Source: a virus
Lineage: Duplodnaviria > Caudoviricetes
Length of the DNA stretch: 64,000 bases
Virus record (IMG/VR): IMGVR_UViG_3300017716_001697
Coordinates: 224,001 to 288,000 of that record
Direction: 5' to 3' (one strand)
In this document: in pieces, positions 1-64,000 of the stretch
How the letters are laid out: the number at the start of each line of letters is the position of its first letter
Numbering within the stretch: the first letter of the stretch is position 1
The notes under the pieces: model-generated
Databases searched by the model: none
What the model was told of the DNA's origin: nothing
Seen by the model: only the letters and a program-made list of their open reading frames with translations
Position numbers and translations under genes: made by a program

Positions 1-5
1 CTGGT

Positions 6-1202
6 TTGCCGTTTCCTGCATTCGCTACATTTGCTAATGAACTGATCGCTCGCAACCTAACGGGCGGTGCTGCGATTACTGCAATCGAGCAGCTCATGGC
101 TATCGCAACCAATGACGAGTGGAATGGCTGGTATCGTCCGATTCTTATTAAGGACTTAGGCTCTGGATTCAGTGAGTCCACTGTTAACAAGGCGGTTAAG
201 GGCGTTAATCCGGCATACATTATCCCTGTTACTCCTTACATGCGGTGTAGTCTGCCACCTAAGTCCAACATGGACACATGGGACTACTCTGAAGGTGTGT
301 ATTCACAAATCAAAGCAGACGGAATGTTTGCTTATGTGAATGTAAGCAAGGATGGTTTCGTGCAGATTACTTCACGTGGCGGTACAGTGATGCCACAGGG
401 CGTACTCGGTATCGAGGATGCTGCGTCAAAGACTTTCCGACACGGTACAAGCACACACGGCGAGCTGACAGTGTATCGTAACGGTGTGATGCTGGAACGT
501 CAGGTCGGTAATGGTATTCTGAATTCTGTATCCAAGGGCGGTGAGTTTGGCCCTGGTGAAGTTGTTGTATTTGATTGCTGGGATCAGATCCCACTGGAAC
601 ACTTTGTTTCTAAAGGCAAGTACAAGGTTACATACCATAATCGTTTCGTCGATCTGGAAGCACAACTAGCTGCCAGTGCATCCGATCAAATCAAAATGAT
701 CGAAACAAAGATTGTGTACAGTCCAGATGAATTGCTGGCACACTATCGTGATGCTCGTAAGCGTAAGCTGGAAGGCACTGTAGGCAAATGGCGTCACGGT
801 GAATGGAAGGACGGCACAAGTAAGGACCAAGTAAAGCAGAAGGAAGTGATCGATGTTGAGCTTGAAATCAAAGGTTTTACCGTTGGTAAAAACAAGTTTG
901 CACACTTGTTTGGCTCGCTCATCTGCCGTAGTAGCTGCGACCTGCTAGAAGTCAACGCTTCGGGTATCCCGGATGATTTACGAATTGAAATTAGCAACAA
1001 CCGCGACAAGTACATGAATAGTATTGCTACCATTCGCTCGAACGGTATCATGTATTCCACTAAGGAAGGTAAGTTGCATTCGCTGTTCCTGCCACGCCTA
1101 ATTGAACTGCGTGATGACAAAACGGTTGCTGACTCGTTCGAATACATTGAAGAGCAATTTGCTGCTGCAATGGGCACTGAAGAAGTAGAGGTCGAAGAAT
1201 GA
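6..1202 (+). CDS. lig: ATP-dependent DNA ligase (T4 gp30-like), 5' truncated by window edge
   Basis: Motif I KxDG (SQIKADGMF), motif III GELT, VFDC, motif IV EGTVGK, motif V KQK, C-terminal OB fold ending LFLPRLIELRDDK. Confidence 0.93.
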   Translation: MPFPAFATFANELIARNLTGGAAITAIEQLMAIATNDEWNGWYRPILIKDLGSGFSESTVNKAVKGVNPAYIIPVTPYMRCSLPPKSNMDTWDYSEGVYSQIKADGMFAYVNVSKDGFVQITSRGGTVMPQGVLGIEDAASKTFRHGTSTHGELTVYRNGVMLERQVGNGILNSVSKGGEFGPGEVVVFDCWDQIPLEHFVSKGKYKVTYHNRFVDLEAQLAASASDQIKMIETKIVYSPDELLAHYRDARKRKLEGTVGKWRHGEWKDGTSKDQVKQKEVIDVELEIKGFTVGKNKFAHLFGSLICRSSCDLLEVNASGIPDDLRIEISNNRDKYMNSIATIRSNGIMYSTKEGKLHSLFLPRLIELRDDKTVADSFEYIEEQFAAAMGTEEVEVEE

Positions 1203-1357
1203 GCTTTACAGAACAGACACCATATCGCAGAGGATATGAGGATGCGCAGAACGGTAAGGAGTTCTATGAGAATCCATTCTTCCCCGGTACACCGGATCAC
1301 AACCAATATCGTGACGGTTGGGAAGATGTTGCAGGCGAAATAGGGGAAGAAGAATGA
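1199..1357 (+). CDS. Rmf (ribosome modulation factor)-like small protein, 52 aa
   Basis: Translated by hand: MSFTEQTPYRRGYEDAQNGKEFYENPFFPGTPDHNQYRDGWEDVAGEIGEEE; Y.RGY...G.....NP......Y..GW pattern; ATGA overlaps at both ends. Confidence 0.55.
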   Translation: MSFTEQTPYRRGYEDAQNGKEFYENPFFPGTPDHNQYRDGWEDVAGEIGEEE

Positions 1358-1740
1358 AATCGCATGAATTAGCTGCTTTATTGTTGTCTCAACCTGACGT
1401 AGAGGTGGTAGCAAAAGGCGAGTGGGGATCAGAAATCATCACAGGGACAGTAATGGTAAAGCCTGCAGATGGTAATGCGGTGTATACCGATGCTGAATTG
1501 CAATCAATACGTGATGCTGTTGTTGAGTTCGATACAAAAGACTTTGCCGGCGAATACAATACAATGATTGAAGACATTAACGCAACGGCTGATCCGAAAC
1601 ATATCAAAGAACAGTTAGAGTATTGGGGTTCTCTGGAAAAATATACAGAAGTGTTTGCACGTGGCAGGGTGTACAATATGGAAATTCTAAATGCGTGTGA
1701 CACCGCTGAATATCAACTATTGCTGGTAGTGGAGACATGA
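1354..1740 (+). CDS. hypothetical protein
   Basis: ATG at 1354 overlaps the previous stop (ATGA); MKSHELAALL. Confidence 0.8.
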   Translation: MKSHELAALLLSQPDVEVVAKGEWGSEIITGTVMVKPADGNAVYTDAELQSIRDAVVEFDTKDFAGEYNTMIEDINATADPKHIKEQLEYWGSLEKYTEVFARGRVYNMEILNACDTAEYQLLLVVET

Positions 1741-2063
1741 AACAAGAAACTGCTATAACCCGTGTGTGGGCTCTTATCAGCACACGAAAGTATGTTGAAG
1801 CTGATGCGCTGATGCGTAAGTATAGACGCAAGTTTGGTAATCGCAAATTCGATTATTGGATGCGTCTTAACATCTTAAATGGACTTTGGGAACTGGAGTG
1901 CGAAATGATACAAAAATATCCATCAGCGTATTACTGCCACATAGGCACTGAACACTACATGATGTGCGAAGGAATTCGTAGCAGACATGTGACAAAGGAA
2001 GAAGTGATTGGATTGTGCAAGAAATACAATGCAGAACATAATCTGCCGAATGTAACATTATGA
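1737..2063 (+). CDS. hypothetical protein
   Basis: ATGA-coupled ORF in the operon. Confidence 0.75.
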   Translation: MKQETAITRVWALISTRKYVEADALMRKYRRKFGNRKFDYWMRLNILNGLWELECEMIQKYPSAYYCHIGTEHYMMCEGIRSRHVTKEEVIGLCKKYNAEHNLPNVTL

Positions 2064-2371
2064 ACTTCGTATTTGTTAGACTGTGTGATAACGACTTTCA
2101 GAGTCTTGCTGAAGCAACAGAATACGTCTGGAAGAACAAAGAGCATCCGCTTACTGAAGCAGAGTTTAAGCACTTTGTGGTAAACTATGTTGTGTTCCAG
2201 AATAGCGTAAGAAGAATTGGTAAAAACTTCATGAACAAGGACCATGAACACACACGCAAATATTTAGAAGGTCGCATCAAGGTCGAATACGTTGATATCA
2301 AACCAAACGTCGATCACGATGGTGGTAGCGTTATTCTGGATGTAAATACAGGATATACCTGGAGAACATAA
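2060..2371 (+). CDS. hypothetical protein
   Basis: ATGA-coupled ORF. Confidence 0.8.
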   Translation: MNFVFVRLCDNDFQSLAEATEYVWKNKEHPLTEAEFKHFVVNYVVFQNSVRRIGKNFMNKDHEHTRKYLEGRIKVEYVDIKPNVDHDGGSVILDVNTGYTWRT

Positions 2372-3189
2372 TGGCGCAGCACGCACACTACTGGTCGTGT
2401 TCCACATTTGCAGATTGGCTGCGTGGTACACCAAAATTGAAGTCAGGAACAAGCAAACAGTGGTCTGAGTGGAAAAAGGCTGCACGTAAGGCGCATCCGC
2501 ATCGGTATTGGATGGCCGAAGAAGCATTGGGTAAGATTCAGGATGCAGTAACTTGGCCTGTGCGATCACTCTACGACATCAAATATTATTGCGTTAATAG
2601 ATGGGTTACCAAATCACATGCTCTTACTGCTCATTCAACAGACATTAAACCCGGCGCGTGGTGCGATCTGAGCAACAGATTCCTGTTCTGCATGTTCAAC
2701 GAGTTGGTTGACTTTGTAGAAATCGAGACTGCATGGAGTCACATTGCATGGGGCGACAAAGAGCTACGTGAAAAATATGACGCACCGTGGAATGCAACAG
2801 GATGGTTCCGCACACGTAAATGGCGTAGTGCCGAAGCTGGATTAGACCATCTCAAATGGGCAAGTGAACTAACGTGGCCAGAGGACAACACAGGCGAACC
2901 CACGTCCCAAGCACTCACTGCTATTAAAATTCGAATGCTGTATGATTGGTGGAAAAATGTTCGACCTGCCAGGCCTGATCCTTACGATGCAAGTGGATGG
3001 AGTGAAATTTGCGATGCACGCCGTGAGCGTGACGGTGATAGCATCTTCGGCGAAGATCGTTCAGACGAAGAGCGTGCCCAAAGTAAGGTAGCATTAGACA
3101 AGCTGCACGAAATCGAAGAGCGGTACGAAGACGAAGACGAAACTATGATGATCCAGCTTATTAAGATAAGAAAAGGATTGTGGACATAA
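2371..3189 (+). CDS. Trp-rich hypothetical phage protein, 272 aa
   Basis: TAATG coupling; long ORF with normal codon usage. Confidence 0.85.
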   Translation: MAQHAHYWSCSTFADWLRGTPKLKSGTSKQWSEWKKAARKAHPHRYWMAEEALGKIQDAVTWPVRSLYDIKYYCVNRWVTKSHALTAHSTDIKPGAWCDLSNRFLFCMFNELVDFVEIETAWSHIAWGDKELREKYDAPWNATGWFRTRKWRSAEAGLDHLKWASELTWPEDNTGEPTSQALTAIKIRMLYDWWKNVRPARPDPYDASGWSEICDARRERDGDSIFGEDRSDEERAQSKVALDKLHEIEERYEDEDETMMIQLIKIRKGLWT

Positions 3190-3308
3190 TTAATTTCTGA
3201 AATGGGGATGCGCTGGATGTAATATGTCATCGGGCCCTACAAGTATGCCTTCGTGACCATTCAGTGGCTGGTTCAAGACCAGCGCAGGAATTTTAAAGGA
3301 TAAAATAT

Positions 3309-3509
3309 ATGGAAGATACAGTTCAAATAACTATTACCTCGTGTGATAAATGTCCACAGGTAGCAATTAGACGCCACTACACTGCTGATTCGTTTGAGCA
3401 TGTTATGGCATGGGAGTGTAGGAAAAGCGACATGAAGCACATCACATTCAACGAGTGGAATGATCCAAAACCGCCTATACCGAAGTGGTGTTTGCTTCGT
3501 AAGGGTTAA
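3309..3509 (+). CDS. small Cys-containing hypothetical protein
   Basis: CDKC...C...WC; AGGA upstream. Confidence 0.7.
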   Translation: MEDTVQITITSCDKCPQVAIRRHYTADSFEHVMAWECRKSDMKHITFNEWNDPKPPIPKWCLLRKG

Positions 3510-3511
3510 GA

Positions 3512-3850
3512 ATGGGAGTATCTACAAATTTTTACACAATATACGGAGTACGCACTGAGTGGGACAGCGATTTCTCAGAGGCGTATGACGAAGTATACAA
3601 AGATCCCGATGTACCATTTGTGTTGATGGATAGCATGGGTGGCGAATATTTTATATTTGGTATTGTGTTATTCAACTCTGGCGATATGCGCTGGGGATTC
3701 GAAAATGGTGATGCATTCAAAGAAATTGATTTAGGCGCGCTATCGGGATTAGAAACAGAATATCGTCAGAAATTTATTCCTAAATTTCCGCAATTTGCAT
3801 CATTGATTGACCAACCATTTAAACTAATGACTCTTGCCCATTACGGATGA
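3512..3850 (+). CDS. hypothetical protein
   Basis: ORF adjacent to the previous gene. Confidence 0.8.
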   Translation: MGVSTNFYTIYGVRTEWDSDFSEAYDEVYKDPDVPFVLMDSMGGEYFIFGIVLFNSGDMRWGFENGDAFKEIDLGALSGLETEYRQKFIPKFPQFASLIDQPFKLMTLAHYG

Positions 3851-3871
3851 ATTCATCCGATTTACAAGCTG

Positions 3872-3879
3872 TATAAATA
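3872..3879 (+). promoter_or_regulatory. T4-like late promoter TATAAATA
   Basis: Exact TATAAATA in an intergenic gap 16 nt upstream of ATG 3895. Confidence 0.6.
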
Positions 3880-3894
3880 GCATTATAATTAGAT

Positions 3895-4068
3895 ATGAAC
3901 AAAAGAGGACGGCGAGAAGCATTGATGGAAAGGCGGCGAGGCCCTAAGCCACTAAAGACTCGCGAACAATGGATAGCAGAAATGCAAGAACAGTGGAATC
4001 AGATAAAGGAATATAAAGAAATAAATCCCGAAAGTGTAAGGATTGCTAAAGAATTAGGTTTGAAGTAA
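3895..4068 (+). CDS. basic 57-aa hypothetical protein, probably late
   Basis: MNKRGRREALMERRRGPKPLKTREQWIAEMQEQWNQIKEYKEINPESVRIAKELGLK; translated by hand. Confidence 0.65.
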   Translation: MNKRGRREALMERRRGPKPLKTREQWIAEMQEQWNQIKEYKEINPESVRIAKELGLK

Positions 4069-4070
4069 AT

Positions 4071-4228
4071 CACAACTGATGAGCCTGTAAGGGCGAAATC
4101 ACAGAACTTGTAGAACTGTTTGGGAACCTTTTAACTCGGTGTATACAACATCCGAAAGGATGCCCGTAAGGAAACGAAGGGAACTGCCTGAGACTAGGAT
4201 ATAGGACTTCTCGTTCTGTGATATTGTG
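4071..4228 (+). ncRNA. type I hammerhead ribozyme with about 105-nt insertion in loop III
   Basis: Stem I CACAA(4071-75)/TTGTG(4224-28); core CTGATGA 4076-82; stem II GCCT-GTAA-GGGC; GAAA 4095-98; 10-bp stem III ATCACAGAAC(4098-4107)/GTTCTGTGAT(4213-22); cleavage triplet AUA, cut after 4223. Confidence 0.85.
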
Positions 4229-4510
4229 TTAGAAAGGTTGATCCACTGGCTTTCACTGCCCACTGGCTTGCTGCTTAAAATTGGCCGCCATGGATTTGTA
4301 CTAAGGATCAAAGGTAACTTGCGCTCATCCAAACGCAGAAGGAGATATATCCAAAGGATCTTTAACCAACTCTAATAGACGATGATAGTAGGGCAAAATA
4401 TTAACGCCCGAGCCACTTACTCGTACCGATAGCCGGGGTGTAATGCATATAGATTATAAATGTAGTATAGATAGAGTTAGGAAGGTAGTAATACTGAAAC
4501 TAACAGGAGT

Positions 4511-4538
4511 AAGCCCATGTAACAGTGGGCTTTCTTTT
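4511..4538 (+). terminator. rho-independent terminator
   Basis: AAGCCCA-TGTAACAG-TGGGCTT followed by TCTTTT. Confidence 0.75.
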
Positions 4539-4553
4539 GACTTAAAATAGCAG

Positions 4554-4582
4554 TTGACAAGATTGACAAACTACGTTACAAT
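4554..4582 (+). promoter_or_regulatory. sigma70-type early promoter
   Basis: TTGACA 4554-59, 17 nt, TACAAT 4577-82; AAGGAG RBS before ATG 4605. Confidence 0.75.
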
Positions 4583-4604
4583 ATAAGCATACAAAGGAGA
4601 TAGT

Positions 4605-4940
4605 ATGAACAATTCTGTAAAAGGCTGGTTGGGTGGTGTGGGTTTTATCGCAACAGGTATTGCCGTTGTGTTCGGTATGGCGTATGGCAGTTTCGCACTG
4701 TATTCATACTTCAATCCAAAGTACACCGCCGTGAATAACCAAACATTCAAGGAATCGCAACAGTACAACGACGGTATGGTTCGTGATCTGGAAAACCTGC
4801 AGATGGAATACATCAATGGCGACCAGGGTAAGAAAGACGCTATACGTGCCATTGTGTTGCATCGCTTCTCCGTCTACCCAATGGACAAGATGCCTATCAA
4901 TCTCCGCAATTTTTACAACTCTCTTAAGTCTGGAAACTAA
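4605..4940 (+). CDS. membrane-anchored hypothetical protein
   Basis: N-terminal TM helix; RBS AAGGAG. Confidence 0.85.
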   Translation: MNNSVKGWLGGVGFIATGIAVVFGMAYGSFALYSYFNPKYTAVNNQTFKESQQYNDGMVRDLENLQMEYINGDQGKKDAIRAIVLHRFSVYPMDKMPINLRNFYNSLKSGN

Positions 4941-4942
4941 AA

Positions 4943-5407
4943 ATGAAATACACACTAATCCTTGCTATTCTCTCTGTTGCAGCATTGTCTGCTTGCAATG
5001 AAACGAGCACTGAAATTCAGCAGCGACAACAAGAACAAGTCAGTCTGCAAGGAGCTCAATCGGTTGGCATGCCGGCTATCACAAATTTTGCTGAAAAGCG
5101 GATGATGAAGGACATCATCGAGATGCGTGACCAGAGCGTTGCTACCATTACTTATATCGTTGGCATGAACAATGAATATAAGAAACTGTGCAACAGTGTT
5201 GGTTTTGGTCTTCCGTATGCTACGCAATACACGAACCCAATGCGGTCACAGCAATACGGACCGATTCCACAGGCTGATCCAAATGGTTTGTTTAGCCCAT
5301 CTTCGGCTGAAGGTACATGGATTCTGTGTGTGAATCCGGAGACAAAGAAAGCGGTCCCAATCTATGTGGAACCACGTGTCATCATTAGTCAATTCGAACT
5401 GAAGTGA
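4943..5407 (+). CDS. lipoprotein
   Basis: Signal peptide with lipobox LSA-C (MKYTLILAILSVAALSAC). Confidence 0.8.
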   Translation: MKYTLILAILSVAALSACNETSTEIQQRQQEQVSLQGAQSVGMPAITNFAEKRMMKDIIEMRDQSVATITYIVGMNNEYKKLCNSVGFGLPYATQYTNPMRSQQYGPIPQADPNGLFSPSSAEGTWILCVNPETKKAVPIYVEPRVIISQFELK

Positions 5408-5414
5408 GTTTAGC

Positions 5415-5870
5415 ATGAAAAAGGGCGAAGAACTTTCCACAATGATCTTGTTGGCCGTAAATGGTCACTCGGGTCAATTTGATAGGGGCGGTAATCCATA
5501 CATCTTGCATACACTGAAAGTGATGCATTATCTGAAATCAGACGACGAAGCATTGCAGGCAATGGCTGTAGGGCATGACCTTATCGAAGATACAAAAACG
5601 ACATACAAAGATCTCCGTGACGCAGGAATTAGCGAGCGTGTAATCGACGGTATCCGTGCACTGACTAAAGTGCCTGGTCAGACTCTGGAAGAATACAAGG
5701 AAGCTGTATTCGCTAATGTTGATGCGATGCGTGTGAAACTAGCTGACCTGCGTCACAACAGTGACATTAGACGCCTCAAAGGTGTCACTGAAAAAGACAT
5801 CGCAAGGATTGCAAAATATATGCAATTCTATACTGAAATTCAGGCAAGGCTTGACCAACCGAAAGGCTAA
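5415..5870 (+). CDS. HD-domain hydrolase, RelA/SpoT (p)ppGpp hydrolase / Mesh1-like
   Basis: GQ.DRGG.PYILH, HDLIEDT and VKLADLRHN motifs. Confidence 0.8.
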   Translation: MKKGEELSTMILLAVNGHSGQFDRGGNPYILHTLKVMHYLKSDDEALQAMAVGHDLIEDTKTTYKDLRDAGISERVIDGIRALTKVPGQTLEEYKEAVFANVDAMRVKLADLRHNSDIRRLKGVTEKDIARIAKYMQFYTEIQARLDQPKG

Positions 5871-5871
5871 C

Positions 5872-6303
5872 ATGAAAGTGCATATTGAAGCTAACACAAA
5901 CGGTAAAGGTGCGCATTCAGAAGAAGCCCGCAAAGTCCTAATCACAGAAGTTAAGATCGGATATTCAAACCAAGAGTATTATCCGGAATCTGACTTTGCT
6001 GGCGAATTGCGTGCGTATTTTGACCCCACAGGATTGTCGCCCGGTGCGTGGAATGTGGATGCATATGGGTTCATCTGCACCGACAAGCAATGGTTGAGAG
6101 AATTCAAGGGTGGATTGCGAGCACTGGGAATCAGTATCAAGGGTGCGCAAAATATCAAATACGGCGAACAGAGCCTCCAGCGCCACAATTATGTGTCAAT
6201 GGATATCGGGCCTGTGTTTTATGCATCGTGGAAACGGGTTAACAGGGAAAAGGCAAAAGAAGATGAAATCAACTCTGCTCTATCTTCTATCACTGCCGGG
6301 TAG
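5872..6303 (+). CDS. hypothetical protein, paralogue of 44365-44760
   Basis: Shared T.G.G, GELR.YF, W....G.I.TD and Y.EQ..Q..NYVS.D motifs. Confidence 0.8.
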   Translation: MKVHIEANTNGKGAHSEEARKVLITEVKIGYSNQEYYPESDFAGELRAYFDPTGLSPGAWNVDAYGFICTDKQWLREFKGGLRALGISIKGAQNIKYGEQSLQRHNYVSMDIGPVFYASWKRVNREKAKEDEINSALSSITAG

Positions 6304-6481
6304 GCTTATTGGCCTTGCGGTAGTGTTATGTATCATGTGTTATTATATGGTTAAGCACATGAGACACAACAAACGAACCATAGGAGTATATTGGAATGAT
6401 ATCGACTAAAGTAGTGTTATTAGTATGCCTTGTGGTGTTCGTTGGACTGATCCTGGTTTACGCATATCACCACATCAATAA

Positions 6482-6772
6482 ATGAATAATTTAAAATTGG
6501 TGCAGCAGGTAAACGAAGCGGTATACGGGACACATAACTATCGCTTCTTTACAGACGAAACTGGCAGCACATATGTGAAACGTACACCAAATAACGATGG
6601 CCCTATTCTGTGGAATCATGGTGTCATTGTCGAATCAATTAGCGTCGAGGAAGACGACTTCGACTGTATGATTCGGTGCGGAATGTTGCGCAAATGGTCT
6701 ACGTTGCAAGAGGCAATTACTTTCGTTGAGGGCAGGTTCTATGCCAGTTACGAATGTAAAGACGGCCTGTAA
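6482..6772 (+). CDS. hypothetical protein
   Basis: ORF track; plausible composition. Confidence 0.65.
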   Translation: MNNLKLVQQVNEAVYGTHNYRFFTDETGSTYVKRTPNNDGPILWNHGVIVESISVEEDDFDCMIRCGMLRKWSTLQEAITFVEGRFYASYECKDGL

Positions 6773-6784
6773 TTCACAAAGTTG

Positions 6785-6835
6785 TTGACATATAGTGCAT
6801 CCTGCGTTATAATAAACACATGGCAACAAAGGATC
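6785..6835 (+). promoter_or_regulatory. early promoter-leader-RBS cassette
   Basis: TTGACA 6785, TATAAT 6808, AAACACATGGCAACAAAGGA leader. Confidence 0.85.
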
Positions 6836-6838
6836 ATC

Positions 6839-7147
6839 ATGAAGACATCAGAAATATTCCGTAAGGCAAAGAAACTTGTGACATATAAACCCGATAATGT
6901 CCATCGCAGATACATCTGCTTCGGCATTGAGGATTCGGATATTTCGTACAAAGATTCAGATAGGGCAAGGAAAATTATTAATCAGCGGCTTGGCCGTGGT
7001 TGCAACTCGCTGGAAGAGTGGCTGAATAAGAAAGGGTATGCACCCAGGCATTTTGGATTAACTAGGGCACATCGTATCAAAATGCAGAAGACACGGCATG
7101 CATGGTTGGATTCATTAATCAAAGAATTCGAAGCAAAAGGGGATTGA
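6839..7147 (+). CDS. hypothetical protein, family with 32517 and 32824
   Basis: YIC..I...ARKII..RL...LE.WL...WLDSLI.EF..KGD shared; true start 6839 after the RBS. Confidence 0.85.
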   Translation: MKTSEIFRKAKKLVTYKPDNVHRRYICFGIEDSDISYKDSDRARKIINQRLGRGCNSLEEWLNKKGYAPRHFGLTRAHRIKMQKTRHAWLDSLIKEFEAKGD

Positions 7148-7148
7148 T

Positions 7149-7562
7149 ATGCATCCACTATTTCAAGAATGGAAAGACGCAGTCAACATACTATCGCTTG
7201 TTGAAATTGATCTTGAGAATGCAATCAGGGCACAATTTGCAGTAGAGAAGATGGCGTTCTTTGAAGTGTTCGGTAAAGACACTACACGTCGTGGCGCAGA
7301 ACTGTACGACGATCGACATATCAATTATTACGATATTGATGATGACGGTTGTCTGGAAGCGTGGATTTACGGATCGTATGGTGGCGAAAACTATATGAAG
7401 TGGGAGCGCAGCTTAATTGACAAGACAGGTGATGAACTGTATTACCACTTTATCAGCGTGTTCACAACGCTCAAAGAACATGAAGAAAACGAAGCTCGTA
7501 AATCAAAAGATGCTAAACGGGCACAACTGATAGCAGAACTTGCTGAACTCGATAAAGTATAA
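7149..7562 (+). CDS. hypothetical protein
   Basis: Coupled ORF. Confidence 0.8.
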   Translation: MHPLFQEWKDAVNILSLVEIDLENAIRAQFAVEKMAFFEVFGKDTTRRGAELYDDRHINYYDIDDDGCLEAWIYGSYGGENYMKWERSLIDKTGDELYYHFISVFTTLKEHEENEARKSKDAKRAQLIAELAELDKV

Positions 7563-7563
7563 C

Positions 7564-7710
7564 ATGACGAACAACGAATTACTGGCAGTCACATCTAAAC
7601 TCGCGTACGAGTGGGTGAAAACTGGTCATTGGAATTATGTGCAGTTTAGGCTATGGCTCGACGCAAAAATGGAAGAATGCGCTGAGCAAGCCTGGGCGCA
7701 AAGGGAATAA
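7564..7710 (+). CDS. small hypothetical protein, 48 aa
   Basis: Hand-translated MTNNELLAVTSKLAYEWVKTGHWN; fills the operon gap. Confidence 0.6.
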   Translation: MTNNELLAVTSKLAYEWVKTGHWNYVQFRLWLDAKMEECAEQAWAQRE

Positions 7711-7712
7711 TC

Positions 7713-8090
7713 ATGAAACCAATAAACGTATTCCCGCGTCGTATCTATGCTCGACAAATGCCGGGTTGGGTAGATTCCCCAAATCTTGCAAAGACAGTTT
7801 GGCTACGGATAAAAACAGGTTTAATCTGGTATGCTGTTGACTACGAAATCCTTTCACCAACATCTATCAGACTGTTTGTTTATGACATGGCTGATAGCTG
7901 CCACGGTGGCATTGGTAAGCAAATTTACACAACGGTGGTTACTGACCTGGAACCTGCTGAACAGGCTATGCTCGATGCTGTTGTGTTGCAAATTTATCAC
8001 GATGCTGCAGAACGAGTGATAAATGAACGCGCAGCGGCAAAATACGAAAAAGAAATTAGCAAAGTTCGAAAAGAACTATTTGGGGTATAA
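7713..8090 (+). CDS. hypothetical protein
   Basis: Coupled ORF. Confidence 0.8.
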   Translation: MKPINVFPRRIYARQMPGWVDSPNLAKTVWLRIKTGLIWYAVDYEILSPTSIRLFVYDMADSCHGGIGKQIYTTVVTDLEPAEQAMLDAVVLQIYHDAAERVINERAAAKYEKEISKVRKELFGV

Positions 8091-8092
8091 AC

Positions 8093-8251
8093 ATGAATTT
8101 TAGTTTTCGTGGTCGTCTAATCTTTATATCTTGTTTCACATCATTATTTTTCGGCCTATGGATGTCTAGCATATGGGCAGGATTCTTTATGATGGAACTA
8201 CTGTTGTTTGTTGCCGCCTGTTTAGATTACATGAAAGCCACGAATGATTAA
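8093..8251 (+). CDS. small membrane protein
   Basis: Hand-translated hydrophobic 52 aa filling the gap. Confidence 0.55.
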   Translation: MNFSFRGRLIFISCFTSLFFGLWMSSIWAGFFMMELLLFVAACLDYMKATND

Positions 8252-8498
8252 AGTGTCAATGATCAAGGTCATTCAAATCCGCCATACTTACATATATGAT
8301 GGTAAGGAACAAGGCTACAATAATAAATTTCAGAGACCTGGTGCCGCTGCCAAAGATTGGGCAACGTGGAAACGGGTTGAATGGGATCGTAGGTTCTTCG
8401 AGATAACATCCCGGAATCCTACTTCTGCCGAATCAAGGAGACAAGAAGCCCGCTATTACAACAAATCACTACCAATTTTTAAAAGGATGCTAGCATGA
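8244..8498 (+). CDS. hypothetical protein
   Basis: ORF in the operon. Confidence 0.7.
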   Translation: MIKVSMIKVIQIRHTYIYDGKEQGYNNKFQRPGAAAKDWATWKRVEWDRRFFEITSRNPTSAESRRQEARYYNKSLPIFKRMLA

Positions 8499-8761
8499 GT
8501 ACGTCGAAGACAAAATATATCATTGTGGACAGCTTCGGTGTACAGCTACCGGTTGTATTTCCTGAATTAATGGTCCACCAGGAGGTTGCCCAGGCGCTGG
8601 GTTTCGGCGACCGGGTGGTGGGCGCTGGCTTCTGTGAAGTAGGTGCAAATCACGATGGTACCGCCGATTACAACTGCTTCGGCGAAAGCATATCACTCCG
8701 CGTAATGAGCAGGCGCAGGCAGGATGCAGAGATTCTAAATAAATGGTGCAGAGGCTATTAA
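8495..8761 (+). CDS. hypothetical phage protein
   Basis: ATGA coupling; P.VFP...H..V....SAGF-like..C.GES.SL pattern. Confidence 0.8.
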   Translation: MSTSKTKYIIVDSFGVQLPVVFPELMVHQEVAQALGFGDRVVGAGFCEVGANHDGTADYNCFGESISLRVMSRRRQDAEILNKWCRGY

Positions 8762-8765
8762 GTTG

Positions 8766-8820
8766 TTGACATAGGACCCAACCTGCGCTATAATTAACAC
8801 ATAGCAAGCAACAAGGAGCA
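8766..8820 (+). promoter_or_regulatory. early promoter-leader-RBS cassette
   Basis: TTGACA 8766, TATAAT 8789, ACACATAGCAAGCAACAAGGAG. Confidence 0.85.
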
Positions 8821-8824
8821 TACA

Positions 8825-9142
8825 ATGTCTTATGTAATCGTAAATGTTGATACAAATAAAGCGTTTAGTCTGAGATCATATCCTAAGAATGTGTATCCGA
8901 CCGAGCGTGGTGCCAAGGGTATGTGTACACGTCTGAATACAACAGTGTCAATGGATCATGCCACTGGTGAAAAACTCAGGATGTATACCGAGCAATGGAA
9001 AGTAATGCCATTGGCAGAATATAACGCAATACCTGTCAAGATGGTTGAACGCATTAACATGATGTCTGGCTTGCCGTATATGGAAGCGGAAGACACTCCG
9101 AACTACTGCTCGCCTGCTTCCGAAACGTACTGGAGCACATGA
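8825..9142 (+). CDS. hypothetical phage protein
   Basis: Cassette RBS; C-terminal TP.YCSP.SETYWS. Confidence 0.85.
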   Translation: MSYVIVNVDTNKAFSLRSYPKNVYPTERGAKGMCTRLNTTVSMDHATGEKLRMYTEQWKVMPLAEYNAIPVKMVERINMMSGLPYMEAEDTPNYCSPASETYWST

Positions 9143-9360
9143 TGGCTACAAAGTATTTCTGGAAAAAAGCAAAAGGCCTGAATGCCGACCTTGAACGGCA
9201 CCGTGCTGAAGAGTTCAAGTTAACCACGAAGATTGCAGAACTTGAGGCAGGAGAGCAAACCGAGTGGACTGATGGGTATCTACGAACCTATCGTAACTTT
9301 CTCTACCAGCTTGAGCTAAGTAAGGTAGGAGTTGTAACATTGATTGGAAAGAAGAAATGA
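9139..9360 (+). CDS. hypothetical protein
   Basis: ATGA coupling. Confidence 0.75.
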   Translation: MMATKYFWKKAKGLNADLERHRAEEFKLTTKIAELEAGEQTEWTDGYLRTYRNFLYQLELSKVGVVTLIGKKK

Positions 9361-9545
9361 ATACTGCGGTAATTGTATGGATCATGATGGTGCAGACAAG
9401 CGGTGGGGCGTGGATCCCTACACTGGAATTTAAGACTGATGCGAAGTGTAATGCCGCCGTTAAAGTCATTTCTGATTTTGGCGACACACATAAATTGTTA
9501 GGTCGCAAGCCGTCTGTTCCTGTTTGCATCAAAATCGAAAAGTAA
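9357..9545 (+). CDS. small hydrophobic-N-terminus two-Cys protein (family with 13955, 16370, 19872)
   Basis: Hydrophobic N-terminus, F.T...C..A, C-terminal C..I.K. Confidence 0.7.
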   Translation: MNTAVIVWIMMVQTSGGAWIPTLEFKTDAKCNAAVKVISDFGDTHKLLGRKPSVPVCIKIEK

Positions 9546-9551
9546 ATCACA

Positions 9552-9962
9552 ATGGATACAGCATTGCAATCGAAGGTAGCGGCTATTGCTAAACGAGTGC
9601 GAATTTGGACAACGGATCGCGCTAAGAAAGCAAACTATAACCCACGCGACTTAACCGGTTGGTGCGCTATCTCTGCTGCATACTTGTTTCGTGAATTGCA
9701 GAAGGAAGGAATTAAGTCTGCAATTCACGTAAAGGATTACTACAACTGCCACTGTTTCGTTGTAGTGGATGATCATGTAGTGGATGTTACCGCAACTCAG
9801 TTTGCTGAATTTAGAAACAAGCCTATTGTGATTATGCACATCAAGGAAGCCGAAGCGTATAGTTTCTACACAACTGAAAAAGTATTTAAGTTACCTGATG
9901 AGCTTCGTGCACATCAGCTTCGTACCAAATGGCCTAAACGCCAAATTGCTGACACAAGGTGA
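9552..9962 (+). CDS. putative papain/transglutaminase-fold Cys hydrolase
   Basis: GWCA (Cys), HCF (His), VDVTATQF (Asp) in triad order. Confidence 0.5.
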   Translation: MDTALQSKVAAIAKRVRIWTTDRAKKANYNPRDLTGWCAISAAYLFRELQKEGIKSAIHVKDYYNCHCFVVVDDHVVDVTATQFAEFRNKPIVIMHIKEAEAYSFYTTEKVFKLPDELRAHQLRTKWPKRQIADTR

Positions 9963-9963
9963 T

Positions 9964-10191
9964 ATGCCGGGCACATATATGGTGGATATGAGCAGCGACG
10001 ATGGGCTGCTATGTGGTGACATCGAGTGTGTGGCGACATCTATATCCATAAGTTATATAGTCCGGTTGTATAAGACTAGACCACAGTGGAACACTATCGA
10101 TATTAAGGTATTCGGTAATGGTGTAGACGCGGAGGACTTTCTGATAGCCAAACTGGAATGCCCTTTATTTACTTTGTTAGGACGAATATGA
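9964..10191 (+). CDS. hypothetical protein, paralogue of 10351
   Basis: C-terminal L(E/D)CPLFTLL shared. Confidence 0.65.
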   Translation: MPGTYMVDMSSDDGLLCGDIECVATSISISYIVRLYKTRPQWNTIDIKVFGNGVDAEDFLIAKLECPLFTLLGRI

Positions 10192-10349
10192 TATTCTGGA
10201 TTTTGCTTTACCTGGTATATGCTGTTGTGCAGGCTGCGTGGGTCGCTGCGCATAGCGACGAATTCACGTTTGAAGCATCGCTGACTACAGTTGTGATCGC
10301 AGCACCGCTATACACAGTCCTGATCATCATTAGATACTTCAAAAAATAA
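10188..10349 (+). CDS. small membrane protein
   Basis: Two hydrophobic segments; ATGA coupling. Confidence 0.65.
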   Translation: MIFWILLYLVYAVVQAAWVAAHSDEFTFEASLTTVVIAAPLYTVLIIIRYFKK

Positions 10350-10350
10350 T

Positions 10351-10593
10351 ATGTCTTACAAATCAAGACCAGATCCCATTCTATATCACTTCTCAAAAGA
10401 TAAGAGGATTCGTGGCAGAATAGTTAACACCACCACGGCTGTTGTGGTGTACATCATTGACAACAAGAAAGAGTCCATATTAATAAAGCAAGTATTTAAG
10501 CTCAAAGAAGTACGCGAAGCCAATGTATGGATGTATGAGCACTTGGACTGCCCGCTCTTCACATTGTTGCAATCTTTACCTAAACAAGCATAA
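10351..10593 (+). CDS. hypothetical protein, paralogue of 9964
   Basis: HLDCPLFTLL. Confidence 0.7.
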   Translation: MSYKSRPDPILYHFSKDKRIRGRIVNTTTAVVVYIIDNKKESILIKQVFKLKEVREANVWMYEHLDCPLFTLLQSLPKQA

Positions 10594-10599
10594 TAAGTG

Positions 10600-10660
10600 T
10601 TGACAGATAGTGCTTCCTGCGTTATAATAAACACATAGCAAGTAAACAACCAAGGAGCCT
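10600..10660 (+). promoter_or_regulatory. early promoter-leader-RBS cassette
   Basis: TTGACA 10600, TATAAT 10623, AAACACATAGCAAG...AAGGAG. Confidence 0.85.
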
Positions 10661-10663
10661 ATT

Positions 10664-10912
10664 ATGGCAAGTCTTAAGAAATGCGTAGAATTAAAGTGCA
10701 AGGACTGCACCTATGATCAATACGTCCCGGGTTCCTGGCGCCAACAGGTCGAAGAATGCCGCGTGAAGTCTTGCGCACTGTGGGAAGTGCGTCCGGTCAC
10801 AATGGAGACCGTGCTGCTGCGCCGCAAGGACAAAGGTGTGGCTGGTGTAGATATTGACTCACTAGTTGACGGGCTGGAAGACGACGAAGATGAGCCTGTG
10901 GTGGCAGTATGA
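10664..10912 (+). CDS. Zn-binding hypothetical protein with acidic tail
   Basis: KCKDC...EC...C.LW..RP. Confidence 0.8.
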   Translation: MASLKKCVELKCKDCTYDQYVPGSWRQQVEECRVKSCALWEVRPVTMETVLLRRKDKGVAGVDIDSLVDGLEDDEDEPVVAV

Positions 10913-11106
10913 ATTTTCTTACGTTAGAGCTCAAGCATGCAGAGCAAACAGTTATCCAGGTAGAACATATTGTACGCATGTCGCCGGCAATTGCTACAGG
11001 CACCAGAATTCGGTTTGTAGATGGCAGCGAAATAGATGTAGTTGAATCTATTGCCTGGATACTGAAATGTATTAACGCACCGAAAGATAATCATGCGAGT
11101 AACTAA
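10909..11106 (+). CDS. FlbD-like small beta protein (tentative)
   Basis: I.V.HIV......T.I.F.DG..I.V.ES...I pattern. Confidence 0.55.
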   Translation: MNFLTLELKHAEQTVIQVEHIVRMSPAIATGTRIRFVDGSEIDVVESIAWILKCINAPKDNHASN

Positions 11107-11467
11107 AGACAGACTGAGAAGCCGTATTGGTGGGTTGAACATGATGCTGGAACGACCGATGGCGCTGTTTACGCCCGGCGAGACCAAACCTAACACTGGT
11201 CATCTATCACTTGATATCAACTCGACGGGTTTCCGTCTTGTCGAACAGTTGGACACCGGTGGCGAACGCGACTGGTCGCAACGGATGACTGGCAAAGAAA
11301 TGGACAATTTTATTGACGGCATTGTGCGCGGACTTGCACTGCGCAATGAGCACATAGGTGCCATTCTGGTCAAAAATAAGTTGGAAAAGGCTGGATTAAC
11401 CGCCGCTGCATTGCTTTACAGCGACGACAATGTACTCAAATTAACTGCACAGACAGAGACTGTATGA
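11093..11467 (+). CDS. hypothetical protein
   Basis: Coupled ORF. Confidence 0.8.
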   Translation: MRVTKDRLRSRIGGLNMMLERPMALFTPGETKPNTGHLSLDINSTGFRLVEQLDTGGERDWSQRMTGKEMDNFIDGIVRGLALRNEHIGAILVKNKLEKAGLTAAALLYSDDNVLKLTAQTETV

Positions 11468-11715
11468 CATTCCTAGGTAAAAACATTCGGTTGAAGGGTA
11501 AGACACAAAAGGGCAAGAACCGCATCAGGGAACACGGTGAGTTCTGGTTTGTGTTTGCTGAGACCGATCATGTATTGTTTGCAAAGGACAAGGCTGGACC
11601 GTGGCTATTTGTTGCGCCAGCCGAAAAGAATCAGAACGACAAATCATCACGCTGGATTCACAGCACAAATGATTTGGATTTTGATGTATTTATTCAGGTT
11701 GACATTATCCCTTAA
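11464..11715 (+). CDS. hypothetical phage protein
   Basis: L.GKTQKGKNRI.EHG..W motif; ATGA coupling. Confidence 0.8.
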   Translation: MTFLGKNIRLKGKTQKGKNRIREHGEFWFVFAETDHVLFAKDKAGPWLFVAPAEKNQNDKSSRWIHSTNDLDFDVFIQVDIIP

Positions 11716-11791
11716 AGCCTGCATAATACATACAAGTTGATAGGGATTATCCTACTAACTTTAAATTTAACACACACAAAGGAAATTTAAA

Positions 11792-12277
11792 ATGACCACT
11801 ATCGATACCACTGTTACTACTCCTGCTGACACCACTGTTGCTGTTGCTGTTGCAACTGTTAAGGCCCCAAAGGCACCTAAGGCTGTCAAGCCCGTGGTTG
11901 TGAAGGCTCCATCCAAGACATCTTTGGCTGCTGTGATTTTTGCTGCTGCAATGGCTGATCGCACTGCTGGCGTGTACGCTACCAACAAGGCATTCCGTGC
12001 CGCTGTGTTGGGTAAGATCGAAACCGACTTGGGCGTGTCCACTGCATCTGCTGCTACCATGTTCAATGCATGCAAGATCAAGGCCGAAGCTGCTGCTACT
12101 GCTGCCGGTACTACCGTCGGTCTGGGCCGTGATCCTAAGACTGTGAAAGTCAAGGTCGAAGGTGCCAAGCGCGGGCGCCCAGCTAAGGCAAAGACTGAAG
12201 TCGCCACAGTGATTGTGGTTACCGAGCCAGTCGCTGAAGCTGTCGAAGCTGCTCCTGCAGAAGCTGTTGCTGCTTAA
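11792..12277 (+). CDS. Ala/Lys-rich putative DNA-binding protein with AT-hook (family with 13423, 40612, 47795)
   Basis: FR..V.......GVS.ASAAT.FN..K...GLGR and KRGRPAK; own promoter (TTGACA 11699); strong codon bias. Confidence 0.85.
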   Translation: MTTIDTTVTTPADTTVAVAVATVKAPKAPKAVKPVVVKAPSKTSLAAVIFAAAMADRTAGVYATNKAFRAAVLGKIETDLGVSTASAATMFNACKIKAEAAATAAGTTVGLGRDPKTVKVKVEGAKRGRPAKAKTEVATVIVVTEPVAEAVEAAPAEAVAA

Positions 12278-12302
12278 TCAACCAACTAACTTGGTTTAAG
12301 GA

Positions 12303-12330
12303 TCGGGCCCTAGTGGCCCTATTCTTTCTT
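12303..12330 (+). terminator. probable intrinsic terminator
   Basis: GGGCC-CTAGT-GGCCC followed by TATTCTTTCTT. Confidence 0.55.
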
Positions 12331-12336
12331 AAAAAT

Positions 12337-12846
12337 ATGATCAAATATCCAAAACAACTCTATGTGGTTGCTAAGAGCCAAGGGAAAGGTGTTGCACCAC
12401 TCGGCTTCTTCCATGTGTACGAGCCCGGTAAGGCTGCGTTTGAAAAGAAGCGCGAAACTCAAATCAAGTGGGCGTACAACAACTACAGCAATATCTACGA
12501 TTTCGAATTTGTAGAGCGGCACGGACAATGGTGTGCCAAAGGATTTAGGTCGGAACGAGACCCTAATTCCCAATGGGGTACAATTAAGGTAGCAGTCTGT
12601 GAACCAGTTGAATATCAACCTGTTGTGTGGGACAATGAACCACTGGCAGGATTTAAGATTGAGAAATCTGTTAGCCGCTATTCTACATCCAACAAGCTGT
12701 GGCGCATCTTGGATCCACACGGCGTTGAGTTCGAAGTGTCGACTGATGTCATGGAAGATATCATTGATACCGCAACCATTACCAAAGGTCTCATCGAGAA
12801 CCGCTGCGTCTGGACTAAGGCAAAGGTACTCGAAGTTTTTGATTGA
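12337..12846 (+). CDS. hypothetical large-phage protein
   Basis: ATG 12337; WRI.DP.G.E.EV...I..G.I...CVW. Confidence 0.8.
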   Translation: MIKYPKQLYVVAKSQGKGVAPLGFFHVYEPGKAAFEKKRETQIKWAYNNYSNIYDFEFVERHGQWCAKGFRSERDPNSQWGTIKVAVCEPVEYQPVVWDNEPLAGFKIEKSVSRYSTSNKLWRILDPHGVEFEVSTDVMEDIIDTATITKGLIENRCVWTKAKVLEVFD

Positions 12847-12893
12847 CACCCGATGCTCTAAGTGCTATAATGAATACTTTACAAGGAGTCATT

Positions 12894-13352
12894 ATGGACT
12901 TAGAGCAAATGGTAAAGGATGCTAAGGCTGCTGTCAGGAAGACAATTAATGCTTCAGCAAAGAAACATGTCAAGGCAATGGCAGCAGAATACAAATCTGC
13001 CCGTGAACGGCTTAAAGTTGATGAACCCTTATATGAAGAGTTCAAAGTTATTCGCGAAAGAATGGGAATTCCGGTAGCAGACCCTGTTGCTAATCCGTAC
13101 GGGTCTCAATCCAGAATCACAAAAATCAAATTAGATCAAGGTGTAATCACACACGTCGAATTAGATGGAATTAGATTAGTGAGCAAAGAAGAAGCAGTGA
13201 CCATTATTAAGAGTGGTGGTCGCATATTCACAGTATCACCAGATACAGGCGAACAATTAGTAGTGGTCGCAAATAGGCTGAGTGGTGAATACATAAGAGC
13301 AAGTCGCGATAAAGAGTCAAACGATAATTTACTAAGTCTGCCAAGATTGTAA
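12894..13352 (+). CDS. helical N-terminus fused to DUF3892-like domain
   Basis: C-terminal ITHV...SKEEAV..I..G....V......YIR...D....DNLLSLP; promoter TTGACA 12843 and RBS AAGGAG. Confidence 0.7.
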   Translation: MDLEQMVKDAKAAVRKTINASAKKHVKAMAAEYKSARERLKVDEPLYEEFKVIRERMGIPVADPVANPYGSQSRITKIKLDQGVITHVELDGIRLVSKEEAVTIIKSGGRIFTVSPDTGEQLVVVANRLSGEYIRASRDKESNDNLLSLPRL

Positions 13353-13422
13353 ATTTCAAATAGTTGTTGACTTCGTCCGTGTTGTGTTATATAATACATA
13401 CATACATAAACAGGAGTAGATC

Positions 13423-13953
13423 ATGAGCAACATCAAAGAACGAGCATTGGAAATTTACAATCAACATATCGCGTTGGCAGCAACCGATGGTCGGTTGTTT
13501 CGCAAGACAGTGCTCGATCAACTCCGGGCAGAAACCGGCTGTACGCTAGCTGGTGCAGCAACTCACTACAACAATTCCAAGAAAGCATCCGCACCAGTCG
13601 AAGGCCTGGGTCGTGCTCCTGTTTCAAAGAATGTACGCCGCCCCGGTGCCAACAAAGGTAAGCCGGAAGAACTGCAAGACGAAGACGAATGCTTCACAGT
13701 TATTGAATTGTTGAAGCACAATGATGGTGTCACCGTAGGCCGTTGCCGCTCACACTTGTTACAAGGTGATGCAAGCGAAGAATTCGACGATCGTGTGCAG
13801 TACAAACCGCGTAATGAATGGGTGATGATTAAAGGCATTGGTCCCAACCACGGCGACACCTTCAAGCTCAGCTCATCCGAAGTTGAAATCAAACGCTATA
13901 CGCCTGCGGTAGTAGCGGTTGTGGAACACGAAGAACCACTGTTGGTTGATTAA
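13423..13953 (+). CDS. putative DNA-binding protein, AATHYN-GLGR family
   Basis: FRKTVL...GCTLAGAATHYNN.KK...EGLGR; own promoter and AGGAG. Confidence 0.85.
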   Translation: MSNIKERALEIYNQHIALAATDGRLFRKTVLDQLRAETGCTLAGAATHYNNSKKASAPVEGLGRAPVSKNVRRPGANKGKPEELQDEDECFTVIELLKHNDGVTVGRCRSHLLQGDASEEFDDRVQYKPRNEWVMIKGIGPNHGDTFKLSSSEVEIKRYTPAVVAVVEHEEPLLVD

Positions 13954-13954
13954 T

Positions 13955-14143
13955 ATGATTGCCACATACATTTTGGTTGTGCTTCAGCAGGTGGCCAGTG
14001 GTGGGGCAACATGGCACACAATTGGCGAATTTACATCCTTCGAAACCTGTCAGAAGGCAAGTGTGCAGATATCGGCTTCTACATCTGCACACTTTAATGG
14101 CAGTTATTCGTATGTCAAGAAATTTGAATGTCTGAAGAAGTAA
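13955..14143 (+). CDS. small hydrophobic two-Cys protein
   Basis: EFTSFETCQKA...ECLKK. Confidence 0.65.
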   Translation: MIATYILVVLQQVASGGATWHTIGEFTSFETCQKASVQISASTSAHFNGSYSYVKKFECLKK

Positions 14144-14144
14144 C

Positions 14145-14402
14145 ATGCCTAAGTCAACAATCATCGATGGTGAAATGTATCGCACACGTCGCGGTAAACT
14201 TGTAAAAATCCCCGATGAATGGGTGGGTAACTTTACAACACGGCAAACCATCCGCAAGCGTGATAGTAAGTTAACGAATAAGCTGGCACGCGATACGAAA
14301 TGGAACAGGAACAGGGCAGGATCAACCGGCCCTCTATACATTAAGTACAGGGACGCAAAGGAACTCGGCAATCAATACATTGAGGATGTTTATGGCGAAT
14401 AA
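14145..14402 (+). CDS. basic hypothetical phage protein
   Basis: YRTRRGKLVKIP.EWVG. Confidence 0.75.
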   Translation: MPKSTIIDGEMYRTRRGKLVKIPDEWVGNFTTRQTIRKRDSKLTNKLARDTKWNRNRAGSTGPLYIKYRDAKELGNQYIEDVYGE

Positions 14403-14526
14403 GAAACAGGGCAACCTAACACCAAGTCCGCAATGGTGGAAGCACTTGCAGGATTGGAAGCGCGTGTTCTGGAAGAGTGAGCGTCAAGCACAGAACAAAG
14501 ACATCAAGGAACGGAGCAAAGAATGA
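14392..14526 (+). CDS. small basic protein, 44 aa
   Basis: Hand-translated MANKKQGNLTPSPQWWKHLQDWKRVFWKSERQAQ. Confidence 0.65.
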   Translation: MANKKQGNLTPSPQWWKHLQDWKRVFWKSERQAQNKDIKERSKE

Positions 14527-14792
14527 ACGAACAATTCAAAGAACTTGCGAAACAGTCCGGACTAAACATTGATGGGTTTGGCGACCCGATCTGGGGTTGT
14601 CTGGATAGTGCTGATGCTAAGACACAGTTTCTGGAAAAATTCGCTGAATCGATTGTTGCTGAGTGTGTGAAATCATATGAGACGGAAGTAGATACCTGGA
14701 TAGAAATGGCCTCGAAGCGAGGTGCAATTAAACGAGTGGGTGTCAGGGCAATTAAACGACCTTTTGGAATCGATGAACGGAGCAAAGAATGA
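14523..14792 (+). CDS. MNERIxEL/KFAELI family hypothetical protein
   Basis: MNEQFKELAKQSG...LEKFAESIVAEC. Confidence 0.8.
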   Translation: MNEQFKELAKQSGLNIDGFGDPIWGCLDSADAKTQFLEKFAESIVAECVKSYETEVDTWIEMASKRGAIKRVGVRAIKRPFGIDERSKE

Positions 14793-15052
14793 ACAAACGG
14801 ATTGAGGAACTCATTGAGAAGGCAGGTTTGGACTGCGATGAATGTGCAAACCTAGACCCAAACCTGCAAGAATTTGCCGCACTGGTCATTAAAGAAACAC
14901 TCGGTGTCATATTTGATGGTCGCCAACATGCAATTGCTGAATTTGAAATATCTAGCCGTGCTAATATCCAAAAATTCATTCTGGATACAAGTTGCGCAGC
15001 AATGGGTGATACAGTTAAAGAACATTTCGGGATCAAAGAATGGTCCTGCTAG
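14789..15052 (+). CDS. MNERIxEL/KFAELI family hypothetical protein
   Basis: MNKRIEELIEKAG...EFAALVIKE...KEHFGI. Confidence 0.8.
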   Translation: MNKRIEELIEKAGLDCDECANLDPNLQEFAALVIKETLGVIFDGRQHAIAEFEISSRANIQKFILDTSCAAMGDTVKEHFGIKEWSC

Positions 15053-15198
15053 ATAAAACATACTATGGTGAAAACATTCACGAAGCCGAACAAGACATAA
15101 GTGAAATGTTCGATACCAATCAGGTGCCGCAGGATGAACACGGGTTTCATCTTGGCACATTTAAAGTTACAGTAGAGTGGATTCCACAGGAGAATTAA
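15040..15198 (+). CDS. small acidic protein
   Basis: Hand-translated MVLLDKTYYGENIHEAEQD...GTFKVTVEW. Confidence 0.6.
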   Translation: MVLLDKTYYGENIHEAEQDISEMFDTNQVPQDEHGFHLGTFKVTVEWIPQEN

Positions 15199-15199
15199 T

Positions 15200-15568
15200 A
15201 TGCCATGTAGAGATTATTACGACGACCATCCTGACCAGTTCTTTAAGGATCATACTGAGCCTGCACTGAAAAAGCAAATCAGCTTTGCTGAGTCAGCCCT
15301 GTGTCAGACGCTTGCTGCATTTGAGAAGGTGTTAGCAAGTGTTAAACACGACTACGATGACACAGTAGATACCGATGTAAATCATTACATTGATTTTAAA
15401 GCTGCGGGCATTACGATGAAAGAGCTTAACACGTGGTGGAAAGAACACAAAGCAATTGATGAAAAGCTTCGTGCAGAAGAAGCTGCCAAGAAGAATGCCA
15501 AACAGCTACGCAAGTCAGCATTAGCGAAACTGACAGACGAAGAAAAACTTGTTTTAGGAATCAAATGA
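15200..15568 (+). CDS. hypothetical phage protein
   Basis: MPCRD...LC...WW.EHK..D...ALAKLTDEEK..LGI. Confidence 0.85.
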   Translation: MPCRDYYDDHPDQFFKDHTEPALKKQISFAESALCQTLAAFEKVLASVKHDYDDTVDTDVNHYIDFKAAGITMKELNTWWKEHKAIDEKLRAEEAAKKNAKQLRKSALAKLTDEEKLVLGIK

Positions 15569-16080
15569 ATAGTGCTATCTTTAATCCTTCTGTGCTCACA
15601 TTTCGTGTAGCAAAGAAAACAAAAGGCTTGCGAGCCAAACCGATGGTCAACCTGCTGGTTGATAAAACAGTGATGTCAAAGTTCCTTGTTGACACGCTGG
15701 AGGCAAAGGAACCAGTACATGCCGATGCAATGTTTTGCATTGGTGAAAGTAATGATGCGTGGCAGCAATCTGCAAAGAACCTGCTAAAGAAATATACAGT
15801 GGACGCAATTGATGCCGAAGGATGGTTGGTATGTAATCCTAAGGCAGAGAATAGCGTTGAGTTTGCAGAAATTACTGACGCTGGGTTGGACCTAGATACT
15901 TCATTCGGCACAGCCGGTTCTGGATGGATCGTTGGGCAATGGGGCGAAACAATTAACGGTGTGCAAAATCTACAACGATTCAAAATGGATGACTTCGTAG
16001 TGCGTAACCGCGAAGATCACAGCGATGTGTGGATTGTTGCACGTAAGATCTTCCTCAACACATATACGGAGTTGGCATAA
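15565..16080 (+). CDS. hypothetical protein (PGDYG-like, tentative)
   Basis: WG...Q....DD.VV......W.V...IF.NTY. Confidence 0.75.
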   Translation: MNSAIFNPSVLTFRVAKKTKGLRAKPMVNLLVDKTVMSKFLVDTLEAKEPVHADAMFCIGESNDAWQQSAKNLLKKYTVDAIDAEGWLVCNPKAENSVEFAEITDAGLDLDTSFGTAGSGWIVGQWGETINGVQNLQRFKMDDFVVRNREDHSDVWIVARKIFLNTYTELA

Positions 16081-16373
16081 TGAAATATCTATTACCATTG
16101 TTTGTAATTGCGTTAGTCGGGTGTTCGCCTACACCTCTAGAGAAAGAGGCTGCTAAAGTCGAAGCTGAAAAGGAAAAGCCGGCTGTAACAACAATTCTGG
16201 GTAAGCACGAAGATTGTACAATCTATCAAACCCACAAACCTTACACCGATAGAGTGAATTGGGTACGTTGCAAAAAAGAACCCAAGGTGACCGAAACTGA
16301 AACAACCGAGTATTGCGGCAAAAGCTGCACCAGAAAGGTTATCACAACAACAATTGACGAGGAAGCAAAATGA
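16080..16373 (+). CDS. lipoprotein
   Basis: Lipobox LVG-C; four further Cys. Confidence 0.8.
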   Translation: MKYLLPLFVIALVGCSPTPLEKEAAKVEAEKEKPAVTTILGKHEDCTIYQTHKPYTDRVNWVRCKKEPKVTETETTEYCGKSCTRKVITTTIDEEAK

Positions 16374-16549
16374 ATGTGACTACTGCTCTGGTATGGGTGT
16401 TAATGTCAGTGAATCCTTTGGGTAATGCGGCTGTGACCTATTCCCCACCTGCTGCCACCATGGAAGATTGCAAACGAATGCAAGAATTCACTATACGCAA
16501 TCGGGTGCCATCGCAATGTGTCCAAATCACCATGGTGGTGTCAAAATGA
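16370..16549 (+). CDS. small hydrophobic two-Cys protein
   Basis: Hand-translated MNVTTALVWVLM...TMEDCKRMQ...QCVQI. Confidence 0.6.
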   Translation: MNVTTALVWVLMSVNPLGNAAVTYSPPAATMEDCKRMQEFTIRNRVPSQCVQITMVVSK

Positions 16550-16737
16550 ATGGTGTGCAATATTACAGTCACTTCCTTATGAAAAATTCTACAGCGTATG
16601 AGCTGTATGAAGCAATGAAGAAGGATCCGTCAATCAAGACCAAACTTGATGCACATCTTAAGGAAGTGAATAAGAGTTATATTCCATTACCTGCTCATCT
16701 TGTTAACTTTAAAATTGGTAATGTCGTTGACACATAA
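16546..16737 (+). CDS. hypothetical protein
   Basis: ATGA coupling at 16546. Confidence 0.65.
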   Translation: MNGVQYYSHFLMKNSTAYELYEAMKKDPSIKTKLDAHLKEVNKSYIPLPAHLVNFKIGNVVDT

Positions 16738-16813
16738 CCCGTAACCTGCTATAATACATTAAGCAGTTAGTGGCATACTGCATCTTATGCCACAGAGAAG
16801 AAAGAGTTAATTT

Positions 16814-17074
16814 ATGGAATCACGTGCATTTATTGTCGAAGCTCAAGCATTGATTGGCGACATCAAAACATTCCAGGTTGCATACCTGTCACCCGAAGAC
16901 GAAATGGCTCAAGGAACTGCATTGCAGCGCCGTCTGAATCAATCGTTTGCTGGATTGCAAAATCCTACCTTGCCATCGGCTTACAAACTGCGTGATGCAG
17001 CAATGGGTGCCGGTTTCAGTATCGACCCAAAGCGCCTGCATTGGTTGTCACAATTCGAAACCATTAGGGGTTAA
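16814..17074 (+). CDS. hypothetical protein
   Basis: Own promoter; 5' UTR hairpin GTGGCATA/TATGCCAC. Confidence 0.75.
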   Translation: MESRAFIVEAQALIGDIKTFQVAYLSPEDEMAQGTALQRRLNQSFAGLQNPTLPSAYKLRDAAMGAGFSIDPKRLHWLSQFETIRG

Positions 17075-17076
17075 TC

Positions 17077-17322
17077 ATGCCACCCGGATTATTCACAGCC
17101 CTTGTCATCTGGGCAATCTTCCTTGGACTAATCTACATAGGGATCTTTGGATCAACATGGAAGATCGGTAAGCGGCTTCGCAATGCTACTAGTCCGTGGG
17201 AGAAGTTTTGGTTGTGGATAGTCCGGATCCTGTATATTATTGCGTTGCCTATCATCTTAGTGATGTGTGTGCTTGGTGCAAAGTTTATGTGGGATGATTT
17301 CGTTAATTTGTTTAAAGGCTAG
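17077..17322 (+). CDS. two-TM membrane protein
   Basis: Two hydrophobic helices. Confidence 0.75.
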   Translation: MPPGLFTALVIWAIFLGLIYIGIFGSTWKIGKRLRNATSPWEKFWLWIVRILYIIALPIILVMCVLGAKFMWDDFVNLFKG

Positions 17323-17373
17323 ACAATAGGTTCTTTCTGTAGTATAATCAATGTATTGCAACAAGGAGATATA

Positions 17374-17853
17374 ATGCTCACTAAAGAATCTATTGTTACC
17401 CTGTTACAGAATGACAAACGTGCAGTGGCAAGGGCGCTTGTTGTGCTCACTGCACGTCAAACCGCAGATGAGCAGGCCACTGAGCACACTCGTCATTTGA
17501 ACGGTCGCGGCTTCCGGCCATGTCATGCGCGTATGGGTACAAACATGGCACAATTCTTCCAGCGGCAGGGCTATCTCACTGACAAGCAGATTGCATACTG
17601 GCGCATGAAGGACAAATCCGGCGCGATGCGTATTGGTATCTACGCAGGCCAATTGCTTGAAGAAGCAGAACTCAAACAAAAACAGGCAGAGGCATATGCA
17701 CTCCAAGGTCTTACACTGTTAGGTGAGATTGCCACGCAAAGAATGCTCGAGAATGAACTCGGCATGGTGTTGGATAGCGAAGATCCAACATTAATCAAAC
17801 CAGCCAAAGATGCGCTGGATAACTTTATGGCTCAGTGCCGAAACAAAACTTAA
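17374..17853 (+). CDS. hypothetical phage protein
   Basis: Cassette RBS; RAL.....QTADEQ....T...NG.GF. Confidence 0.85.
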   Translation: MLTKESIVTLLQNDKRAVARALVVLTARQTADEQATEHTRHLNGRGFRPCHARMGTNMAQFFQRQGYLTDKQIAYWRMKDKSGAMRIGIYAGQLLEEAELKQKQAEAYALQGLTLLGEIATQRMLENELGMVLDSEDPTLIKPAKDALDNFMAQCRNKT

Positions 17854-17863
17854 GGAAATAGAA

Positions 17864-18070
17864 ATGAGTACAATCTTGCAATTGGCTGTCGTATTGGTGG
17901 TAATCGCTGTCATTCTGGCCATTGGGCCATGGTGCTTCATCTGGGCTATCAACACATTGGTTGCCGCTGGCGGAGTTACAACATTCGTTATCCCATTCAC
18001 GTTCTGGACTTGGCTGGCTGCTGCTATCATCGGTGGTATGGCTATCATCCCTAGCATGCGTCGCGGTTGA
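17864..18070 (+). CDS. membrane protein
   Basis: Hydrophobic; AAGGA RBS. Confidence 0.75.
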   Translation: MSTILQLAVVLVVIAVILAIGPWCFIWAINTLVAAGGVTTFVIPFTFWTWLAAAIIGGMAIIPSMRRG

Positions 18071-18127
18071 CAATAATGTTGGGTGGTGTTATAATAAGAC
18101 ATCACCCAACATGTTACAAAGAAATAA

Positions 18128-18508
18128 ATGACTACCTTAGCTGCAATTCCCGAAATAGTTGTCGTGTCTATCCCCGGTGGATACAGTCCTGGTCAGAATA
18201 AAATCGAGGTGATTAAGGCTCTCCGAAATCTCTCATATATGGGATTGAAGGAGGCAAAGGATTTGTCCGAGACGGCTGGCCAGCACACACTTCCCGTCAA
18301 CATGCGACTGACAGTAGATGCCGGCCGCGCCTTCGAGGATTACTGCCGCATATTGCGAAATAACGGGTGCGAAGTAGGCCCATCTATTCACAAGGTGCTT
18401 CAATCATTGCGCGAGCTCGGTGCAGAAGCATTGAGGTTGGGCGAAGACGATATCGCAAACGAAATCTTGCAAATGGTGTTAGCCGAGAAACTTAGAAAGG
18501 GGTTCTAG
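18128..18508 (+). CDS. ribosomal protein bL12 (L7/L12) C-terminal-domain-like protein
   Basis: NKIEVIKALRNLSYMGLKEAKDLSE matches the K..VIK.VR..TGLGLKEAK.LVE signature. Confidence 0.75.
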   Translation: MTTLAAIPEIVVVSIPGGYSPGQNKIEVIKALRNLSYMGLKEAKDLSETAGQHTLPVNMRLTVDAGRAFEDYCRILRNNGCEVGPSIHKVLQSLRELGAEALRLGEDDIANEILQMVLAEKLRKGF

Positions 18509-18509
18509 T

Positions 18510-18665
18510 ATGAACGACAAACAACCACTCTATACCATTGTGTATCAAACACAGGCTTGGCCCGAATGGGAAAAGCAACGAGAATCATTTGAAGAAGTGT
18601 TGCTGGAACACAGCGAACTTACAGAAGCCAATGAAGTGCTTCGCAAAATCATGGATATGAAATGA
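18510..18665 (+). CDS. small hypothetical protein
   Basis: Hand-translated; fills the operon. Confidence 0.55.
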   Translation: MNDKQPLYTIVYQTQAWPEWEKQRESFEEVLLEHSELTEANEVLRKIMDMK

Positions 18666-18802
18666 CTGACGAAGAGTTGACTGCTATCTACAAAGATGCA
18701 AACAACATTCCTGAAGGGAAGAATCCTTCGATCAGCACAAAATTCATCTTCGCGGCAATGCGAAAGTGCTACGAACTTGGCAAAGCCGAAAAGGAAAAGT
18801 AG
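18662..18802 (+). CDS. small hypothetical protein ending YELGKAEKE
   Basis: ATGA coupling; 3' end duplicated in the next gene. Confidence 0.6.
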   Translation: MTDEELTAIYKDANNIPEGKNPSISTKFIFAAMRKCYELGKAEKEK

Positions 18803-18993
18803 AATGAAGAAGTCTGACAGAGAGCTATTGCTGCGTGCAAAATTCGAATCGGCTGTCCGATCTTCGTGGGGCTGGACAATATTAGAGCGTGATGGTGAAA
18901 GTTATGTTGCAACTATTGTCGCGACAGCATGGAAAGCATTTAAATACGGTTACGAACTTGGCAAAGCCGAAAAGGAAACACAGAATGAAGAAG
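18770..18993 (+). repeat. direct repeat at gene junctions
   Basis: TACGAACTTGGCAAAGCCGAAAAGGAAA identical at 18770-97 and 18951-78, both followed by NNNAGAATGAAGAAG. Confidence 0.9.
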
Positions 18994-19004
18994 ATCACAG
19001 TTAA
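18804..19004 (+). CDS. small hypothetical protein containing YELGKAEKE
   Basis: ATG 18804. Confidence 0.65.
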   Translation: MKKSDRELLLRAKFESAVRSSWGWTILERDGESYVATIVATAWKAFKYGYELGKAEKETQNEEDHS

Positions 19005-19458
19005 CAGTGGACGCGAAGATGCCTTCTGCGATATCGCTAAGGTAGAAGAAAAATACAACGCAAAGTTTGTCGGTCAGTTCTGCCTGAAGACCAGGGACGG
19101 CCAGTGGGCTAACAGTCCTGCTGATGTGTACTGGCAAGCCACGCCACCTGTAGCTGGTTATTCCAACTATTTTGGACTCATTATCCAAGGCGGCACACTG
19201 TACATTACGAGCGGTGCAGCTGGTGTCGAGCCAATCATCACTGCCGCTGTAGCAAAGGATGGCGAGATTATCTATAGTCGTTACAGGCACGATTATCGCA
19301 CATCCAAAGATGGATCAGTGTTCATCGACGGCGGTCGCGATTACACCAAGGGTGGTAACGGCAAGTACATCAATATCAAAGTCGTTGACGGCGAGTTCTA
19401 CGAAGTGGAAGATAGCGACTTAGCTGTTGCTACTGAAAAAGGTTGGATTGAGCCGTGA
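18985..19458 (+). CDS. hypothetical phage protein with SR.RHD...DGG.DY domain
   Basis: IYSRYRHDYRTSKDGSVFIDGGRDY. Confidence 0.85.
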   Translation: MKKITVNSGREDAFCDIAKVEEKYNAKFVGQFCLKTRDGQWANSPADVYWQATPPVAGYSNYFGLIIQGGTLYITSGAAGVEPIITAAVAKDGEIIYSRYRHDYRTSKDGSVFIDGGRDYTKGGNGKYINIKVVDGEFYEVEDSDLAVATEKGWIEP

Positions 19459-19739
19459 GAGACTATGCACAGGCAATTGAAGAAGTCGTGAGTGGCAGGA
19501 CTGCTGCTAGTTACAATGACTATCGATCTATGTATGACAGCATCTCAGCACATATGATTGCATATATTTTCAAGATCGACATTAGCATTGTATTCAGCGA
19601 TATAAGAACTGCTAAGGAAGAAATTGAAATTGCTAAGAAAGCTGCTCGTAAGGCAGCATCACAGGTAGGAAACGAGGAGCGCCGATTGGCAAATTTAGCC
19701 AGGCGCCGTAACGATGATGCAAATAGATCCACAGATTAA
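19455..19739 (+). CDS. hypothetical protein
   Basis: GTGA coupling. Confidence 0.7.
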   Translation: MRDYAQAIEEVVSGRTAASYNDYRSMYDSISAHMIAYIFKIDISIVFSDIRTAKEEIEIAKKAARKAASQVGNEERRLANLARRRNDDANRSTD

Positions 19740-19871
19740 AGAAGACCTCATTAAGATATCTAAGTTCGATATGAAGACTAAGATTAGTTTGTTGTGGATG
19801 GTTCCGTGGCTTGTCAGCGTCATTGCATTTGAAACATTTATAGCGTGGGCAACCACAAAGAAAGATACAAA

Positions 19872-20045
19872 ATGATTACCTGGACATTAGTATTCTATAT
19901 CAGCCATGGATTCGGCCTTGGCGCGACCGGTGGGCCTGCTGTCATCGACGGGTTTACTTCTGAGGAGAAATGCTTGGCGGCAAAGGCACAGGTGGAGAAA
20001 TTAAAAGGTTTTGATTATGCATATTGTTTAAGGATTGAAAAATGA
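19872..20045 (+). CDS. small hydrophobic two-Cys protein
   Basis: GFTSEEKCLAA...YCLRIEK. Confidence 0.7.
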   Translation: MITWTLVFYISHGFGLGATGGPAVIDGFTSEEKCLAAKAQVEKLKGFDYAYCLRIEK

Positions 20046-20251
20046 AAAAGATAGAAGGACTTATTATTCCAATGGAAGTTGGTGATATGATTGTTGTTGC
20101 TAGCCTTAAGGAACAGATTGGTTACCTTAAGAAGGATAACAAGAAGATTCGAAAGCTTGATGACATTCCTGACTTCAAGATGCAAGATCTGATAGCAAAC
20201 GAACAATTTATTAAGCATGCCGAATATGTAATTCAATACTACGGCGGTTGA
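20042..20251 (+). CDS. hypothetical protein
   Basis: ATGA coupling. Confidence 0.7.
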   Translation: MKKIEGLIIPMEVGDMIVVASLKEQIGYLKKDNKKIRKLDDIPDFKMQDLIANEQFIKHAEYVIQYYGG

Positions 20252-20252
20252 T

Positions 20253-20852
20253 ATGAATGCATTCGAAATTTTAGCAGACGCGGCCATACGTTACTATCAA
20301 TTCAATCAACATGGCAGGCCTTACCACAATTATGCACATGCCATGCATGTACTGAATCATGTCGGTCAGGATGCAAGTCTTTCAGTAAGGATTGCTGCCG
20401 TGTGGCACGATGCAGTCTATATTCCACGTGGCCATGTTAACGAGCAGGCTTCGTCTGACGCGCTGACGTACGAATGGATTGAGAATAAAATCGCTGAGAA
20501 CATTCCTGTGCTTCATGCTGCCAACAAATTGATCGAAGGTACAGTGGTTGCTAATCATCTGCGTACTACCGCACTGGATGCTGATTCCGATATGGCATTG
20601 CTGTTGGATGCCGACCTTGCTAGTCTCGGTGCACCATACGATGTGTTTGTAGGTAATCAAGCCAACATCATTCTGGAAAATGGTGGAGATCCGGATAAGA
20701 AAGAATCCCGTATCCTATGCGGTAACTTCCTGAATGCATTTCTTACATGCAGGCCGTATATCTATCACACTGCGGCGTTTCGTGAAAAATATGAATCTGC
20801 CGCAAAAGATAATATTCGAAAATACGTTAAGTCACATGGTAGTGCAGAGTAA
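20253..20852 (+). CDS. HD-superfamily metal-dependent phosphohydrolase
   Basis: RPYHNYAH, WHDAVY, NEQASS, LLDADLASLG. Confidence 0.85.
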   Translation: MNAFEILADAAIRYYQFNQHGRPYHNYAHAMHVLNHVGQDASLSVRIAAVWHDAVYIPRGHVNEQASSDALTYEWIENKIAENIPVLHAANKLIEGTVVANHLRTTALDADSDMALLLDADLASLGAPYDVFVGNQANIILENGGDPDKKESRILCGNFLNAFLTCRPYIYHTAAFREKYESAAKDNIRKYVKSHGSAE

Positions 20853-20894
20853 AATCTGTGCTATAATACACAGTAACACAGCACAAGGTATATC

Positions 20895-21080
20895 ATGAAG
20901 ATTAACGATTCTGCACTGAAAGATTTGTTGGAGAAGATGGTTAAAGATATTAAGACCGGCTTCCACGATAGCGAAACTGCATGCATTGCTAACTTCAACG
21001 GTGTGCAGATTCATGTGAAAGTGACTGTTGATGCTGAAGAATTCATTGACAGCACCGCAGACAAGATCATCACAGGCTAA
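20895..21080 (+). CDS. small hypothetical protein
   Basis: TGCTATAAT promoter and leader upstream. Confidence 0.75.
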   Translation: MKINDSALKDLLEKMVKDIKTGFHDSETACIANFNGVQIHVKVTVDAEEFIDSTADKIITG

Positions 21081-21081
21081 T

Positions 21082-21840
21082 ATGAAAACAGTAACTCAAA
21101 AGGTAGCATTCGCACGTGGTCTACCAAAGTGGCCACAATTGCTCATCACAGGGAAGAATGTAACGGCCACGCAGGCCAAAGACATTATCTTCCATACCGA
21201 TTCGTTCATGAGTGCAAATCACTATGGTGGTAACAACCACGAGTGGAACGAATGGGTTAATGCTGCGTTAGGTAGAGCAGAATTGGAGAACATAAAGGAC
21301 TTTAACCGCAGTTGGCGTATTAAAGACAAACTCAACGAAGAATTAAAGTTTGTAAGTACAGAATACTTACACAATGACTGGATGTCTAGCTCATATATCT
21401 ATGGCCCACACGGCTGGTGCTCGCCGGATGGCATCATCTCTCATGTTGACAACGTAGGTAAATGGCCGGGTGTTGAAGAAGTGTATAACGACTTGGTCAC
21501 CATTGCTGCGGCATTTCCGTATCTCGTCATGACTGCCACTCTGTATGATCAGGAACACTGCGAAGACGAGGTCGAGAAGAAACCGGTAATCACGTTTGTC
21601 GTTAAGAAAGGCAAGGTGAAACTTACTGACGAACACACCGAACATCACTTCGATGTACCAAAGCCTGATCGAAGCGACGGTGCTATGCTTCGCAGATTTA
21701 GTTTGGCCAGCACCGAACAAGGTGTACCAGATAGCTGGATTCTAGACTGGGAGGGCGAATATAGTGCCGCGGTGAAACGTGCGCTTGCTCGCCAGGACGA
21801 AGAAGACCGTACAACACCAGCAGAAGAAGAGACTATGTAA
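21082..21840 (+). CDS. hypothetical large-phage protein, 252 aa
   Basis: ATG 21082; LPKWPQLLITG...HGWCSPDG...KWP. Confidence 0.85.
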   Translation: MKTVTQKVAFARGLPKWPQLLITGKNVTATQAKDIIFHTDSFMSANHYGGNNHEWNEWVNAALGRAELENIKDFNRSWRIKDKLNEELKFVSTEYLHNDWMSSSYIYGPHGWCSPDGIISHVDNVGKWPGVEEVYNDLVTIAAAFPYLVMTATLYDQEHCEDEVEKKPVITFVVKKGKVKLTDEHTEHHFDVPKPDRSDGAMLRRFSLASTEQGVPDSWILDWEGEYSAAVKRALARQDEEDRTTPAEEETM

Positions 21841-21882
21841 ATAGTCGTTGACCTTATTGTCCACCTGTTGTATAATATGTGT

Positions 21883-22152
21883 ATGCAAAAGACAAAATAC
21901 ACAGTTTACTGGACATATGGTGGACAACATCCACATTCATTGTCCACGTTTAATATGGGCGAAGCAATGGCCCACATGGAATCGTTGCGAAAGAATGCAA
22001 AAGAAGTCGGCAATTCCGCAATCGTATTAGCATGTGAGAACGCTGACCGGGTGGGCGAGGACGGTGTTGATGAAGTGAAGGACGGAAAGACACCAGACGG
22101 TGTGGACTACACCTGGAACAAGAGTTCACGCATTGGAGCAACACGCAAATGA
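21883..22152 (+). CDS. hypothetical phage protein
   Basis: Promoter TATAAT 21871; G.D.V.DGK.PDG..Y.W.K. Confidence 0.75.
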   Translation: MQKTKYTVYWTYGGQHPHSLSTFNMGEAMAHMESLRKNAKEVGNSAIVLACENADRVGEDGVDEVKDGKTPDGVDYTWNKSSRIGATRK

Positions 22153-22367
22153 CCACCCCAATTTCAGCTAACGGTGTGAACGGTATGTTGATACAGGTAG
22201 GTTTTGGCGTACTAATGTTCCGCGTCTACAACGCAGATCACACATTCACTGACTACGATATTCATCACGCTGACTTGTCAGTAACTATCAACGATACGGA
22301 TGCATTCTTCTATCGTGATGGCACAAATCGTATCGACCATTCTCCTGCAACCTTAGGATTAAAATGA
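22149..22367 (+). CDS. hypothetical phage protein
   Basis: FRVY..DH.F.DY.I.H.DL.V.I. Confidence 0.8.
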   Translation: MTTPISANGVNGMLIQVGFGVLMFRVYNADHTFTDYDIHHADLSVTINDTDAFFYRDGTNRIDHSPATLGLK

Positions 22368-22525
22368 GCCAACTTGCCGATCTTACACATATTGTGAAAA
22401 TGCATACCGAGACCGATGACAAGGCTGGTGCATTGTTTTGGGATATCCTAAACGCACTAGGATGGGATATCGAAGGTGTATGCAGTGCAGAAGATGCTGC
22501 CGTATATTTAACACTGGTCAGATAA
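22364..22525 (+). CDS. small hypothetical protein
   Basis: Hand-translated; ATGA coupling. Confidence 0.55.
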   Translation: MSQLADLTHIVKMHTETDDKAGALFWDILNALGWDIEGVCSAEDAAVYLTLVR

Positions 22526-22527
22526 TC

Positions 22528-22698
22528 ATGCATCACTTTATTACATTTCTAATGCTTGTTATTGGATTGCTTGCAGGTCATGCTGTAGGAAACTACATGC
22601 GGAATGCACCACAGCGTGAAGCTATCGAAAAGTGCGAACAACCATTGCCGCGAGAGCAACATTGTAAATTGATATTTACGGCAGAAGTGGTGAAATAA
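22528..22698 (+). CDS. small membrane protein, CE..LPR.QHC family
   Basis: TM helix then CEQPLPREQHC. Confidence 0.7.
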   Translation: MHHFITFLMLVIGLLAGHAVGNYMRNAPQREAIEKCEQPLPREQHCKLIFTAEVVK

Positions 22699-22699
22699 G

Positions 22700-22876
22700 A
22701 TGGAACAGTTTTTAACAGGAATACTAGCTGGTTGGGCCATAGCTGCTGTATTAGTTATACTGGTGCCAGGTTCGTATAACGAACTAGCACGGAATGCTAT
22801 TGCCGAATGCGAAAAGAACTTACCACGTGATCAACATTGCACTGTCATCGGTGTAAAGAAGGAAGACTCGAAGTGA
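22700..22876 (+). CDS. small membrane protein, CE..LPR.QHC family
   Basis: Hand-translated TM helix then CEKNLPRDQHC; tandem paralogue. Confidence 0.7.
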   Translation: MEQFLTGILAGWAIAAVLVILVPGSYNELARNAIAECEKNLPRDQHCTVIGVKKEDSK

Positions 22877-23109
22877 GTAACATCAACACACGTACATATG
22901 TTGAAAATTTTGTCAGGACGCCCACGAAAGGATTACGTACTAAACTACGAACCGAGCTTCGCGCACGTGGGGTAACTGGTAAATTTGGCACTGATGAAAT
23001 GCGTGACGGAAGATTGCGCGTTAAGGGCAATGTTAGCGATACCTCATTGACGATGTTTGATGGGCATCCAGTTTATTATGTTTTGGAGAAAAAGAATGAC
23101 ATTATTTGA
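22873..23109 (+). CDS. basic hypothetical protein
   Basis: GTG start overlapping the previous stop. Confidence 0.6.
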   Translation: MSNINTRTYVENFVRTPTKGLRTKLRTELRARGVTGKFGTDEMRDGRLRVKGNVSDTSLTMFDGHPVYYVLEKKNDII

Positions 23110-23524
23110 ACGAATTAAGGCAGACCAATTGGCTTCACGTAAGGCACACAATGCACTGGCATCATCCCTGTTGACTACGTTAATTGGTGAAGCAGCAGCC
23201 ATTGGCAAGAACGCGGGCAATCGAGATGTCACGGATGCCGAAGTGGTTGCACTAGTGAAGAAGTTCACTAAGGGTATGGACGACACGCTAGGCTTCTTGG
23301 GTGGCACCAATCCAGAGGCTACTGCGGTAGTAGTGGCAGAAAAGGGTATTTTGGCTAAGTATCTGCCACTACAGTTGACAGAACTTGCATTGCGCCATGC
23401 TGTTACGAGCATTATTGCAACAGAAGGCAACAACATGGGTAAGGTGATGGCTGCATTGAAATCTCGTTACGACGGTCAGTACGATGGGAAGATGGCATCA
23501 GCCATTGTTAAGGAATTGATTTAA
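23096..23524 (+). CDS. GatB/YqeY-domain protein
   Basis: L.ERIK.D...SRK...L..LIGE...D.EVV...KK...NMGKVM..LK....G..DGK..S..VKELI. Confidence 0.85.
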   Translation: MTLFERIKADQLASRKAHNALASSLLTTLIGEAAAIGKNAGNRDVTDAEVVALVKKFTKGMDDTLGFLGGTNPEATAVVVAEKGILAKYLPLQLTELALRHAVTSIIATEGNNMGKVMAALKSRYDGQYDGKMASAIVKELI

Positions 23525-23525
23525 C

Positions 23526-23741
23526 ATGTTAACAATCTATATCGTATCAGTCTTGTTTAGCTGGAGTGTATCGGGACTCCTGTTTTATTTACAAGGTGAT
23601 GTCACGGTGTCCGATATAATCTGCTCAGTTGTTGTGGGCCTGGTCCCTGTTATAAATGTAGGCATTGCAACTTCTATGATAGTGTTTATTTTTGAGCAAA
23701 CCGACATAATGAATAAGGTAGTATTCAGGAGAAAGAAATGA
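23526..23741 (+). CDS. membrane protein
   Basis: Two hydrophobic segments. Confidence 0.7.
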   Translation: MLTIYIVSVLFSWSVSGLLFYLQGDVTVSDIICSVVVGLVPVINVGIATSMIVFIFEQTDIMNKVVFRRKK

Positions 23742-24214
23742 AACAAATGTATGTAATTACCGCGGCTGGTGGCCGCTACGACAGTGCATGGGAACGTGCA
23801 GAATTTGTCACAGACGACGAAACAAAGGGCGAAGAATTTGTTGCCGCACGGAATAAACTTTCACAAGAAGTTATTGCTGCCAACGAGCAGACAGAAATGG
23901 CCATGCAACATTGGCGCAAAGTAAATCCGTGTCCACCACAGTTACCATATACAGAATTGGCTGTGCCTAGTTTCGAAGGTATTAAACAGAAAAACATTAC
24001 TAAGGAAATGCGCGACGAACGCGATACTATCCGTGCTCACAACAATACGATGTTGTCTGTTTCAATTAAACCAGTAGGCGACTGGTATCGTAAACAAGAC
24101 GAAGCGTTGGTAGCATATAGAGCGGCAACATTCAAACCCGAAGTAGTCAAGGGTATTGAACACGGTTATCACGATACCAGCTGGACTATCGACCCTATTG
24201 CGTGGCTAGAATGA
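23738..24214 (+). CDS. hypothetical protein
   Basis: ATGA coupling. Confidence 0.8.
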   Translation: MKQMYVITAAGGRYDSAWERAEFVTDDETKGEEFVAARNKLSQEVIAANEQTEMAMQHWRKVNPCPPQLPYTELAVPSFEGIKQKNITKEMRDERDTIRAHNNTMLSVSIKPVGDWYRKQDEALVAYRAATFKPEVVKGIEHGYHDTSWTIDPIAWLE

Positions 24215-24423
24215 ACGAACGAATCGAAGAATTCCGCAAACAATGTGATATGTACGACCGCGAATTCGGTACTTCATGGTTTGACCATAAAAAGTTTGCG
24301 GAATTGCTAATTAACGAATGCATCAAGGTCGCGAAGCAGCAACACGACCCGCACATTCTAAACTACAAACCAAGCGAACGGTTTGTAGAAGATTTACGAC
24401 AGCATTTTGGAGTCGCAGAATGA
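24211..24423 (+). CDS. MNERIxEL/KFAELI family hypothetical protein
   Basis: MNERIEE...KFAELLINEC...HFGV. Confidence 0.8.
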   Translation: MNERIEEFRKQCDMYDREFGTSWFDHKKFAELLINECIKVAKQQHDPHILNYKPSERFVEDLRQHFGVAE

Positions 24424-24683
24424 ATGAACGAATTGAAGAAATTAGGAGCATATGCTACATACCGAATAGCCAGGATCGGTATGACATGGACAAGTTTGCA
24501 GAGTTGCTCATCGAAGAATCTCTTAAGGTAATGCAACAAGAGTGGTACGACCTGAACAACGCGCCTGCAGTTGAAAACGAATCTTCCCGCGACGTTGGTC
24601 TCAGGGTAGGACAGAAAAGCGAAGTTATTATGCTGATGGCAAAAATTCGCAATCACTTTGATTTTGGAGTAAAGAATGACTGA
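24420..24683 (+). CDS. MNERIxEL/KFAELI family hypothetical protein
   Basis: MNERIEE...KFAELLIEE...HFDFGV. Confidence 0.8.
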   Translation: MNERIEEIRSICYIPNSQDRYDMDKFAELLIEESLKVMQQEWYDLNNAPAVENESSRDVGLRVGQKSEVIMLMAKIRNHFDFGVKND

Positions 24684-24915
24684 TGTAGTATATCTAACTG
24701 AACGTAATTTGCGTACATTGCTTTCTAAGCTAGAACGTAAAGCCAAGGGTGATACAACTATGTGTACCCTGATTAAGTACAAGCAAAAGACACCGGAATA
24801 CGCACAATCTATGGACGAATTAATGGTGGTTGCTGTAGCAGATGACATCTACTATGCTGCACAGAATCGCGTGGCGGGCGATGTTCATCCTCTCGATGCC
24901 CCAAACACAAAATGA
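24676..24915 (+). CDS. hypothetical phage protein
   Basis: VYL.ERNL.TLL.KL.R...Y...R..G..H. Confidence 0.8.
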   Translation: MTDVVYLTERNLRTLLSKLERKAKGDTTMCTLIKYKQKTPEYAQSMDELMVVAVADDIYYAAQNRVAGDVHPLDAPNTK

Positions 24916-25786
24916 CTATACTGGATGTCTTACGATACCCAGTCACGGATATCTATAACCTAGGAGAGATAGATGCGCTGCCTGCGAATCTGTTCATTGA
25001 TTGGGCAACAGAATGTTCCGGACAGCCACGAGAACGTATTGCAAAAGCAGAAGCATCGGCTGGCCTCACTCGCAAATCAATCACCCATGCAATGGTGTTA
25101 GCAAAAGTGCAGACTGAAACACGTAGACAGCACCGAAACTCTGGTTGGACAGATCTATACAAAGCACAGTTTCTGAAACGGTTAAAAGAAATGATAGCAG
25201 AGTATGAGCCTATTTGATGTACTTAGATACCAAATCAGCGTGCCACCTACTGAAGCAGAGTTAGAAGCACTTCCTAAGGGTATACTTAAAAAGTGGCTCG
25301 TAGAGATAGGAGCACTCGGCTGGCATTCTTACGACGACGCATCCCATTTGCCGGGGGTTATAGCCGAATACTATCAACGAAATAATCGAAGGGATGACCT
25401 TTTCGATATACCTACATTAAAAAGAATAATCAAGGAGCACGACAATGAGTCTCTTTGACTTAATCCGATATCCGATTACCGATATATACGATCAGAGACA
25501 ACTAGATCATGTTCCACAATTTATAATTGACACATGGGTAGAGTTGTGTGCTGTTGATGCACGACTCGACTTAAAGGAATTTTTATCATTTAATGCGATA
25601 ACATCGTTGACTGGGTTGAATACCACAGTAAACATTATCAAGGTGTGTGTGAAGCAAAAGATACTTGCCCACAATCTGCGATCAATGCAGACGTCTGATA
25701 TGCTAACCGGGTTTGAAATAAAAGCACAATATACAAGGATGCTTCGAGAGCTTGTATATGAGAATGAGTACTACGGTGAGGTATGA
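24912..25786 (+). CDS. three tandem paralogues with N-terminal (I/L)(L/F)D(V/L)(L/I)RY motif: 24912-25217, 25204-25458, 25445-25786
   Basis: MTILDVLRYPVTDIY / MSLFDVLRYQISVPP / MSLFDLIRYPITDIY. Confidence 0.8.
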
Positions 25787-27114
25787 GAGCTCGTGAATTT
25801 ATCGTAGAAATACAATGGTTCCATATCCTACGGGAAGCACATAAGAATATCACTATATTACCGTACACAAAAGATTTCTCCGGGGCAGTGTATATATCCA
25901 TACCAGACATAACAAACGAAGATCTATTATACATGAAGTTAATGCATCCTAATTTTAAATATAGAGAAGTATGACTGTAACATCGCATCAACCGAAATAT
26001 AAGTTCCAGTATGTAACAATCCTGTATAGCGATCTTCAAGAGCTACATAATTACATGAATGCATTGCCGAAGAGTTATGTTGTGTGCAGTCCAAAAGTGG
26101 TACCATCCGAGTTTACAACAGTCAAGACTCCGTGTAAACTACTGTTAGATATCACAGACGAAGAACTCTTATTCCTTAAACTAAAATTTAAAACATACGA
26201 TGTCGACGAACATAAAAGTAGCAAATGAACAGATACGATCATTGTTTGATACAGTGAAAATGTCTTGCGGCGAACCATTAGTGAAATACCTGCAATACAG
26301 AAATTCAAAGGATGGCGTATCCACATTTGCATTTACTAATGCAGCTGATAAGGAATCAGTAAACTTCATTACATTAAAATTCGATCAACCGGCAAACAAC
26401 CATGGCAATTCATAAGATATCAATCAGGGCAAGTGATTACACAAGGCTGGAAGATCTCATTCTAACCATGCCCGGGCGTGATGTAACGATAATGAGAGCC
26501 GACGAATACCCTGACGGCGATGCTCCATATACTGTAGTATATCTACGTCTAGAACAGACAGAAGATCTTTCATATATCTTGTTAATGGTGGGTGGTACAC
26601 AACTGCGACATCCATGACAAACATATATTCGGTACGTTTCGATCCCGAAACATCTGCCAACGAATATAGAGAAATAAGAATCTTCTTACGTCAAATCGAT
26701 GTTCCATTCAAACGGTATCTGCAACATGCACCGGATAATGCACAGATACGAATTACCTACGATCTGTATACAACTCCAGACAACATAAGTTTTCTATCAC
26801 TAAAATATAACAAATTTGAAGTGTTATCGACTATCAAAGGGTTCAATGGATAAATATCCTAAACGGGTATTATCATGGTCAATCATTACGAAGTTACAGT
26901 AAGCACAAAAGACAAAGATAAATTTCTGAATGACTTCTACGAAATAATTGATGCATATATCTTGTATCATACCATGGTTAGTATAGACACGGATAAGATT
27001 ACAATATCAATCAACGATGAGGATCTTGCATTCCTTGCGTTGCGTTATAAAATCGCCCCTTGTAGAATTAATAATGCTCTAACCTTGTTGACAGACTTCA
27101 ACATACTGCACTAA
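25783..27114 (+). CDS. array A, six small paralogues with C-terminal T(D/N)E(D/E)L..(L/M)KL motif: 25783-25974, 25971-26228, 26200-26415, 26402-26617, 26614-26853, 26875-27114
   Basis: ITNEDLLYMKL, ITDEELLFLKL, ADKESVNFITLKF, QTEDLSYILL, TPDNISFLSLKY, NDEDLAFLALRY; overlapping start/stop codons. Confidence 0.75.
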
Positions 27115-27152
27115 CCAATTTACACGGCCAGACCCGCATGTTATAATGTAAC

Positions 27153-27718
27153 ATGACTGAAGACGACACATTCAACAAGCTACGCAAACCCACATTCGAC
27201 GCAATGTATAACAATTATATCGGGTGGTTGAATAATGAATTTTCATTCAATGGGCTAACATTAACCCTCTGGCTCGATAAAAACAATTGGGACTATGTTG
27301 AATTTGCCAATGCATGCATAAAACAAGCAGAAGATCATTAAAATGACTGAAGATGATACATTCGGTGCCTTGCAGAGGGAAGACTTCCATAGTGTATATT
27401 CTCGATATCTACGAGCTAGTGATTACACACCCATATCGGACGAAGATCTAAAAGGCACGGGCTGGACATTGGTAGAATTTCAGATTGCATTTAATAAATG
27501 GTTGATATCAAATGCCAGCCAAGATGAATAAACAATACACAGAAGAAGATACATTCAATGCTCTTAGGCAAACAAAACTCGAACGAGTGCAAATAGCTGT
27601 CGCTGAAGCACAAGGTAGTAATTACCGATTAGAACATGCTGATCTGATTAAGGTATTAAAGGAACATAATTGGAAAGTATCCGAATACTGGAAACAAGTC
27701 AAGGCAGCATCAAAGTGA
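27153..27718 (+). CDS. three TEDDTFNxLR-family paralogues: 27153-27341, 27343-27531, 27524-27718
   Basis: MTEDDTFNKLRK, MTEDDTFGALQR, YTEEDTFNALRQ; C-terminal L...(N/G)W...E(F/Y). Confidence 0.85.
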
Positions 27719-28175
27719 GAACATATCTCCTTCGTGTGAGTGACATAGATAAGAGTAAGTTAAATACCATTCTTTCTCTAGATCAGCGTATGAACATAAA
27801 CTCGGATTTGGACGAGTATGGATTTCAATTTAAACAATTTAATTTAACAGACGAAGAGCTTCTTGTGATTAAACTTATATTTCCATGGTGCATCCCGATG
27901 CTGCTAAAATGAAAACATTTCTACTCGAATTCAATGTTCACGCACCATTCTACAGTTACAGTCAAGATATTAAACGTATCGAGAAAGTAATAGGGACTAA
28001 GCTAATTCAGGTCGGTACATCCTATTCGCGGTTGCGCAGATTCGAATTGGACGACACCAGTGCCATTATTATACTCAAATTTGCATGCGATGATATTATC
28101 TTAAGCCTCAAACAAGTTGAAAAAATGGATAGTATGTTCGTCGATGATTACCGTGTGGTAGCAAATATATGTTAA
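27715..28175 (+). CDS. two array-A paralogues: 27715-27912 (GTG start), 27909-28175
   Basis: LTDEELLVIKLIF; LDDTSAIIILKF. Confidence 0.7.
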
Positions 28176-28762
28176 CAGAAGAAGATACATTCAATGCACT
28201 TCGCAGAATACCGCTGCGGAAGATGCATATACTATTGAAACCGCTTTTGATGCATGACGCACCAGGCGAAGTAATAGATAACCTATTGCACGCCAATGGA
28301 TGGACACTCGACGAGTATTACACAGAAAGGGATGCCACAGCAATGGCACGTATCAATGCATACTGCTGAAGATACGTTCAACACGTTAAGACGCATACCA
28401 TTTGACATGGTAAGACAGACACTTATTACTATCGCTATCGGAACCAATGTAAAGACCTTCCTGGAAAGTAATGGCTGGACAGAAAAAGAATACAGTGATA
28501 TGTGGCATCACAAATACAATAATGGCGTGCTCTTGGTTGGGCGCACCAGATAACAATAATGACTGAAGACGACACATTTAACACCCTACGGAGGCCATCT
28601 GTTACGGAGATGTATGCTATTCTGCATAATCATTCATATAGCATAACCTTAAATAATCCTGTACTAGAACAGCACGGCTGGACACGAGAAGAATATGATA
28701 AAGCAAAGTCCGGGATAGATATGGGTATATTCAAAGAGATACGACGTAGGTTGAACAAATGA
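28169..28762 (+). CDS. three TEDDTFNxLR-family paralogues: 28169-28369, 28356-28553, 28559-28762
   Basis: LTEEDTFNALRR, HTAEDTFNTLRR, MTEDDTFNTLRR; L..(N/H)GWT..EY. Confidence 0.85.
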
Positions 28763-30721
28763 AAAGCTATAAGATAGCAGTGCATGAGGATGAAGTAGTC
28801 GCGTTTATCAAAGAAACTGGTGCAACCTGCGACACAGCATGGGATGAACAAACCAGAACAACGAAACGATTCTTCGTGTTTGGTACTAATGGCATCCCAT
28901 ACTTCCTACACCACTTGACAACAGAAGAAGAACATGTAACAATGATACTAATGAAATACAAATCCATCCGTTATAGCAGACCTATGCACGGGATGCTGTA
29001 TTGGTGTAACGCGGGTGAGGAAATATGAAAGATCACTACCGTGTCTGGATTAATTTACACGATAAAAAGAAGTTTGAAGCACTGCTGCGTATCAACGGTA
29101 TCTACATTACATGCAGCCCTGATGCATACTTTAGATCTGAGTACGTACCAGTTTGTTATGATACACTAATGAGTGGAGAAGATGAACTAATGCTCCAACT
29201 CTCAATCGATTGTGTAATACTAAACAGGAAAGACGATGCTACAGATCTTCGAACTAAGGCATTAGAAAAAGTAAGAGCAATGGTATGAAAACTTATATCA
29301 TAGACTTTGGCGACCACACACTAGATCAATTCAATAGTATTGTGGAGCCATCACGCAGACTTAAGGATGAGAATACAGGCTGGGTAAGACGCTGGCGTGC
29401 AGTAAAGCTAACAGACGAAGAAGCCACAGTAGTGTGTCTCATCTTCAAACATATCAGAGTAAATGAAGGAGAAGGCGTCCAACTTCTCACCAAGCACTTT
29501 AGCGATCCAAAATGAACAATACACGCGAAATAGAAATAACAGTACAAACCGAAAGGTGTAACGAGCTTGCCGATGTATTGTCAACCCTGAGGCTGACATA
29601 CTATGCCTCAGATCAAGCAACCGGTACAATCACATCCACATTCAGTATCAGAGCAACCCCAGAAGACCTAGTATTGCTGAAACTTAGTATTAGCGATATA
29701 GTATTAACTGATGTATCACTTAGTATTAATGATGCAGGATATAAGGCAAGGATGACAGGCGAAGTGATAGCTCTCCGCCACAAGTATGTAGGTAAATGGC
29801 TGGGATTGAAACTGTGATAGATTGTCTTATATACTTAGATGAAACAACTGTGTCTCGCTTTAATGAACTTGTCGCACCATGTCACAGACATAAAACTTCG
29901 ATAAGCGATGTTCCACAATGGTATAGAGTTGTGCTGTATGACGAAGAAGCTACCGCAGTGTTTCTAGTATTCAAACACTTAGCAGCACAAAGAATGCCTC
30001 CATATTTCCGGGAAATGTTAGGGGATATCCATGAGTATTAAAATGCATAAGATATTTCTTGACCATAATTCCGCACAAGGATTCAATAATGTAGTGTGCG
30101 AAGAGCATCAAGTACACCACAACTTAATAGATTACTTCCCACACGGTGCCTGGTTTAATGTACTACTATCAGACGAGGAATTGACCATAATTACGCTAAA
30201 ATTCGAACCTAATCTCATTAATACATATAGACCCACCCAATAGCTCATCAATCATATTTGTGCTATAGTATTGTTATGAGTAAACTCCACTATTTGGCAT
30301 TCCTTAGTAATGATGAAATCCCCGAGTTCAACAAGATAGTATCCAACGAATCACAACTCACAATGTGCAGCCACGGCCTATCAGCTCAGTGGTTTTATAT
30401 CACACTATCACCCGAAGAATCGACCATAATTAAGCTAAAATTCAGATATGTAGAGCGAGACACACATCAACGCAATGTCACCGCTTATTCTGAATAAAGA
30501 GAACGAAAATGAATGATATTACAAAGAACTATAGTGTATTCATACATAGGAAAGATGTAGATAGATTCTATACTATAGTGAGTAACTTCGATCACAACAG
30601 CGGCCTAATGGAAACACTCTTCAATAAGCTACATGCAGGCTATCGCTTAAAAATGCATGATCATGAAACAATTATACTAAGACTTAGTATAGAAGACATA
30701 TCGATCACAGAATCCCACTAA
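28759..30721 (+). CDS. array A, eight small paralogues: 28759-29028, 29025-29288, 29285-29515, 29512-29817, 29814-30041, 30031-30243, 30276-30497, 30509-30721
   Basis: C-terminal motifs TTEEEHVTMILMKY, SGEDELMLQL, LTDEEATVVCLIF, TPEDLVLLKL, YDEEATAVFLVF, LSDEELTIITLKF, LSPEESTIIKLKF, HDHETIILRL. Confidence 0.8.
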
Positions 30722-31970
30722 GGAAAAATACACTGTGTACGAAACATGTACAGTAAAGAACCTTAGCATAATATTGCTTGAATAGTGAGAATGATAGCAT
30801 AGTATGCTATAGAAAAAGACTTAATTGGACGTAGCGGTTTAAAGGTTATTTGCAGAGGCCTCTCTCCAGGAAATAGAATGAAAAAGGGAAAGCCCCCATA
30901 GGTCTAAGATAGGAATCCTGTGTGAATTTCACGGTCAGATTTGGAAATCAGATTTGGAATCCTAGGTGCCCTTTTCAAATAGGAATCCTACGGGAGGTTT
31001 TGGCGGCAGATTCCTGCCTATGCGCCTAAAGGGCGGTCTAGGTGCCAATATGCGGCGCAATGCCCACATCAGTGCGCCGTGGCGTATGCGTATATGTGAA
31101 ATCCTTTCCACTTTAATTCACTTTGGCTTATGGTTATCGATTCGATGCCCTATAGCTTTTCACTGTGGAATCCTTATGTGCGCAATATTATGCTAAGATT
31201 TCCACGATTCGAAGCATAGAATCAAGATCTTGCACTGTGTGAATCTAAACTTTTCACTACGATCAAAGCTTTTCTTAGCATACTATGCTATGCATACCAC
31301 ATTGGAAACCTTAGTTAAACCACTAGACTGTGCTTATGCCAACAGTTATAATGGTAGGGCACGCTAGCGGGAGCAGAACAGTCACTGTAAAAGATTACAT
31401 ACAGTAAGGCCTGTACACCGGTCCGTCTCTGTTCGCCGCTAGCAACTTTATACTATAGTAGAGATCATGAACTTCTTTACTATACGTTTCTTTACTACAT
31501 AGAGTTTCTATGAATTTCACACTGTGGTTTTCTGTGAATTTCGATAAAGAGTTTCGGATTTCATAAGAATTTCACAGTGCGGATTTCGATCGGTTAGTAA
31601 GTGCTTACCAACATAGTGTGGTTTTCTTGCTACTGTGAGTTTCATGCAACGAAACGTGGAATCGGTTCCGCTTCGGTGTGGCGTATGGCCAACAGCGTTT
31701 GATCTGGTGGTTGGTGGCTTTCAACCTCGGAGGGCTGGTCTTGTGATCGTAGTACGGCCACGTGGGTTAATGCGAGGATTGTGCCCTAAGGTGTCTAAGG
31801 TATCGTTTAGCCTCGGCAGTAAAATCTTAGGTATCGTGCTCTTATCCGAGGTGGGCCGTAAGAGCATTGATTCTTATAGTGATTCTGTCTAACCTAAGCA
31901 CTAAGCCTCGCAAACGGTTCTTAAGACTCTGCAGACAGATTGCGAGGCTGTAGATATCGCTTTACTTTGA
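30722..31970. other. about 1.25-kb non-coding, repeat- and palindrome-rich junction (candidate terminus, origin or injection signal)
   Basis: No credible ORF; GGAATCCT x4 (30912, 30956, 30982, 31167); 16-bp inverted pair 30762-77/31182-97; palindrome ATAGCATAGTATGCTAT 30794-810 with complementary copy 31276-91. Confidence 0.6.
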
Positions 31971-32016
31971 GTGTGTGCTATGCTATAATAAGGTATCAAC
32001 CGCTTTAGAGACTATC

Positions 32017-32508
32017 ATGGCGATCATAGATATATACCACGAGCAGCATAGCGTACCCGATGGGTTAAAACTGTTTAAGCGATCGAAGAGCACTAGTGAG
32101 CTTTTAAAGCTGGTCATACATTACCTATCGCAAGGTAGGGCGTTGCGCTGCTGGTGCTGCCAACGTGAAGTCAACGCTGTTATTACTATGCAGGCTAAGA
32201 AAGATCCTGCTGTGTTTAATACATTTGCACATATGGATGGTTGTACAGTGGAAAGGTACAGTGTAGATCACATCATCCCTAAGGCCTTTGGTGGTGTTGA
32301 CAGGATGGAGAACTACAGGCTTTCATGCATTAAGTGTAATCACACACGCGACATCAATATGTCTGATGCTGAGATCATGTTTCTTTCTAGTAATCAACAT
32401 CTATGCAAAGACGGAAAAAAAGTATATAATAACGTAAGGCACAAGATTAGCCCGCATTACTTTAGCACAACGGTTCAGCACTATGATCAGTCACACTACA
32501 CATATTAA
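32017..32508 (+). CDS. HNH endonuclease
   Basis: CWCC...SVDHIIPKAFGGVDRMENYRLSCIKCN. Confidence 0.85.
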   Translation: MAIIDIYHEQHSVPDGLKLFKRSKSTSELLKLVIHYLSQGRALRCWCCQREVNAVITMQAKKDPAVFNTFAHMDGCTVERYSVDHIIPKAFGGVDRMENYRLSCIKCNHTRDINMSDAEIMFLSSNQHLCKDGKKVYNNVRHKISPHYFSTTVQHYDQSHYTY

Positions 32509-32516
32509 GGATTAAC

Positions 32517-32822
32517 ATGCGTACATCAACAATTTTGCGTGCAGTAAAGCGGCGTCTACCAAAGGATGCTGATACCCGTGGAACATCACCGTTTATCTGT
32601 GATCAGGTGCGGGAGGTTTGTGAGGATATGGGTAAGCGACTCACAGGTGTGCGCATCAGGAACATGATCAGCAAACGGATCAATGGGCGGTTTGATATTG
32701 AAGCCTGGCTCATCCACGAAGCAGGAGTTCATCCTGCTGCTATTGATGATATCAATATTCAAGAGTATCGCCAACGCTGGCTGGACTCAATGATTGTTGA
32801 ATTTACGGCTAAGGGAGATTGA
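32517..32822 (+). CDS. hypothetical protein, family with 6839 and 32824
   Basis: FIC...I..RI....IEAWL...RQRWLDSMI.EF.AKGD. Confidence 0.85.
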   Translation: MRTSTILRAVKRRLPKDADTRGTSPFICDQVREVCEDMGKRLTGVRIRNMISKRINGRFDIEAWLIHEAGVHPAAIDDINIQEYRQRWLDSMIVEFTAKGD

Positions 32823-32823
32823 C

Positions 32824-33156
32824 ATGAAGGTTACACGCAAAGATATAGCGCGAGCATTCACAGATGCGAAGAAGTATCTCTCTGATACACACATTGACAG
32901 CCATGGCCAGTTTGAATACATCTGCTGGGCATTGAATCACACTACTTGCAATCACTTTGTGATAAGGGAGTGCCGCAAGATCATTAATGCTCGCCTCGAG
33001 CGCCACACAACATTCAGGGACTGGATGGAAGCTGAGTATCCAGAATTGCGTGATGCAATTGATGCAGACTACCGCTACAACAAGGGCCGCAAGATGCAGA
33101 AGGCTCGCAGTGCTTGGTTGGACTCGATGATTAAAGAGCACAGCAAAAAGGTGTAG
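32824..33156 (+). CDS. hypothetical protein, family with 6839 and 32517
   Basis: YICWAL...RKIINARL...F.DWM...KMQKAR.AWLDSMIKE. Confidence 0.85.
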   Translation: MKVTRKDIARAFTDAKKYLSDTHIDSHGQFEYICWALNHTTCNHFVIRECRKIINARLERHTTFRDWMEAEYPELRDAIDADYRYNKGRKMQKARSAWLDSMIKEHSKKV

Positions 33157-33208
33157 ACCTGGAATCACTATTGCGCTATAATACATATATCGCAACAAGG
33201 AGTACATC

Positions 33209-33379
33209 ATGGCAAGTAAGGAACAGTTCTGTACAGACGTAGGCAAGCGTGCTGAAATCTACGGCGTGGAAGATGGCAGCGACCTGTGTTTCAATCTCAT
33301 CGAGATGGGTGTTATCGTTCCGACTGACGGCATTGAAGAAGCTGCTCGCATTGTTGCACAGCACGTTCTGCAAGCATAA
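33209..33379 (+). CDS. small acidic protein
   Basis: Hand-translated; follows the cassette RBS. Confidence 0.75.
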   Translation: MASKEQFCTDVGKRAEIYGVEDGSDLCFNLIEMGVIVPTDGIEEAARIVAQHVLQA

Positions 33380-33388
33380 GGAGTCATC

Positions 33389-33610
33389 ATGAGCCGCAAG
33401 TACACAAACAAACTGTTGGAAATGGTTGACGAAGGATCCTATGATCCTAAGGAGATCATGACTATGGCTCTCAACGCTTTAAGCGAAGACGATGTCGAAG
33501 AGATGTGTCGTGCAAACGATCTTGTTGATGGAATGGGGCTCGACGATGAAGATGATGATGGTCAACCCGATGAAGCTCAGGAATGGCATGACTTTGATCC
33601 CGACTGTTAA
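33389..33610 (+). CDS. highly acidic small protein
   Basis: AAGGAG RBS; ends DDEDDDGQPDEAQEWHDFDPDC. Confidence 0.85.
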   Translation: MSRKYTNKLLEMVDEGSYDPKEIMTMALNALSEDDVEEMCRANDLVDGMGLDDEDDDGQPDEAQEWHDFDPDC

Positions 33611-33875
33611 ATAATGCTCGCTATCACGTTAATGATAGTTTGAGCTTAGTAGGGTCTAGTTCAGGTGTTGACGTTAGGTTCTGTATCTGACACGTTGATG
33701 CTGAGGTGGTTGGCCCTACCGGACACGCATGTTAAATCACCCCACTCCTAACTAGATTGCGGCTAGTAATACAGATGACATGCAATGCTGATAGGCAAGC
33801 TATCATAAATTTCTATTAATGGTTGCTCAATGATAGCTATGTGTTATAATACATACATCGCAACAAGGAGTACAT

Positions 33876-34067
33876 ATGCAAGTTCCACAAGTAGGTGACA
33901 AGTGCTGTGCAGACCCAGAGTTTGATGGCACATTCCTATACGGTGTGATCACTAAGATCGTAGACGGACTTGCGTGGTCTAACTTGCAGAAGGGTTTCTT
34001 CGGGGAGTTCTGTGGCGACATTCCTACACACAAACGTGATGGTGTGTGGGTTTATGATTCCTTCTAA
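33876..34067 (+). CDS. hypothetical protein
   Basis: Cassette RBS. Confidence 0.8.
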   Translation: MQVPQVGDKCCADPEFDGTFLYGVITKIVDGLAWSNLQKGFFGEFCGDIPTHKRDGVWVYDSF

Positions 34068-34074
34068 GGTGCAT

Positions 34075-34254
34075 ATGAACAACGAAGCAGTAGCAAAGAT
34101 CGTTAAGGGTATCAATCAATGGATGGCCCATGTGCGAGCTGCTGGTGACATCGCTGACATTGAGGATGCCCTCGGCGAGTACAGCGACACGATGCAACGT
34201 GCCGGTGTCACACGTAACGAGGTGTATGCGGCGTTTCGGAAACAATTTGAATAA
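34075..34254 (+). CDS. hypothetical protein
   Basis: ATG 34075 after AAGG. Confidence 0.7.
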   Translation: MNNEAVAKIVKGINQWMAHVRAAGDIADIEDALGEYSDTMQRAGVTRNEVYAAFRKQFE

Positions 34255-34312
34255 TGAGTTGACTTGGTGCCATCCTAGTGTTATAATAAACACATAGCAA
34301 CAAAGGATCATC

Positions 34313-34771
34313 ATGAAGTACTCCAAGCACATACACGTATTGCAACTGTTGTCGACAATTCCGCCTAACCCGGTTCGTGCGTATGTGAACAAACACAACC
34401 AGCCGTACCCAGCAGAATGGCTTCAACAATGCAATGATGCGTGGGATCACTTGTTCACGTACATCCATGCGAACTGGGCACGTCCTGACACAGCGATGGC
34501 TGACGGTGACATAGTCTGTAGCTACCCCACAATTACTTCTGTTCAGGGCAAGGTCGACGTGTTTGATTGTCGAGTTATGCTTGCAATGGGGCGAGACGAT
34601 CTCGAGGCTAAACTAGCGTCATTGCCTCCCTACTTCAGCGAGACGATCTTTCCGGTAGCGGTTGCTCGCTATATGCTAGGTGGCATTCATCTGAACCTTC
34701 CGATTCAGCACCGCGAGCTTACAACCTTCCACGAGTTTCACAATCGTTACGGGCGCATCATCTTGTCGTAA
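34313..34771 (+). CDS. hypothetical protein
   Basis: Cassette RBS. Confidence 0.8.
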   Translation: MKYSKHIHVLQLLSTIPPNPVRAYVNKHNQPYPAEWLQQCNDAWDHLFTYIHANWARPDTAMADGDIVCSYPTITSVQGKVDVFDCRVMLAMGRDDLEAKLASLPPYFSETIFPVAVARYMLGGIHLNLPIQHRELTTFHEFHNRYGRIILS

Positions 34772-34808
34772 TAATTTGTGCTATAATAAGCACAACAAGG
34801 AGCAATGC

Positions 34809-35243
34809 ATGCGTACAGTAAACGGTAATTGGAGTGCAGTGGTTAAAGAACTGCGCAGGATCGTTGTAAAGCACACTCAGTTCGAGATGCAAGAGCATGC
34901 TCACGCTTTCAGTGATGTGATGTTTACTACAGACACATTCCACCCATTTGACTGTGAAGGTGAGCGTTTGATGGAGCGTGTACTGCGTGGTATGCCAGTG
35001 CGCTGCGACTATCGCAACTGTGAGTCACTTGCTACGTGGAAGGACTTCAAGGAACAGCTCATTGATGCAGTGTACATATGGTGTGTAGAGACAGAGTATC
35101 TCATTACTGATCACTACAACGATTCGTGGAACTTCGCACCCGGTTATGTGCGCCCAGCATCCATTAAGCATGATGATTGGTTGTGGGTAGCTAACAAGGT
35201 ATTCGCTCGTGTACATCGGGCAGCATTGAAAGGTATGAAATGA
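34809..35243 (+). CDS. hypothetical protein
   Basis: Cassette RBS; start corrected to 34809. Confidence 0.8.
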   Translation: MRTVNGNWSAVVKELRRIVVKHTQFEMQEHAHAFSDVMFTTDTFHPFDCEGERLMERVLRGMPVRCDYRNCESLATWKDFKEQLIDAVYIWCVETEYLITDHYNDSWNFAPGYVRPASIKHDDWLWVANKVFARVHRAALKGMK

Positions 35244-35422
35244 ACAAGTATATGTGTTTCTACAACGGCAAGACTTGGGAAGTTACTGCCGACTCACTGT
35301 ATGCTGCAAAGCTGGCAGCAATTAAGATCATTTGTGCACCTCGCAAGAAAGAGCACATGATCTCAGTGGTCCTATACGAGAAGGAAGGCACGCCAGTAGT
35401 AGTTTCAACAGCATCACTTTAA
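35240..35422 (+). CDS. hypothetical phage protein
   Basis: Y.CFYNGK..EV.A.SLY.AK. Confidence 0.8.
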   Translation: MNKYMCFYNGKTWEVTADSLYAAKLAAIKIICAPRKKEHMISVVLYEKEGTPVVVSTASL

Positions 35423-35479
35423 TTGTTGACTTGGCTTCAGTTCTGCCATATAATACATACAAGTAACAAGGAGTAGCAG

Positions 35480-35803
35480 ATGACACAAGTAATTTTGCAC
35501 ATGTTGAAGCCAGAACTGATGATTAACATGTACACAGGCGGCATGGATAATCAGCTCGAGCAAGCCCGCAAGATGATTGCTGAAGGTGGCTACGAGGCAG
35601 TTGTTGTAGACGGCATCGGGGAAGGCAAAACACACACAGTGGAAATTATTGCCGACGAGATGTTCGATCTCACTAACAATCCAAATCGGCAGGATGAGCG
35701 CGAAGAAGCTTACGGACGTGGTCGGTCTCTTAGCGTAGGGGACATTGTTGAAGCCAACGGCGCGAAACTGTTGTGCTGCTCCTTTGGTTGGAAGGCGGTC
35801 TAG
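35480..35803 (+). CDS. YodL-like domain protein (tentative)
   Basis: RSLSVGDIV......L.C.SFGW. Confidence 0.65.
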   Translation: MTQVILHMLKPELMINMYTGGMDNQLEQARKMIAEGGYEAVVVDGIGEGKTHTVEIIADEMFDLTNNPNRQDEREEAYGRGRSLSVGDIVEANGAKLLCCSFGWKAV

Positions 35804-35804
35804 T

Positions 35805-36146
35805 ATGCAAGTCACTACATCCACTATCACACGTATTGCAGACGCAGACATCCCCGCAGGGCGTTGCCGTTGCCCGGTTTGTGATGGTACGATGGAAGTA
35901 GGTGCTAATGAGTACCAGAAGAAGTACAAGAATGTGATTGCAGGCTACAACCTCGCTAACGATACTGTGCGATGCAACAATTGTGGAGGCCAATACATGT
36001 TTGGCTCGCCTAAGGGGCATGTTAAGCCTAATGCTGCAGGAGATGGCTGCTGGCACGACTATGCTGGCACAAACGCAGGGCGCTGCCGCACTGACTACAA
36101 GTGTACGCATTGTGGCGACACATATCAGATCGATTCTGGCGATTAA
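35805..36146 (+). CDS. Zn-ribbon protein
   Basis: CPVC, CNNC, C.H, C...Y.C.HC. Confidence 0.8.
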   Translation: MQVTTSTITRIADADIPAGRCRCPVCDGTMEVGANEYQKKYKNVIAGYNLANDTVRCNNCGGQYMFGSPKGHVKPNAAGDGCWHDYAGTNAGRCRTDYKCTHCGDTYQIDSGD

Positions 36147-36204
36147 AGGTAGACAAGGAACCTTTTCCTTGTTATAATCAATACATCGCAACAAGGAGTA
36201 CATT

Positions 36205-36585
36205 ATGGAACTACAGTTTAACCCTAACGCTATCGCAAGCAAAGCAATTGAGAATCATTTCAATGCTTGTATATCCTCAGGCATTGACGTATGCATTACG
36301 GCAGCAGATGACAACAGTGTCACACTTGCACCATGGCGGTTCGGCAATCCACTGCCAAAGGAGTTCACACTCCGGCAGCGCGTAGCAGGCATGGGTGCAT
36401 GTGTTGGTGGATACCTGAAGATTGAGCACACAGTGAAACACGACTTGAAAGGCAAGAAGTGCTTTATCACGCTCGGTGGCACTATGAAGCAACCCACAAT
36501 CAAGATACGGTTGGATAGTGCTGCGAACCGTGGACCTAGTAAGGATGTTGCGTTGATTAGTTTCGACCCAAAGTACACCCCTTAA
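36205..36585 (+). CDS. hypothetical protein
   Basis: Cassette RBS. Confidence 0.8.
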   Translation: MELQFNPNAIASKAIENHFNACISSGIDVCITAADDNSVTLAPWRFGNPLPKEFTLRQRVAGMGACVGGYLKIEHTVKHDLKGKKCFITLGGTMKQPTIKIRLDSAANRGPSKDVALISFDPKYTP

Positions 36586-36646
36586 TAAAGGTTGGCAGGG
36601 AGGTAACTCCCTGTTATAATAAACACTTAGCAACAAGGAACACATC

Positions 36647-36877
36647 ATGACAACACCCACAGTTGATCAAATTGCCGACGCAGCAGAGCAGGCATGCTTC
36701 TACGTCACTCCTGCTGGGCTATGGCTCCGCATGGACTTCTGCGATATGGATGCAGGTTGCTTCCAAGCACACGACGAAGACTCCGGCGAGGAGTATCGCT
36801 TCGAGTTCGAAGAAATCAAGCTCGAGGGCAAGGAAGAGTTTCACAAACTCGTAAAAATGGAGGTACCTGCTGCTTAA
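36647..36877 (+). CDS. acidic small protein
   Basis: Cassette RBS. Confidence 0.8.
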   Translation: MTTPTVDQIADAAEQACFYVTPAGLWLRMDFCDMDAGCFQAHDEDSGEEYRFEFEEIKLEGKEEFHKLVKMEVPAA

Positions 36878-36915
36878 CTGTGTTATAATAAACACTTAGC
36901 AACAAGGAGTAGGTT

Positions 36916-37224
36916 ATGACTGTAGTGGAAAAGGATTGGCACGGTAACTGGCGTGCTGAAGATCGCATTGCACTCGCCGATGGTCGCACTGCAGAAGTTG
37001 TTACACACAAGGTGTATAGCGGCTGTGTAGTCACATCTGTGCAAGTGGGCAAGCGTAGTGGGCCTGTGTTTGAGTTTACGAATGTAGACTTTCGCACTAA
37101 CCTGAAGAACACAGTGCCTAGTCGTGCAACGTCTAAGTATGTTGCAGCTCAGCATCAAGAGGTGTTGCAGGGCATCGGCCAACTGAAGCTGCAGATTGCT
37201 GCATACTACCTGACACACGCCTAA
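36916..37224 (+). CDS. hypothetical phage protein
   Basis: Cassette RBS. Confidence 0.8.
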   Translation: MTVVEKDWHGNWRAEDRIALADGRTAEVVTHKVYSGCVVTSVQVGKRSGPVFEFTNVDFRTNLKNTVPSRATSKYVAAQHQEVLQGIGQLKLQIAAYYLTHA

Positions 37225-37225
37225 C

Positions 37226-37423
37226 ATGTTACTAACAGGGATACAACTCAAGGATGTCATTGTGCTGGAAGAGCATCATGCTGTCCTCACAGAGTCTGGC
37301 TGGGTTATCCCCGAGTGGTTGGTTTACCTCCGAGAAGAAGTAACCAAGCGTGATCTCGGTCCTGCTTTACTTGATCGATTTGTTCATATAGACCAAATAA
37401 CAGTAGACCAAAAGACTGTTTGA
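37226..37423 (+). CDS. hypothetical protein
   Basis: Coupled ORF. Confidence 0.6.
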   Translation: MLLTGIQLKDVIVLEEHHAVLTESGWVIPEWLVYLREEVTKRDLGPALLDRFVHIDQITVDQKTV

Positions 37424-37465
37424 CCTTATAATACATACATCGCAACACACTAAGGAAGTTTACAG

Positions 37466-38605
37466 ATGTCCCATATCCAAGTCAGCATTACAAAAGGCGT
37501 TTATCGTGGCAAAGTTATCAGCGGCGTGTATCCGTTGGTTAAGGGATTTGTTGATGGTGCCCGTGGCGGCTTTGTTACAATCAAGAACATCAATCACGAC
37601 GCAGGCACTCCAATGGTGCAACGTGTGCAAGTTGAAGCAGACGCATTCAAGCTGCTGGATGCCACAGGTGCAGACTTGCCAGCGCACATCGTTGTGCCGG
37701 GCGCAGTTGCAGCAGTAGATGCTCCAGAGACGGACTTCGAAGCAGTGTTCATGGAGTCTGAAACAGAAGACGAAGCTATGGAGCGTATTGCTTCTACGTT
37801 CGACATGCTGGATAAGATCACGGATGCGGCATCCAGCGGCATTGTGCGTGGACTCGTTGTTAGCGGCCCACCCGGCATTGGCAAAAGCTTTGGAGTTGAA
37901 AAGCAACTCGCAGCAGCTAACATGTTCCGCACGCTGGAAGGCAAGGATCCACTGTTCGAAGTTGTAAGCGGCGGCGTTAGCAGCATCGGGCTGTATCAGA
38001 AGCTGTACCACAACCGCTCTGCAAAGCAGGTGCTGGTGTTCGATGACTGCGACGGCGTGTTGTTTGAAGAAGAATGCCTTAACTTGCTGAAAGCTGCATT
38101 GAACAGCGGAGACAAGCGTCGCATTTGCTGGAACAAGGAATCGCGTGTATTGGCTGTCGAAGACATCCCTGAAGCGTTCGACTTCGAAGGCAGCATCTTG
38201 TTCTTGTCCAACATTGACTTTGATCGCAGCATTGCTAAGGGCTCGCGTATCGCTGCACACTTGTCAGCTATCATGTCACGCTGCCATTACTTGGACTTGG
38301 AGATTGGTAGCCTGCGTGACAAGCTGTTGCGTATCAAGCAGATCGTGCGCGATGGTATGTTGACACAGTTCGACTTCAGTGCACAGCAGGAAGCAGACAT
38401 TGTGGCTTTTACTACAGACAATGCAGAGTATCTGCGGGAAGTGTCACTGCGTATGGTTAAGAAGATCGCAGACTTCATGAAAGCGGACCCTGTGGGCTGG
38501 TATGAAATGGCGGAAGCTACGTGTTTGACTAAGGAAGCTAAGTTCAAGCGTCTGTTGCAACGTAAGCAGCAGGAAGCCGAGCGTCGCGGGATTGCACTAG
38601 CATAA
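37466..38605 (+). CDS. AAA+ ATPase with extra N-terminal domain
   Basis: Walker A GPPGIGKS, Walker B VLVFDDCD, sensor-1 LFLSN, Arg finger IMSRC. Confidence 0.9.
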   Translation: MSHIQVSITKGVYRGKVISGVYPLVKGFVDGARGGFVTIKNINHDAGTPMVQRVQVEADAFKLLDATGADLPAHIVVPGAVAAVDAPETDFEAVFMESETEDEAMERIASTFDMLDKITDAASSGIVRGLVVSGPPGIGKSFGVEKQLAAANMFRTLEGKDPLFEVVSGGVSSIGLYQKLYHNRSAKQVLVFDDCDGVLFEEECLNLLKAALNSGDKRRICWNKESRVLAVEDIPEAFDFEGSILFLSNIDFDRSIAKGSRIAAHLSAIMSRCHYLDLEIGSLRDKLLRIKQIVRDGMLTQFDFSAQQEADIVAFTTDNAEYLREVSLRMVKKIADFMKADPVGWYEMAEATCLTKEAKFKRLLQRKQQEAERRGIALA

Positions 38606-38620
38606 CGCATGCATGTACTA

Positions 38621-38650
38621 AATAATAGGCCCTTCGGGGCCTATTATTTT
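38621..38650 (+). terminator. strong, possibly bidirectional, intrinsic terminator
   Basis: AATAATAGGCCC-TTCG-GGGCCTATTATT-TT. Confidence 0.85.
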
Positions 38651-38711
38651 GATTGACACGGTAGATTGACAGTGTTATAATCTAAATGTTAGTAACAAAC
38701 CAGGAGTAATC

Positions 38712-40082
38712 ATGAAAGTTAGTCTTTTATCGGTAGTCCTTGTAGCATCTAGTATGCTACTTGGATGTGGTGGCGCTATGGAAGCCACTATCGTTGCAGC
38801 ACCGGAAGCTGTGACTCTTGCAGAAGCAGAAGAAGTGGGCGCGGAGCCATTTGGTAGTGTTGAAAGTACAGTGCTCTATATGACGCCTGCACAAGTTCGC
38901 ACACGATATGGATTCGACAGTTTGCCCAATACACCCGCTGCACAAGGCAGTGGCCAGCTGATTGCAATCATCAGCGCCTACAATAACCCGGACTTGGCTG
39001 CAAATTTGCAGGCATTCTCGGCCAAATACAACCTACCACAATGCACCACAGTGCCTACAGTATATACCCAGTTGCCTACAGGCTACACGGGGACGACTGT
39101 ATCGCATCCACCTACAGGCCGCGGGTGTACATTGCAAGTCATTAACGTGGATAGTTTTGGTCGGGTGACTAAGATGGTTCCACAAGGTGGGCCGGCAACA
39201 GCACCATGGATGATGGAATCCACTATGGACATTGAGTGGGCGCACGCAATTGCACCACAAGCAAGCATATTGGTAATTCAAGCACCCAGCATCTTTGTTG
39301 GTGCACTCGGTAATGCGGCAAAGTATGCAAGTAGCGTGGGAGCCGACGTTGTTTCAATGTCGTGGGGTGTCAATGAGACTTCACAACAATGTACACGCAA
39401 GCCCGGACAACCTACTGTGAAGTATGTTTCTACATGCGACGATGCGGCAACAGCAGCAAAATATTGGCAAACCGTGGACACTATGTTCGCTGGTTCGGCA
39501 ACATTTGTAGCGGCATCCGGCGACCGTGCAGTTCTACAGTGGCCATCCATTAGCCCTAAGGTAATGGCAGTCGGCGGCACGAATGCATATGGTCCAGCTG
39601 GCAAAGACACTGCATGGCCATTGTCAGGAGGCGGAGTTTCTAAATCGTTTCCTGCACCTAGTTGGCAAGCAAACCACATGAAGGCTGCAAACAGGAATGT
39701 ACCAGACGTATCACTTGTTGCTGGAACACCGGTGGCAGTCTACATCAAGCCAAATGCTAAGACTGGATTTGACGACTCAACTTGCGTAGCAGCGAAGGGT
39801 GAAAGTGGCTGTGGATGGTATGGTGGTGGTGGTACTAGTGCAGCGGCACCTATGTGGGCAGGCATTGTGGCAATCACTAATGCTATGCGTATTGCGGGCA
39901 GCATGAAGAGTACAGAGTTCGTTTCATCGTTATACACCAACGTCGCTAGTGTGCGCGGCACCTATGCATCTTCATTAGATGATGTTATAGTTGGAGCACA
40001 TGCTAATGAAGGATATGACATTTCGACAGGATTGGGTGTACCTAATGCCAACAACCTAATCAACTACATGGCATCACGATAG
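38712..40082 (+). CDS. lipoprotein S53 (sedolisin/kumamolisin-like) serine protease
   Basis: Lipobox LLG-C; ESTMDIEWAHAIAP (Glu/Asp), VVSMSWG, ASGD oxyanion Asp, GGTSAAAP nucleophile, GYD..TGLG.P Ca site. Confidence 0.88.
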   Translation: MKVSLLSVVLVASSMLLGCGGAMEATIVAAPEAVTLAEAEEVGAEPFGSVESTVLYMTPAQVRTRYGFDSLPNTPAAQGSGQLIAIISAYNNPDLAANLQAFSAKYNLPQCTTVPTVYTQLPTGYTGTTVSHPPTGRGCTLQVINVDSFGRVTKMVPQGGPATAPWMMESTMDIEWAHAIAPQASILVIQAPSIFVGALGNAAKYASSVGADVVSMSWGVNETSQQCTRKPGQPTVKYVSTCDDAATAAKYWQTVDTMFAGSATFVAASGDRAVLQWPSISPKVMAVGGTNAYGPAGKDTAWPLSGGGVSKSFPAPSWQANHMKAANRNVPDVSLVAGTPVAVYIKPNAKTGFDDSTCVAAKGESGCGWYGGGGTSAAAPMWAGIVAITNAMRIAGSMKSTEFVSSLYTNVASVRGTYASSLDDVIVGAHANEGYDISTGLGVPNANNLINYMASR

Positions 40083-40100
40083 TCTAAGCAACTATCTAAC

Positions 40101-40127
40101 AAGGGCGGTCTTCGGACCGCTTTTTCT
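40101..40127 (+). terminator. intrinsic terminator
   Basis: GCGGTC-TTCG-GACCGC-TTTTT. Confidence 0.85.
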
Positions 40128-40185
40128 TGACTATTCGTTGCGAGGCTGCTATAATGAATGCATAACTTAAACAGGAGACACATTT

Positions 40186-40431
40186 ATGTCATTCACAACC
40201 CTTACCTCTACCCAAAAGTCCTTCGTCGAGCAACATCTGCGAGGCACAGGTCGGGCATTGTCCGAAGCTCAAGCCCGCGAAACCTACGGCATCATGAATC
40301 TACGTGCTGTCGTTAGTTCAATGCGTGACTCGGGCTTAGTAGTACGCAAGCAAAAAAACACAGCTGGCCGTACTGCATATGCTATTAGCCGTAGAGACGT
40401 TGCAGGTGTTCAAAGCAAGATCTTTGCTTAA
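40186..40431 (+). CDS. winged helix-turn-helix protein
   Basis: HL...G..LS..QA...YGI.NL.A.VS.MR..G..V; own promoter and terminator. Confidence 0.75.
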   Translation: MSFTTLTSTQKSFVEQHLRGTGRALSEAQARETYGIMNLRAVVSSMRDSGLVVRKQKNTAGRTAYAISRRDVAGVQSKIFA

Positions 40432-40451
40432 CATCCAAAACGGGTAATAAG

Positions 40452-40477
40452 AAGCCACCTTAGGGTGGTTTTCTTTT
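40452..40477 (+). terminator. intrinsic terminator
   Basis: AAGCCACC-TTAG-GGTGGTTTT-CTTTT. Confidence 0.75.
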
Positions 40478-40611
40478 GGCTAAAATATCTGCAGAAATCT
40501 GTAGACAAGCAACTCTTCCTGCGTTATAATCAATACATGGACAGCAAGCAGTAACAAACAAGCAAGCTGCACATAAGTTAGTTTACTTTATTATCAACTT
40601 AGGAGTCTATT

Positions 40612-41061
40612 ATGACACAAGGTATCCGTGCTTTCACTATCGCTACTTTCAACGCAACCCTGCCACGTTTGGCTGAACTGGGCAACATCGCATTCCGTCG
40701 GGAAGTGATGGACCAGGCGATCATGGGTTTTGGTATCAGCGTTGCATCCGCTGCAACCCATTACAACCACGCACTGAAGACCGTGCGTGAAGCAAGCCCA
40801 GAAGCTGTGAAGGGCCTGGGTCGCCCCGAAGACAAGAAGGGCGGACGCAAGCCCATCCACTTGGTTGACGTGGTGAAGGCCAAGTCCGGCGATGTGGTTG
40901 CAACTGGTCTGAGCAAGGCTGCTGCTGAAGCAATGATTGCTGAAGCTGCTGCCAAGGGCAAGGTCAAGCTGGCTATCAAGGTAGTGGTTGACATGCCAGT
41001 CGCAGCTACCACTGAAGTGGCTACCACTGAAGCTGCACCTGCAGAAGCTGTTACTGCGTAA
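40612..41061 (+). CDS. Ala/Lys-rich putative DNA-binding protein, AATHYN-GLGR family
   Basis: FRREVM...GISVASAATHYNHALK...GLGRPEDKKGGRKP; strong codon bias. Confidence 0.88.
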   Translation: MTQGIRAFTIATFNATLPRLAELGNIAFRREVMDQAIMGFGISVASAATHYNHALKTVREASPEAVKGLGRPEDKKGGRKPIHLVDVVKAKSGDVVATGLSKAAAEAMIAEAAAKGKVKLAIKVVVDMPVAATTEVATTEAAPAEAVTA

Positions 41062-41077
41062 GCCGTAGCGGTAAGTA

Positions 41078-41232
41078 CAAACAAGGCTCCCAAGCCTTGT
41101 TTGGGAATTGTGCCTGTATACTGAAGTCGGTCGTGAACAGCCACTAGGAAGAGTGTATCGTAGCAGATACGCGAAGAAGACTAGGCGGACTGTCGGAGAA
41201 GGCAAGCAGATGGCAGCGCAATTCCCAAACAA
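41078..41232 (+). ncRNA. structured non-coding element upstream of the tRNA-like RNA
   Basis: 11-bp hairpin 41078-41103 mutually exclusive with 14-bp helix 41097-41110/41219-41232; inner hairpin GTGTATC/GATACGC. Confidence 0.55.
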
Positions 41233-41238
41233 AGTTTA

Positions 41239-41400
41239 GCCCCTTTAGTTCAGCGGTCTAGAACGTCAGGCGAGGTGTTGATATACTAGTCAATACGCAT
41301 CAATGACATTGGGATTAACATTGCAGTGATCGGCCGGTTGCTGTGGTGCCTAGTGTGGTAAAGCTTGAAGACACTGGTTCGAATCCAGGGTGGGGTACCA
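41239..41400 (+). tRNA. tRNA-like RNA with about 90-nt insertion replacing the anticodon loop
   Basis: Acceptor GCCCCTT/GTGGGGT-A-CCA; T8A9; D-arm GTTC-AGCGGTCTA-GAAC; anticodon stem TCAGGC/GCTTGA; T-arm CTGG-TTCGAAT-CCAG; encoded CCA ends 41400. Confidence 0.75.
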
Positions 41401-41438
41401 ATTGATAAATATGAACATACAGCTACACAGGAGTTCGT

Positions 41439-41660
41439 ATGTTACATATCATAGCAACTATCATAATCGGATTGATTTTCTGGCGTGCAGTCTTCTGGAC
41501 ACAAGAGAAATTGATGGTTTGGTTAGAAGAATCAGAGACAAAGGTCGTGGCAGGTAACGATAGAGTCCGAGAGTGTGCATGGTGGGCTGCAATTGGAGTT
41601 ATAGGTGTGTTTACAGTAGTGGCACACATGCTAACACAGTTGCTCATTTTTGCCTTATAA
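41439..41660 (+). CDS. two-TM membrane protein
   Basis: AGGAG RBS; hydrophobic helices. Confidence 0.75.
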   Translation: MLHIIATIIIGLIFWRAVFWTQEKLMVWLEESETKVVAGNDRVRECAWWAAIGVIGVFTVVAHMLTQLLIFAL

Positions 41661-41825
41661 ATCCACCTGATTTCGGTCTAAAAACAACTATACCAGACGA
41701 GTATAGTACACAAACATCTCACCTGAATTCACATAGCAAAATAACAAAGATAATTCTGAAAGATGGATTGACCTTTGTGCGTAAGTAATGTACACTATAC
41801 GCATATACACAAACAAGAGCCTAAC

Positions 41826-42062
41826 ATGCTTATTACGAAAACAATGGTGGAAACAGCGATGTGTCTACTTCCGCAAACTATCATTAACGCTTTCACCCGT
41901 AGTGGTTATTACGGTGAAATCATCCTTACTGCACAATTTAAGGGCATGACTACTACCGGTAAATTTGCGTACTGGGTAACATTCGGTGGCGACGATAACT
42001 GCGAGCCTGTTATGTGTTATGTATGTTTCAATGATGCAGGGGAATTTCTGGCAGACTATTGA
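41826..42062 (+). CDS. hypothetical protein
   Basis: Promoter TTGACC..TACACT; ATG 41826. Confidence 0.7.
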   Translation: MLITKTMVETAMCLLPQTIINAFTRSGYYGEIILTAQFKGMTTTGKFAYWVTFGGDDNCEPVMCYVCFNDAGEFLADY

Positions 42063-42112
42063 CAGGTTCCATCCTACACAGTATAATACATTAACGCAAC
42101 AAGGAGCACACA

Positions 42113-42505
42113 ATGCCCGCAAAACGTGATTTGTCAGACGTGTTAGCACAGTACATGGATGAGAACAAGATGCATTGTATGGAAGGCGTGCGGGGTGTTA
42201 ACGCCTTCGAGAAATTAGCACGCGCATTAGGCTACGACGGCAGCTGGAGCGCCAGCACATTGCACGCATTCCTGGAAGACAATTCTGGATGCATTGAAGC
42301 AATGATTGAATGGATTGGAAGCCGAAACAACCCGGATTGGAAGGCAGCTCTCGAATCCCAGATCTCGGATCCCGCCGCAGAGGAGCCCGAGAACGATGAC
42401 ACCTCGGAAGGGCCTGTGACTGACATCGACGGTGAACTCGAGGATGGGGAGATCGTTCTCGAGAATTTCGCAGGGAACACCCTGACTTTCAACAAGGCAC
42501 GATAA
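42113..42505 (+). CDS. hypothetical protein with acidic C-terminus
   Basis: Cassette RBS. Confidence 0.85.
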   Translation: MPAKRDLSDVLAQYMDENKMHCMEGVRGVNAFEKLARALGYDGSWSASTLHAFLEDNSGCIEAMIEWIGSRNNPDWKAALESQISDPAAEEPENDDTSEGPVTDIDGELEDGEIVLENFAGNTLTFNKAR

Positions 42506-42877
42506 CAGTAGACAACTGGTTCCAACTGCGTTATAATAGCACATCGCAACAAGGAGTACACAATGATTAAGTCTCAAAGTGATTCGGGCAAGTTTCGCAC
42601 AGCACTAAAGCGTGCAGGCTTTAATAATGATGGCCAAATCTTCAGCGACCCGCGCAAGAATACGCGCCGGTTGAAGATGTGGTTTGCTTCAGTTGTATTC
42701 GAATCCTCACCAAAGCAGCAACAGGTGCTGGAAAAATCCCTGAAGGAACTGTTCGGCGATCGCTACCTCACTGGGTACTTTATCCAACGCAGGTACTGGA
42801 CAGGCAACGGCAAGGCACTTTGCATCCGCCTGGCAAAGAAATAACAGTAGACAACTGGTTCCAACTGCGTTATAATT
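42503..42877 (+). repeat. identical cassette heads flanking one gene
   Basis: TAACAGTAGACAACTGGTTCCAACTGCGTTATAAT at about 42503 and 42842. Confidence 0.9.
42563..42844 (+). CDS. basic hypothetical protein
   Basis: Cassette RBS. Confidence 0.8.
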   Translation: MIKSQSDSGKFRTALKRAGFNNDGQIFSDPRKNTRRLKMWFASVVFESSPKQQQVLEKSLKELFGDRYLTGYFIQRRYWTGNGKALCIRLAKK

Positions 42878-43018
42878 AACGCTTAACAACAAGGAGTAGA
42901 TGATGAGTCAACGTAAGAACAAGCGCCGGATCTGTAACGCTGTCTGGGACATCAAGGTTGTCCCACAGTGGTTCAAGACAGGCTGCGGCCTCTAATCCCA
43001 CAACTACAGGAGTATAGC

Positions 43019-43222
43019 ATGACACTTGCAGCATCTGGCTACGCAACGAAGAAGGACCTCAAGGCTAGCGTTGGCAAGCCCTTGGGCTACAACGAGACAA
43101 GCTTGTTCGGTGCCGAGTACAAGCGGGACGGCGAGTTCTGCGTTGTGGGCCCCAGTGCAACCCAGCGTAAGTGGTTCGCAACTGTGAAGATGGTTGACGG
43201 CAAGATTGCGAAAGTTTCGTAA
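43019..43222 (+). CDS. hypothetical phage protein
   Basis: AGGAG RBS; Y.TKK.LK.SVGK.L.Y.ETS.FG.EY. Confidence 0.8.
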   Translation: MTLAASGYATKKDLKASVGKPLGYNETSLFGAEYKRDGEFCVVGPSATQRKWFATVKMVDGKIAKVS

Positions 43223-43287
43223 AGTGGATTGACAGGGACTAACCTCCCTGTTACAATATACACATCGCAACAGACAAAGGGACACAA

Positions 43288-43584
43288 ATGCAAGCAGGCA
43301 ATACATTGCAGGTTCGTGCAGCAATCAATGCAGCATTCGACGAACTGAAGCACCACAAGCGGCGCACATGGACTGACCAGGTTAAGTGGGGTCGATTTGA
43401 TGGACCCTCGCGTGTTGTCACATACCAGACAGTCTATGCATCCGAGATTGCTGCTGTAGCCCAAAAGAATTTGCAGCTGGCCGGATTCGACAATGAAGTC
43501 CGTGTTACTGATACTGATGCTTGCTTGCCAGGGCGGTGCGGGCCCGGTGGGCCATATATTCGAGTCAATACTTTTATAGCATAA
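43288..43584 (+). CDS. hypothetical protein
   Basis: Cassette. Confidence 0.8.
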   Translation: MQAGNTLQVRAAINAAFDELKHHKRRTWTDQVKWGRFDGPSRVVTYQTVYASEIAAVAQKNLQLAGFDNEVRVTDTDACLPGRCGPGGPYIRVNTFIA

Positions 43585-43644
43585 ATGGGTTGACAGGCCG
43601 GTTCCTGTGCGTTATAATAAACATATAGCAACAAAGGAAGTATT

Positions 43645-43947
43645 ATGTTACTTACAACGCACACTGTCAAGACTAACGTGTTCACACACGACAAGGCAAT
43701 CAAGCGGTTCGTAGCGGAGATGAGCGACCTGGGTCACATCAACTTCCTCCCACTGTACGACGATGCATGTGACGTAGGACTTGCGCTGGTTAGCTCAAAG
43801 ACCCTCGCTACTAGCCGCTGGCACTTGGTAGAGACATCCCGAGACAACGATCAAGACATCACTGCGTGGGTATTGCATCCCACAGCCGGTACACTGCGCT
43901 ATTTCCCCAAGCTGGCAGGTTATCAAATGTTTATTCTTAATGATTGA
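43645..43947 (+). CDS. hypothetical phage protein
   Basis: Cassette; Y.DACDVG..L.S. Confidence 0.8.
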   Translation: MLLTTHTVKTNVFTHDKAIKRFVAEMSDLGHINFLPLYDDACDVGLALVSSKTLATSRWHLVETSRDNDQDITAWVLHPTAGTLRYFPKLAGYQMFILND

Positions 43948-43997
43948 CTAGGTAGTCTTTCATTGTTATAATACATACAAGCAACAAAGGAATCAAC

Positions 43998-44216
43998 ATG
44001 CGTACAGAGATGGGCGAAGTGGTGCAACACGTTAACAAGAAGTGGAGCGTAAGCTTTACCACATACCGTGGTGTGCCGGGTAACGAGTACATTGCTAACA
44101 CCTGCACCAGTGCCCCTGTGTGGTCCACAGAAGACCTTGCGTACAACGCAGGGGAACGTGCACTGAACATCCTCGAAGCTACTGACAAGTGGCCCAACAT
44201 GTGTGAGGTGTGGTAA
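43998..44216 (+). CDS. hypothetical protein
   Basis: Cassette. Confidence 0.8.
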   Translation: MRTEMGEVVQHVNKKWSVSFTTYRGVPGNEYIANTCTSAPVWSTEDLAYNAGERALNILEATDKWPNMCEVW

Positions 44217-44364
44217 TGAAGGGGCTCTGTCTGTTCATTGCAGGTATTCAGATTGCGCAAACAGGGCATCCTGTATTTGGAATTATTTGCGTACTGATTG
44301 CTATACTGGGTTGACAATCGGTTCCAACTGCGCTATAATAAACACATAGCAACAAAGGAAGTAT

Positions 44365-44760
44365 ATGACACTGCTGAACGACATGCACACAGATTGGAAC
44401 GTTAAGGACAACGACACCCGGCCTGCTATTACTACATTGCACACAAGCGGGCAAGGATACTGGTCAGACATTGCTAAGCCTGTGGGTATTACAGAGCTCA
44501 AATTGGGCTATGTCAACGACGAAGCTACATTCGGAGAGCTGTGCGTACACTTTAACACAGACACGTGGCGCCCAGACCGCGACGGATTGATCTACACTGA
44601 CAAGGGATTCGATGTTGGGCTTAATGCGTATCTGGGAAGCCTCGGACTCCCCTTTGCAGACGTTGACTACAGCGAGCAAGGCATGCAAGGCGACAACTAT
44701 GTTAGCTTTGATGTAGGGGAAGAATTCCTTACTGCATGGTACGCAAAATATCCCAAATAA
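44365..44760 (+). CDS. hypothetical protein, paralogue of 5872
   Basis: GELCVHF...GLIYTD...YSEQGMQGDNYVSFDV. Confidence 0.85.
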   Translation: MTLLNDMHTDWNVKDNDTRPAITTLHTSGQGYWSDIAKPVGITELKLGYVNDEATFGELCVHFNTDTWRPDRDGLIYTDKGFDVGLNAYLGSLGLPFADVDYSEQGMQGDNYVSFDVGEEFLTAWYAKYPK

Positions 44761-44822
44761 AGGGATTGACAGGATGGTTCCTATGCGTTATAATACACGC
44801 ATAGGAACACAAAGGACACATC

Positions 44823-45119
44823 ATGCTTAATCCAATTATTACTGCAATCAGCGGCCAGGTTCGTCATCCCTTTGCAGGCGGTAAGAAGAAAGCGACTGTT
44901 ACTAAGAAGCACCGCAAGCTCATTTGGGAATGCATGCTGGGTACCGTGTATGCTGCAGACCCCACAGACAAGGGTAACACTGAGGGCAAGTACTTTGACT
45001 ACGACTACAGTGCCGCACACGCCCACGCTAAGGTAGCACAATGCACTGATCTGCGTATCTGCAAGCCACGTGGCTATCGCAAGGTTGCACTGTACGGAAT
45101 TCCACCTGCTGCGAAATAG
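44823..45119 (+). CDS. hypothetical protein
   Basis: Cassette. Confidence 0.75.
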   Translation: MLNPIITAISGQVRHPFAGGKKKATVTKKHRKLIWECMLGTVYAADPTDKGNTEGKYFDYDYSAAHAHAKVAQCTDLRICKPRGYRKVALYGIPPAAK

Positions 45120-45184
45120 TAGTAGACAGCGGAACCGGTTTGCGTTATAATCAATACATAGCAACAAACAGTAGAAAGCAGCAA

Positions 45185-46021
45185 ATGACTACACCGCAGC
45201 AACAAGTTTTGGATAAGTGCAAAGCAGTACTAGCAACTGCAAGTGCATTGTACAGCATGGATCTGTCCCATGTGTCAATCCGCTTCGATCTTAAAGGTCG
45301 TGCAGCAGGTATGGCATGCCAGCGTGGTGCACAAATGTACATGCGCTTCAACCGCGACATGCTTACACGTGAGGCATTCGACCACGTAATCAACAACACT
45401 GTGCCGCATGAAATTGCACACATTGTCTGCTTCAAGAACCCCTCGCTGGGTCGCGGACACGACAGCGGCTGGGAGCGTGTTTGTGTGAGGCTTGGCGGCA
45501 GTGGTGCTACACGGCACAAAGAAGATGTGGTGTACGGTAAGGGTACCACATACGAATACACAACCACAACGGGTCACAAGGTTCGGTTGTCTGAGCAGCG
45601 TCACAGGGGAATCCAAAGCGGCAATGCTATCCGTTGGAAACACGGTATGGGTATCACCAACCAGACATGTGCATACAGCATCGTCGGCATTCAAGGTCGC
45701 ACATTGGCAACACCAATTGTTAAGAAGGAAGCCAACCACCCTGCAGTAATCGAAGCAGCGGTCCGTGCACCAGTAGCACCCATTGTGCAGCAAGCACGCA
45801 CCAGTTTCACAATCGGCACAGCACCCGTGACACCCAAGCCAACGTTTGCTGCAGGTGTAAGCAAAGCGGCTGTGGCACGTGCGATCATGCTTGCAGGACG
45901 TACACAAGGGCAGACACATGACGCAATGATTGCAGCGATCATGCTTGCAACAGGGCATGACAGGCAGTTGGCACGTGCTACGTTTAAAGCCAACGCTGCC
46001 AAAGTGGGTATCACACTGTAA
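45185..46021 (+). CDS. SprT-like Zn metalloprotease with C-terminal helical domain
   Basis: L.GR.AG.A, TVPHEIAHIV (HExxH), GH..GW..VC..LG, Y.Y. Confidence 0.85.
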   Translation: MTTPQQQVLDKCKAVLATASALYSMDLSHVSIRFDLKGRAAGMACQRGAQMYMRFNRDMLTREAFDHVINNTVPHEIAHIVCFKNPSLGRGHDSGWERVCVRLGGSGATRHKEDVVYGKGTTYEYTTTTGHKVRLSEQRHRGIQSGNAIRWKHGMGITNQTCAYSIVGIQGRTLATPIVKKEANHPAVIEAAVRAPVAPIVQQARTSFTIGTAPVTPKPTFAAGVSKAAVARAIMLAGRTQGQTHDAMIAAIMLATGHDRQLARATFKANAAKVGITL

Positions 46022-46096
46022 ACAAGAATGCAAAATAAAGGGGCCATGTGCCCCTTTCCTGTGTTATAATCAATACATCGCAACAAGGAGTATAGC

Positions 46097-46306
46097 ATGC
46101 AATGGGACTTGGCAGGACTGCATATTGAAGCAACTTACCTTGAGCATGCTGTAGCGGGCAAGGTGGAGTCTAGTCGTGTAGCATACGGAGGACGTGTTAT
46201 GCACACGGTTGTGCTGGACAAACCATTGTTGTTTGTGTGGAGTACAGAGCCGCGTGCTCGCTGCATTGTAGAGCATCAAGAGGTCACTAAAGTAAGTTCT
46301 TCATAG
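46097..46306 (+). CDS. small SH3-like beta protein
   Basis: Cassette; G.V..SRV.YGG.V.H.V.LD.P. Confidence 0.75.
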   Translation: MQWDLAGLHIEATYLEHAVAGKVESSRVAYGGRVMHTVVLDKPLLFVWSTEPRARCIVEHQEVTKVSSS

Positions 46307-46313
46307 GTGCATT

Positions 46314-46517
46314 ATGTACATACTACGATTTCAATCACTTGTCAATAGCGGCCGTGGCTTCACATTCGATTGTGATAAGGATGGAGTAGTAGATGTAGAC
46401 AGCATGTCCGAGCAACTGTATAACAGCTATGTGGCAGTATGGCGTGCCGTGGGCATCGATTATGCTATGCCAATTATTGAACAGACTGGTTGTCCTTTGG
46501 AAGTAAATCGGGTATAA
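46314..46517 (+). CDS. hypothetical protein
   Basis: L.F.SL...GRG..F.CD..G.V.V. Confidence 0.75.
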   Translation: MYILRFQSLVNSGRGFTFDCDKDGVVDVDSMSEQLYNSYVAVWRAVGIDYAMPIIEQTGCPLEVNRV

Positions 46518-46523
46518 TACATT

Positions 46524-46772
46524 ATGATTACACATACATTACACAAAGACATTGTATATTCTGACAACAGTCGCATCCCTGTTGTAGTTGAGCCATGCCT
46601 TGTTGGCTGCGAAGTACGCGCCATGGGGCAGGAGTATCGCGTGGCGTGGGACGATATCCCAGACATGGAGAAACTGGCAACAATCTTCGAAGACAGCACA
46701 GTGCGAGTCTTCAAGGTTATCGTAGAACTGCTGGGTCATGCTTATCGCAACAAAGAGTTGTACGTCGAATGA
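46524..46772 (+). CDS. hypothetical protein
   Basis: Promoter immediately upstream (near-leaderless). Confidence 0.65.
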   Translation: MITHTLHKDIVYSDNSRIPVVVEPCLVGCEVRAMGQEYRVAWDDIPDMEKLATIFEDSTVRVFKVIVELLGHAYRNKELYVE

Positions 46773-47014
46773 AATTCATACTGGCTATCTACGCTATCCT
46801 AGGTATTGCAGGGCTGTTCACTGCACACCTAGGTGTCTCTTTGCTGTGTGTACTGTGCATGGCATTCTTCTATTGGGCTGACAAGGAGATGGATAAGCAA
46901 CCTAGGCCTCCAATGACATTGAAGAGCACATTGGATGCATTGGATGAGTATTGCTGCGAGTGTTGCAATCCTAATTCTCCAAGACAGGTTTCCTTTTCAG
47001 ATTCCAAATTCTAA
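46769..47014 (+). CDS. membrane protein
   Basis: ATGA coupling; two TM segments. Confidence 0.65.
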   Translation: MKFILAIYAILGIAGLFTAHLGVSLLCVLCMAFFYWADKEMDKQPRPPMTLKSTLDALDEYCCECCNPNSPRQVSFSDSKF

Positions 47015-47094
47015 ATTACATTCCTACGGCAGGTTCTCGGTTAGTATGCTGATCGATCGTTGACTTCTGTGCCGAGGTGTGCTATACTACGACT

Positions 47095-47274
47095 ATGGAT
47101 TATTACGCAATCGTCTTATCGCCTGAACAGAAAGAACTCGTAGTGCGAGCAGTTGAAGTCTTCTCGCAGTTAACAGTCGGGCAGACTTTTGATCAACGCG
47201 AGGACGCCCGTAAGCTGGCACCGTTGCTACACAAGATGCATCAGCACGGCACTAACGATTTAAGCAAGCAATGA
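47095..47274 (+). CDS. hypothetical protein
   Basis: Promoter TTGACT..TATACT. Confidence 0.65.
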   Translation: MDYYAIVLSPEQKELVVRAVEVFSQLTVGQTFDQREDARKLAPLLHKMHQHGTNDLSKQ

Positions 47275-47309
47275 TATACTCTACGCGGGGTTTGTGAAGG
47301 TAGGGTCAC

Positions 47310-47531
47310 TATAAATACAGAACACATTCAACGGTATGCTACCGCGCCTCCGGTCGCCGAGTAGCCGCTACGGTCGTTGAAGAGTGGCAGCAAGTCTATT
47401 ATGCGTAACATATGGTTAGTACCAGCGCCCACTAATAGCGTTGCTTTATAGATAATCTGATATGCTTTCACGCCGACGCATTGGCATGCAATCCCGACTA
47501 TCAGATTACCTTTTCAGATTAGGATCTGAAA
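47310..47531 (+). ncRNA. candidate late-promoter-driven structured ncRNA
   Basis: TATAAATA 47310 followed by no ORF; helices TTCAACG/CGTTGAA, TAATCTGATA/TATCAGATTA, TTTCAGAT/ATCTGAAA. Confidence 0.45.
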
Positions 47532-47540
47532 TTGACCTTC

Positions 47541-47735
47541 CTAGAGCCCGGTTGAATCTAAAAGACGCGACATACGCAGCATTTCCTGATTGTCTCGGGT
47601 GTTCAGGGCCCAGTTCAGCTCTGTGGCCTGCACGGTGTGCCCCATCTCGGATAGCTTCTCCCTGACCGCATGGCCCCACGCCGAGGATGGTAAATGCACA
47701 TGCGTATTGCCGTCGACTAAGTAAACTGTGACCAT
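47541..47735 (-). CDS. hypothetical protein, 64 aa
   Basis: Minus-strand RBS AACAGGAGGGTTTATG. Confidence 0.75.
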   Translation of the reverse strand: MVTVYLVDGNTHVHLPSSAWGHAVREKLSEMGHTVQATELNWALNTRDNQEMLRMSRLLDSTGL

Positions 47736-47794
47736 AAACCCTCCTGTTTCCGTGGCACAAGGGGCCTAAGCCCCTGTGTAGTGCATTGTAGCAC

Positions 47795-48217
47795 TTATTT
47801 CCAGTACAGTGTTGCCTTTTTTGCGGCTTTTGCACGAGCAACCAGCGCAGTTGCATCTTCAAAGCTCATGTTCTCTGCGACAACAGTGCCGTCTGCTTTC
47901 TTGCACACGGTAAACACTGTCTGCTCCGGCACAACAACTTCGGCAGCAGCAACAGCAGCTACCTTGGGCTTGCGTCCGCCCTTCTTGTCTTCTGCACGAC
48001 CCAAGCCTTCCAACTGTGCAGCAAGCACGGGGTCCTTCTTGGCTTCCTTGAACGCATGGTTGTAATGCGTTGCGGCTGATGCAAGGCTAATGTCAAATTC
48101 AGTCATTGCGTAGCCGATAACTTCTGCACGGAAGCGTGTGTTGCCAAGCTCTGCACGCTTTGGCATGAGAGTGACGAACTGGTGATTGACGTTAACGCGG
48201 ATGCCTTTGTCTGCCAT
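47795..48217 (-). CDS. putative DNA-binding protein, AATHYN-GLGR family
   Basis: FRAEVI...DISLASAATHYNHAFK...GLGRAEDKKGGRKP; TAAGGAG RBS; tandem minus-strand sigma70 promoters near 48255-48370. Confidence 0.88.
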   Translation of the reverse strand: MADKGIRVNVNHQFVTLMPKRAELGNTRFRAEVIGYAMTEFDISLASAATHYNHAFKEAKKDPVLAAQLEGLGRAEDKKGGRKPKVAAVAAAEVVVPEQTVFTVCKKADGTVVAENMSFEDATALVARAKAAKKATLYWK

Positions 48218-48523
48218 GATAAACTCCTTAGTGTGTTGCGGTAAGTGTATTGTACTGCGAAACAGTTCCAATGTCAACAACTTTTGCAACTTTATTTTGC
48301 TTTGTTGTTGATGTTGTAGTGTTCTGCATGTATTGATTATATGACGGAATTGTGCTCCAGTCAACAACTATTTCAACTGTTACATCTTGTTACATCTCCG
48401 ACCCTCTGTACAGTCTCGGACCTGTTAATCAGTGGCCTTGATCATGCCTTGCGAGGCTTAAAATAAAGGTAGACACAGGAACCGTTCTTCGTTATAATTA
48501 ATACATCGCAACAAGGAACTAAT

Positions 48524-48697
48524 ATGCTTACAAGGTCAGAACGCAAATCGATGGCAAGTGACATTATCTCGGCCATGCGTGACGCATATGAACAGGAAGG
48601 CGTAGAGGGGGACTTTGACGACGGATATCGCCATCTCTCGGAGGATGCCACCGACGGCGAGTTGCAAGCAGACTACGACAAGTGGTGTACAAAATAA
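48524..48697 (+). CDS. small acidic protein
   Basis: Hand-translated MLTRSERKSMASDII...EGDFDDGYRHLSEDATDGELQADYDKWCTK. Confidence 0.75.
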   Translation: MLTRSERKSMASDIISAMRDAYEQEGVEGDFDDGYRHLSEDATDGELQADYDKWCTK

Positions 48698-48754
48698 CAG
48701 TAGACAGCAGCATCCAATGCTGCTACAATAACACATCGCAACAAGGAGCACACG

Positions 48755-48952
48755 ATGGCCCGCACACCAGCAGAACGTATGGCAGAAGCAGCACGCTACA
48801 AACAGCTCACGGAGGAGGCTACAAAGCCCGCACAGCCGTCGCAGCAGCATCCTGCAGGGTACTACAGCAACCAGCGCATTACGCAGCGTAACGGTGGTGT
48901 ACGCCCTCTGTTCGTACGTGATATCGGCGGGTGCAGCGACAACTATCGCTGA
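48755..48952 (+). CDS. hypothetical protein
   Basis: Cassette RBS. Confidence 0.75.
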   Translation: MARTPAERMAEAARYKQLTEEATKPAQPSQQHPAGYYSNQRITQRNGGVRPLFVRDIGGCSDNYR

Positions 48953-49025
48953 GGCTTAGGCCAAATAAGTGTTGACATTCTGTTTCTTTAACGTTATAAT
49001 AAACACATAGCAACAAAGGAACTGT

Positions 49026-49235
49026 ATGTCACAACCGACAACTATTGCACAATTCGCAGAAGCTTGCAAGACGCTAACAAGTGATGAAGTGTTTGAATTC
49101 TTCGAATTCGAAATCAGTGATGCACTTCGCGATGAGATCTATAGCATGTCTCGCACATCTAGTCACGAACCATGTCGTGATGCACTCGAACAAATCGGTA
49201 AGCAGTTCAACGTTCAAAGTTTAATTGATTATTGA
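49026..49235 (+). CDS. acidic small protein, tandem paralogue of 49299
   Basis: FA.ACK.LTSDE....FEF.IS..LRD.IY. Confidence 0.85.
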   Translation: MSQPTTIAQFAEACKTLTSDEVFEFFEFEISDALRDEIYSMSRTSSHEPCRDALEQIGKQFNVQSLIDY

Positions 49236-49298
49236 AAATAATTGTTGACACAGTGTTTCGTTGTCGTTATAATAAACACATAGCAACAAAGGAACATC

Positions 49299-49499
49299 AT
49301 GCAAACTGTACAAGATTTCGCACTAGCTTGCAAGCATCTGACAAGCGATGAGATCTACGACTTGTTCGAGTTTGATATCTCGCAGGAGTTGCGTGACACA
49401 ATCTACGCAGAAGCCGAGATTGACAGTGCAGAACCTGTGCGTGACGCATTCAACAAGATTGGCGTGCGCTACAGTGTGCAAACGCTTGCAGATTATTGA
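49299..49499 (+). CDS. acidic small protein, tandem paralogue of 49026
   Basis: Same motif and duplicated cassette. Confidence 0.85.
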   Translation: MQTVQDFALACKHLTSDEIYDLFEFDISQELRDTIYAEAEIDSAEPVRDAFNKIGVRYSVQTLADY

Positions 49500-49559
49500 A
49501 AATAATTGTAGCACAGCTTCAAAACTGTGCTATAATTGTTGCAACAGAAGGAGTATACA

Positions 49560-49838
49560 ATGGCTAGCATCACAAAGGTAGACAAGTTGCGCATTGCAAC
49601 AGCGCTCAATAGCGAATTGATTGCGTTCGTTAATGACGGCGTGACGGCTGGTGACGGTGCACGCATTACCGTCACCAGCAATAAACTACAGCATCCTCGT
49701 GTAGATAAGAGCTGGGCGCGCAGTGCACTCGAGAGCCGGGCACTCGAACGCATCACAACTATCCGGCAGATATATGGAAGTTCTGGCGGCACCAAGCTAG
49801 GCCCGCGCCCGAAACTGCGAGATTACGTATCAAAATAA
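49560..49838 (+). CDS. hypothetical protein
   Basis: AAGGAG RBS. Confidence 0.75.
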   Translation: MASITKVDKLRIATALNSELIAFVNDGVTAGDGARITVTSNKLQHPRVDKSWARSALESRALERITTIRQIYGSSGGTKLGPRPKLRDYVSK

Positions 49839-49884
49839 GATGTAACAGTGGTTGCATTAAGTTGAAATCACTGTTACAATAACT

Positions 49885-50242
49885 ACATAGCAAATTAACA
49901 AGGACACTTGTTTCTAATTCTACAGCTAGTTCCGCATCGTTTTGGGGCTGTTCAAATAATGAAAACTATGCAAGCAGGGTACTGCCGATAGTGTAGCACG
50001 TTACTGGTGCTGATGCTATCGAGAGTGCGCTGGAGTAGGTGAAGGCCTACTGTAACATCGGCCATAGAAGAGACCGTGTTACATTGACAAATCGTGGTCG
50101 CCAGCAAACTCTCCATGTAAGTGCTGTGCGCTTTGTGGGGCATGCGGATAGTGGAGAAAGCGAGTAAGGGCTGCATTAACTTTTGTCTGCCTGAGGACTA
50201 CGCTAAAGCCACCTAGCAAAAAGATCGGTGCCCCACTTTTTT
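49885..50242 (+). ncRNA. candidate early-promoter-driven structured ncRNA (about 350 nt)
   Basis: Cassette promoter (TACAAT 49875) with no ORF; nested helices; GTGGGGCA(50135-42)/TGCCCCAC(50229-36) then T6. Confidence 0.5.
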
Positions 50243-50254
50243 ATTGAGGATAAG

Positions 50255-50473
50255 ATGGCTACGTATTCTTGCAAATGCTGTAAAGAACCCTTTGAAGCAC
50301 GTGAGGCTGATCGCAAACGCGGCTGGGCAAAGTTCTGCAGCAAGTCCTGCAAAGCAAAGAAACAGGAAGCACGTACCGGGCAGTATAAGGCATACCTCGA
50401 ACGGAAAGATACCGACTTTGACGTCGATGCCTACCACGCCGAGGATCCTGGATGGGATGCCCACAAGTTTTAG
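50255..50473 (+). CDS. Zn-finger protein
   Basis: CKCC..PF.AR.AD.KRGW.KFCSKSCKA. Confidence 0.85.
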   Translation: MATYSCKCCKEPFEAREADRKRGWAKFCSKSCKAKKQEARTGQYKAYLERKDTDFDVDAYHAEDPGWDAHKF

Positions 50474-50528
50474 TTGACATCAGCTTCCATCTGCGCTATA
50501 ATAAACACATAGCAACAAAGGATACAGA

Positions 50529-50831
50529 ATGAATTGGTTACCAGCCAAAGGCGAATTGTTTTATGTGCGTCACAAGCCACGTAAGATGCCTGTACGTGAT
50601 GTCGATGGCGAAGTGGTTGCAGCCGTGGACCACCAGGATGGCTCGTACCGCAACGATATCTTCCGCCTCAAGGGCAGCGATGACACAATGATTGTAGCAT
50701 ACTTCGCGTATGTGAGTGGAAGCACGTACGGTATGGAGAAGCCTCAGATGTTCCGACGCGATGAGTGGACAATCAGCCCTGTGGGACCCGAGGTGGCAGC
50801 AGCACTCAATCTGAAAGTGTCGGTTGACTGA
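50529..50831 (+). CDS. hypothetical protein
   Basis: Cassette. Confidence 0.8.
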   Translation: MNWLPAKGELFYVRHKPRKMPVRDVDGEVVAAVDHQDGSYRNDIFRLKGSDDTMIVAYFAYVSGSTYGMEKPQMFRRDEWTISPVGPEVAAALNLKVSVD

Positions 50832-50858
50832 TTAACCCAACTACGCTATAATAAGCAT

Positions 50859-51074
50859 ATGACAAACAAACAAAAACGCATTGTAGCATTCATTTTAATG
50901 ATTGTTACGTTGATTTGCATAGCAATCCTTAGCCTCCCGTTCTACCAGACCTTAATGATGTGTTTCGGTGGCTGGCAAGTAGGGCGATGGGCTGGCGACT
51001 GGGGTCGTGCAGCGTGGCCTGATCCTGTGCCTCAGCCTACACCGTCCGACGATGACAACACGTTCGAGGGGTAG
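50859..51074 (+). CDS. membrane protein
   Basis: Hydrophobic; promoter immediately upstream. Confidence 0.7.
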   Translation: MTNKQKRIVAFILMIVTLICIAILSLPFYQTLMMCFGGWQVGRWAGDWGRAAWPDPVPQPTPSDDDNTFEG

Positions 51075-51076
51075 TC

Positions 51077-51316
51077 ATGTTTGGTGCACAACTGCGATGC
51101 CCTACGTGCAATCAGTACAAACCTGATCGTTGCACCTGCAACAAAGACCCCTCGCTGAAGGGTGTGAAGGGCGGTAATTGCAATCGTACGGCTTGCCAGA
51201 AGCCTGGAGCACTTTGGTATAACAGTGGATCCTGGGCCTACTACTGCCGTGCATGTGCTCGTGATATCAACAAGTGCTGCCCCAAGGATGAACCGCTCTG
51301 CACAAATACTGAATAA
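51077..51316 (+). CDS. Cys-rich Zn-binding protein
   Basis: CPTC, KG..GG.CNRTACQ.PGA.WYN......YC..CA..IN. Confidence 0.85.
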   Translation: MFGAQLRCPTCNQYKPDRCTCNKDPSLKGVKGGNCNRTACQKPGALWYNSGSWAYYCRACARDINKCCPKDEPLCTNTE

Positions 51317-51376
51317 AGCTGTAGACAGGATCCATTTTCGGTGCTATAATTAACACATAGCAAACAGGAGCACAGC

Positions 51377-51556
51377 ATGGAACTTACCGAATTGCAGAAG
51401 ACACGCATAGCATACGCCCACTTCACGTTGGATGAGTGGAAGCTGATTGCGCGGTGCATTAGTCACACCCGTGCCGATTTGTATGGCACCAAGCAAGCAA
51501 TTGACCCGGATAAGTTGCGGGATATACTTGTAAAATTCCCATCAGCTGTGCTATAA
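51377..51556 (+). CDS. hypothetical protein
   Basis: Hand-translated after cassette RBS AGGAG. Confidence 0.7.
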   Translation: MELTELQKTRIAYAHFTLDEWKLIARCISHTRADLYGTKQAIDPDKLRDILVKFPSAVL

Positions 51557-51583
51557 TACAGCATAGCAACAAAGGACACTGCA

Positions 51584-51733
51584 ATGGAATTCCTAATAGG
51601 ATTGTTTATCTTCTGCATAGGGTTAGGGTTCTATACAGCCAGCATCCCAGTTGCAGCAATGGCGTTTGGCGGCGCACTAGCAGTGGTAGCGTTGTTCCAG
51701 TCCCTGCTTAACTATCTCAACAGAAGGCGTTAA
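51584..51733 (+). CDS. small two-TM membrane protein
   Basis: Hand-translated after cassette. Confidence 0.7.
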   Translation: MEFLIGLFIFCIGLGFYTASIPVAAMAFGGALAVVALFQSLLNYLNRRR

Positions 51734-51734
51734 C

Positions 51735-51923
51735 ATGCAAAAAGGTTTCACAATCATCGAGCTGCTGATCGTAATTGCCATCATTGGCATTATAGCAGCA
51801 GTTGGCGCAGCGGCAATCAACGGGCCTCAGACGCAGTGCATCGGTGGCTACATGTTCACCAAGAACGTTCGCACGCCTGTGCAAGTGATGGATGACAAGG
51901 GCCACGGCATTCCCTGCAAATAG
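51735..51923 (+). CDS. mini type IV pilin-like protein (62 aa)
   Basis: MQKG|FTIIELLIVIAIIGIIAA: prepilin-peptidase site, Phe1, Glu5, hydrophobic helix; two C-terminal Cys. Confidence 0.85.
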   Translation: MQKGFTIIELLIVIAIIGIIAAVGAAAINGPQTQCIGGYMFTKNVRTPVQVMDDKGHGIPCK

Positions 51924-52244
51924 TTGTTGACAGTTGGCAGAATCCTGCTATAATTAACACATAGCAAGCAAACACACAAAGGAGTTAGTTATGTTACTAG
52001 TCAGAGCTTATAATGAGCATTGCGACAAGGCAGCAGCAGAAGGATTCAAGCCCTTGCCCCGGTCGCGCTTTCTGGATGTGTTGTGGGCAATCTTTAAAGC
52101 ACGCAACGCCTAGTAACAACAAGCCCAACGTGACAGGCCGATTGCACGTTGATCCTCAACTCTTAAACATTCTTAATTAGTCCCTTAGCGAGGTGGGGCA
52201 ATAATGCAATAAGTCAAGCATATATAGAAACACATTTATAAGAG

Positions 52245-52266
52245 AAAGGGGCCCACATGCCCCTTT
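52245..52266 (+). terminator. probable terminator hairpin
   Basis: AAAGGGGC-CCACAT-GCCCCTTT. Confidence 0.55.
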
Positions 52267-52338
52267 CGTCACGGCAAATATCTGTTGACACTTGGTTCCT
52301 TTGGTGCTATAATTAACACATAGCAAACAGGAGTACAC

Positions 52339-52629
52339 ATGCAAGTAGATGCAATTCTAGCAGGTTTGGCAAAGGCTCGTCAACGCTTAATGTGCATCGA
52401 TGGTGCATACACAGCAGATCAAGCGCAGCACCGCCTTAGCATTATCTCCGTCATGCGGGACTACGCACTCGAGGAAGACGGTACAGGCTTCGCTAGCTTC
52501 TGTCAACGCACCCTCGCAGGAACTGATGGCGACATCATGGTCGACCTGCTAGAGGAGTTGTACGAAGAATTGGGCAAGGACCCGGAAGTTTGTATGTGGG
52601 ATGAATTTGAAATGGAATTCCTTCAATAA
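52339..52629 (+). CDS. acidic hypothetical protein
   Basis: Cassette RBS. Confidence 0.8.
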   Translation: MQVDAILAGLAKARQRLMCIDGAYTADQAQHRLSIISVMRDYALEEDGTGFASFCQRTLAGTDGDIMVDLLEELYEELGKDPEVCMWDEFEMEFLQ

Positions 52630-52682
52630 CAGTTGACAACTGCATCCAACAGTGCTATAATCATTGTAACACAAAGGCACAC

Positions 52683-52862
52683 ATGCAAACCACAAAGATC
52701 AAGAAGAAGGACCAAGAAGGAATGATTAGCTCCTTCTGGGCAATGCTCCAGGAGTTGGAGAATCAGGCAGAGAACACGCTCGACAAGCACTTCGTGGAAA
52801 AATACTACGAGCAGTGGAATCGAATCACAGGCGACAACAAGGTTGCACGTTGGAATCGATAA
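52683..52862 (+). CDS. hypothetical protein
   Basis: Hand-translated after promoter. Confidence 0.65.
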   Translation: MQTTKIKKKDQEGMISSFWAMLQELENQAENTLDKHFVEKYYEQWNRITGDNKVARWNR

Positions 52863-52904
52863 AGGCAGTTTAACAGATATTAGCGGCTAAGGCCGCTTTT
52901 ATTT

Positions 52905-53330
52905 TGGCCATATAGTTCTCGCATAAGAGCGCGATCCTTCTTATAATCGTTGCCGAGAACTATAGCCTTAGGTGTCGCGATTCGCCGCCTAAAGAATCGC
53001 CTTAACCACAGATCCTCGGAGTTAGGGCACGCACCTAGCTGATAGCGTGCAACCTTGCCGAGGCTAATTTCATGCCACAGCCGTAGGTGTATTACACAGT
53101 GTTTATGAGCTAATTTTAGCAGGTTTAGGCAAAGGTTGCGACGATTCTTTAAGACAGATTCATTAAAGTTCTCGCAACTACTATACCGACGGCTAAGGTT
53201 GCGTGCAATAACTCCGAGACTATGTCGACAAAGGTGATGACAGATTACTCAGCGATCATACAAGCCTCGGCCAGGCGGATCAAGGCCACTGATGAGTAAG
53301 TCCACGAACCGCTGAGTGTAACAAGATGTA
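52905..53330. other. non-coding palindrome-rich element (structured RNA or DNA signal)
   Basis: 11-bp, 9-bp, 8-bp and 8-bp perfect inverted repeats; no ORF. Confidence 0.55.
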
Positions 53331-53413
53331 ACAGTCTAAATATCGCTTGCCCAATGCTTCATCCTGCCATATAATTACTACATAGCAACACAATAGTAAC
53401 GCAAAGGTACACT

Positions 53414-54025
53414 ATGAAGCACATCACACAAGCAGAAGCTAACACAGCCTGCGCACTCCACGCTAACAACAACACACTGACTGTTGCACAATTGCAACAA
53501 CTGTTGGGCAACGTAAGCGTCACGTTTGCCACAATTGAATACGTTACAGCCGTGCAAACAGCGGCAGCGCACAAGGGCCAGAACATCAAGAAGGTGACGA
53601 AGGCCAATGTTATCCTGTGCAGCAACATCGCAGCGCATACAAGCGTGTACGCTAACATGGTGAAGAAGACTGCCGCTACCATTGCTGACAATGATCAAGC
53701 TGCTGTAGCTGCATTTACACCCCAAGCTAACTACTTTGAGCACACTGACTGCCACAGTATTGTGCAGCACAAGGTGCATACTGACAAGTTTTATTTGTAT
53801 GTAATTTACAACGCCGCATCCAGTATCTACTTGCACAATGGTACCCCTGTTACGAAAGTGGACATTATTCCATTCCTTACACCAAGTGGTGCACGTGACT
53901 TGATGGCTGGTACTGATGTCGTGGAAAACAAGACACATGGTATCAAGCACCGTGTCGCAGTACGCACGATTGCACTCAGCAACATCGTAAGCATCAAGGC
54001 TCGCAAGCAATTTGTAACAGTGTGA
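53414..54025 (+). CDS. hypothetical protein, 203 aa
   Basis: Cassette; long ORF. Confidence 0.85.
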   Translation: MKHITQAEANTACALHANNNTLTVAQLQQLLGNVSVTFATIEYVTAVQTAAAHKGQNIKKVTKANVILCSNIAAHTSVYANMVKKTAATIADNDQAAVAAFTPQANYFEHTDCHSIVQHKVHTDKFYLYVIYNAASSIYLHNGTPVTKVDIIPFLTPSGARDLMAGTDVVENKTHGIKHRVAVRTIALSNIVSIKARKQFVTV

Positions 54026-54233
54026 AATAGTTGTAGACAGGGTGGAAACATCCTGCTATAATTAACACATAGCAAACAGGAGCACTACATGGACCCCAAA
54101 GCAAAGTATACAGTAGAACAAGTTCAAGCAATGATGATGTTGGAAATGCATCGCATCACTTGCACATATGTCAACCTCATGGGACGCCTTGGCGTCAAGC
54201 AGCTGACATTGCATCGCTTCTGAGGAGTACAGC

Positions 54234-54428
54234 ATGATAAACGGCAGACTCAAAACATTGGAGAACCTGACTGAGCTCTTGTACTCTGAGCTCAAGGCGT
54301 GTGCTGATGATCCTGCCGTGACTGAGCAGACCTTTGCACTGCTCAAGGCGGCGGCAATTGTTACCATCGACTTGAAGCGCAAGATTGAACTGGCCCGCGG
54401 TTGGAACACACTAGGAGCAGCAAAATGA
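54234..54428 (+). CDS. hypothetical protein
   Basis: GAGGAG RBS. Confidence 0.75.
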   Translation: MINGRLKTLENLTELLYSELKACADDPAVTEQTFALLKAAAIVTIDLKRKIELARGWNTLGAAK

Positions 54429-54595
54429 AGTCGTGGAAGAGGGAGTGGGCAATAAGCCAGGTAGTGAATAACTGGCGCATCCGCAAGCGGCTTCCTCGTA
54501 TCACTGCCCTTGCTGTCAAGCGTGGATTGATTGCACTCAAAGGTGATGGCAGCTATCGCAATGCTGAGCGTGGCGACAACGATTACCGAAATTAG
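54425..54595 (+). CDS. basic hypothetical protein
   Basis: TAGGAGCAGCAAAATGAAG start, repeated at 54606. Confidence 0.7.
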   Translation: MKSWKREWAISQVVNNWRIRKRLPRITALAVKRGLIALKGDGSYRNAERGDNDYRN

Positions 54596-54605
54596 GAGCA
54601 GCAAA

Positions 54606-54824
54606 ATGAAGACATGGAAGAATTGGTTTGCATGGTATCCAGTGGCCTTCGGGCCTCACATCAAGTGGCTGGTTACGATACAGCGATACTACAACTCCGA
54701 GGAGAAGTCTTGGTACTATCGGAGGCTACCTTCGGAGATATGTGCTGTGCCTCGCGTGCGCAAAGAACAAGACATCGACTGGGTGGCGCGACTAAAAATA
54801 CTTCTTGCCCGCCCCTCCAAGTAG
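54606..54824 (+). CDS. hypothetical protein (W..WFAWYPV motif)
   Basis: TAGGAG RBS. Confidence 0.75.
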   Translation: MKTWKNWFAWYPVAFGPHIKWLVTIQRYYNSEEKSWYYRRLPSEICAVPRVRKEQDIDWVARLKILLARPSK

Positions 54825-54985
54825 TGCTATAATAAACACATAGCAACAAGGAATACATCATGTTAGGCCACTACAAACAGCTTCTTGCACACGTTGCACG
54901 TTCACAACGCCAGCAATTCAAGCCGCTTACACAGACGCAGTTCATTAAGATTGCAGTCAAGATTGTAACAGCTTAGGAGCACAAC

Positions 54986-55237
54986 ATGACACAGACAGTA
55001 GCTGAATGGACACGCGATTGGTACGAGCGCCGCTTCCTGGGCCGTATCCCAGTGTTCATCCGCCTGCGTGTTAGATATGGTTGGTACACCTATCGCAAGT
55101 CCGAGGGGCATCCAATCACATTGCGTCGAGCATTCTTCTCGCAGCCACCACGATTCGGATCATACGAAGAGCACGAGGTAGGTTGTCCAGACTGGGCATT
55201 GCGTGACTACAAACTGGTTGCAATACAATCCAAGTAG
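54986..55237 (+). CDS. hypothetical protein
   Basis: TAGGAG RBS. Confidence 0.75.
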   Translation: MTQTVAEWTRDWYERRFLGRIPVFIRLRVRYGWYTYRKSEGHPITLRRAFFSQPPRFGSYEEHEVGCPDWALRDYKLVAIQSK

Positions 55238-55273
55238 TGCTATAATAGCTGCATAGCAACGCAAAGGTACACT

Positions 55274-55639
55274 ATGACAACAGCCACATACACATTCGAC
55301 AACGACATTGCAGGCGACTTGCACAAGGATGCATACGGCTTCCGCCCACACTCCAGCTGGTGGGCTGCGTGGGCCATTATGTCGGATGCTGAGAAGCAGC
55401 AGGAGTGGGACCAGCTTGTCGAATCAATGAAGACACGTGAAGCATCTCGTATCGAATGTGAGCAGCAAGCGATAGTCCGCTTCGAGACCCTAGTGACTAA
55501 GACTGTCACAGCAGGAGCAGCGAGCCGTGCAGACGCTATCAAATGGTTGATGCAGGGTGAAGAGGTGAATGGTGACACCAACTACTTCGAGTACCTAATG
55601 GGTATCCCCTACGGTCACGTTGTTACAACTACGTGTTGA
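55274..55639 (+). CDS. hypothetical phage protein (DLHKDAYGFRP motif)
   Basis: Cassette; motif recalled from T4-superfamily early genes. Confidence 0.85.
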   Translation: MTTATYTFDNDIAGDLHKDAYGFRPHSSWWAAWAIMSDAEKQQEWDQLVESMKTREASRIECEQQAIVRFETLVTKTVTAGAASRADAIKWLMQGEEVNGDTNYFEYLMGIPYGHVVTTTC

Positions 55640-55821
55640 CAGCAGCATCCAGCTATGCTATACTAACAGCATAGCAACACAAAACATATCATGTACTACG
55701 CAAACATCGCAGCAGCTATCGGATTTGTCGTACTCGCAATCATGGAGTATCGCAAAGGATCCCGCGGCGTTGCAGCGTTTAACGCAGCCTTTGCATTAGC
55801 TAACATCGCAGCTACCACACC

Positions 55822-56160
55822 ATGACACACCCTAACCCCATAGTCCCAGCAGAAGTATCGCGTCAGCGTGTGGCACACTACACCATATGGCACGGGGAGG
55901 TACTCGTAACAGTAACGCAGCACCTAGGGGCCTATGGCTTCTACAGTGCGGCCATGGTAGTCGAGCGTATGGATGGGCCCATCGAGTGTATGCTCTACGA
56001 GGGGTACAGTGGGGACACCCCTAAGCACCTGGGCGAGCTAGTGATGCGCAACTGGGTAGCAAGTAAGCTCAACCAGCTAGCTACAGGTACTCACAACGCT
56101 GTAGGCGACTATAGCGAAATTGTGCGTGGTGCAGACACAGCCATTATTGGAACAGTATAG
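55822..56160 (+). CDS. hypothetical protein
   Basis: ORF with atypical composition. Confidence 0.5.
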   Translation: MTHPNPIVPAEVSRQRVAHYTIWHGEVLVTVTQHLGAYGFYSAAMVVERMDGPIECMLYEGYSGDTPKHLGELVMRNWVASKLNQLATGTHNAVGDYSEIVRGADTAIIGTV

Positions 56161-56300
56161 CATACATTCTCGCAAAAATCCCAGTCAGCACTATATAATT
56201 TCGAGGTGTTGTTTTTTTGCGACCGTGGGCAAGCCGCAAGCCACTTTTTTCCACAGTCCTATAGACCTGGTCATATTTTTCCACGTAGTCCTATAATGTT
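56161..56300. repeat. non-coding junction with inverted and direct repeats
   Basis: TCGCAAAAA(56170)/TTTTTGCGA(56214); TTTTTCCAC(N)AGTCCTATA x2 (about 56245, 56276). Confidence 0.65.
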
Positions 56301-56302
56301 AT

Positions 56303-56581
56303 ATGCTGTATAATGTAAATACCATTATGCCAACTTCAAGCTTATTCCCTGATTACTGTTATTGCACTATAGTGAAATGCTGGGCGCATGAAGATATAGA
56401 CCATCATTCAAAACGGTTCTACGCCGCAACAGAATGGTTACTTAAATATAATGCAGTATTAATGGAAGACTGCGAAGATGCACACGGACATTATTACACT
56501 TCAAGATACATTGTGAAGTTTGTTAGTAAAGATGATATGCTAGCGTTTATGCTTCAATTCGGTGATTTGCTAGAACGCTAA
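56303..56581 (+). CDS. array-B-type small protein
   Basis: C-terminal VKFVSKDDMLAFMLQF. Confidence 0.7.
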   Translation: MLYNVNTIMPTSSLFPDYCYCTIVKCWAHEDIDHHSKRFYAATEWLLKYNAVLMEDCEDAHGHYYTSRYIVKFVSKDDMLAFMLQFGDLLER

Positions 56582-56633
56582 AAATTTTTTAGTAAATTTT
56601 TCTTAGCCCGCTATATAGAACACAATATGACTC

Positions 56634-58046
56634 TTAGTAGTTTCTATTGTGATCACCAGTTTGATAGTTAGTGCCGTTGACTTGATTGGAGTGTGCTATA
56701 TATTCCTGTACATTAGGGGTCGGGCTTCTTATATACCCGTATGCTGAAGGATTCAACTTTACAGCCATCATCTGTAATGCTGAGTCTGGTAGAGCCATAT
56801 ACTCTATGGATGTTGGATCCATTTTTAGTGCTGCTTCAAGAGTCTTTCTATTTACTTTGAAGTCACCACGACGGAAGAACTTCAATGCAGCTTTACCATG
56901 TTTTTCTAATACACGTAATTGTAAGTCGACTGGTATTTCTATATCTTGCTCTACTAAGGAACCTGCTATTGTGGGATCATTCAATACAGCAGCATCTATA
57001 ACTGCACTAGTTGGTTCGATATCGTATTTTAATAAATTGTTTATTTCTCCACCGTCGGCTGATACTACTGCTAGTTGGACTGCTTCTGATGGATTATAAC
57101 CATTGTGTAACATGTCGGAAAGTTCGTCAGGTGCAACCCTTAATGTAACCATGCGAACCTTTTCGTTGTCGTCGGCTAGCATTGTCCATACACCTCTGGT
57201 ATCATTATCTGTTGCAGCTATTAACGCTACCTTTTCTGGATAGTTAGTTAGCTTCTTATTATCGTTAGTTTTTAATAATGCGTATATGTATCTCTTGCAT
57301 AGTTGACCATCTTCTGAATCTACAAGTTTCTTTTCTAGTTCTGGATCGCGTTGATAACCATCGAAATTTTTCATTAACTCGTATACTTGGTTTGTTAATT
57401 CTTTGCGATCTTTGCGAGTGGAATCTATTTGTCCGCTGGTCGCAGGAACATCGCCGTTTACTAACTTGCACAGTTCGTAAAGATCTAAGCCGGTTTGTTT
57501 TCTGAATTCGGTGGGTGTAATACTGTTATCGCGCTGGTCGAATATCTCTGAGTTTTCTGGTAAGTCTTTATGTGTAGCCAATGCCCACATACCACCGGTT
57601 TGTTTTTGCAAACAGTATATAAGTGTTATATTCTTATTGTGGAAGTAATCGTTAAAGTAATTTTGATCGGATTTAGTTGTGCACCAGTTACTATCCTTAC
57701 CGTGGAAACAACTAGCGTTCTTGTCTAGTGGAACTACTATAAGCCAATTGTCGTCTTCTTTTACTGTTACGGACTTGCCGGGTACTTTCTTTCTTTTAAT
57801 TTGTGTAGCGGTGTTTGTTTCGGATTTGCCGTTTACAAATTTTAAAAAGTTATCCCACCCTTGCTTACGCCAGTGATCTATGTTACGCTCGTTGCCTGCC
57901 ACTTGATTCTTTGTTACTAATGTCTTATACTTGTTAATAGCGTCGGCAGCGGTGGCTGGATCTGAAGCAGCAGAAAATTCCTGCGTTGCTTCTTTGTAGC
58001 CTTCTGTTATTGATAATGATGATGAAAATAATTCTATTAACCGCAT
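56634..58046 (-). CDS. 470-aa putative late/virion-packaged protein with C-terminal helical repeats (DUF4116-like)
   Basis: Upstream minus-strand GATAAATA; N-terminal MRLIELF..ITE; I.VP....ASC..G..S.WCTT...YF..Y; repeats such as ALQMMAVKLNPSAYGYI. Confidence 0.8.
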   Translation of the reverse strand: MRLIELFSSSLSITEGYKEATQEFSAASDPATAADAINKYKTLVTKNQVAGNERNIDHWRKQGWDNFLKFVNGKSETNTATQIKRKKVPGKSVTVKEDDNWLIVVPLDKNASCFHGKDSNWCTTKSDQNYFNDYFHNKNITLIYCLQKQTGGMWALATHKDLPENSEIFDQRDNSITPTEFRKQTGLDLYELCKLVNGDVPATSGQIDSTRKDRKELTNQVYELMKNFDGYQRDPELEKKLVDSEDGQLCKRYIYALLKTNDNKKLTNYPEKVALIAATDNDTRGVWTMLADDNEKVRMVTLRVAPDELSDMLHNGYNPSEAVQLAVVSADGGEINNLLKYDIEPTSAVIDAAVLNDPTIAGSLVEQDIEIPVDLQLRVLEKHGKAALKFFRRGDFKVNRKTLEAALKMDPTSIEYMALPDSALQMMAVKLNPSAYGYIRSPTPNVQEYIAHSNQVNGTNYQTGDHNRNY

Positions 58047-58079
58047 TTGTAAATCCTAATTTCTTGTATTTATCTTAAT

Positions 58080-60853
58080 ATGTATAGACTGCACATCCGC
58101 GATTATAAAAACAATATGCTTGATGCATGCCATTGGTGGAAGAACTTTACTGTTGTGTACAGGAAGGTCGTGCAATCTACTTATATTGAATTAGAAGATT
58201 ATATACTGGAACACCACGGTGGGGTCTATAATGGTGGAGCGTCGTGGCATATTGACTTCGATGAAAAAGAAGACGCTGCTGCATTCGTATTGAGGTATAG
58301 CTGATATGTATAAACTAGAAGTAATTAAGAACTACGAAAATAGGCCCGATGGCGAAGATTACGACGATACTTTGTGGATGAAGTTTCTTACTAATGCAGC
58401 ACATCTGGATGTAGATAATAATATATTTAAAGCAACCGATAAGGTATTAGAAGAGTACGGCGGTACTAATCCGCGGCGTACTGGGCATCTATTATTCGAA
58501 ACAGAAGAAGCCGCCCTTGCATTTAAATTGGTATGGTTGACATAATGTACTTGGTAAATTTATCGGATACACCATACAAGAACGCTTGGAAAAACTATGC
58601 ATCTGTGAAACGGTTGGCCGGGACATGGGACTTAACTAGTGGACTAGAACAAATTAATGCAGTTGATGCTCCAGAGAGTTCCAATGAAATTTATTTTCTT
58701 ACAGAAGAAGATGCCACTGCATTTGTATTAAGGTATTCGTAATATGTACCAATTAGAAGTAATTAGATCTTATATACACGACGAAGTGGAGTATCGTGAT
58801 GATACCCTGTGGCTAAATTTTATTACTAGGGTTGGCGATGAGTGCAACACTGGTCGGACCAGTAACACTGATGATATATTTGATGCGATGGATGTGATAC
58901 TTAAAGAGTATAATGGCATTAATCCGCGAAACACTAGTTACCTGATCTTTGCGACACCAGAAGATGCATTAGCATTTAAGATAGTGTGGTTGACATAATG
59001 TACACAGTAAATTTATACACTGAGAAATACAGTAATGCGTGGGATAACTATACGCTCGATTATCGAATTACCGAAGAATGGGATTTAGACGAAATGCTGA
59101 GAAACATTAATGCAGTTGATAATCCTCTTAGCCGTGAAGAGATTTATTTTAAGGCTGAAGAAGATGCACTTGCATTTCTTTTAAAGTATTCCTAATATGT
59201 ACGCATTAACTCTTACAGATCTGAAAACATGGCAGGGACATAAATGGTGGGACAATTTCTGCAGAGAAAATAAGATACTGACTATCGTGGAACCAGTAAC
59301 TAAGAAAAGCAGAGTAAACGTCTTGTTGCGTAAACACAACGGTGTGTTTACTACGGGCCCACTTTGGTCTGTTGTGTTTGACACAGAGGAAGACGCTACA
59401 GCATTTATATTGAGGTTTTCCTAATGTACACGTTAAAAATCGACTCTAAAACTACACCATGGTGGAACTTCTTAGGGAGCATTAAGGACGAAGATATTAT
59501 AGGTAAGACTGCTAATGAGCAATTAGATTTTATAAATCTATCGTTGTATGAGTATAAGGGAGAATGTTTCCTTACCACTAGATTGGATAGAATTAGTATA
59601 GTACACTTCGAAACAGAAGAAGATTATGTTGTGTTTAAGTTAAGGTTTTCCTAATATGTACAAATTAAGAATTAATGTTAGTAAGAAGTCGGACTACGAA
59701 GCGACATATTACGATTCTGCAACCTGGTGGAAGAACTTTAACGACTGGTATCATAACACATGTACAGTGGGTATGAATAAGGATGACTATATGCTACAGG
59801 TATGTGGATGTAGTTATGAAATGTCGCCTGAGTGGATACTTAAATTTAATACAGAAGAAGATGCAACTGTTTTTAAGTTAAGGTTTAGTTAATTATGGCA
59901 TACAGATACCGTATTGTAAACGCTCCGAATATCTGGGCTAACTTCTTAGTCGACTCTAGGTATAGTGACGAGATAGAACTACAGTCGTGGTGGGAATATA
60001 CCGTTTGGTGTTCTGAAAAGTTAAAACCATGGAATGCTACCTTAGTGGGATCTATTGATGGCATAGTTTTTGAAAATGACGATGATGCAGTGGCCTTTAA
60101 ACTAAAGTATTCCTGATGTACGAATTTTATATCTTTACACATAATCTCCATGTATGGGAAAACTTTGTGGCTAGCACAGCAGCAGGTGGGCAAGATGGAG
60201 ATACATATATTAGTACACTTAATGATGCATTAGAAAGATATAAAGGTGTTATTAAGCCGCATTATGTAGAATTTGCCACCGAGGAAGATTTTATAGTTTT
60301 TAGATTGAGCTTTGCGTAAATATGACACCAGTATATGCACCGATAAAGAATGATCGCGAACATGAGATCGCAGTAATGAAATGGTTAAACGAGTTACCGT
60401 CCCAGAGTTACCATTGGGACGAAGAGTATCAGGAATTGCAGTTTAGACATGAAACAGATGCAGTAGCATTTATATTAAAGTTCGGAATATGATAACAATT
60501 GCCACAGACAGTGTACCTATGGAAGTATATTATGCTATAATGAATTGGTTAGAGACTGACGATATAGAACATGAAGCACTACTGGAAGACTCGCTTGGCT
60601 ATGTTGCGGCAATACGCATGTCCGAAGAAGATGCGTTAATAATGAGATTGAAACTAGGCATATGAATAATAAACGTAAACTATGTACACAGGTATTTATT
60701 GTGCCCGATAAGCCAGTATACAGACAATGGCTTGCAGCCTTACCAAAGAAACGGTGGTTCCACCGTAGAACATCGAATTGGTGGGATGATTATATCGAAC
60801 TACACCTACAGCCAGAAGATGCCCTAGCATTTAAACTAAGATTTGAATTATGA
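58080..60853 (+). CDS. array B part 1, 13 paralogues: 58080-58304, 58306-58545, 58545-58742, 58744-58998, 58998-59195, 59197-59424, 59424-59654, 59656-59892, 59895-60116, 60116-60319, 60322-60492, 60489-60665, 60662-60853
   Basis: All end F(D/E/L/A/N)x(E/K/P)EDAxxF(K/V/I/L)L(R/K)(Y/F/W)(S) or a close variant; TAATG/ATGA junctions. Confidence 0.88.
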
Positions 60854-61185
60854 ATACAAACACTATATTAAACGAAGATTACACAGCTGGTGTATTGGCA
60901 GGTATACCATTTTTCTGTATTAACAGATTATACAGATGTAATGAAGGAAGCATGGCACTTAAGGTGCAATATGAATTTACTTTTGATAACGGGTACGGAG
61001 CCAGCATTGTCGAATTCCATGATAAGATGTATTCTGGTGGTGCGCAGTACGAATTAGCAGTACTCCGTGATGATCGGTTGGTATACGATACCTATATAAC
61101 ATCTGATGTGGAGCGTGGCAATGAAAAGTATATGCACGAATTACTAAATAAAATTGAACAGTTAAACCAACTGCCTAGTAGTTAG
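60850..61185 (+). CDS. hypothetical phage protein (not array family)
   Basis: F.F.NGYGASIV....Y.G...YELAVL. Confidence 0.85.
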   Translation: MNTNTILNEDYTAGVLAGIPFFCINRLYRCNEGSMALKVQYEFTFDNGYGASIVEFHDKMYSGGAQYELAVLRDDRLVYDTYITSDVERGNEKYMHELLNKIEQLNQLPSS

Positions 61186-61187
61186 CT

Positions 61188-63777
61188 ATGATAAGATACG
61201 ATGATACATTGGTACGTGCCCACATTGTGCGAGCATGGATTGCAGCGGAATACGACGCTTTAGATAAATGGGTGATGCAGTGCGATAATGCGGTATGGGA
61301 TTACAATGGACCACGTAGCCATTACAAAGGTAGGCTATTCTATTCTTATGTGATATTTGACTCTACTGAAGATTTACTAGCATGCAAATTAGTCTTTCCA
61401 GAAATTGATTTAGTAAGATATGCCGATTAACACTGTATATTATACATTTGATTTTTGCGTTTCGGCGCGTCCTGCAGGACACCAATACAACCCGCCTGAA
61501 CCAAATTTTGACAAATATTGACATGGCATACCTGTTTAATGTACACTATGAAGTCGAGCCTAATCTGTGGATTAACTTTCAGACTGCAGAAGGTGGGCCA
61601 GAATTTAATGCAGACGACTGCACTTTTCAAGAGAGATACACTACCTGGATAGATGCTGCACTTAAGAAATATAATGCATATAATGTAGAGGGTGGCACAT
61701 ATATCTATTTCGAAACAGAGGAAGATGCTACTGCTTTTAAACTGAGGTTTAGCTAATGATATCAATACATTTTTCTGAAGCTATAGATATACACAATACC
61801 AGGAATTATTTCGAAAATTTCTACTCAATGGTGTGGAAGGCAAATTTCGGACAGACCGTCGATGATTGGCCATTAGATAGGGCGTTAGACACAGCAATTA
61901 AAGAGTATGGCGGTATCAGCGTAGTTAGACGATATCATAATGCATACCAAGCATATAGATATGTTGCTAAATTCGAGTCCGAGGAAGACCTTGTTGTTTT
62001 TAAATTAAAGTTCAGCTAATGATATTAGTTCCACTACCACTCAACAAATTAGAAAGAATGACTCGTGAACACTGGTGTATAGAACATATAGGTGACCCGA
62101 GTCCGTCGACATGGTTCATACTAAATTCAATATACCAATTGTCAAATAAGAGTGTAAACATGGTGGAATATAACAGATATAACAATGCAGGGTTAACAAG
62201 ATGTCTAGCAATATGCAATCACGAAACTGCTAGTGCATATAAATTAAGGTTTGGTATATCATGAGTTATTCTGTACAATGTAAATATACAACTGACATTG
62301 AATATTATAAAACAATGAAGCAATGGTTGCTGGATACAGGCATGACGGCATGGCGTTGGGATGATGGGCGATATCGTATGATATTTGAAGATGAAATGGA
62401 TGCACTTACCTTCAAACTAAGATATCAGAATGATGTTGATGAGCAGAATATATGATACTCGTAGATGTTAATTCACCTAAATTTAACTATCCTGCACCGT
62501 GGGATAAATTTGTTAAGGTTGCTGATGCTCTGTGGTCGGAAAGGTTTAGACACGCAGAGTGGCGTGATTTTTTAGATGCGCAGTTACTTGATATGGGTGC
62601 AGTAAATATAATGAATACCTATTACATTGAGTTCAAAGATAGGAGTGATGCCCTTGCGTTCATACTCAAATTTGGTGGCATCTATGAAGATCGTGAATTG
62701 ACACCGGACGACGATGGCAGCGTATAAGCACAGCGAGCAATTCACAGTCGTACGCATCCCCGACGATTATGATTTCTACGAAGATGATTCAATGTACGAG
62801 TGGTGCGAAGAGCATGCCGGTGATAGAAGCTATAGTTGGGGATACGATGACAAGCAGGGGATTATCTGGTTTGCCGAATCTATTGTCGCCAACCTGTTTA
62901 AATTAACATTCGGAATATGATTTATATTAAATTTCCCAACTACGAAATTATACCAATGGTGACAGCATCTGATTTACTACGAAGCTATATGGTATGGTTA
63001 AATGAACATGCTGGTAATGGACCTACAATAAACGACGAACAGTTACTTAAAGAGTGGGACTGGGTGCGCGGTGATAGATATGCACGAGGTGTTTATATAC
63101 GCGACCCAGAGGTAGCCACTATGTTTAAATTAAAATTCACATTATGACTAATATAGTAGATACAGCAGTTAGAGATAACGAATATCTTGGTATGGTAAAG
63201 GTTGACTTAAAGTTACTCTGGGACGGACCAGCTGCTGTTAGTCCTAAAACATATAATATCTATAAGAATATGTGTCAATGGCTTAGTGAGTCTAAAATAA
63301 CACACAGATTCTTTTGGGACAATACTGGCCAGTATCTACCTAATGCAATCTATCTGGATGCGAAGAGTGACACTGCGACATATTTTATGTTAAAGTACGG
63401 TATATGCAGGTAGATTTAAGACACATATCAAACGACCTTTACAGAAGTGTGTGGTCGTATCTGTTAAGACCTGATAATAAACCCATGTGGGAATATTCAG
63501 TGGCAAGTGTTAATTTAGATGATATTATATATTTTCATAATAAAGAAGATGCCACATTTTTTAAATTAAAGTTTGGATTGTAATGTACCGTATCGTGCGT
63601 AATAGTCTAGTCGATGATGCTGAATGGGTTACGCTCGAATGTACTACACAAATCGGTTCGTGGATTAATACCCAATCATCTGACTTGTGGTACTGCCACA
63701 CAGGTATGCCACACGGGCACCTGTACTACGATATTCACGAAGAACTATTGTTGTTGATTAAGTTGAAATACGGTTAG
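61188..63777 (+). CDS. array B part 2, 11 paralogues: 61188-61430, 61481-61756, 61756-62019, 62019-62264, 62261-62455, 62452-62727, 62714-62920, 62917-63147, 63144-63413, 63404-63583, 63583-63777
   Basis: FDSTEDLLACKL, FETEEDATAFKLRFS, FESEEDLVVFKLKFS, NHETASAYKLRFG, FEDEMDALTFKLRY, FKDRSDALAFILKFG, FAESIVANLFKLTFG, RDPEVATMFKLKF, SDTATYFMLKYG, FHNKEDATFFKLKFG, HEELLLLIKLKYG. Confidence 0.85.
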
Positions 63778-63814
63778 GCATAAATATCTGAATTGGTAAT
63801 AACCAAGGAGGGTA

Positions 63815-64000
63815 ATGCAGTTTTTATTCAATACACGTGAGTTAATAGGTAACATAGATTGCGCTGAGGCACTGTTTTCGTATCACCACTATGTTAACTG
63901 GTGTATAAATAATATAGACCAAGATCAATGGGAATTGGACAACACAGACATTATTTGCGTTGGCGGCAAATCTGTGGCTGGTGCCATTCGCATTAAGAAT
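63815..64000 (+). CDS. hypothetical protein, 3' truncated (possibly array family)
   Basis: AAGGAGG RBS; VNWCINNI...QWE. Confidence 0.65.
   Translation, partial: MQFLFNTRELIGNIDCAEALFSYHHYVNWCINNIDQDQWELDNTDIICVGGKSVAGAIRIKN

Follow-up and report, generated by a model that had tools for sequence, protein, structure and literature searches.

Hammerhead ribozymes are well known between the genes of phages, with thousands of examples in phages and bacteria, and their roles have been described as unclear (Perreault et al., 2011; PMC3088659). The locus described here raises the question of what such a ribozyme could be for, since its hammerhead-like motif lies between a short open reading frame and a long non-coding tail. 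The locus is part of a 64,000-nt stretch of phage DNA (the window), which corresponds to positions 224,001-288,000 of a 364,576-bp virus record of IMG/VR that has direct repeats at its termini; the size and the repeats indicate a jumbo phage, probably from freshwater, as a freshwater metagenome is the one sequencing run that contains the whole stretch. Genes around the locus are all located on the + strand. Comparison with related copies suggests that 3861-4538 is likely an autonomous promoter-to-terminator cassette, in which the hammerhead would cut a small mRNA from a structured non-coding RNA bearing a 5′-OH. The features of the locus are as follows.

3861..3889, + strand: sigma-70-type promoter, TTTACA-17-TATAAT, consensus score 11/12
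3872-3879, + strand: TATAAATA, within the promoter spacer, 15 nt 5′ of the ATG
3895..4068, + strand: ORF57 (57 codons), ATG at 3895, TAA at 4066-4068, no Shine-Dalgarno sequence
4071..4098, + strand: 5′ half of the hammerhead (stem I 5′ strand, core, stem II, GAAA)
4098..4222, + strand: stem III, 10 bp (4098-4107 with 4213-4222), with a 105-nt branched extension at 4108-4212
4223 and 4224-4228, + strand: A17 and the stem I 3′ strand UUGUG; predicted scissile bond 4223/4224
4224..4310, + strand: 5′ part of the tail, a variable domain with the closing helix UUGAUCC/GGAUCAA (4237-4243 with 4305-4311)
4311..4510, + strand: conserved 3′ domain of the non-coding RNA, with covarying hairpins and conserved single-stranded blocks
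4511..4538, + strand: intrinsic terminator; hairpin 4511-4532 with an 8-bp stem and a 6-nt loop, T run to 4538
4554..4582, + strand: near-consensus promoter of the next gene (TTGACA, 17 nt, TACAAT), the 3′ boundary of the cassette

Identity and conservation of the hammerhead

In the window, the stem I strand CACAA (4071-4075) is followed by the core CUGAUGA (4076-4082), stem II as GCCU-GUAA-GGGC (4083-4094; 4 bp) and GAAA (4095-4098), and the motif closes with U16.1 (4222), A17 (4223) and the 3′ strand of stem I, UUGUG (4224-4228; 5 bp). All positions that define the hammerhead class (C3 U4 G5 A6 N7 G8 A9, G12 A13 A14, A15.1-U16.1, and H17) are present, and the pairs adjoining the core (A4075-U4224, G4083-C4094, and A4098-U4222) are standard, within stems I, II, and III of 5, 4, and 10 bp. 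Several of these elements had been recognized in an earlier, sequence-only reading of the DNA, and each is found as it was read there, namely the canonical core (CUGAUGA 4076-4082, GAAA 4095-4098, U16.1-A17 4222-4223), the perfect 10-bp stem III around 105 nt that include CAUCC-GAAA-GGAUG and CC-GUAA-GG, and the start of stem I 2 nt past the ORF57 stop codon (TAA 4066-4068, stem I from 4071).

The core by itself proves nothing, because a bare CTGATGA followed by GAAA within 30 nt is expected about once (∼1.2 times) per window. A relaxed descriptor, requiring stems I, II, and III of at least 4, 3, and 4 bp and a stem III loop of up to 400 nt, gave a single match, the window site, when the 364,576-bp genome was searched on both strands. 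In 40 first-order Markov genomes matched to the dinucleotide statistics of the phage genome, the same descriptor found 0.175 matches each, the best having stems of 5/3/7 bp vs. the 5/4/10 bp observed; from this simulation, the chance expectation for the complete motif is well below 0.001 per genome. The folding z-score of the extended stem III region is −2.64. Judged by its nucleotides and these frequencies, the window motif is a bona fide type I hammerhead with an enlarged stem III. No further hammerheads were detected in the genome in searches with the RF02276 and RF00163 models.

The Rfam hammerhead models, proposed in the sequence-only reading as a check, did not confirm the motif, since none of the four (RF00163, RF02275, RF02276, and RF03152) reaches its gathering threshold in the window. 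The best permissive match was to Hammerhead_HH9 (18.5 bits vs. a threshold of 52; E 0.11), with stem III misassigned; the models cannot span the 105-nt insert, which lies outside them. The exact 23-nt string formed by the core and stem II of the window is also found in five IMG/VR contigs (L003-L007), as compact type I hammerheads with the stem I AUCAAA/UUUGAU, each followed after ∼20 nt by a ribosome-binding site and an ATG. In two of the five, stem III carries an insert of ∼40-50 nt. These compact phage hammerheads likewise fall below Rfam gathering, one of them scoring 23.4 bits against the Hammerhead_1 threshold of 34 and 25.9 against the threshold of 56.3 for the RAGATH-1 hammerhead. The lesson for annotation is that hammerheads with expanded stems escape Rfam thresholds.

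Seven related copies of the element, which add four lineages, were detected in contigs from other metagenomes (L019, L021, L022, L023, L030, L032, and L033), giving a comparison set of eight copies from five lineages with the window included; L019 and L022 miss 5′ parts at contig ends. Metagenome contig pieces from aquatic and wastewater sources are 88-92% identical to 4114-4394 and 4263-4459 and differ from them by single-base indels, which is the behavior of non-coding sequence. The control stretch 4600-5300 was contained in fewer sequencing runs. None of the runs listed as containing the stretch was of RNA, and the contigs compared are DNA-like and say nothing about RNA ends; many further runs sharing a small part of the stretch were left out of account. 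A 22-mer conserved in both pieces identified the JGI contig L019, the phosphoribosyltransferase-like gene located 3′ of the element in L019 led to L021, L022, L023, and L024, a more distant homolog of that gene led to L030, and the small ORF of L030 led to L032 and L033, which carry the element, and to L034 and L035, which are without it. Exact-pattern scans of IMG/VR, the JGI metagenomes, and GTDB genomes with conserved blocks were empty except for the 22-mer that found L019, and exact-protein look-ups of L019 genes returned the L019 contig alone. The element was found in none of the relatives recovered through flanking genes (L008-L016), in the 354-kb relative G001, or in the phosphoribosyltransferase relatives L026-L029 and L031. 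Among INPHARED phage records no DNA match was detected, and a protein search of the same collection found no homologs of the upstream 112-aa gene or of ORF57; the sole INPHARED match of the downstream 111-aa gene is in Synechococcus phage S-SRM01 (38% identity).

In all copies where the contig covers them, CUGAUGA, GAAA, A15.1-U16.1, H17, and stem I are kept. The 13 positions of the catalytic core are invariant across the five lineages and the helices adjoining them vary; H17 is A in seven copies and C in one (L033). Stem I takes the form (A/U)CACAA with UUGUG(U), and UUGUGUU is invariant in 8/8 copies, so that covariation is uninformative for this helix, whose 5 bp never vary. Stem III is represented by five sequence variants (for example AUCACAGAAC, ACAACAGGAC, AUGGUAGGA, and ACUUUGUAAC), in which 49/49 pair cells hold standard pairs and 7/10 positions show two to four pair types; these counts were made by script, as MAFFT did not align the 3′ strand of stem III correctly in copies with a short insert. 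The pairing of stem III maintained through five sequences is, on this count, strong covariation. Stem II exists in three versions (GCCU/GGGC, GUCC/GGAC, and UUUC/GAAU) with loops of GUAA, GGAA, or GUUUAA, and the UUUC/GAAU version, found in one clade, places a U-U at 10.1-11.1, where the window copy has the canonical G10.1-C11.1. A core that does not vary, combined with helices that change freely and are always paired, is what marks a functional hammerhead.

The same observations bear on the possibility that the hammerhead is a conserved structural scaffold, catalytically weak or dead in vivo, in which case the transcript would stay uncut and would represent either an mRNA with a structured 3′ UTR or a long non-coding RNA. 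Such a role would be consistent with a short stem I, with sub-threshold Rfam scores, with the U10.1-U11.1 mismatch of one clade, and with the lack of a recognizable tertiary stabilizer, in that loop II is of the GNRA type in 7/8 copies and inspection revealed no convincing receptor or pseudoknot partner for a contact between stem I and loop II, on which fast cleavage at physiological Mg2+ depends. However, a core in which 13/13 positions are invariant in five lineages beside changing helices is what is expected of an active ribozyme and not of a scaffold. The U10.1-U11.1 mismatch occurs in natural hammerheads, variants with it are active, and earlier work cited in the same study found it to be the best-tolerated mispair at that position (PMC3088659); in the window, moreover, the pair is canonical. 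A purely structural role is therefore unlikely, and cleavage after A4223 is the reading carried forward here.

Stem III insert, promoter and ORF slot

Copies of the element differ in the length of the stem III insert, which is 25 nt in L030 and L032, 71 nt in L033, 72-75 nt in copies of the L021 type, and 105 nt in the window. In every copy, stem III runs past a bulge of 2-4 nt (U-N-G-U) into a second helix. The inserts of the window, L021, and L033 share a scaffold consisting of a GGGA-containing internal loop, AACUC ... U-GAG, and a UUCUC end, and the variable terminal hairpin located inside AACUC ... U-GAG covaries among close relatives (AUGUAA/UUACAU vs. GUGUGA/UCACAC). The two GNRA hairpins are found, among the copies, in this phage only. 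Seen across the lineages, the 105-nt insert is a lineage-specific expansion of a conserved stem III rod that is always extended.

It had also been suggested that the insert might control cleavage allosterically, that is, that it could act as a sensor switching the ribozyme on or off. The partly conserved scaffold, with internal-loop nucleotides common to the window, L021, and L033, could be accommodated by such a function, and regulated phage hammerheads have been speculated on previously (Perreault et al., 2011; PMC3088659). However, the insert ranges in length from 25 nt through 71-75 nt to 105 nt, its GNRA hairpins occur in no other copy, the 10 bp of stem III form a stable helix irrespective of what they enclose, and no ligand-binding motif was found among the Rfam matches. 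A sensor function thus appears decidedly improbable, and the insert is better regarded as the expanded end of the stem III rod.

Upstream of the ORF slot, −35/−10 pairs equivalent to those of the window are found in L021, L023, L030, L032, and L033, which represent every full copy of the element. The promoters of L030, L032, and L033 consist of TTGACA or TTGACC, a 17-nt spacer, and TATAAT, and those of L023 and L021 of TTGACT or TTGCTA, a 16-nt spacer, and TATAAT, such that hexamers matching the sigma-70 consensus at a spacing of 16-18 nt are conserved in the relatives. Transcription from a promoter of this type points to the host RNA polymerase and hence to an early unit; on the promoter consensus, the unit is probably early and read by the host enzyme. 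The locus had been described in the sequence-only reading as a self-contained late unit, and of that description self-containment stands, by virtue of a conserved promoter and terminator of its own, whereas lateness does not.

The late assignment came from TATAAATA, considered as a T4-type late promoter that would drive a late mRNA together with the RNA. The motif is situated at 3872-3879, 15 nt 5′ of the ATG, and ATAAATAGC can be found in L021 and L023. Nevertheless, the two strands of the genome contain 13 and 8 instances of TATAAATA vs. ∼20 expected per strand, which makes it under-represented rather than enriched. At the corresponding site L023 has the altered form CATAAATA, and the motif is missing from L030, L032, and L033, whose promoters are of the near-consensus TTGACA-17-TATAAT type; what is conserved instead is the sigma-70-type pair. 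As a T4-type late promoter the motif was rejected on both counts, and a late-gene unit is very improbable.

The space between this sigma-70-type promoter and the ribozyme is occupied differently among the lineages. In the window, the ATG of ORF57 is located 5 nt past the −10 box and the ORF takes up the entire interval between the expected start of transcription and the ribozyme, so that its mRNA would be leaderless or nearly so, given a transcription start placed by consensus; a start 1-2 nt past A3895 would leave the ATG outside the RNA. A word-based and an exhaustive search, which together covered 5.8 billion clusters and 1.8 billion representatives, gave no convincing homologs of ORF57, the word-based search returning none at all, and no Pfam match was found. 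The exhaustive search returned one weak match in multiple stretches (E 3.3e-5) to a 776-aa protein, which was judged to be compositional. ORF57 looks protein-like and is plausibly a leaderless cargo gene.

In L030, L032, and L033, a different ORF of 54 codons (ORF54), unrelated to ORF57, begins 8-9 nt past the −10 box and extends almost to stem I, and L033 contains a second ORF of 53 codons in addition. Changes in ORF54 are mostly at third positions (e.g., 19/27 and 26/38), with synonymous exceeding nonsynonymous changes, and by this substitution pattern ORF54 is demonstrably coding. A homolog with 71% identity is present in L034 and L035, where it is preceded by a normal Shine-Dalgarno sequence and is not associated with a hammerhead. 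The slot is empty in the four relatives of the L021 group, where 13 nt separate the −10 box from stem I. The 57-aa ORF that had been listed as part of the unit is thus present at 3895-4068 but is not a constant component of it, as four relatives carry no ORF. The arrangement that had been noted in the window, with a short ORF ahead of the ribozyme and a long non-coding RNA after it, recurs in three relatives, there behind the coding ORF54. Compared in this way, the slot is a variable cargo position that holds ORF57, ORF54, or nothing.

The non-coding RNA tail and terminator

Downstream of the predicted cut site, the tail extends for 315 nt to the terminator in the window and for 194-384 nt among the copies, beginning in each case with the invariant UUGUGUU. 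The variable domain that follows is closed by a covarying helix (UUGAUCC/GGAUCAA in the window, UUGAUGUC/GACAUCAA in L030, and GUGUC/GACAC in the L021 group) and is absent from the tail of L032. Beyond it, the hairpin at 4320-4337 covaries between UGCG/CGCA in the window, UCGC/GCGA in L030 and L033, and CGGG/CCCG in L032. GGAGAUAUAUCC is located at 4341-4352, and the GGAGAU...AUCC element is invariant. A second hairpin, at 4391-4409, also covaries, with GGGC/GCCC in the window and GGGU/ACCC and GACC/GGUC among the copies, and a third contains CGCC/GGCG vs. CACC/GGUG. The conserved blocks GUAAUGUA and AUAGAUAG then lead to the terminator. Within the tail, a 26-nt and a 17-nt block match letter for letter in the window and the L021 group, even though the ligase protein that these phages share, whose gene is situated a few genes upstream in each, shows only 56% identity.

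The unit had been expected to end at the terminator, and this is supported by the hairpin and T run (4511-4532 for the hairpin), conserved in all copies as a G+C-rich hairpin followed by a U run, with substitutions compatible with pairing. On its 3′ side, the −35 region of the promoter at 4554-4582 is kept in relatives despite their differing downstream genes. A check for flanking repeats found none around the unit that would meaningfully mark the ends of a mobile element.

Comparison of the tail with Rfam 15 gave nothing relevant at E ≤10 for the window or E ≤5 for L021, and the weak matches that were returned fall on the terminator hairpin only. The tail alone folds no better than shuffled sequence (z-score +0.27), and the evidence for its structure is accordingly comparative, not thermodynamic. 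Automatic consensus folding yielded little more than the terminator, owing to the modular indels of the tail, and the remaining helices were identified by eye from alignments of the copies. When the phage genome was searched for antisense targets of the tail, the only matches were of ≤14 nt, which is the level expected by chance. The long non-coding tail described in the sequence-only reading can now be recognized, from its covarying hairpins, as a conserved modular RNA; as a family of non-coding RNA it is apparently undescribed.

That the likeness to a hammerhead arose by chance and that the tail is a mere intergenic spacer deserves virtually no credence, since short hammerhead-like cores do arise randomly (1.2 expected per window) but for the complete motif the expectation is well below 0.001 per genome, the motif is conserved with covariation in five lineages, and conserved blocks as well as covarying hairpins occur in the tail itself.

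Proposed mechanism and comparison with known systems

Under the cassette model, host RNA polymerase would start at the sigma-70-type promoter, with ORF57 beginning at or next to the transcription start, and the hammerhead would fold during transcription and cut after A4223. The 5′ product would then consist of the ORF57 message with the folded ribozyme at its 3′ end, terminating in a 2′,3′-cyclic phosphate, and the 3′ product would be an RNA of ∼315 nt that begins with a 5′-OH on the invariant UUGUGUUA and finishes in the terminator hairpin. Hammerhead cleavage is established to leave a 2′,3′-cyclic phosphate and a 5′-OH, and by analogy the same end chemistry is inferred for 4223/4224. In the relatives that have no ORF, the cut would remove a ribozyme domain bearing the triphosphate. 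As the cut would be made there too, the common denominator of all copies appears to be a defined 5′-OH end (UUGUGUUA) and the uncoupling of the RNA from what lies upstream.

The phage also encodes RtcB (genome positions 212,810-213,937; 427 bits), 14 kb upstream of the locus, an enzyme whose substrates are ends such as those carried by hammerhead products; its presence is genomic context and does not by itself argue for a connection. A more specific and tentative possibility, itself rather doubtful at present, is that the locus specifies a ribozyme-punctuated bifunctional early transcript of a kind not described before, in which a swappable leaderless message and a conserved structured RNA would arise from a single promoter and be parted by an obligatory hammerhead, and the 5′-OH on UUGUGUUA would itself be functional. 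The RNA might, for example, be a substrate of the phage RtcB, or the 5′-OH could allow escape from 5′-end-dependent decay or sensing.

Phage morons are autonomous promoter-gene-terminator insertions between phage genes. The cassette resembles them in having its own sigma-70-type promoter, its own terminator, unrelated neighbors, and variable content, but its constant cargo would be an RNA with a ribozyme and not a protein gene. In related phages the cassette region is syntenic, located downstream of the ligase gene, and in view of this position it looks inherited, not freshly inserted. In RiboJ-type hammerhead insulators and in the 5′-OH products of the glmS type, too, the RNA downstream of a cis-cleaving ribozyme has its 5′ end set by the cut. 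The predicted 5′-OH and uncoupling at this locus are alike; in contrast to engineered 5′ ribozyme insulators, the element in the window is natural and the RNA downstream of it is non-coding. In being a long, conserved, modular, phage-borne non-coding RNA, the tail is comparable to GOLLD, ROOL, and other large structured phage RNAs; unlike GOLLD and ROOL, it is much smaller, is preceded by a hammerhead, and has no match to any of 4227 Rfam families.

The nearest relatives of the ribozyme itself are the type I hammerheads of phages and prophages (RF00163 and RF03152; Perreault et al., 2011; PMC3088659), with which it shares the core, an open-ended stem I, a stem II of 4 bp with a GNRA loop, and an intergenic position between parts of transcription units. 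It differs from them in that stem III is always extended here (10 bp, a bulge, and a second helix) and in that the ribozyme is a fixed element of a cassette equipped with a promoter and precedes one particular conserved non-coding RNA, and is not located between protein genes. A literature search found no description of a cassette combining a hammerhead with a non-coding RNA in this arrangement. The new features are the stem III that is extended throughout and expandable, the fixed coupling to a conserved and apparently undescribed non-coding RNA family, the cassette's own promoter and terminator, and the variable slot for a leaderless ORF.

The element provides a natural test case, in which a ribozyme at a fixed place, with its own promoter and terminator, is available in variants with 0, 1, or 2 ORFs and with inserts from 25 to 105 nt, and the family thus makes the purpose of cleavage for the phage directly testable. 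Its tail brings to light a phage RNA family in which some blocks are far better conserved than the proteins encoded around it. If the model of a ribozyme-punctuated transcript proves true, it would give phage hammerheads a concrete biological role.

Gene order and the region upstream of the cassette

Upstream of the cassette in the window is a gene encoding an ATP-dependent DNA ligase, which is 56% identical to the ligase found upstream of the cassette in L021, one of the metagenome contigs of related phages (among them L021 and L023) that carry copies of the cassette without the ORF. The order of ligase, small genes and cassette is conserved across these phages, with turnover of the small genes. 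In L021 and L023, a conserved gene-free stretch of ∼120 nt lies directly 5′ of the cassette.

Window 96-1202, ATP-dependent DNA ligase gene (PF01068)
L021:3096-3215, conserved gene-free stretch
L023:3085-3205, conserved gene-free stretch

This stretch contains a CGUAAG hairpin and a closing pair (UUCUCG...CGAGAA) followed by a T run, has no match in Rfam, and may represent either an elaborate terminator or a further small RNA. In L026 (a 97.8-kb contig without the cassette, reached via a phosphoribosyltransferase homologue), a gene-free gap holds, at positions 620-700, a tRNA-like sequence with an anticodon-like loop (GCA); it is unrelated to the cassette.

Sequence variation and repeated strings

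Over 4204-4338, contigs of run X7, an aquatic metagenome, match the window with no differences in 135 nt, base 4262 falling between the two contigs; they are only ∼83% identical to it on both flanks (4140-4203 and 4339-4394). This distribution suggests that constraint is uneven, or that exchange was recent, in the region of the cleavage site and of the first domain of the tail, the RNA that extends from the predicted cut to the terminator. The 57-codon ORF of the cassette (3894-3902) and the next gene (4604-4612) have start codons embedded in the same 9-nt string, TATGAACAA. AAGGAGATA likewise occurs twice: it lies within the tail at 4339-4347 and forms the next gene's ribosome-binding site at 4594-4602. 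These recurrences may be coincidental; alternatively, the tail may imitate that site.

Compact hammerheads on other viral contigs

Five IMG/VR contigs carry hammerheads whose core and stem II are identical to those of the window copy.

L003:8774-8824, minus strand, compact type I hammerhead
L004:622-672, compact type I hammerhead
L005:3495-3585, compact type I hammerhead
L006:12385-12464, minus strand, compact type I hammerhead
L007:4477-4527, compact type I hammerhead

Each is followed ∼20 nt downstream by a ribosome-binding site and ATG (5/5), two of the five possess stem III inserts of 40-50 nt, and none reaches a gathering score in Rfam. L003 additionally matches the Betaproteobacteria-1 RNA of Rfam (RF02932) strongly, at 100 bits, over 3371-3489.

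An RtcB ligase in the same phage genome

The genome from which the window derives encodes a full-length RtcB RNA ligase.

G000:C1:212810-213937, RtcB RNA ligase gene (PF01139, 427 bits), ∼11 kb before the window start

The substrates of RtcB are 2′,3′-cyclic phosphate and 5′-OH ends, the same ends as those left by a hammerhead.

Follow-up and report, generated by a model that had tools for sequence, protein, structure and literature searches.

A short, promoter-like unit recurs ahead of the small genes in one part of this phage DNA, which raises the question of whether these units are promoters only or also the sites at which single genes are gained, lost and exchanged. The window referred to below is the whole stretch of DNA that was analysed, 64,000 nucleotides in length, and positions are those of the window unless stated otherwise. 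The source phage is uncultured; its genome is 364,576 bp long, has terminal repeats and encodes a T4-type capsid protein (Gp23), a T4-type portal protein (Portal_T4) and a RecA/UvsX-like protein. It is a giant phage of the T4 superfamily, related only distantly to the Straboviridae, and its nearest isolates are PA5oct-like (43% amino acid identity, one gene). We think it likely that the locus is a cassette array of the promoter-early stem-loop (PeSL) type in a hyperplastic region of this 364-kb genome, in which the units, judged from their sequence, would serve as early promoters and as recombination patches.

Number and distribution of the units

The preliminary description had proposed about 40 promoter-leader-ribosome binding site cassettes, and a position weight matrix spanning the A-tract, -35 box, 17-nt spacer and -10 box, combined with hand curation, gave 43 same-strand units between 33,153 and 55,690. 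Further units of the kind that it had noted outside the array were recovered as well.

33141 to 55690, + strand: array of 43 units and 58 small ORFs (matrix sites and hand curation)
-10 box starts of units 1 to 22, + strand: 33177, 33845, 34282, 34782, 35449, 36173, 36615, 36884, 37427, 38676, 40150, 40525, 41791, 42082, 42532, 42871, 43252, 43613, 43967, 44334, 44789, 45146
-10 box starts of units 23 to 43, + strand: 46065, 46513, 47083, 48493, 48724, 48995, 49268, 49531, 49875, 50497, 50847, 51345, 51552, 51949, 52308, 52656, 53370, 54057, 54828, 55241, 55659
4541 to 21900, + strand: about 10-11 further units of the same type (4.5-22 kb), more widely spaced, with -10 boxes at 4577, 6808, 8789, 10623, 12866, 13390, 16750, 17343, 18090 and 21871

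Within the array the units are spaced by a median of 428 nt (mean 535 nt) and cover 14% of the region. Across the 364.6-kb genome the matrix found 84 sites on the + strand vs 5 on the - strand, with 1-6 sites per strand on shuffled sequence, and 41 of the 84 lie within genome positions 250-280 kb (window 26-56 kb). The leader pattern ACATMGCAACAA, scanned with one mismatch tolerated, occurs 23 times, on the + strand only, against a chance expectation of 1.2, and a repeat finder grouped 20-25 copies with a unit of 48-60 nt. When 8 kb of the array was searched as DNA against a phage collection, in near and distant modes, there was no match, a search with one 69-nt unit as the query gave matches at chance level only, and no known RNA family from Rfam was found within window 30-58 kb.

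Anatomy of the unit

Each unit is about 60 nt long, fills the whole intergenic gap between two genes and reads, in order, A-rich stretch, GT(T/A)GACA, 17-nt spacer, TATAAT, A-rich leader, ribosome site and ATG. In many units all 12 positions agree with TTGACA-N17-TATAAT. The A-rich stretch upstream of the -35 box has the consensus AAATAA/AAATAG and often contains the stop codon of the upstream gene, which in 16 units ends 26-33 nt before the -10 box. An AAGGA(G) Shine-Dalgarno sequence precedes the ATG, which in most units lies about 31 nt past the start of the -10 box. These sigma-70 boxes, leader and ribosome site look like the anatomy of strong early promoters that the preliminary description had seen in them; we infer promoter activity and early timing from sequence only.

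Spacer hairpins with z < -2 were predicted in 12 of the 43 units, and significant hairpins, mainly in the spacer, in 12-13 (about 30%), compared to 10% of controls. Intrinsic terminators were not enriched (26 found vs 17.7 +/- 4.4 expected), and canonical ones were few. In one unit a hairpin takes the position of the -35 box.

46037 to 46070, + strand: unit with a GC-rich terminator-like hairpin (46037-46057) at the -35 position, ahead of an extended -10 box

The leader is about 20 nt long, of the type ACAT(A/C)GCAACAA. With transcription assumed to begin at the A of the conserved CAT, A accounts for 47% of the predicted leader, whose structure is weaker than at other gene starts (p = 0.001). 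Relatives with as little as 59% amino acid identity keep the unit, with lineage-specific variants. Besides its promoter function, the leader (+1 to +12) might be an operator or RNA site at which a phage factor jointly shuts off or processes early messages; T4 RegA and RegB are proposed analogues of such a factor. Conservation of the leader across the clade, its similar form in RB49 and a degree of conservation that exceeds the needs of a ribosome site would fit such a role. However, an A-rich unstructured leader suffices to explain the conservation and no candidate factor was identified, and we regard an operator at this site as quite unlikely.

Genes of the array

The units serve 58 + strand ORFs with a median length of 72 aa, of which 39 are preceded, 10-60 nt ahead of the start, by a -10 box and thus have a unit of their own. 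The intervals between units hold exactly one gene in 27 of 43 cases, in keeping with the earlier claim of mostly one gene per cassette, and two genes in 14. Most array ORFs are without a family match; they are probably host-takeover or accessory genes. The array genes include the following.

37466 to 38605, + strand: conserved backbone gene, 379-aa P-loop protein, phrog_1250, with homologues in PA5oct and T4-like phages
38712 to 40082, + strand: subtilase-family gene, 456 aa; a unit of its own (-10 box at 38676) and, at about 38620-38652, a terminator-like hairpin lie upstream
49026 to 49499, + strand: sole paralogous pair (ORFs 49026-49235 and 49299-49499), 53% amino acid identity, units sharing 31 exact nt, single copy in relative R1

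Such an array could in principle arise if a gene and its promoter were duplicated in tandem and the copies then diverged, and the 49026/49299 pair, with its near-identical units and its single copy in R1, looks like one instance. Yet no other related pair was detectable among about 65 ORFs, and the genes differ from one another far more than their units do. Gene duplication is therefore not the source of the repeats, and this origin was rejected as very improbable.

Relatives were fetched with the P-loop backbone gene; a related-locus search with the subtilase gene found none. In all relatives four segments are collinear (37466-38605; 40186-40431, HTH_39; 40612-41061; and 45140-46021, SprT-like), and gene order is shuffled about this backbone.

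Gain, loss and exchange of cassettes in relatives

Comparison with relatives bore out the expected cassette-level differences: presence/absence of single genes, replacement and reordering were seen in R1 (a relative about 80-87% identical, with about 77-95% nucleotide identity in the array comparison), in further metagenome contigs and in contigs from other samples, with samples X3 and X4 also showing cassette differences. The R1 alignment, which covers only about 64% of the region, contains 19 synteny breaks with 37 break ends. Of these ends, 25 lie inside units (p = 1.6e-13 vs the whole region), although BLAST runs on through any promoter copy and so shifts break ends toward unit edges. Among noncoding ends the figure is 24 of 30 vs 46% expected (p = 1.6e-4); selection alone would also keep breaks outside coding sequence. 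This comparison shows that relatives differ at the units.

Several relatives carry chimeric promoters, and chimeric or mosaic promoters were found at four single-gene indels. The crossover points are scattered over the -35 box, the -10 box, the leader and the ATG. Cassettes missing in R1, with two of their flanking units, are the following.

34313 to 34771, + strand: cassette ORF, 152 aa, missing in R1; joint in TATAATAA(A/G)CACA, common to units 34282 and 34782
35480 to 35803, + strand: cassette ORF, 107 aa, missing in R1
42502 to 42562, + strand: unit P42532, ahead of ORF 42563-42844; 36 exact nt (stop codon, -35 box, spacer, -10 box) in common with the next unit
42563 to 42844, + strand: single-gene cassette, 93 aa, no family; absent from R1 and the X7 contig
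42841 to 42899, + strand: unit P42871, in which the 36-nt repeat recurs downstream of the cassette
43288 to 43584, + strand: cassette ORF, 98 aa, missing in R1; joint at the -35 hexamer common to units 43252 and 43613
52339 to 52629, + strand: cassette ORF, 96 aa, missing in R1, which has one mosaic promoter here, composed of units 52308 and 52656

Cassette 42563-42844 was found in three states and three contexts among the contigs. Homologues of its ORF occur at the same site in L029, beside a different neighbour in L030 and among unrelated neighbours in L031. In place of the cassette, R1 has one chimeric unit, in which the upstream flank, -35 box and spacer of P42532 are joined to the leader of P42871, and in a contig from another study 36 letters fit either side of the joint 42501->42841. 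In R1 the promoter of the missing ORF 35480-35803 directly precedes the orthologue of ORF 35805-36146.

Some apparent events were set aside. Indels between L019 and L020 are scaffold gaps (runs of N) that start inside a unit, and three "joints" in the X7 contig (43234->55241, 48475->54057 and 51327->54828) were not counted, as the relative's promoter copy there just matches another window copy better.

Promoters alone or promoters and recombination patches

The units may be promoters only, with genes turned over by unrelated mechanisms and the association with breaks produced by selection for intact genes and by alignment bias. Flanks in which units are few or absent are equally plastic (0.85 vs 0.84 breaks per kb, the control being flanking hyperplastic DNA). 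At least two deletions were illegitimate, not unit-mediated: one at 50242-51175 and that of the subtilase gene, after which half of the promoter (the -35 side) and the final ~24 nt of coding sequence remained in R1 and the X7 contig. The units are thus not required for plasticity, because the flanks equal the array in break density and these two deletions were illegitimate. The spacers, moreover, are mostly dissimilar between units (mean identity 5.7/17), and the positions that are conserved are the functional ones.

Against a purely promoter role, parents switch within the unit in the chimeric promoters, and units are enriched for break ends even among the noncoding ends. The exact copies reported earlier are real, with 36 nt shared at 42502/42841, 28 nt at 36612/36881 and 19 nt at 54816/55229; the 36-nt repeat on either side of the cassette extends over the non-functional spacer as well, and in two independent relatives the joint lies within this repeat. 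Exact runs in common are also longer between neighbouring units than between units that are not neighbours (p = 0.0004). We consider it unlikely that the units are promoters only. The claim that they act as recombination sites stands insofar as breaks concentrate in them and chimeric promoters are found at the joints.

A site-specific platform of the integron kind, with a dedicated recombinase recognizing the repeat, was considered as an alternative. As in integrons, same-strand single-gene cassettes are separated by a repeated element, and some of the spacer hairpins could be structured sites. However, a search of the complete 364.6-kb genome for the tyrosine recombinase domain PF00589 gave no match while controls were positive, there is a separate promoter for each cassette in place of a common one, and crossovers are homology-based and fall at many sites rather than one. 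Two defining tests failed and the integron reading was rejected as extremely improbable. Since the cassettes have their own promoters and both an integrase and attI/attC logic are lacking, "integron-like" holds as an analogy only. "Recombinase-free" likewise holds for site-specific recombinases only, because the RecA/UvsX-like protein is encoded.

In the PeSL reading, unmodified host RNA polymerase (sigma-70 type) would transcribe the genes strongly and early from the units, and the leader and Shine-Dalgarno sequence would allow the one or two small genes behind each unit to be translated efficiently. Titration of host RNA polymerase, which the preliminary description had proposed, might be a further effect. 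The conserved boxes would double as 13-36-nt identity patches for general homologous recombination, for which the RecA/UvsX-like gene is present. Recombination at these patches would delete, insert, replace and reorder cassettes and would leave behind a working, often chimeric, promoter. On the simplest view, this role would be a by-product of having many near-identical promoters.

A stronger version would hold that recombinogenicity itself is selected, and that the array is a dedicated platform for homology-based exchange in a very large environmental clade of giant phages, possibly together with an operator in the leader, common to the clade, that shuts off early expression. Neighbouring units would be homogenized by local gene conversion, a reading prompted by the 42502/42841 identity and the greater likeness of neighbours than of distant units, and spacer hairpins would be entry points for a structure-specific nuclease; an Endonuclease VII-family gene adjoins the array in relative L014. 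We hold this version to be distinctly improbable.

Comparison with known systems

PeSLs are regulatory cassettes known from phages of the T4 type (RB49/phi1, T4/PST and KVP40/nt-1; Arbiol et al. 2010, PMC2839356; Comeau et al. 2014, PMC4122927), and in RB49 mini-circles and promoter and terminator activity were demonstrated by experiment (PMC2839356, PMC4122927), whereas the present array is known from its sequence. The anatomy is the same: a stop codon in an A/T-rich stretch, a near-perfect TTGACA-N17-TATAAT, a Shine-Dalgarno site and an ATG. So is the setting, in hyperplastic regions upstream of ORFans in phages with a T4-type capsid and portal, and so is the exchange pattern, with single-ORF indels and replacements between relatives producing chimeric units. 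The RB49 parallel drawn earlier is correct, as the published PeSL design and the RB49 sequences agree: RB49 PeSLs and array units have GTTGTTGACA and a TATAAT-ACACNCAT start region in common, and the matrix built on the array also recovers RB49's own PeSLs. [quoted passage not shown] It is also longer and denser in one block than in RB49 (43 units in 22.5 kb; with the same matrix, 1.74 per kb vs 1.05 per kb in RB49 HPR3). The density that had been called striking is not unprecedented, with 8 PeSLs in about 5 kb of RB49. The locus is a known kind of system with an unusually long array and reveals no new kind.

Other systems resemble the array in part. Morons of lambdoid phages, in which a gene sits between two others together with a promoter and a terminator of its own, are likewise autonomous single-gene expression units added between existing genes, but they are scattered and have no common repeated promoter unit as a crossover site. 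The SPO1 host-takeover module and T5 have clusters of early promoters, and as in the array many strong host-type promoters precede small early genes; to our knowledge these clusters have not been described as conserved promoter-leader units marking cassette exchange.

The array offers a set of about 60 candidate host-takeover genes together with a well-defined, putatively strong promoter-leader module. Metagenome contigs suffice to catch the intermediates of exchange, namely distinct flanking promoters, homogenized promoters and deletion with a chimeric promoter. The PeSL mechanism, so far of cultured T4-like coliphages and vibriophages, is extended to giant T4-related phages of the environment, which form a very large clade: more than 6,000 database relatives exist for a single backbone protein of the array.

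The repeated unit and its anatomy

The array at 33,153-55,690 is an unusually long and uninterrupted one, in an uncultured giant T4-related phage. The window covers genome positions 224,001-288,000 of its 364,576-bp record, which has direct terminal repeats; the genome codes for a major capsid protein of T4 type (Gp23 family), a portal of T4 type and a RecA/UvsX-like protein. There was no DNA-level match to phage records, and the sequence was found in freshwater, sediment and wastewater metagenomes. The ACATMGCAACAA leader pattern occurred 23 times in the window, always on the + strand, against 1.2 expected (1 mismatch allowed), and a repeat finder grouped 20-25 copies of a unit of 48-60 nt. 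A position weight matrix built from aligned copies (A-tract, -35, 17-nt spacer, -10 and three bases beyond) found 84 + strand and 5 - strand sites in the whole genome, compared with 1-6 per strand in shuffles; 41 of the + strand sites lay within genome 250-280 kb (window 26-56 kb). With the addition of five units missed by the matrix (16-nt spacer, -10-only and leaderless types), the array holds 43 units at a mean spacing of 535 nt, and about ten more lie in 4.5-22 kb. The preliminary description had placed a repeated promoter-leader unit before nearly every array gene, an observation that is confirmed, and the exact copies it quoted are real (36, 28 and 19 nt). Within the window, exact shared runs were longer between adjacent than non-adjacent units (permutation p = 0.0004).

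The array units serve 58 + strand ORFs (median length 72 aa); in 39 of these a -10 box precedes the start by 10-60 nt. One gene occupies 27 of the 43 inter-unit intervals, and two genes occupy 14. The consensus reads AAATA, N3, GT(T/A)GACA, N17 (often ending TGCG or GTG) and TATAAT, followed by (A/T)(A/C)A(C/T)AC, AT(A/C)GCAAC(A)A, (A)GGA(G), N5-7 and ATG. The stop codon of the preceding gene ends 26-33 nt ahead of the -10 in 16 units, and is thus the TAA or TAG within the AAATAA/AAATAG motif; the unit therefore occupies the whole intergenic gap of about 60 nt. A significant hairpin, with arms spanning the -35 end to the base preceding the -10, was found in 12-13 of 43 units compared with 10% of control segments. 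Canonical terminators were not enriched overall; a GC-rich hairpin resembling a terminator precedes the -35 closely, or replaces it, in a few units:

38620-38652, GC-rich terminator-like hairpin
40451-40472, GC-rich terminator-like hairpin
46037-46057, GC-rich terminator-like hairpin
about 52264-52283, GC-rich terminator-like hairpin

Transcription is predicted to start 7 nt after the -10, where the conserved CAT has its A, which would give a leader of about 20 nt with 47% A and 13% T. This putative leader has less structure than is found at other gene starts in the window (p = 0.001) or in random segments. Promoter activity of the units and its timing are predicted from sequence; the proposed titration of RNA polymerase is not supported.

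Cassette differences among relatives

Five IMG/VR relatives (59-78% amino acid identity) carry the same kind of unit in lineage-specific variants (e.g., a -10 of CATAAT in contigs L009 and L010), indicating that the design is conserved across the clade. A closer relative, R1, was obtained via exact-protein look-ups and merged from L028, L014 and L017 of one 135-kb ENA scaffold; it is collinear with window 12.9-63 kb at 77-95% DNA identity. The array and R1 differ by 19 synteny breaks. Break ends fell at -36 to +37 of a -10 box in 25 of 37 cases, with units making up 14% of the region (binomial p = 1.6e-13), a count to be read knowing that BLAST extends through any promoter copy and pushes break ends towards units, as does selection against breaks inside genes. 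Among noncoding break ends only, 24 of 30 were in units against 46% expected (p = 1.6e-4). The following cassettes differ in R1:

34313-34771, ORF missing in R1; joint within the shared -10/start region
35480-35803, ORF missing in R1; the same promoter there drives the next gene
42563-42844, ORF flanked on both sides by 36 identical nt in the window; R1 keeps one unit, with the left copy's upstream flank, -35 and spacer and the right copy's leader
43288-43584, ORF missing in R1; joint at the -35 hexamer
52339-52629, ORF missing in R1; the one unit present there is a mosaic of the two in the window

At about 23 half-shared units, R1 has the gene on one side only, upstream or downstream, and the sharp change in similarity falls immediately before or after the -35, at the -10 or at the ATG. 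X7, a 15.5-kb contig from another study, skips the same 339 nt cleanly, 36 letters being compatible with either side, and also has the subtilase deletion seen in R1. Contigs from samples X3 and X4 hold other cassette combinations around 49.5-51.1 kb. Homologues of the 93-aa protein of ORF 42563-42844 (61-76% amino acid identity) were found in three more contigs:

L029, same site, two different flanking promoters
L030, behind a different upstream gene
L031, unrelated neighbours

From the window, L029, R1 and X7, this locus exists in three states: with distinct promoters, with homogenised promoters (window), and deleted with a chimeric promoter (R1, X7). At the protein level, small ORFs are gained, lost and reordered around a collinear backbone of the P-loop protein, HTH_39, a 149-aa protein, SprT-like and ORFs 46524-46772 and 47095-47274. 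Break ends, chimeric units and cassette presence or absence among relatives thus support the proposal that the repeats delimit recombining cassettes.

Plasticity outside the units

Break density against R1 was 0.84 per kb in the array and 0.85 per kb in the flanks (12.9-24.7 kb and 55.7-63.9 kb), where the homology seems to come from paralogous gene families. Two of the deletions are illegitimate: loss of the subtilase left behind one half of a promoter plus ~24 nt from the end of the coding sequence, and the 50242-51175 deletion has one end at a hairpin and the other inside an ORF. Within the array the units therefore serve as crossover sites, yet they are not the sole source of plasticity.

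At 58250-63600, at least 11 tandem small paralogous genes lie about 230 nt apart without promoter units; their stop and start codons overlap, and their C-terminal coding block (repeat families D4/D5) is conserved. The indels that distinguish R1 here have joints with overlaps of 34-70 nt, suggesting that paralogues recombined with each other. Repeated coding blocks of small genes form another set (families D17, D19 and D20) at 25900-30450, and the 3-kb segment 27720-30764 (12 ORFs) is only 0.8 kb in R1. In the metagenome assembly of the relative's contig L019, scaffold gaps (runs of N) occur at 13800-13900 and 18270-18370, one starting right after a unit's -10 box and the other within a tandem repeat; short-read assemblies break at such repeats, which can mimic indels.

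Comparison with PeSLs and integrons

Promoter-early stem-loop cassettes (PeSLs) of T4-type phages are defined by an upstream stop codon lying in AT-rich sequence, -35 and -10 boxes of sigma-70 type that are near-perfect in RB49/phi1, a stem-loop that usually sits between the two boxes, then a Shine-Dalgarno site and ATG; each genome has 51-52 of them, with hyperplastic regions in front of ORFans holding the highest concentration, and chimeric PeSLs mark indels, with mini-circles detectable by inverse PCR (Arbiol et al. 2010, PMC2839356; Comeau et al. 2014, PMC4122927). The matrix built on window units also recovers RB49's own PeSLs at 114-124 kb, and both have GTTGTTGACA, a hairpin in the spacer and a start region of the form TATAAT-ACACNCAT. 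The window units have all the sequence-level defining features of PeSLs except the stem-loop, which only about 30% of them clearly show. By these sequence features, the array is of the PeSL kind.

The likening to an integron fails, on the integrase as on the promoter: the genome lacks a tyrosine recombinase, and each unit carries its own predicted promoter, with no shared promoter. Integron identity was rejected on both counts.

Genes of the array

The array ORFs are mutually unrelated except for one tandem pair, and most match no family; matches were to subtilase-family, SprT-like, P-loop (phrog_1250) and small HTH_39 proteins. Homologues of the 379-aa P-loop protein occur at 43% identity in PA5oct-like Pseudomonas jumbo phages; weaker ones are present in 1,310 phage records, mostly T4-like, and the protein has >6,000 metagenomic relatives. 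The window's 456-aa subtilase lies downstream of the P-loop gene and is lost in R1 and X7. In relatives, a larger Peptidase_S8 gene (748-771 aa) lies upstream of the P-loop gene (L015:547-2793, L019:5489-7804); since tblastn found no counterpart of the subtilase in L015 or L019, these are probably different genes. Two - strand ORFs (140 and 33 aa) lie at 47795-48329 inside the otherwise one-directional array, and - strand promoter-like sites occur at 48364 and 48277; the larger matches in size and position a 138-142-aa - strand ORF called in relatives' contigs.

Unusual units and leaders

At 46490-46530, in a leaderless-type promoter, 5 nt separate TATAAT from the ATG of ORF 46524-46772. R1 conserves this promoter, there with a good -35, whose place in the window is occupied by ORF 46314-46517. 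Within 40496-40611, the unit whose -10 is at 40525 shows 100% identity to R1; between it and ORF 40612 lies a leader of about 75 nt (CATGGACAGCA...), which could be a regulatory 5' UTR or small RNA; it had no Rfam match, and a similar start occurs in L010 and L013. In the relative's contig L013, the loop of a terminator hairpin at 17660-17700 (AAAGGGG...CCCCTTTTTT) contains the -35 hexamer TTGACA, which makes terminator and promoter one extremely compact composite.

Follow-up and report, generated by a model that had tools for sequence, protein, structure and literature searches.

Genomic setting of the tRNA-like gene

The window analysed here is a 64-kb stretch comprising bases 224001-288000 of a 364,576-bp virus record, which has direct terminal repeats and is rated complete. 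The source genome (~365 kb) belongs to a jumbo phage rich in small rightward genes. Its DNA is present in freshwater metagenomes, and a DNA comparison found no relatives among GenBank phages. The window contains a tRNA-shaped RNA gene of 162 nt, in which a structured insert takes the place of the anticodon loop (Table 1). The gene is intergenic and flanked by genes of the same strand. On its upstream side, a gene for a 149-aa protein is followed by a separately conserved structured RNA, which ends 4-6 nt before the first nucleotide (G1) of the tRNA-like RNA. On its downstream side, the start codon of a 73-aa membrane protein follows after 38 nt. The 73-aa protein is found in relatives both with and without the tRNA-like RNA. 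The nearest sigma-70-like promoters lie before the 149-aa gene and, as a perfect match, at 42059-42087.

The phage encodes 45 standard tRNA genes, including normal tRNA-Tyr(GUA) and tRNA-Leu(UAA), all of them outside the window. The tRNA-Leu(UAA) gene is split after U34 by a 205-nt group I intron, which is the sole match (53 bits) of the Rfam model Intron_gpI (RF00028). Position 34 of this tRNA is the classic insertion site in cyanobacteria and plastids, here occupied in a phage. An amber suppressor tRNA (CUA anticodon), a tmRNA of the phage's own (tag ANADTFALVA) and a full-length gene for the RNA ligase RtcB (427 bits) are also encoded outside the window. The RtcB gene sits among tRNA genes, 5 kb from a cluster of odd tRNA-like genes. 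Neither an EndA-type endonuclease (PF01974, E<=0.1) nor a Ro60/TROVE gene was found in the phage.

A genome scan for modules consisting of a T arm, an acceptor stem and CCA revealed about ten further tRNA-shaped genes of 110-200 nt elsewhere in the same genome, outside the window and uncalled by standard ARAGORN. Among these are a gene with an insert in its D loop, one whose variable arm measures ~90 nt, and another in which the anticodon loop contains an insert. Several have abnormal anticodon loops, such as A33 in a 200-nt gene. No sequence is common to these genes and the insert described below.

Table 1 Features of the tRNA-like gene, its surroundings and related loci. Coordinates refer to the window unless marked as genome positions.
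Feature	Coordinates	Strand	Basis or remarks
Whole tRNA-shaped RNA gene, 162 nt, encoded ACCA end	41239..41400	+	Sequence; ARAGORN intron mode; homologues L131:3609-3769 and L121:8931-9087
Acceptor stem, 5' strand (partner 41390-41396)	41239..41245	+	Pair 7-66 = U.G, C-G, G-C; pair 1-72 = G.U or G-C
D arm, 4-bp stem and 9-nt loop with G18 G19	41248..41264	+	Stem pairs kept in 3/3; loop invariant
Anticodon-stem equivalent, 5' strand (standard 27-32; partner 41363-41368)	41266..41271	+	Two double changes, all cells paired
Insert, 91 nt, in place of nucleotides 33-37; three-way junction with joiners GA (5'), A (middle) and AAA (3')	41272..41362	+	RNAalifold consensus, pair counts
Hairpin 1, 9-bp stem of fast-evolving sequence, conserved 10-nt loop AU-NCUAGN-CA	41274..41301	+	4/9 pairs changed on both sides
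Self-complementary hexamer in hairpin 1 loop	41285..41290	+	Alignment: ACUAGU (window), UCUAGG (L131), UCUAGA (L121)
Hairpin 2, ~23 stacked layers, conserved A/U-rich bulge ((AU)UAA), GATC-NNNN-GRTY tip	41303..41359	+	Alignment, RNAalifold, pair counts
T arm, canonical loop TTCGAAT	41373..41389	+	Pair 50-64 = C-G or G.U; pair 49-65 mismatched here, G-C in L121
Discriminator A73 and encoded CCA	41397..41400	+	Invariant in 3/3 homologues
Upstream structured RNA, hairpin and ~135-nt domain closed by 16-bp helix	41078..41235	+	Five homologues; 6 closing-helix pairs changed on both sides
149-aa protein gene	40612-41061	+	
S8/S53-like peptidase gene	38712-40082	+	
Sigma-70-like promoter before 149-aa gene	40502-40530		
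Perfect sigma-70-like promoter	42059-42087		
tmRNA	genome 30533-30892		
Amber suppressor tRNA	genome 33705-33780		
RtcB RNA ligase gene	genome 212810-213937		
tRNA-Leu(UAA) with group I intron	genome 218359-218648		Intron_gpI match at genome 218339-218574
Further tRNA-shaped modules (ends)	genome 5454, 5823, 10176, 10488, 13520, 13648, 219423, 219628		Scan for T arm, acceptor and CCA

Architecture of the tRNA body

The original prediction described a tRNA-like RNA with an insert of about 90 nt. A direct reading of the sequence bears this out, with a complete body and an insert of 91 nt. The acceptor stem of 7 bp consists of G1.U72, four C-G pairs, a U6xU67 mismatch and U7.G66, and is followed directly by U8 (T8) and A9. 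The D stem (GTTC/GAAC) encloses the loop AGCGGTCTA and leads to G26. The anticodon stem TCAGGC/GCTTGA comprises 6 bp (T-A, C-G, A-T, G.T, G-C, C-G), the variable loop has 4 nt and contains C48, and the T stem reads (A)CTGG/CCAG(G). The standard dimensions of the body and the elbow nucleotides U8, A14, G15-C48, G18, G19, A21, T54, T55, C56 and A58 are invariant in all three homologues. Mismatches are tolerated in the acceptor and T stems, namely U6xU67 and A49xG65 in the window copy and G3xG70 in the homologue on contig L121. The cloverleaf is thus represented by its 7-bp acceptor, D arm, T arm, elbow and 3' CCA. What is missing is the anticodon loop of 7 nt, with its U33 and purine 37, and 91 nt are found instead.

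With default settings, ARAGORN makes no call in the window, and an Rfam scan gives no match there either. In intron mode the gene is the single call, labelled 'Tyr(gta), 84-nt intron'. Thirty dinucleotide-preserving shuffles of the 64-kb window gave 0 calls in the same mode, and the call is therefore more than chance. The bodies closest to that of the tRNA-like RNA are those of phage tRNA-Arg genes; the anticodon, with its arginine identity element, has been lost. As to aminoacylation elements, the RNA has no G3.U70, G-1 or long variable arm. We know of no synthetase among those ignoring the anticodon that would be an obvious fit.

The insert replacing the anticodon loop

The insert sits exactly between the standard positions 32 and 38 and forms a three-way junction from which two hairpins extend. 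Between the window copy and the homologue on contig L131, hairpin 1 has changed at about 15 of 26 positions, with pairing and loop retained. In the window copy, its 9-bp register contains two mismatches, and an alternative 7-bp register exists. The GTGTTGA/TCAATAC hairpin of the original prediction survives as one of the two possible registers, though not as the only one. Within the loop of hairpin 1, the positions flanking CUAG change together in the three-sequence alignment. This self-complementary hexamer may form a kissing-loop dimer, or its outer positions may form an internal pair closing a CUAG tetraloop.

In hairpin 2, the outer 10 pairs are 100% paired and include one double change, and all four differences between the window and L131 among the inner 13 pairs keep the pairing. 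In L121, a helix of similar length is formed in a shifted register. The second hairpin proposed originally, CAATG/CATTG, had to be given up, as it is not kept in L121 and clashes with the conserved long hairpin. The insert contains no ORF, and no paralogue of it was found in the phage's own genome. A coding reading of the tRNA-like RNA was considered as well and is excluded by 1- and 2-nt indels between the homologues.

Homologues and covariation

Relatives of the phage were reached via the neighbouring S8-like protease and the 149-aa protein. Among them, three distinct copies of the RNA were found in syntenic slots of related uncultivated jumbo phages, namely those of the window, L131 and L121. 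Six contigs from at least four assemblies carry the L131 form without any difference, and the 149-aa protein beside it has 85% identity to that of the window. L121, a contig of 284 kb, encodes an S8-like protein with 52% identity to that of the window. As the window and L131 copies are close overall, including a nearly identical 38-nt spacer 3' of the gene, agreement between these two alone says little. A 15.5-kb contig from a wastewater run spans the gene unspliced at ~85% identity; the run is labelled RNA-Seq, is probably DNA, and is uninformative on expression or splicing. In the contigs of P0003 and P0004, the place that corresponds to the gene is taken up by 346 and 773 nt without ORFs.

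Pair counts were made on the alignment of the three sequences. In the proposed structure, 90.6% of cells are paired, compared with 35-45% when the partners are slid, and nine pairs are changed on both sides, where the slid controls have 0-6 and shuffles average 3.7; these statistics are weak because there are just three distinct sequences. In the acceptor stem, pair 7-66 takes a different paired form in each homologue. The anticodon stem shows two double changes (C-G/U-A and A-U/G-C), and compensation is seen in the T stem as well. G26.A44 of the window becomes A26.G44 in L121. To judge from the alignment, these compensatory changes suggest, short of proof, that the tRNA stems and the insert structure are both being preserved. 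Covariation among homologues and a search of Rfam had been put forward with the original prediction as ways to check it. The former finds the insert to be a conserved, covarying structure and not a decaying sequence, and the latter matches no family.

Other syntenic relatives lack the gene. Two (L117 and L118) have a small acidic ORF where the tRNA-like gene would be, and two (L137 and L139) have only an 84-nt spacer. The whole gene is either present or absent in syntenic relatives, and no insert-less allele was found among them. The IMG/VR relatives identified via the S8-like and 149-aa proteins (L011, L012, L140-L160 and records G001-G005) contain ordinary tRNAs only and no copy of the RNA. 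Exact and degenerate patterns for the RNA had no match in IMG/VR. A pattern search of GTDB genome contigs gave one match, by chance, inside a 757-aa ORF, and a metagenome scan with the S8-like profile was swamped by cellular S53 peptidases at 30-36% identity. The gene is an accessory cassette with a narrow, patchy distribution, and the neighbouring genes do not co-vary with its presence. It represents a real, conserved and unannotated phage RNA family.

Decoding and splicing

We enumerated, for all three homologues, every single excision that would leave a 7-nt loop on a standard 5-bp stem. In none of the three does any such excision place a U at position 33, which extends to the homologues the original observation that no U33-type loop is evident. 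Of the candidate loops, CGUAAAG alone is conserved, and pairing of its C32 with G38 would reduce it to five bases. The anticodons that can be read into the junction are already served by normal tRNAs of the phage. Since no excision yields U33 and the normal tRNAs already cover the possible anticodons, the tRNA-like RNA, judged by its sequence, is almost certainly non-decoding and unable to read codons.

Between 40900 and 41600, no Rfam family matched the RNA even at E<=10, and two chance snoRNA matches lie beside the gene. Within the same interval and threshold, no hammerhead or other small ribozyme was matched, and the Rfam tRNA model gives no score for 41239-41400. Group I introns are characterised by a P3-P8 core, a G-binding site, a U.G pair at the 5' splice site, a terminal G and a length of at least 200 nt. 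No group I signal was detected at the gene by the search that recovers the real intron of tRNA-Leu(UAA). The protein-spliced tRNA introns of archaea and eukaryotes have a 3-4-3 bulge-helix-bulge at their exon-intron junctions. Inspection of the alignment by hand found this motif absent in both stem-end registers: the four bases after a 3-nt 5' bulge (GUGU or GGUG) form no pairs with the four preceding the 3' stem strand (UAAA or AAAG).

The original prediction had offered two readings, a short spliced intron and a non-decoding tRNA mimic. The intron reading has lost ground, with no group I signal, bulge-helix-bulge, EndA or insert-less allele detected, though RtcB is present. The mimic is strengthened by the absence of any restorable canonical loop, by the conserved and covarying insert, and by the lack of an Rfam family. 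As possible jobs of such a mimic, the original prediction had named those of a decoy for anticodon nucleases or a modulator of RelA or the ribosome.

Comparison with known systems

The stable RNAs of phage T4 known as species 1 and 2 (rnaC, 139 nt; rnaD, 119 nt) originate from a tRNA cluster and have no assigned role (PMC3014915). To judge from folding, the RNA described here resembles rnaC in its paired ends, in the canonical T arm (GGGUUCGAAUCCC in rnaC) and in the extra long hairpins. It differs in encoding CCA, which rnaC does not, and in having both a standard D arm and an anticodon stem, neither of which appears in the rnaC fold. The extra domains have no similarity in sequence or by model, as model R1 gives 11 bits on rnaC and 170.7 bits on the present RNA. 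Unlike the T4 RNAs, this gene stands alone, far from the tRNA clusters of the phage. To our knowledge, non-decoding tRNA-like RNAs of phages have been known since T4 species 1 and 2, and none has an assigned function.

Lak megaphages contain 'enigmatic' tRNA introns, including one of 93 nt in a tRNA-Tyr(GUA) (Devoto et al. 2019, PMC6784885). The likeness is considerable, as both cases involve oversized phage tRNA genes, an insert of ~90 nt at the anticodon loop, a Tyr(GTA) label in intron mode (ARAGORN/tRNAscan) and no known intron class. However, the Lak tRNA-Tyr has a canonical C32-U33-G34-U35-A36 with the insert placed after position 37, whereas here positions 33-37 are replaced and U33 is unrestorable. 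Lak genes also have insert-less alleles, and none was found for this RNA among syntenic relatives. The two hallmarks of the Lak type, a canonical loop after removal of the insert and insert-less alleles, are therefore both lacking.

In the engineered tRNA scaffold of Ponchon and Dardel (PMC3753655), the anticodon stem of a tRNA body serves as the attachment point for a structured RNA, and E. coli processes and accumulates the chimera like a tRNA. The topology is the same, but the scaffold is man-made, whereas the present RNA is a natural, conserved phage gene for which such processing is inferred. It thereby offers a natural counterpart to the engineered design.

Y RNAs of the YrlA type are tRNA mimics bound by Ro60/Rsr that occur in some phages and, in some bacteria, beside rtcB. 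They share with the present RNA a tRNA-like elbow joined to a long bulged helix. Their topology is reversed, since their ends lie in the protein-binding stem and the acceptor is closed, whereas the ends of this RNA lie at the acceptor. No Rfam match to Y RNAs was obtained and the phage has no TROVE gene, and the RNA cannot be placed in this group.

tmRNA combines a tRNA-like domain that lacks a D stem with a tag-peptide reading frame and pseudoknots. The resemblance lies in the tRNA-like acceptor and T arm with CCA and in the large inserted domain. The RNA described here differs in its full D arm and anticodon stem and in having neither a tag frame nor pseudoknots. ARAGORN finds no tmRNA in the window and recovers the real tmRNA of the phage elsewhere in the genome. 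Together with the D stem and the absence of an ORF from the insert, this agrees with the contrast to tmRNA drawn in the original prediction.

A proposed stable non-decoding RNA on a tRNA scaffold

We favour, with moderate confidence, the reading that the product of the gene is a stable RNA that does not decode and has a tRNA as its scaffold, in which the tRNA half would provide processing and stability and the junction domain would be the working part. The host RNA polymerase would make an early, rightward multi-gene transcript that contains the tRNA-like RNA. Its intact tRNA body would direct RNase P to cut at G1, and 3' trimming would halt at the encoded CCA. The released 162-nt RNA would be protected as a tRNA would be. 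The three-way-junction domain would then do the work, most probably either by binding a protein partner or by pairing with a second copy via its palindromic loop. Promoter-like sites occur upstream, but the gene has none immediately in front of it, as would be expected if it were co-transcribed and then processed. Counted against the stable-RNA reading are the mismatches in the acceptor and T stems, the neighbouring genes that do not co-vary with the RNA, and the weak covariation statistics. RtcB and the roughly ten oversized tRNA-like genes would also suit an unknown splicing system.

Such a system is the basis of a different reading, by which the gene is a tRNA gene with a short 'enigmatic' intron that an unknown endonuclease excises, after which the phage RtcB rejoins the halves into a working tRNA. 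The phage does encode RtcB, its tRNA-Leu(UAA) carries a genuine group I intron, it possesses several other oversized tRNA-like genes, and unexplained tRNA introns, including that of tRNA-Tyr(GUA), have been published for Lak megaphages (PMC6784885). A cut after position 32/33 would moreover give the same loop, CGUAAAG, from all three homologues. However, this loop would shrink to 5 nt through the C32-G38 pairing, and U33 results from no excision, whereas the Lak tRNA-Tyr retains C32-U33-G-U-A before its intron. The group I signal found in the real intron is absent here, the junctions are without a 3-4-3 bulge-helix-bulge, EndA was not detected, though a divergent or host nuclease might act in its place, and syntenic relatives lack the whole gene, none of them having an insert-less allele. 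Normal Tyr and Leu(UAA) tRNAs are, in addition, already present in the phage. We consider splicing into a working tRNA unlikely.

A comparably low probability is assigned to a role as a processing signal only, by which RNase P and 3' trimming would separate the 73-aa gene on the early transcript from the structured RNA or 149-aa gene upstream, the released RNA having no job of its own. tRNA-like punctuation with RNase P cleavage inside operons is established elsewhere. The location would suit this role, as the element is intergenic among same-strand genes, has no promoter of its own, and is separated by 4-6 nt from the closing helix of the upstream RNA and by 38 nt from the start codon that follows. 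An acceptor and T-arm half would suffice for such a signal, yet the 91-nt insert is structurally kept by compensatory changes and conserved loops, and at this very junction L137 and L139 do without such an element. That the gene is a tRNA pseudogene in decay, perhaps of tRNA-Arg descent, which has taken up a neutral insertion, appears very improbable. Such a pseudogene would account for the mismatches in the acceptor and T stems, for the closeness of the body to phage tRNA-Arg genes and for the narrow, patchy distribution. Against it stand the compensatory changes that affect three tRNA stems (acceptor, anticodon and T) and the insert, as well as the invariance of the tertiary-contact nucleotides and CCA even though the flanking S8-like proteins are only 52% identical. 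The L131 form is, furthermore, identical in six contigs.

More speculatively, and with rather little probability in our estimate, this gene and the roughly ten oversized tRNA-shaped genes might be substrates of an undescribed pathway of bacterial viruses that cuts RNA and rejoins it with the phage RtcB, or the palindromic-loop domain might let this RNA, disguised as a tRNA, pair with itself and act as a decoy that would block a defence enzyme of the host directed at tRNAs. In either case, tRNA-shaped RNAs would have a function in phage infection that is new.

The stable non-decoding RNA that we favour would be a clean case of its kind, with a compact three-way junction precisely in place of the anticodon loop of a tRNA body, structure-preserving changes in three phages, and one form that is unchanged in metagenome assemblies of several studies. 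A phage that combines about ten oversized tRNA-like genes with a group I intron, RtcB, a tmRNA and a suppressor tRNA is a good system for asking what role such RNAs play.

The adjacent structured RNA and neighbouring genes

The structured RNA upstream of the tRNA-like gene has an 11-bp hairpin whose 3' arm is common to the 16-bp closing helix. It contains the near-invariant stretch CUAUACUGAAGUCGGUC, with two differences in L117, and the stretch GAAGGCAAGCAG, with one difference in L117. It had no Rfam match (E<=10), and an IMG/VR pattern search for the element gave four matches, all by chance and inside coding sequence. In L117 and L118, the upstream RNA occurs without the tRNA-like RNA and directly ahead of a small ORF, in L118 ahead of a ribosome-binding site. 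It probably lies on the same transcript as the tRNA-like RNA. Possible roles for it are those of a switch, a leader or a small RNA in its own right.

The 149-aa protein belongs to a large conserved family (584 matches) with invariant AATHYNH and EDKKGGRK motifs and two or three paralogues per jumbo-phage genome. It is assigned to neither a Pfam nor a PHROG family, and GenBank phages gave no relative. The S8/S53-like peptidase has an N-terminal lipoprotein-like CGGG motif. It is conserved in the phage lineage, variably present among syntenic relatives and missing in the L131-type phage. Across the window, the GC content falls to 37-41% at 26000-32000 and 56000-64000, compared with 43-50% elsewhere; these low-GC stretches may be acquired islands or a different expression class.

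What the first reader, a model, noticed from the sequence alone, without database searches (positions are those of the whole stretch)
49885..50242. A promoter cassette that drives a non-coding structured RNA instead of a protein
Seen: a standard cassette (TACAAT 49875, ACATAGCAA leader) is followed by about 350 nt with no credible ORF. Helices include CGATAG/CTATCG, AGCAC/GTGCT, GTAGG/CCTAC, TGTAACA/TGTTACA and TCTCCA(50110)/TGGAGA(50152). The last crosses GTGGGGCA(50135)/TGCCCCAC(50229), which is followed by T6. Inference: an early ncRNA with a pseudoknot or switch, such as a protein sponge, RNA antitoxin or anti-defence decoy, or a riboswitch-like leader for the Zn-finger gene at 50255.
Basis: partly seen in the sequence, partly recalled or inferred. 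Interest (0 to 1): 0.6.

Follow-up and report, generated by a model that had tools for sequence, protein, structure and literature searches.

The report
Modular pseudoknotted early jumbo-phage RNA
A giant uncultured phage uses one of its standard early promoters for what appears to be a roughly 355-base folded RNA instead of a protein gene; related phages keep its fold through matching base changes, it matches no catalogued RNA family, and its function and expression are untested.

Summary
In a 364,576-bp PA5oct/GAP32-type jumbo phage, window 49885-50242 follows an early promoter cassette and has no conserved ORF. It folds better than shuffles (z -3.0) and matches no Rfam family. Six distinct versions in relatives show three parts. 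A is a 5' module (49885-50026) with an H-type pseudoknot; with one divergent phage added, 12 of 34 pairs show compensatory changes. Next is an optional ~95-nt slot, empty or filled by three different folded inserts. B is a 3' domain (50135-50236) closed by a 9-bp stem plus T6. Flanking genes vary freely, so it is not a leader for the Zn-finger gene. In a more distant phage, A alone precedes a small ORF; a weakly supported B-like element follows a gene in another. Tests for tmRNA, rRNA mimicry, type III antitoxin, CsrA sponge, retron and peptide readings failed. Best guess: a stable, end-protected early RNA acting in trans as a protein decoy or scaffold (inferred). The scan noted this stretch before (e1-5374364) and, unchecked, similar RNAs in other jumbo phages.

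The parts
49841..49878 (+). Inverted repeat over the promoter; its left arm is the GATGTAACAG upstream motif seen before many early promoters of this phage group
   Evidence: the palindromic partner is seen in this window only
49852..49880 (+). Early sigma70-type promoter: weak -35 TTGCAT (49852), 17-bp spacer, extended -10 TGnTACAAT (49872-49880)
   Evidence: relatives carry TAGACA-17-TA(C/T)AAT at the same place
49885..49893 (+). Cassette leader ACATAGCAA; inferred transcription start near 49885
   Evidence: 18 plus-strand copies in the genome, clustered in the early region; start inferred, not mapped
49897..49912 (+). Module A, 5' hairpin (6 bp) that folds the cassette's leftover AAGGA ribosome site into a stem-loop
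   Evidence: 5-bp version in G001; GGA lost in L181, L227 and G001
49922..49971 (+). Module A, H-type pseudoknot: stem 1 49922-27/49946-51, stem 2 49934-43/49962-71, conserved loop letters AGUU and AAUG
   Evidence: 2 of 6 pairs in stem 1 and 5 of 10 in stem 2 change on both sides
49974..49985 (+). Module A, 4-bp hairpin with invariant GGUA loop
   Evidence: C-G to A-U change in G001
49986..50021 (+).
   Evidence: 4 pairs change on both sides, 100% of cells paired
50021..50119 (+). Optional slot: multi-helix insert closed by GAGAGT/ACTCTC and GCTGG/CCAGC, containing GTAGG/CCTAC and TGTAACA/TGTTACA
   Evidence: absent in L182, L183, L223, L227 and the contig; replaced by other folded sequences in L187 and L228; the three inserts fold at z -4.1, -3.7 and -3.7
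50120..50132 (+). Linker that can form a 5-bp hairpin or pair back with 49972-49983; fold unresolved
50135..50236 (+). Module B: 9-bp closing stem (50135-43/50228-36) enclosing a long interrupted hairpin with the motifs GCGAGUAAGG (50160), GAGGACUACGC (50193) and CUAGC (50213)
   Evidence: G-C to A-U changes at 50151/50212 (L183) and at 50153/50210, 50154/50209, 50160/50203 (L187); closing stem nearly invariant
50237..50242 (+). T6 run after the closing stem; inferred 3' end (atypical intrinsic terminator with a large structured loop)
   Evidence: T6-T7 in all full-length homologues; not called by the terminator scan
50255..50473 (+). Downstream 72-aa Cys-rich (Zn-finger-like) gene; a neighbour, not part of the RNA
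   Evidence: phrog_17137, E 2.5e-11; replaced or absent in relatives

Best explanation
It is a gene for a ~355-nt (260 nt in short forms) early non-coding RNA. Shown by comparison: the three-part fold, the 5' pseudoknot, the interchangeable middle slot, and independence from flanking genes. Inferred: host sigma70 RNA polymerase starts near 49885 right after infection and mostly stops at the T6 run. The 5' hairpin plus pseudoknot and the 3' closing stem protect both ends, so the RNA accumulates. It then acts in trans through its shape rather than by base pairing, with the invariant unpaired motifs (AGUU, AAUG, GGUA loop, the AA/GAGG internal loop, CUAGC) binding a host or phage protein as a decoy or scaffold during host takeover or counter-defence. 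The partner is not identified.
For: No conserved ORF. 12 of 34 pairs in module A change on both sides, 0 of 500 shuffles reach that, and slid controls give 0-1. Module B has compensatory changes. Three different inserts each fold at about z -4 behind the same closing stem. Module A is 89-92% identical to relatives where the neighbouring 66-aa gene is 80-86% identical in three of four comparisons. The unit is kept with five different upstream genes and three downstream contexts, including none. No convincing antisense target in its own genome. Precedent: PA5oct, whose capsid protein is 77% identical, has two ORF-less RNAs in its terminal-repeat region at up to about 5% of phage reads (PMC7318152).
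Against: No transcript evidence was available. Most double changes come from one divergent sequence (G001), so they are few independent events. In G001 module A precedes a 37-aa ORF with a Shine-Dalgarno site and is not followed by B, which fits a cis-acting leader equally well. Modules were not found in G004, G005, G011, PA5oct, GAP32, BF, XbC2, XacN1 or Phosso, so the RNA is not core to the group or has diverged beyond detection. No binding partner is conserved nearby.
Confidence: 0.5

Rival explanations
1. Emptied expression cassette working in cis. Module A is a portable 5' leader that stabilises or tunes translation of whatever follows, module B is a portable 3' trailer and terminator, and the slot between them once held a small gene. 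The RNA is kept to stabilise or meter read-through into downstream early genes.
For: In G001, A is followed by a Shine-Dalgarno site and a 37-aa ORF that weakly matches a small-peptide family of this region (E 0.037), with no unusual fold after it (z -0.5). In G002 a B-like element lies after an 85-aa gene and ends in T5. In window, L183, L187 and L228 the next gene starts 13-19 nt after the T run with no promoter of its own, so it depends on read-through. Cassette shuffling is known from T4-type PeSL elements (PMC2839356, PMC4122927).
Against: A and B are both kept, with compensatory changes, in forms with no gene in the slot and no gene directly downstream (L182, L223, L227). The slot holds folded RNA inserts, not ORF remnants. 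Module A occurs once per genome, not before many genes.
Confidence: 0.25
2. Ligand- or protein-sensing switch (riboswitch or attenuator). The pseudoknot senses a signal, and alternative pairing of the GGGUA segment controls termination or ribosome access for the downstream gene.
For: H-type pseudoknot with conserved loop letters and U-A pairs next to the junction, as in several riboswitch aptamers (own knowledge). The GGGUA segment can pair locally or with sequence 3' of the 14-bp hairpin in both L182 and G001, and in G001 that sequence lies just before the Shine-Dalgarno site.
Against: No Rfam riboswitch match even at E 10. The downstream gene is not conserved and is sometimes absent. In the window clade 95-200 nt of separate structure lie between aptamer and T run, and no conserved antiterminator was seen. 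In G001 the Shine-Dalgarno site is only partly paired in the computed ensemble (unpaired probabilities 0.19-0.85).
Confidence: 0.12
3. Catalytic RNA (new ribozyme or self-processing RNA) whose core is A plus B with variable peripheral domains.
For: A conserved core with dispensable, interchangeable peripheral domains is typical of large ribozymes (own knowledge). A 5-7-bp UCCGC/GCGGA pairing could link A and B in the near clade.
Against: That linking helix never varies in the near clade and its 5' arm is changed in G001. A occurs without B in G001, and a B-like element apparently without A in G002. Group I elements (P6, P9, terminal G, flanking exons) are absent. No Rfam ribozyme match.
Confidence: 0.06
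4. A small peptide explains the region (TTG ORF at 49907, 27 codons; GTG ORF 50121-50216, 31 codons; or tmRNA-tag-like frames).
For: AAGGA lies 3 nt before the TTG; two changes in relatives are synonymous in that frame; two frames resemble a tmRNA tag.
Against: The ribosome site is in a hairpin and too close. The TTG frame stops after 16 codons in L187 and L182 and is different in G001. The tag-like residues are not conserved. Indels and replacements follow helices rather than codons.
Confidence: 0.04

Closest known systems
Pseudomonas phage PA5oct ncRNA001 and ncRNA002 (MK797984 8263-8498 and 21951-22401; PMC7318152)
   Same: Related jumbo phage group (capsid 77% identical); ORF-less RNAs of 240-450 nt in a region of small hypothetical genes; ncRNA002 follows a similar -10 box and A/C-rich leader; function unknown.
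   Different: No sequence or model match, so an analogue, not a homologue. Those RNAs are shown by RNA-seq; this one is not.
ROOL, GOLLD and similar large ornate phage and bacterial RNAs (10.1101/2024.12.08.627333)
   Same: Structured, covarying, ORF-less RNAs of unknown function, some phage-associated.
   Different: No Rfam match; much shorter; modular, with a swappable slot; narrow distribution.
ToxI/ToxN type III antitoxin RNA and the pseudo-ToxI decoy of phage PhiTE (PMC3475682)
   Same: A phage-borne RNA with H-type pseudoknot fold that could neutralise a host protein by mimicry.
   Different: No tandem 34-60-nt repeats, a single larger pseudoknot, no conserved adjacent gene that could be the toxin.
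PeSL promoter/stem-loop cassettes of T4-type phages (PMC2839356, PMC4122927)
   Same: Repeated early promoter cassettes between which payloads are shuffled by recombination.
   Different: The payload here is a complex single-copy RNA, not a short promoter-terminator hairpin.

Membership tests
Any Rfam 15 family | Covariance-model match at gathering score | tested here: not met
   0 hits in window; only chance hits at E 2.7-7.9; none relevant for G001 or G002 loci
tmRNA or tmRNA fragment | tRNA-like ends with T-arm and a conserved tag frame | tested here: not met
   ARAGORN negative in window; tag-like frames not conserved; genome has a separate permuted tmRNA at 30533-30892, with no significant similarity
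Type III antitoxin or pseudo-ToxI | Tandem 34-60-nt pseudoknot repeats | tested here: not met
   longest self-match at offsets 25-69 is 6 nt
Type III antitoxin or pseudo-ToxI | Cognate toxin RNase gene downstream of the terminator | tested here: not met
   downstream gene variable or absent; the window's is a 72-aa Cys-rich protein
CsrB/RsmY-type sponge | Many conserved GGA motifs in hairpin loops | tested here: not met
   5 GGA in 358 nt; the one at the 5' hairpin loop is lost in L181, L227 and G001
rRNA-mimic RNA | Sequence or model similarity to a 16S/23S/5S segment | tested here: not met
   local alignments to E. coli rrnB equal shuffled controls; models give no significant hit; only E. 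coli rRNA was tested
Retron or DRT ncRNA | Adjacent reverse transcriptase | tested here: not met
   no PF00078 match in the genome
Y RNA (Yrl type) | Match to Yrl model, tRNA-like domain, adjacency to Ro60 gene | tested here: not met
   RF02565 (YrlB) negative; no Rfam hit on the region; no T-loop; no Ro60-sized gene adjacent
Group I intron | P4-P6 domain, P7 guanosine site, P9, terminal G, interrupted gene | tested here: not met
   read from sequence and alignments: no P6, no P9, ends in a T run, no exons
Riboswitch or attenuator | Conserved linkage to a downstream gene | tested here: not met
Riboswitch or attenuator | Ligand-dependent structural switch | not testable with these tools
   alternative pairings exist in computed folds but need probing
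Phage early ncRNA (PA5oct type) | Discrete abundant transcript in infected cells | not testable with these tools
   no confirmed RNA run is listed for this phage
Phage early ncRNA (PA5oct type) | Own early promoter, no ORF, conserved structure | tested here: met
Fremin 2023 viral candidate structured RNAs (PMC10690425) | At least three matching regions in IMG/VR, 29-151 nt model | not tested
   model files not searched; my IMG/VR scans found the modules in only one contig each besides this genome, so membership is unlikely but not excluded

The most novel reading that the evidence does not exclude
A new class of plug-in phage RNAs. The early promoter cassettes that shuffle small anti-host proteins also shuffle RNA domains (pseudoknot head A, variable slot, closed tail B). 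These can be deployed as mRNA leader, as mRNA trailer, or fused into a free multi-domain decoy whose slot varies like the hypervariable region of a counter-defence protein.
Probability: 0.2. Interest if true: 0.75.

Novelty: new variant of a known kind. Interest (0 to 1): 0.5.

Why it matters
Abundant early ncRNAs of jumbo phages are known from RNA-seq but have no structural models or functions. This one comes with a covariation-supported pseudoknot, natural deletion and replacement variants that define a 260-nt minimal core, and a natural split (module A alone before a small gene). That makes it directly testable by synthesis, probing, cryo-EM and pull-down without culturing the phage. If it is a decoy it would add an RNA-based counter-defence or takeover mechanism; if it is a portable stabilising leader it is a compact RNA part. 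Limits: narrow distribution, uncultured phage, host unknown, no expression data.

Tried and rejected
No RNA holder listed: the single run found is flagged as probably DNA and kept as contigs, so it says nothing on expression; it was used only as a related genome. BLAST against 50,697 phage records found no homologue of the window RNA, G001 module A or the G002 element. Exact-pattern scans of IMG/VR, JGI metagenomes and GTDB genomes gave chance hits, mostly in coding sequence, apart from re-finding G002. Loci of Zn-finger homologues carry no copy. The upstream 92-aa gene has no relative in IMG/VR. No paralogue in the own genome. A 24-nt resemblance of module B to the minus strand near 47670 lies inside a 64-aa ORF and lacks the partner stem, so I rejected it. 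Resemblances recalled from memory (tmRNA tag, 23S helix 7/kink-turn, sarcin-ricin loop, 5S loop E, group I P3/P7, group II domain 5, ToxI) either failed conservation or scored as chance against E. coli rRNA. The AA/GAGG internal loop may be kink-turn-like but lacks the standard tandem G-A pattern, so it is left open. The G002 B-like element is weak by formal score (E 0.52 per genome; missed by nhmmer). It rests on three ordered motif blocks, the closing stem plus T5, z -3.5 and its place in the early region, and the pattern used was designed after seeing it. Weak hits in G015, G009, BF and XbC2 (E 0.2-0.7) were not accepted. The targeted literature searches found no description of this RNA.

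Full report
Context. The window is 224001-288000 of a complete 364,576-bp virus record. Its major capsid protein is 77% identical to Pseudomonas phage PA5oct and about 66% to the GAP32/BF group. ARAGORN finds 46 genes (45 tRNA calls and a permuted tmRNA). The region around the finding is an array of small genes, each behind a sigma70-type promoter and the leader ACATAGCAA, as expected for an early region read by host polymerase.

Observation. The -35 is weak here (TTGCAT) but an extended -10 is present, and relatives have TAGACA. Of 27 cassettes matched genome-wide, this is the only one without an evident ATG ORF on inspection. The region folds at z -3.0, only slightly beyond the best background windows (z -2.7), so comparison was needed. 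There is no Rfam, ARAGORN or phage-BLAST match.

Homologues. A wastewater contig of a relative keeps 49871-50023 and 50120-50242 while skipping the upstream gene, the 96 nt between them, and the Zn-finger gene. Using neighbouring proteins as bait I recovered six distinct versions: window (identical in L178), L187, L183, L182/L223, L227 and L228 (missing only its first 9 nt), plus partial copies. Upstream genes are 92, 49, 70, 45 or 66 aa and mostly unrelated. Downstream lies the Zn-finger gene (window, L183), a 100-aa gene (L187, L228) or no gene before the next promoter (L182, L223, L227). The RNA unit is therefore independent of its neighbours. No reading frame is conserved.

Anatomy. Module A (49885-50026) has a 5' hairpin that buries the cassette's leftover ribosome site, an H-type pseudoknot, a 4-bp GGUA-loop hairpin and a 14-bp hairpin. 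A model built from the near clade found a divergent copy in phage G001 (E 4.6e-14; nhmmer E 1.8e-9) behind the same cassette. With it, 12 of 34 pairs change on both sides, including 2 in pseudoknot stem 1 and 5 in stem 2; 96.6% of cells pair, no shuffle reaches this, and slid controls give 0-1 such pairs. I had proposed the pseudoknot from near-clade sequences before G001 was found, so G001 is an independent check, although it supplies most of the double changes. The slot (50021-50119) is empty in four sources or holds one of three different 90-98-nt sequences that share the closing stem and each fold at z -3.7 to -4.1. Module B (50135-50236) is a 9-bp closing stem plus T run around an interrupted hairpin with four G-C to A-U changes across L183 and L187.

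Modules occur apart. In G001, A is followed by a Shine-Dalgarno site and a 37-aa ORF that weakly matches a small-peptide family of this region (E 0.037); the rest of that unit is not unusually folded, and B was not found in that 55%-complete record. In G002 a B-like element with the same inner motifs, a 15-bp closing stem and T5 follows an 85-aa early gene. Its formal score is weak, so I treat it as probable only. Neither module was detected in G004, G005, G011, G013, G014, PA5oct, GAP32, BF, XbC2, XacN1, Phosso or the Vibrio jumbo phage.

Mechanism. Shown: a conserved fold, no conserved protein product, its own promoter motif and a terminal stem plus T run. Inferred: an early, end-protected RNA that works through its shape. 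Conserved letters sit in loops and internal loops rather than in one long single-stranded seed, and no convincing antisense target exists in the phage genome; host targets could not be tested because the host is unknown. I therefore favour a protein-binding decoy or scaffold (0.5 for the whole statement; about 0.85 that a functional structured RNA is made). The main rival is a cis role as portable leader and trailer (0.25), prompted by G001 and by promoterless genes directly downstream in four variants. A switch (0.12), a ribozyme (0.06) and a peptide (0.04) are less likely.

Comparison with known systems. It works like the abundant ORF-less RNAs of PA5oct (up to about 5% of phage reads, PMC7318152) but is not homologous to them. 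It fails the defining tests for tmRNA, type III antitoxin, CsrB-type sponge, retron/DRT ncRNA, Y RNA, group I intron and, against E. coli rRNA, rRNA mimicry. Notes from this scan report other ncRNAs in this genome and pseudoknot leaders in other jumbo phages. They gave me the rRNA-mimic test and back the leader rival, but they are unchecked and I did not test homology to them beyond the BLAST searches.

Verdict. A real, apparently undescribed, modular structured RNA of one clade of uncultured jumbo phages. It is well supported structurally, unproven in expression and unknown in function. Interest 0.5.

Noticed in passing
G001:C1:127472 minus strand (in L305): Another early cassette drives an ORF-less RNA: a long perfect stem ending in CCACCA, enclosing a tRNA-type T-loop (GGTTCGAGTCC) and a second hairpin; looks like a rearranged tRNA or Y-RNA-like mimic. 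YrlB model negative.
   Followed up: partly
window 49839, 53325, and minus strand 48386-48396; many sites in G002 and G004: GATGTAACAG sits just upstream of the -35 box of many early promoters in this phage group, sometimes in tandem; a candidate activator or repressor site. At 49841-49878 it forms a palindrome across the promoter.
   Followed up: partly
window 51991-52113, 54860-54976; L184 759-899; L230 minus 1368-1481: A family of 37-46-aa early peptides sharing a Y..H...FKPL...F pattern; no annotation checked.
   Followed up: partly
window 49026-49235 and 49299-49499: Two tandem paralogous 66-69-aa acidic proteins, each with its own cassette; no PHROG match; 9 relatives in 5.8 billion proteins for the second.
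   Followed up: partly
window 47541-47735 minus strand: 64-aa ORF with a GGAGG ribosome site; 64-aa minus-strand genes are called at the matching place in several relatives, so this stretch may be coding, not part of a plus-strand ncRNA.
   Followed up: partly
window 52870-53350: A second long ORF-poor gap, with an apparent counterpart in relatives (L183 2000-2630, L224); candidate ncRNA.
   Followed up: no
G000:C1:30533-30892: Permuted (two-piece) tmRNA with tag ANADTFALVA, and a CTA-anticodon tRNA call at 33705-33780.
   Followed up: no
L224, L225, L226 at the 3' closing stem: Three separate assemblies break or have a gap at the same point in the 3' arm of module B, possibly a sequencing drop-out at a stable structure.
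   Followed up: no
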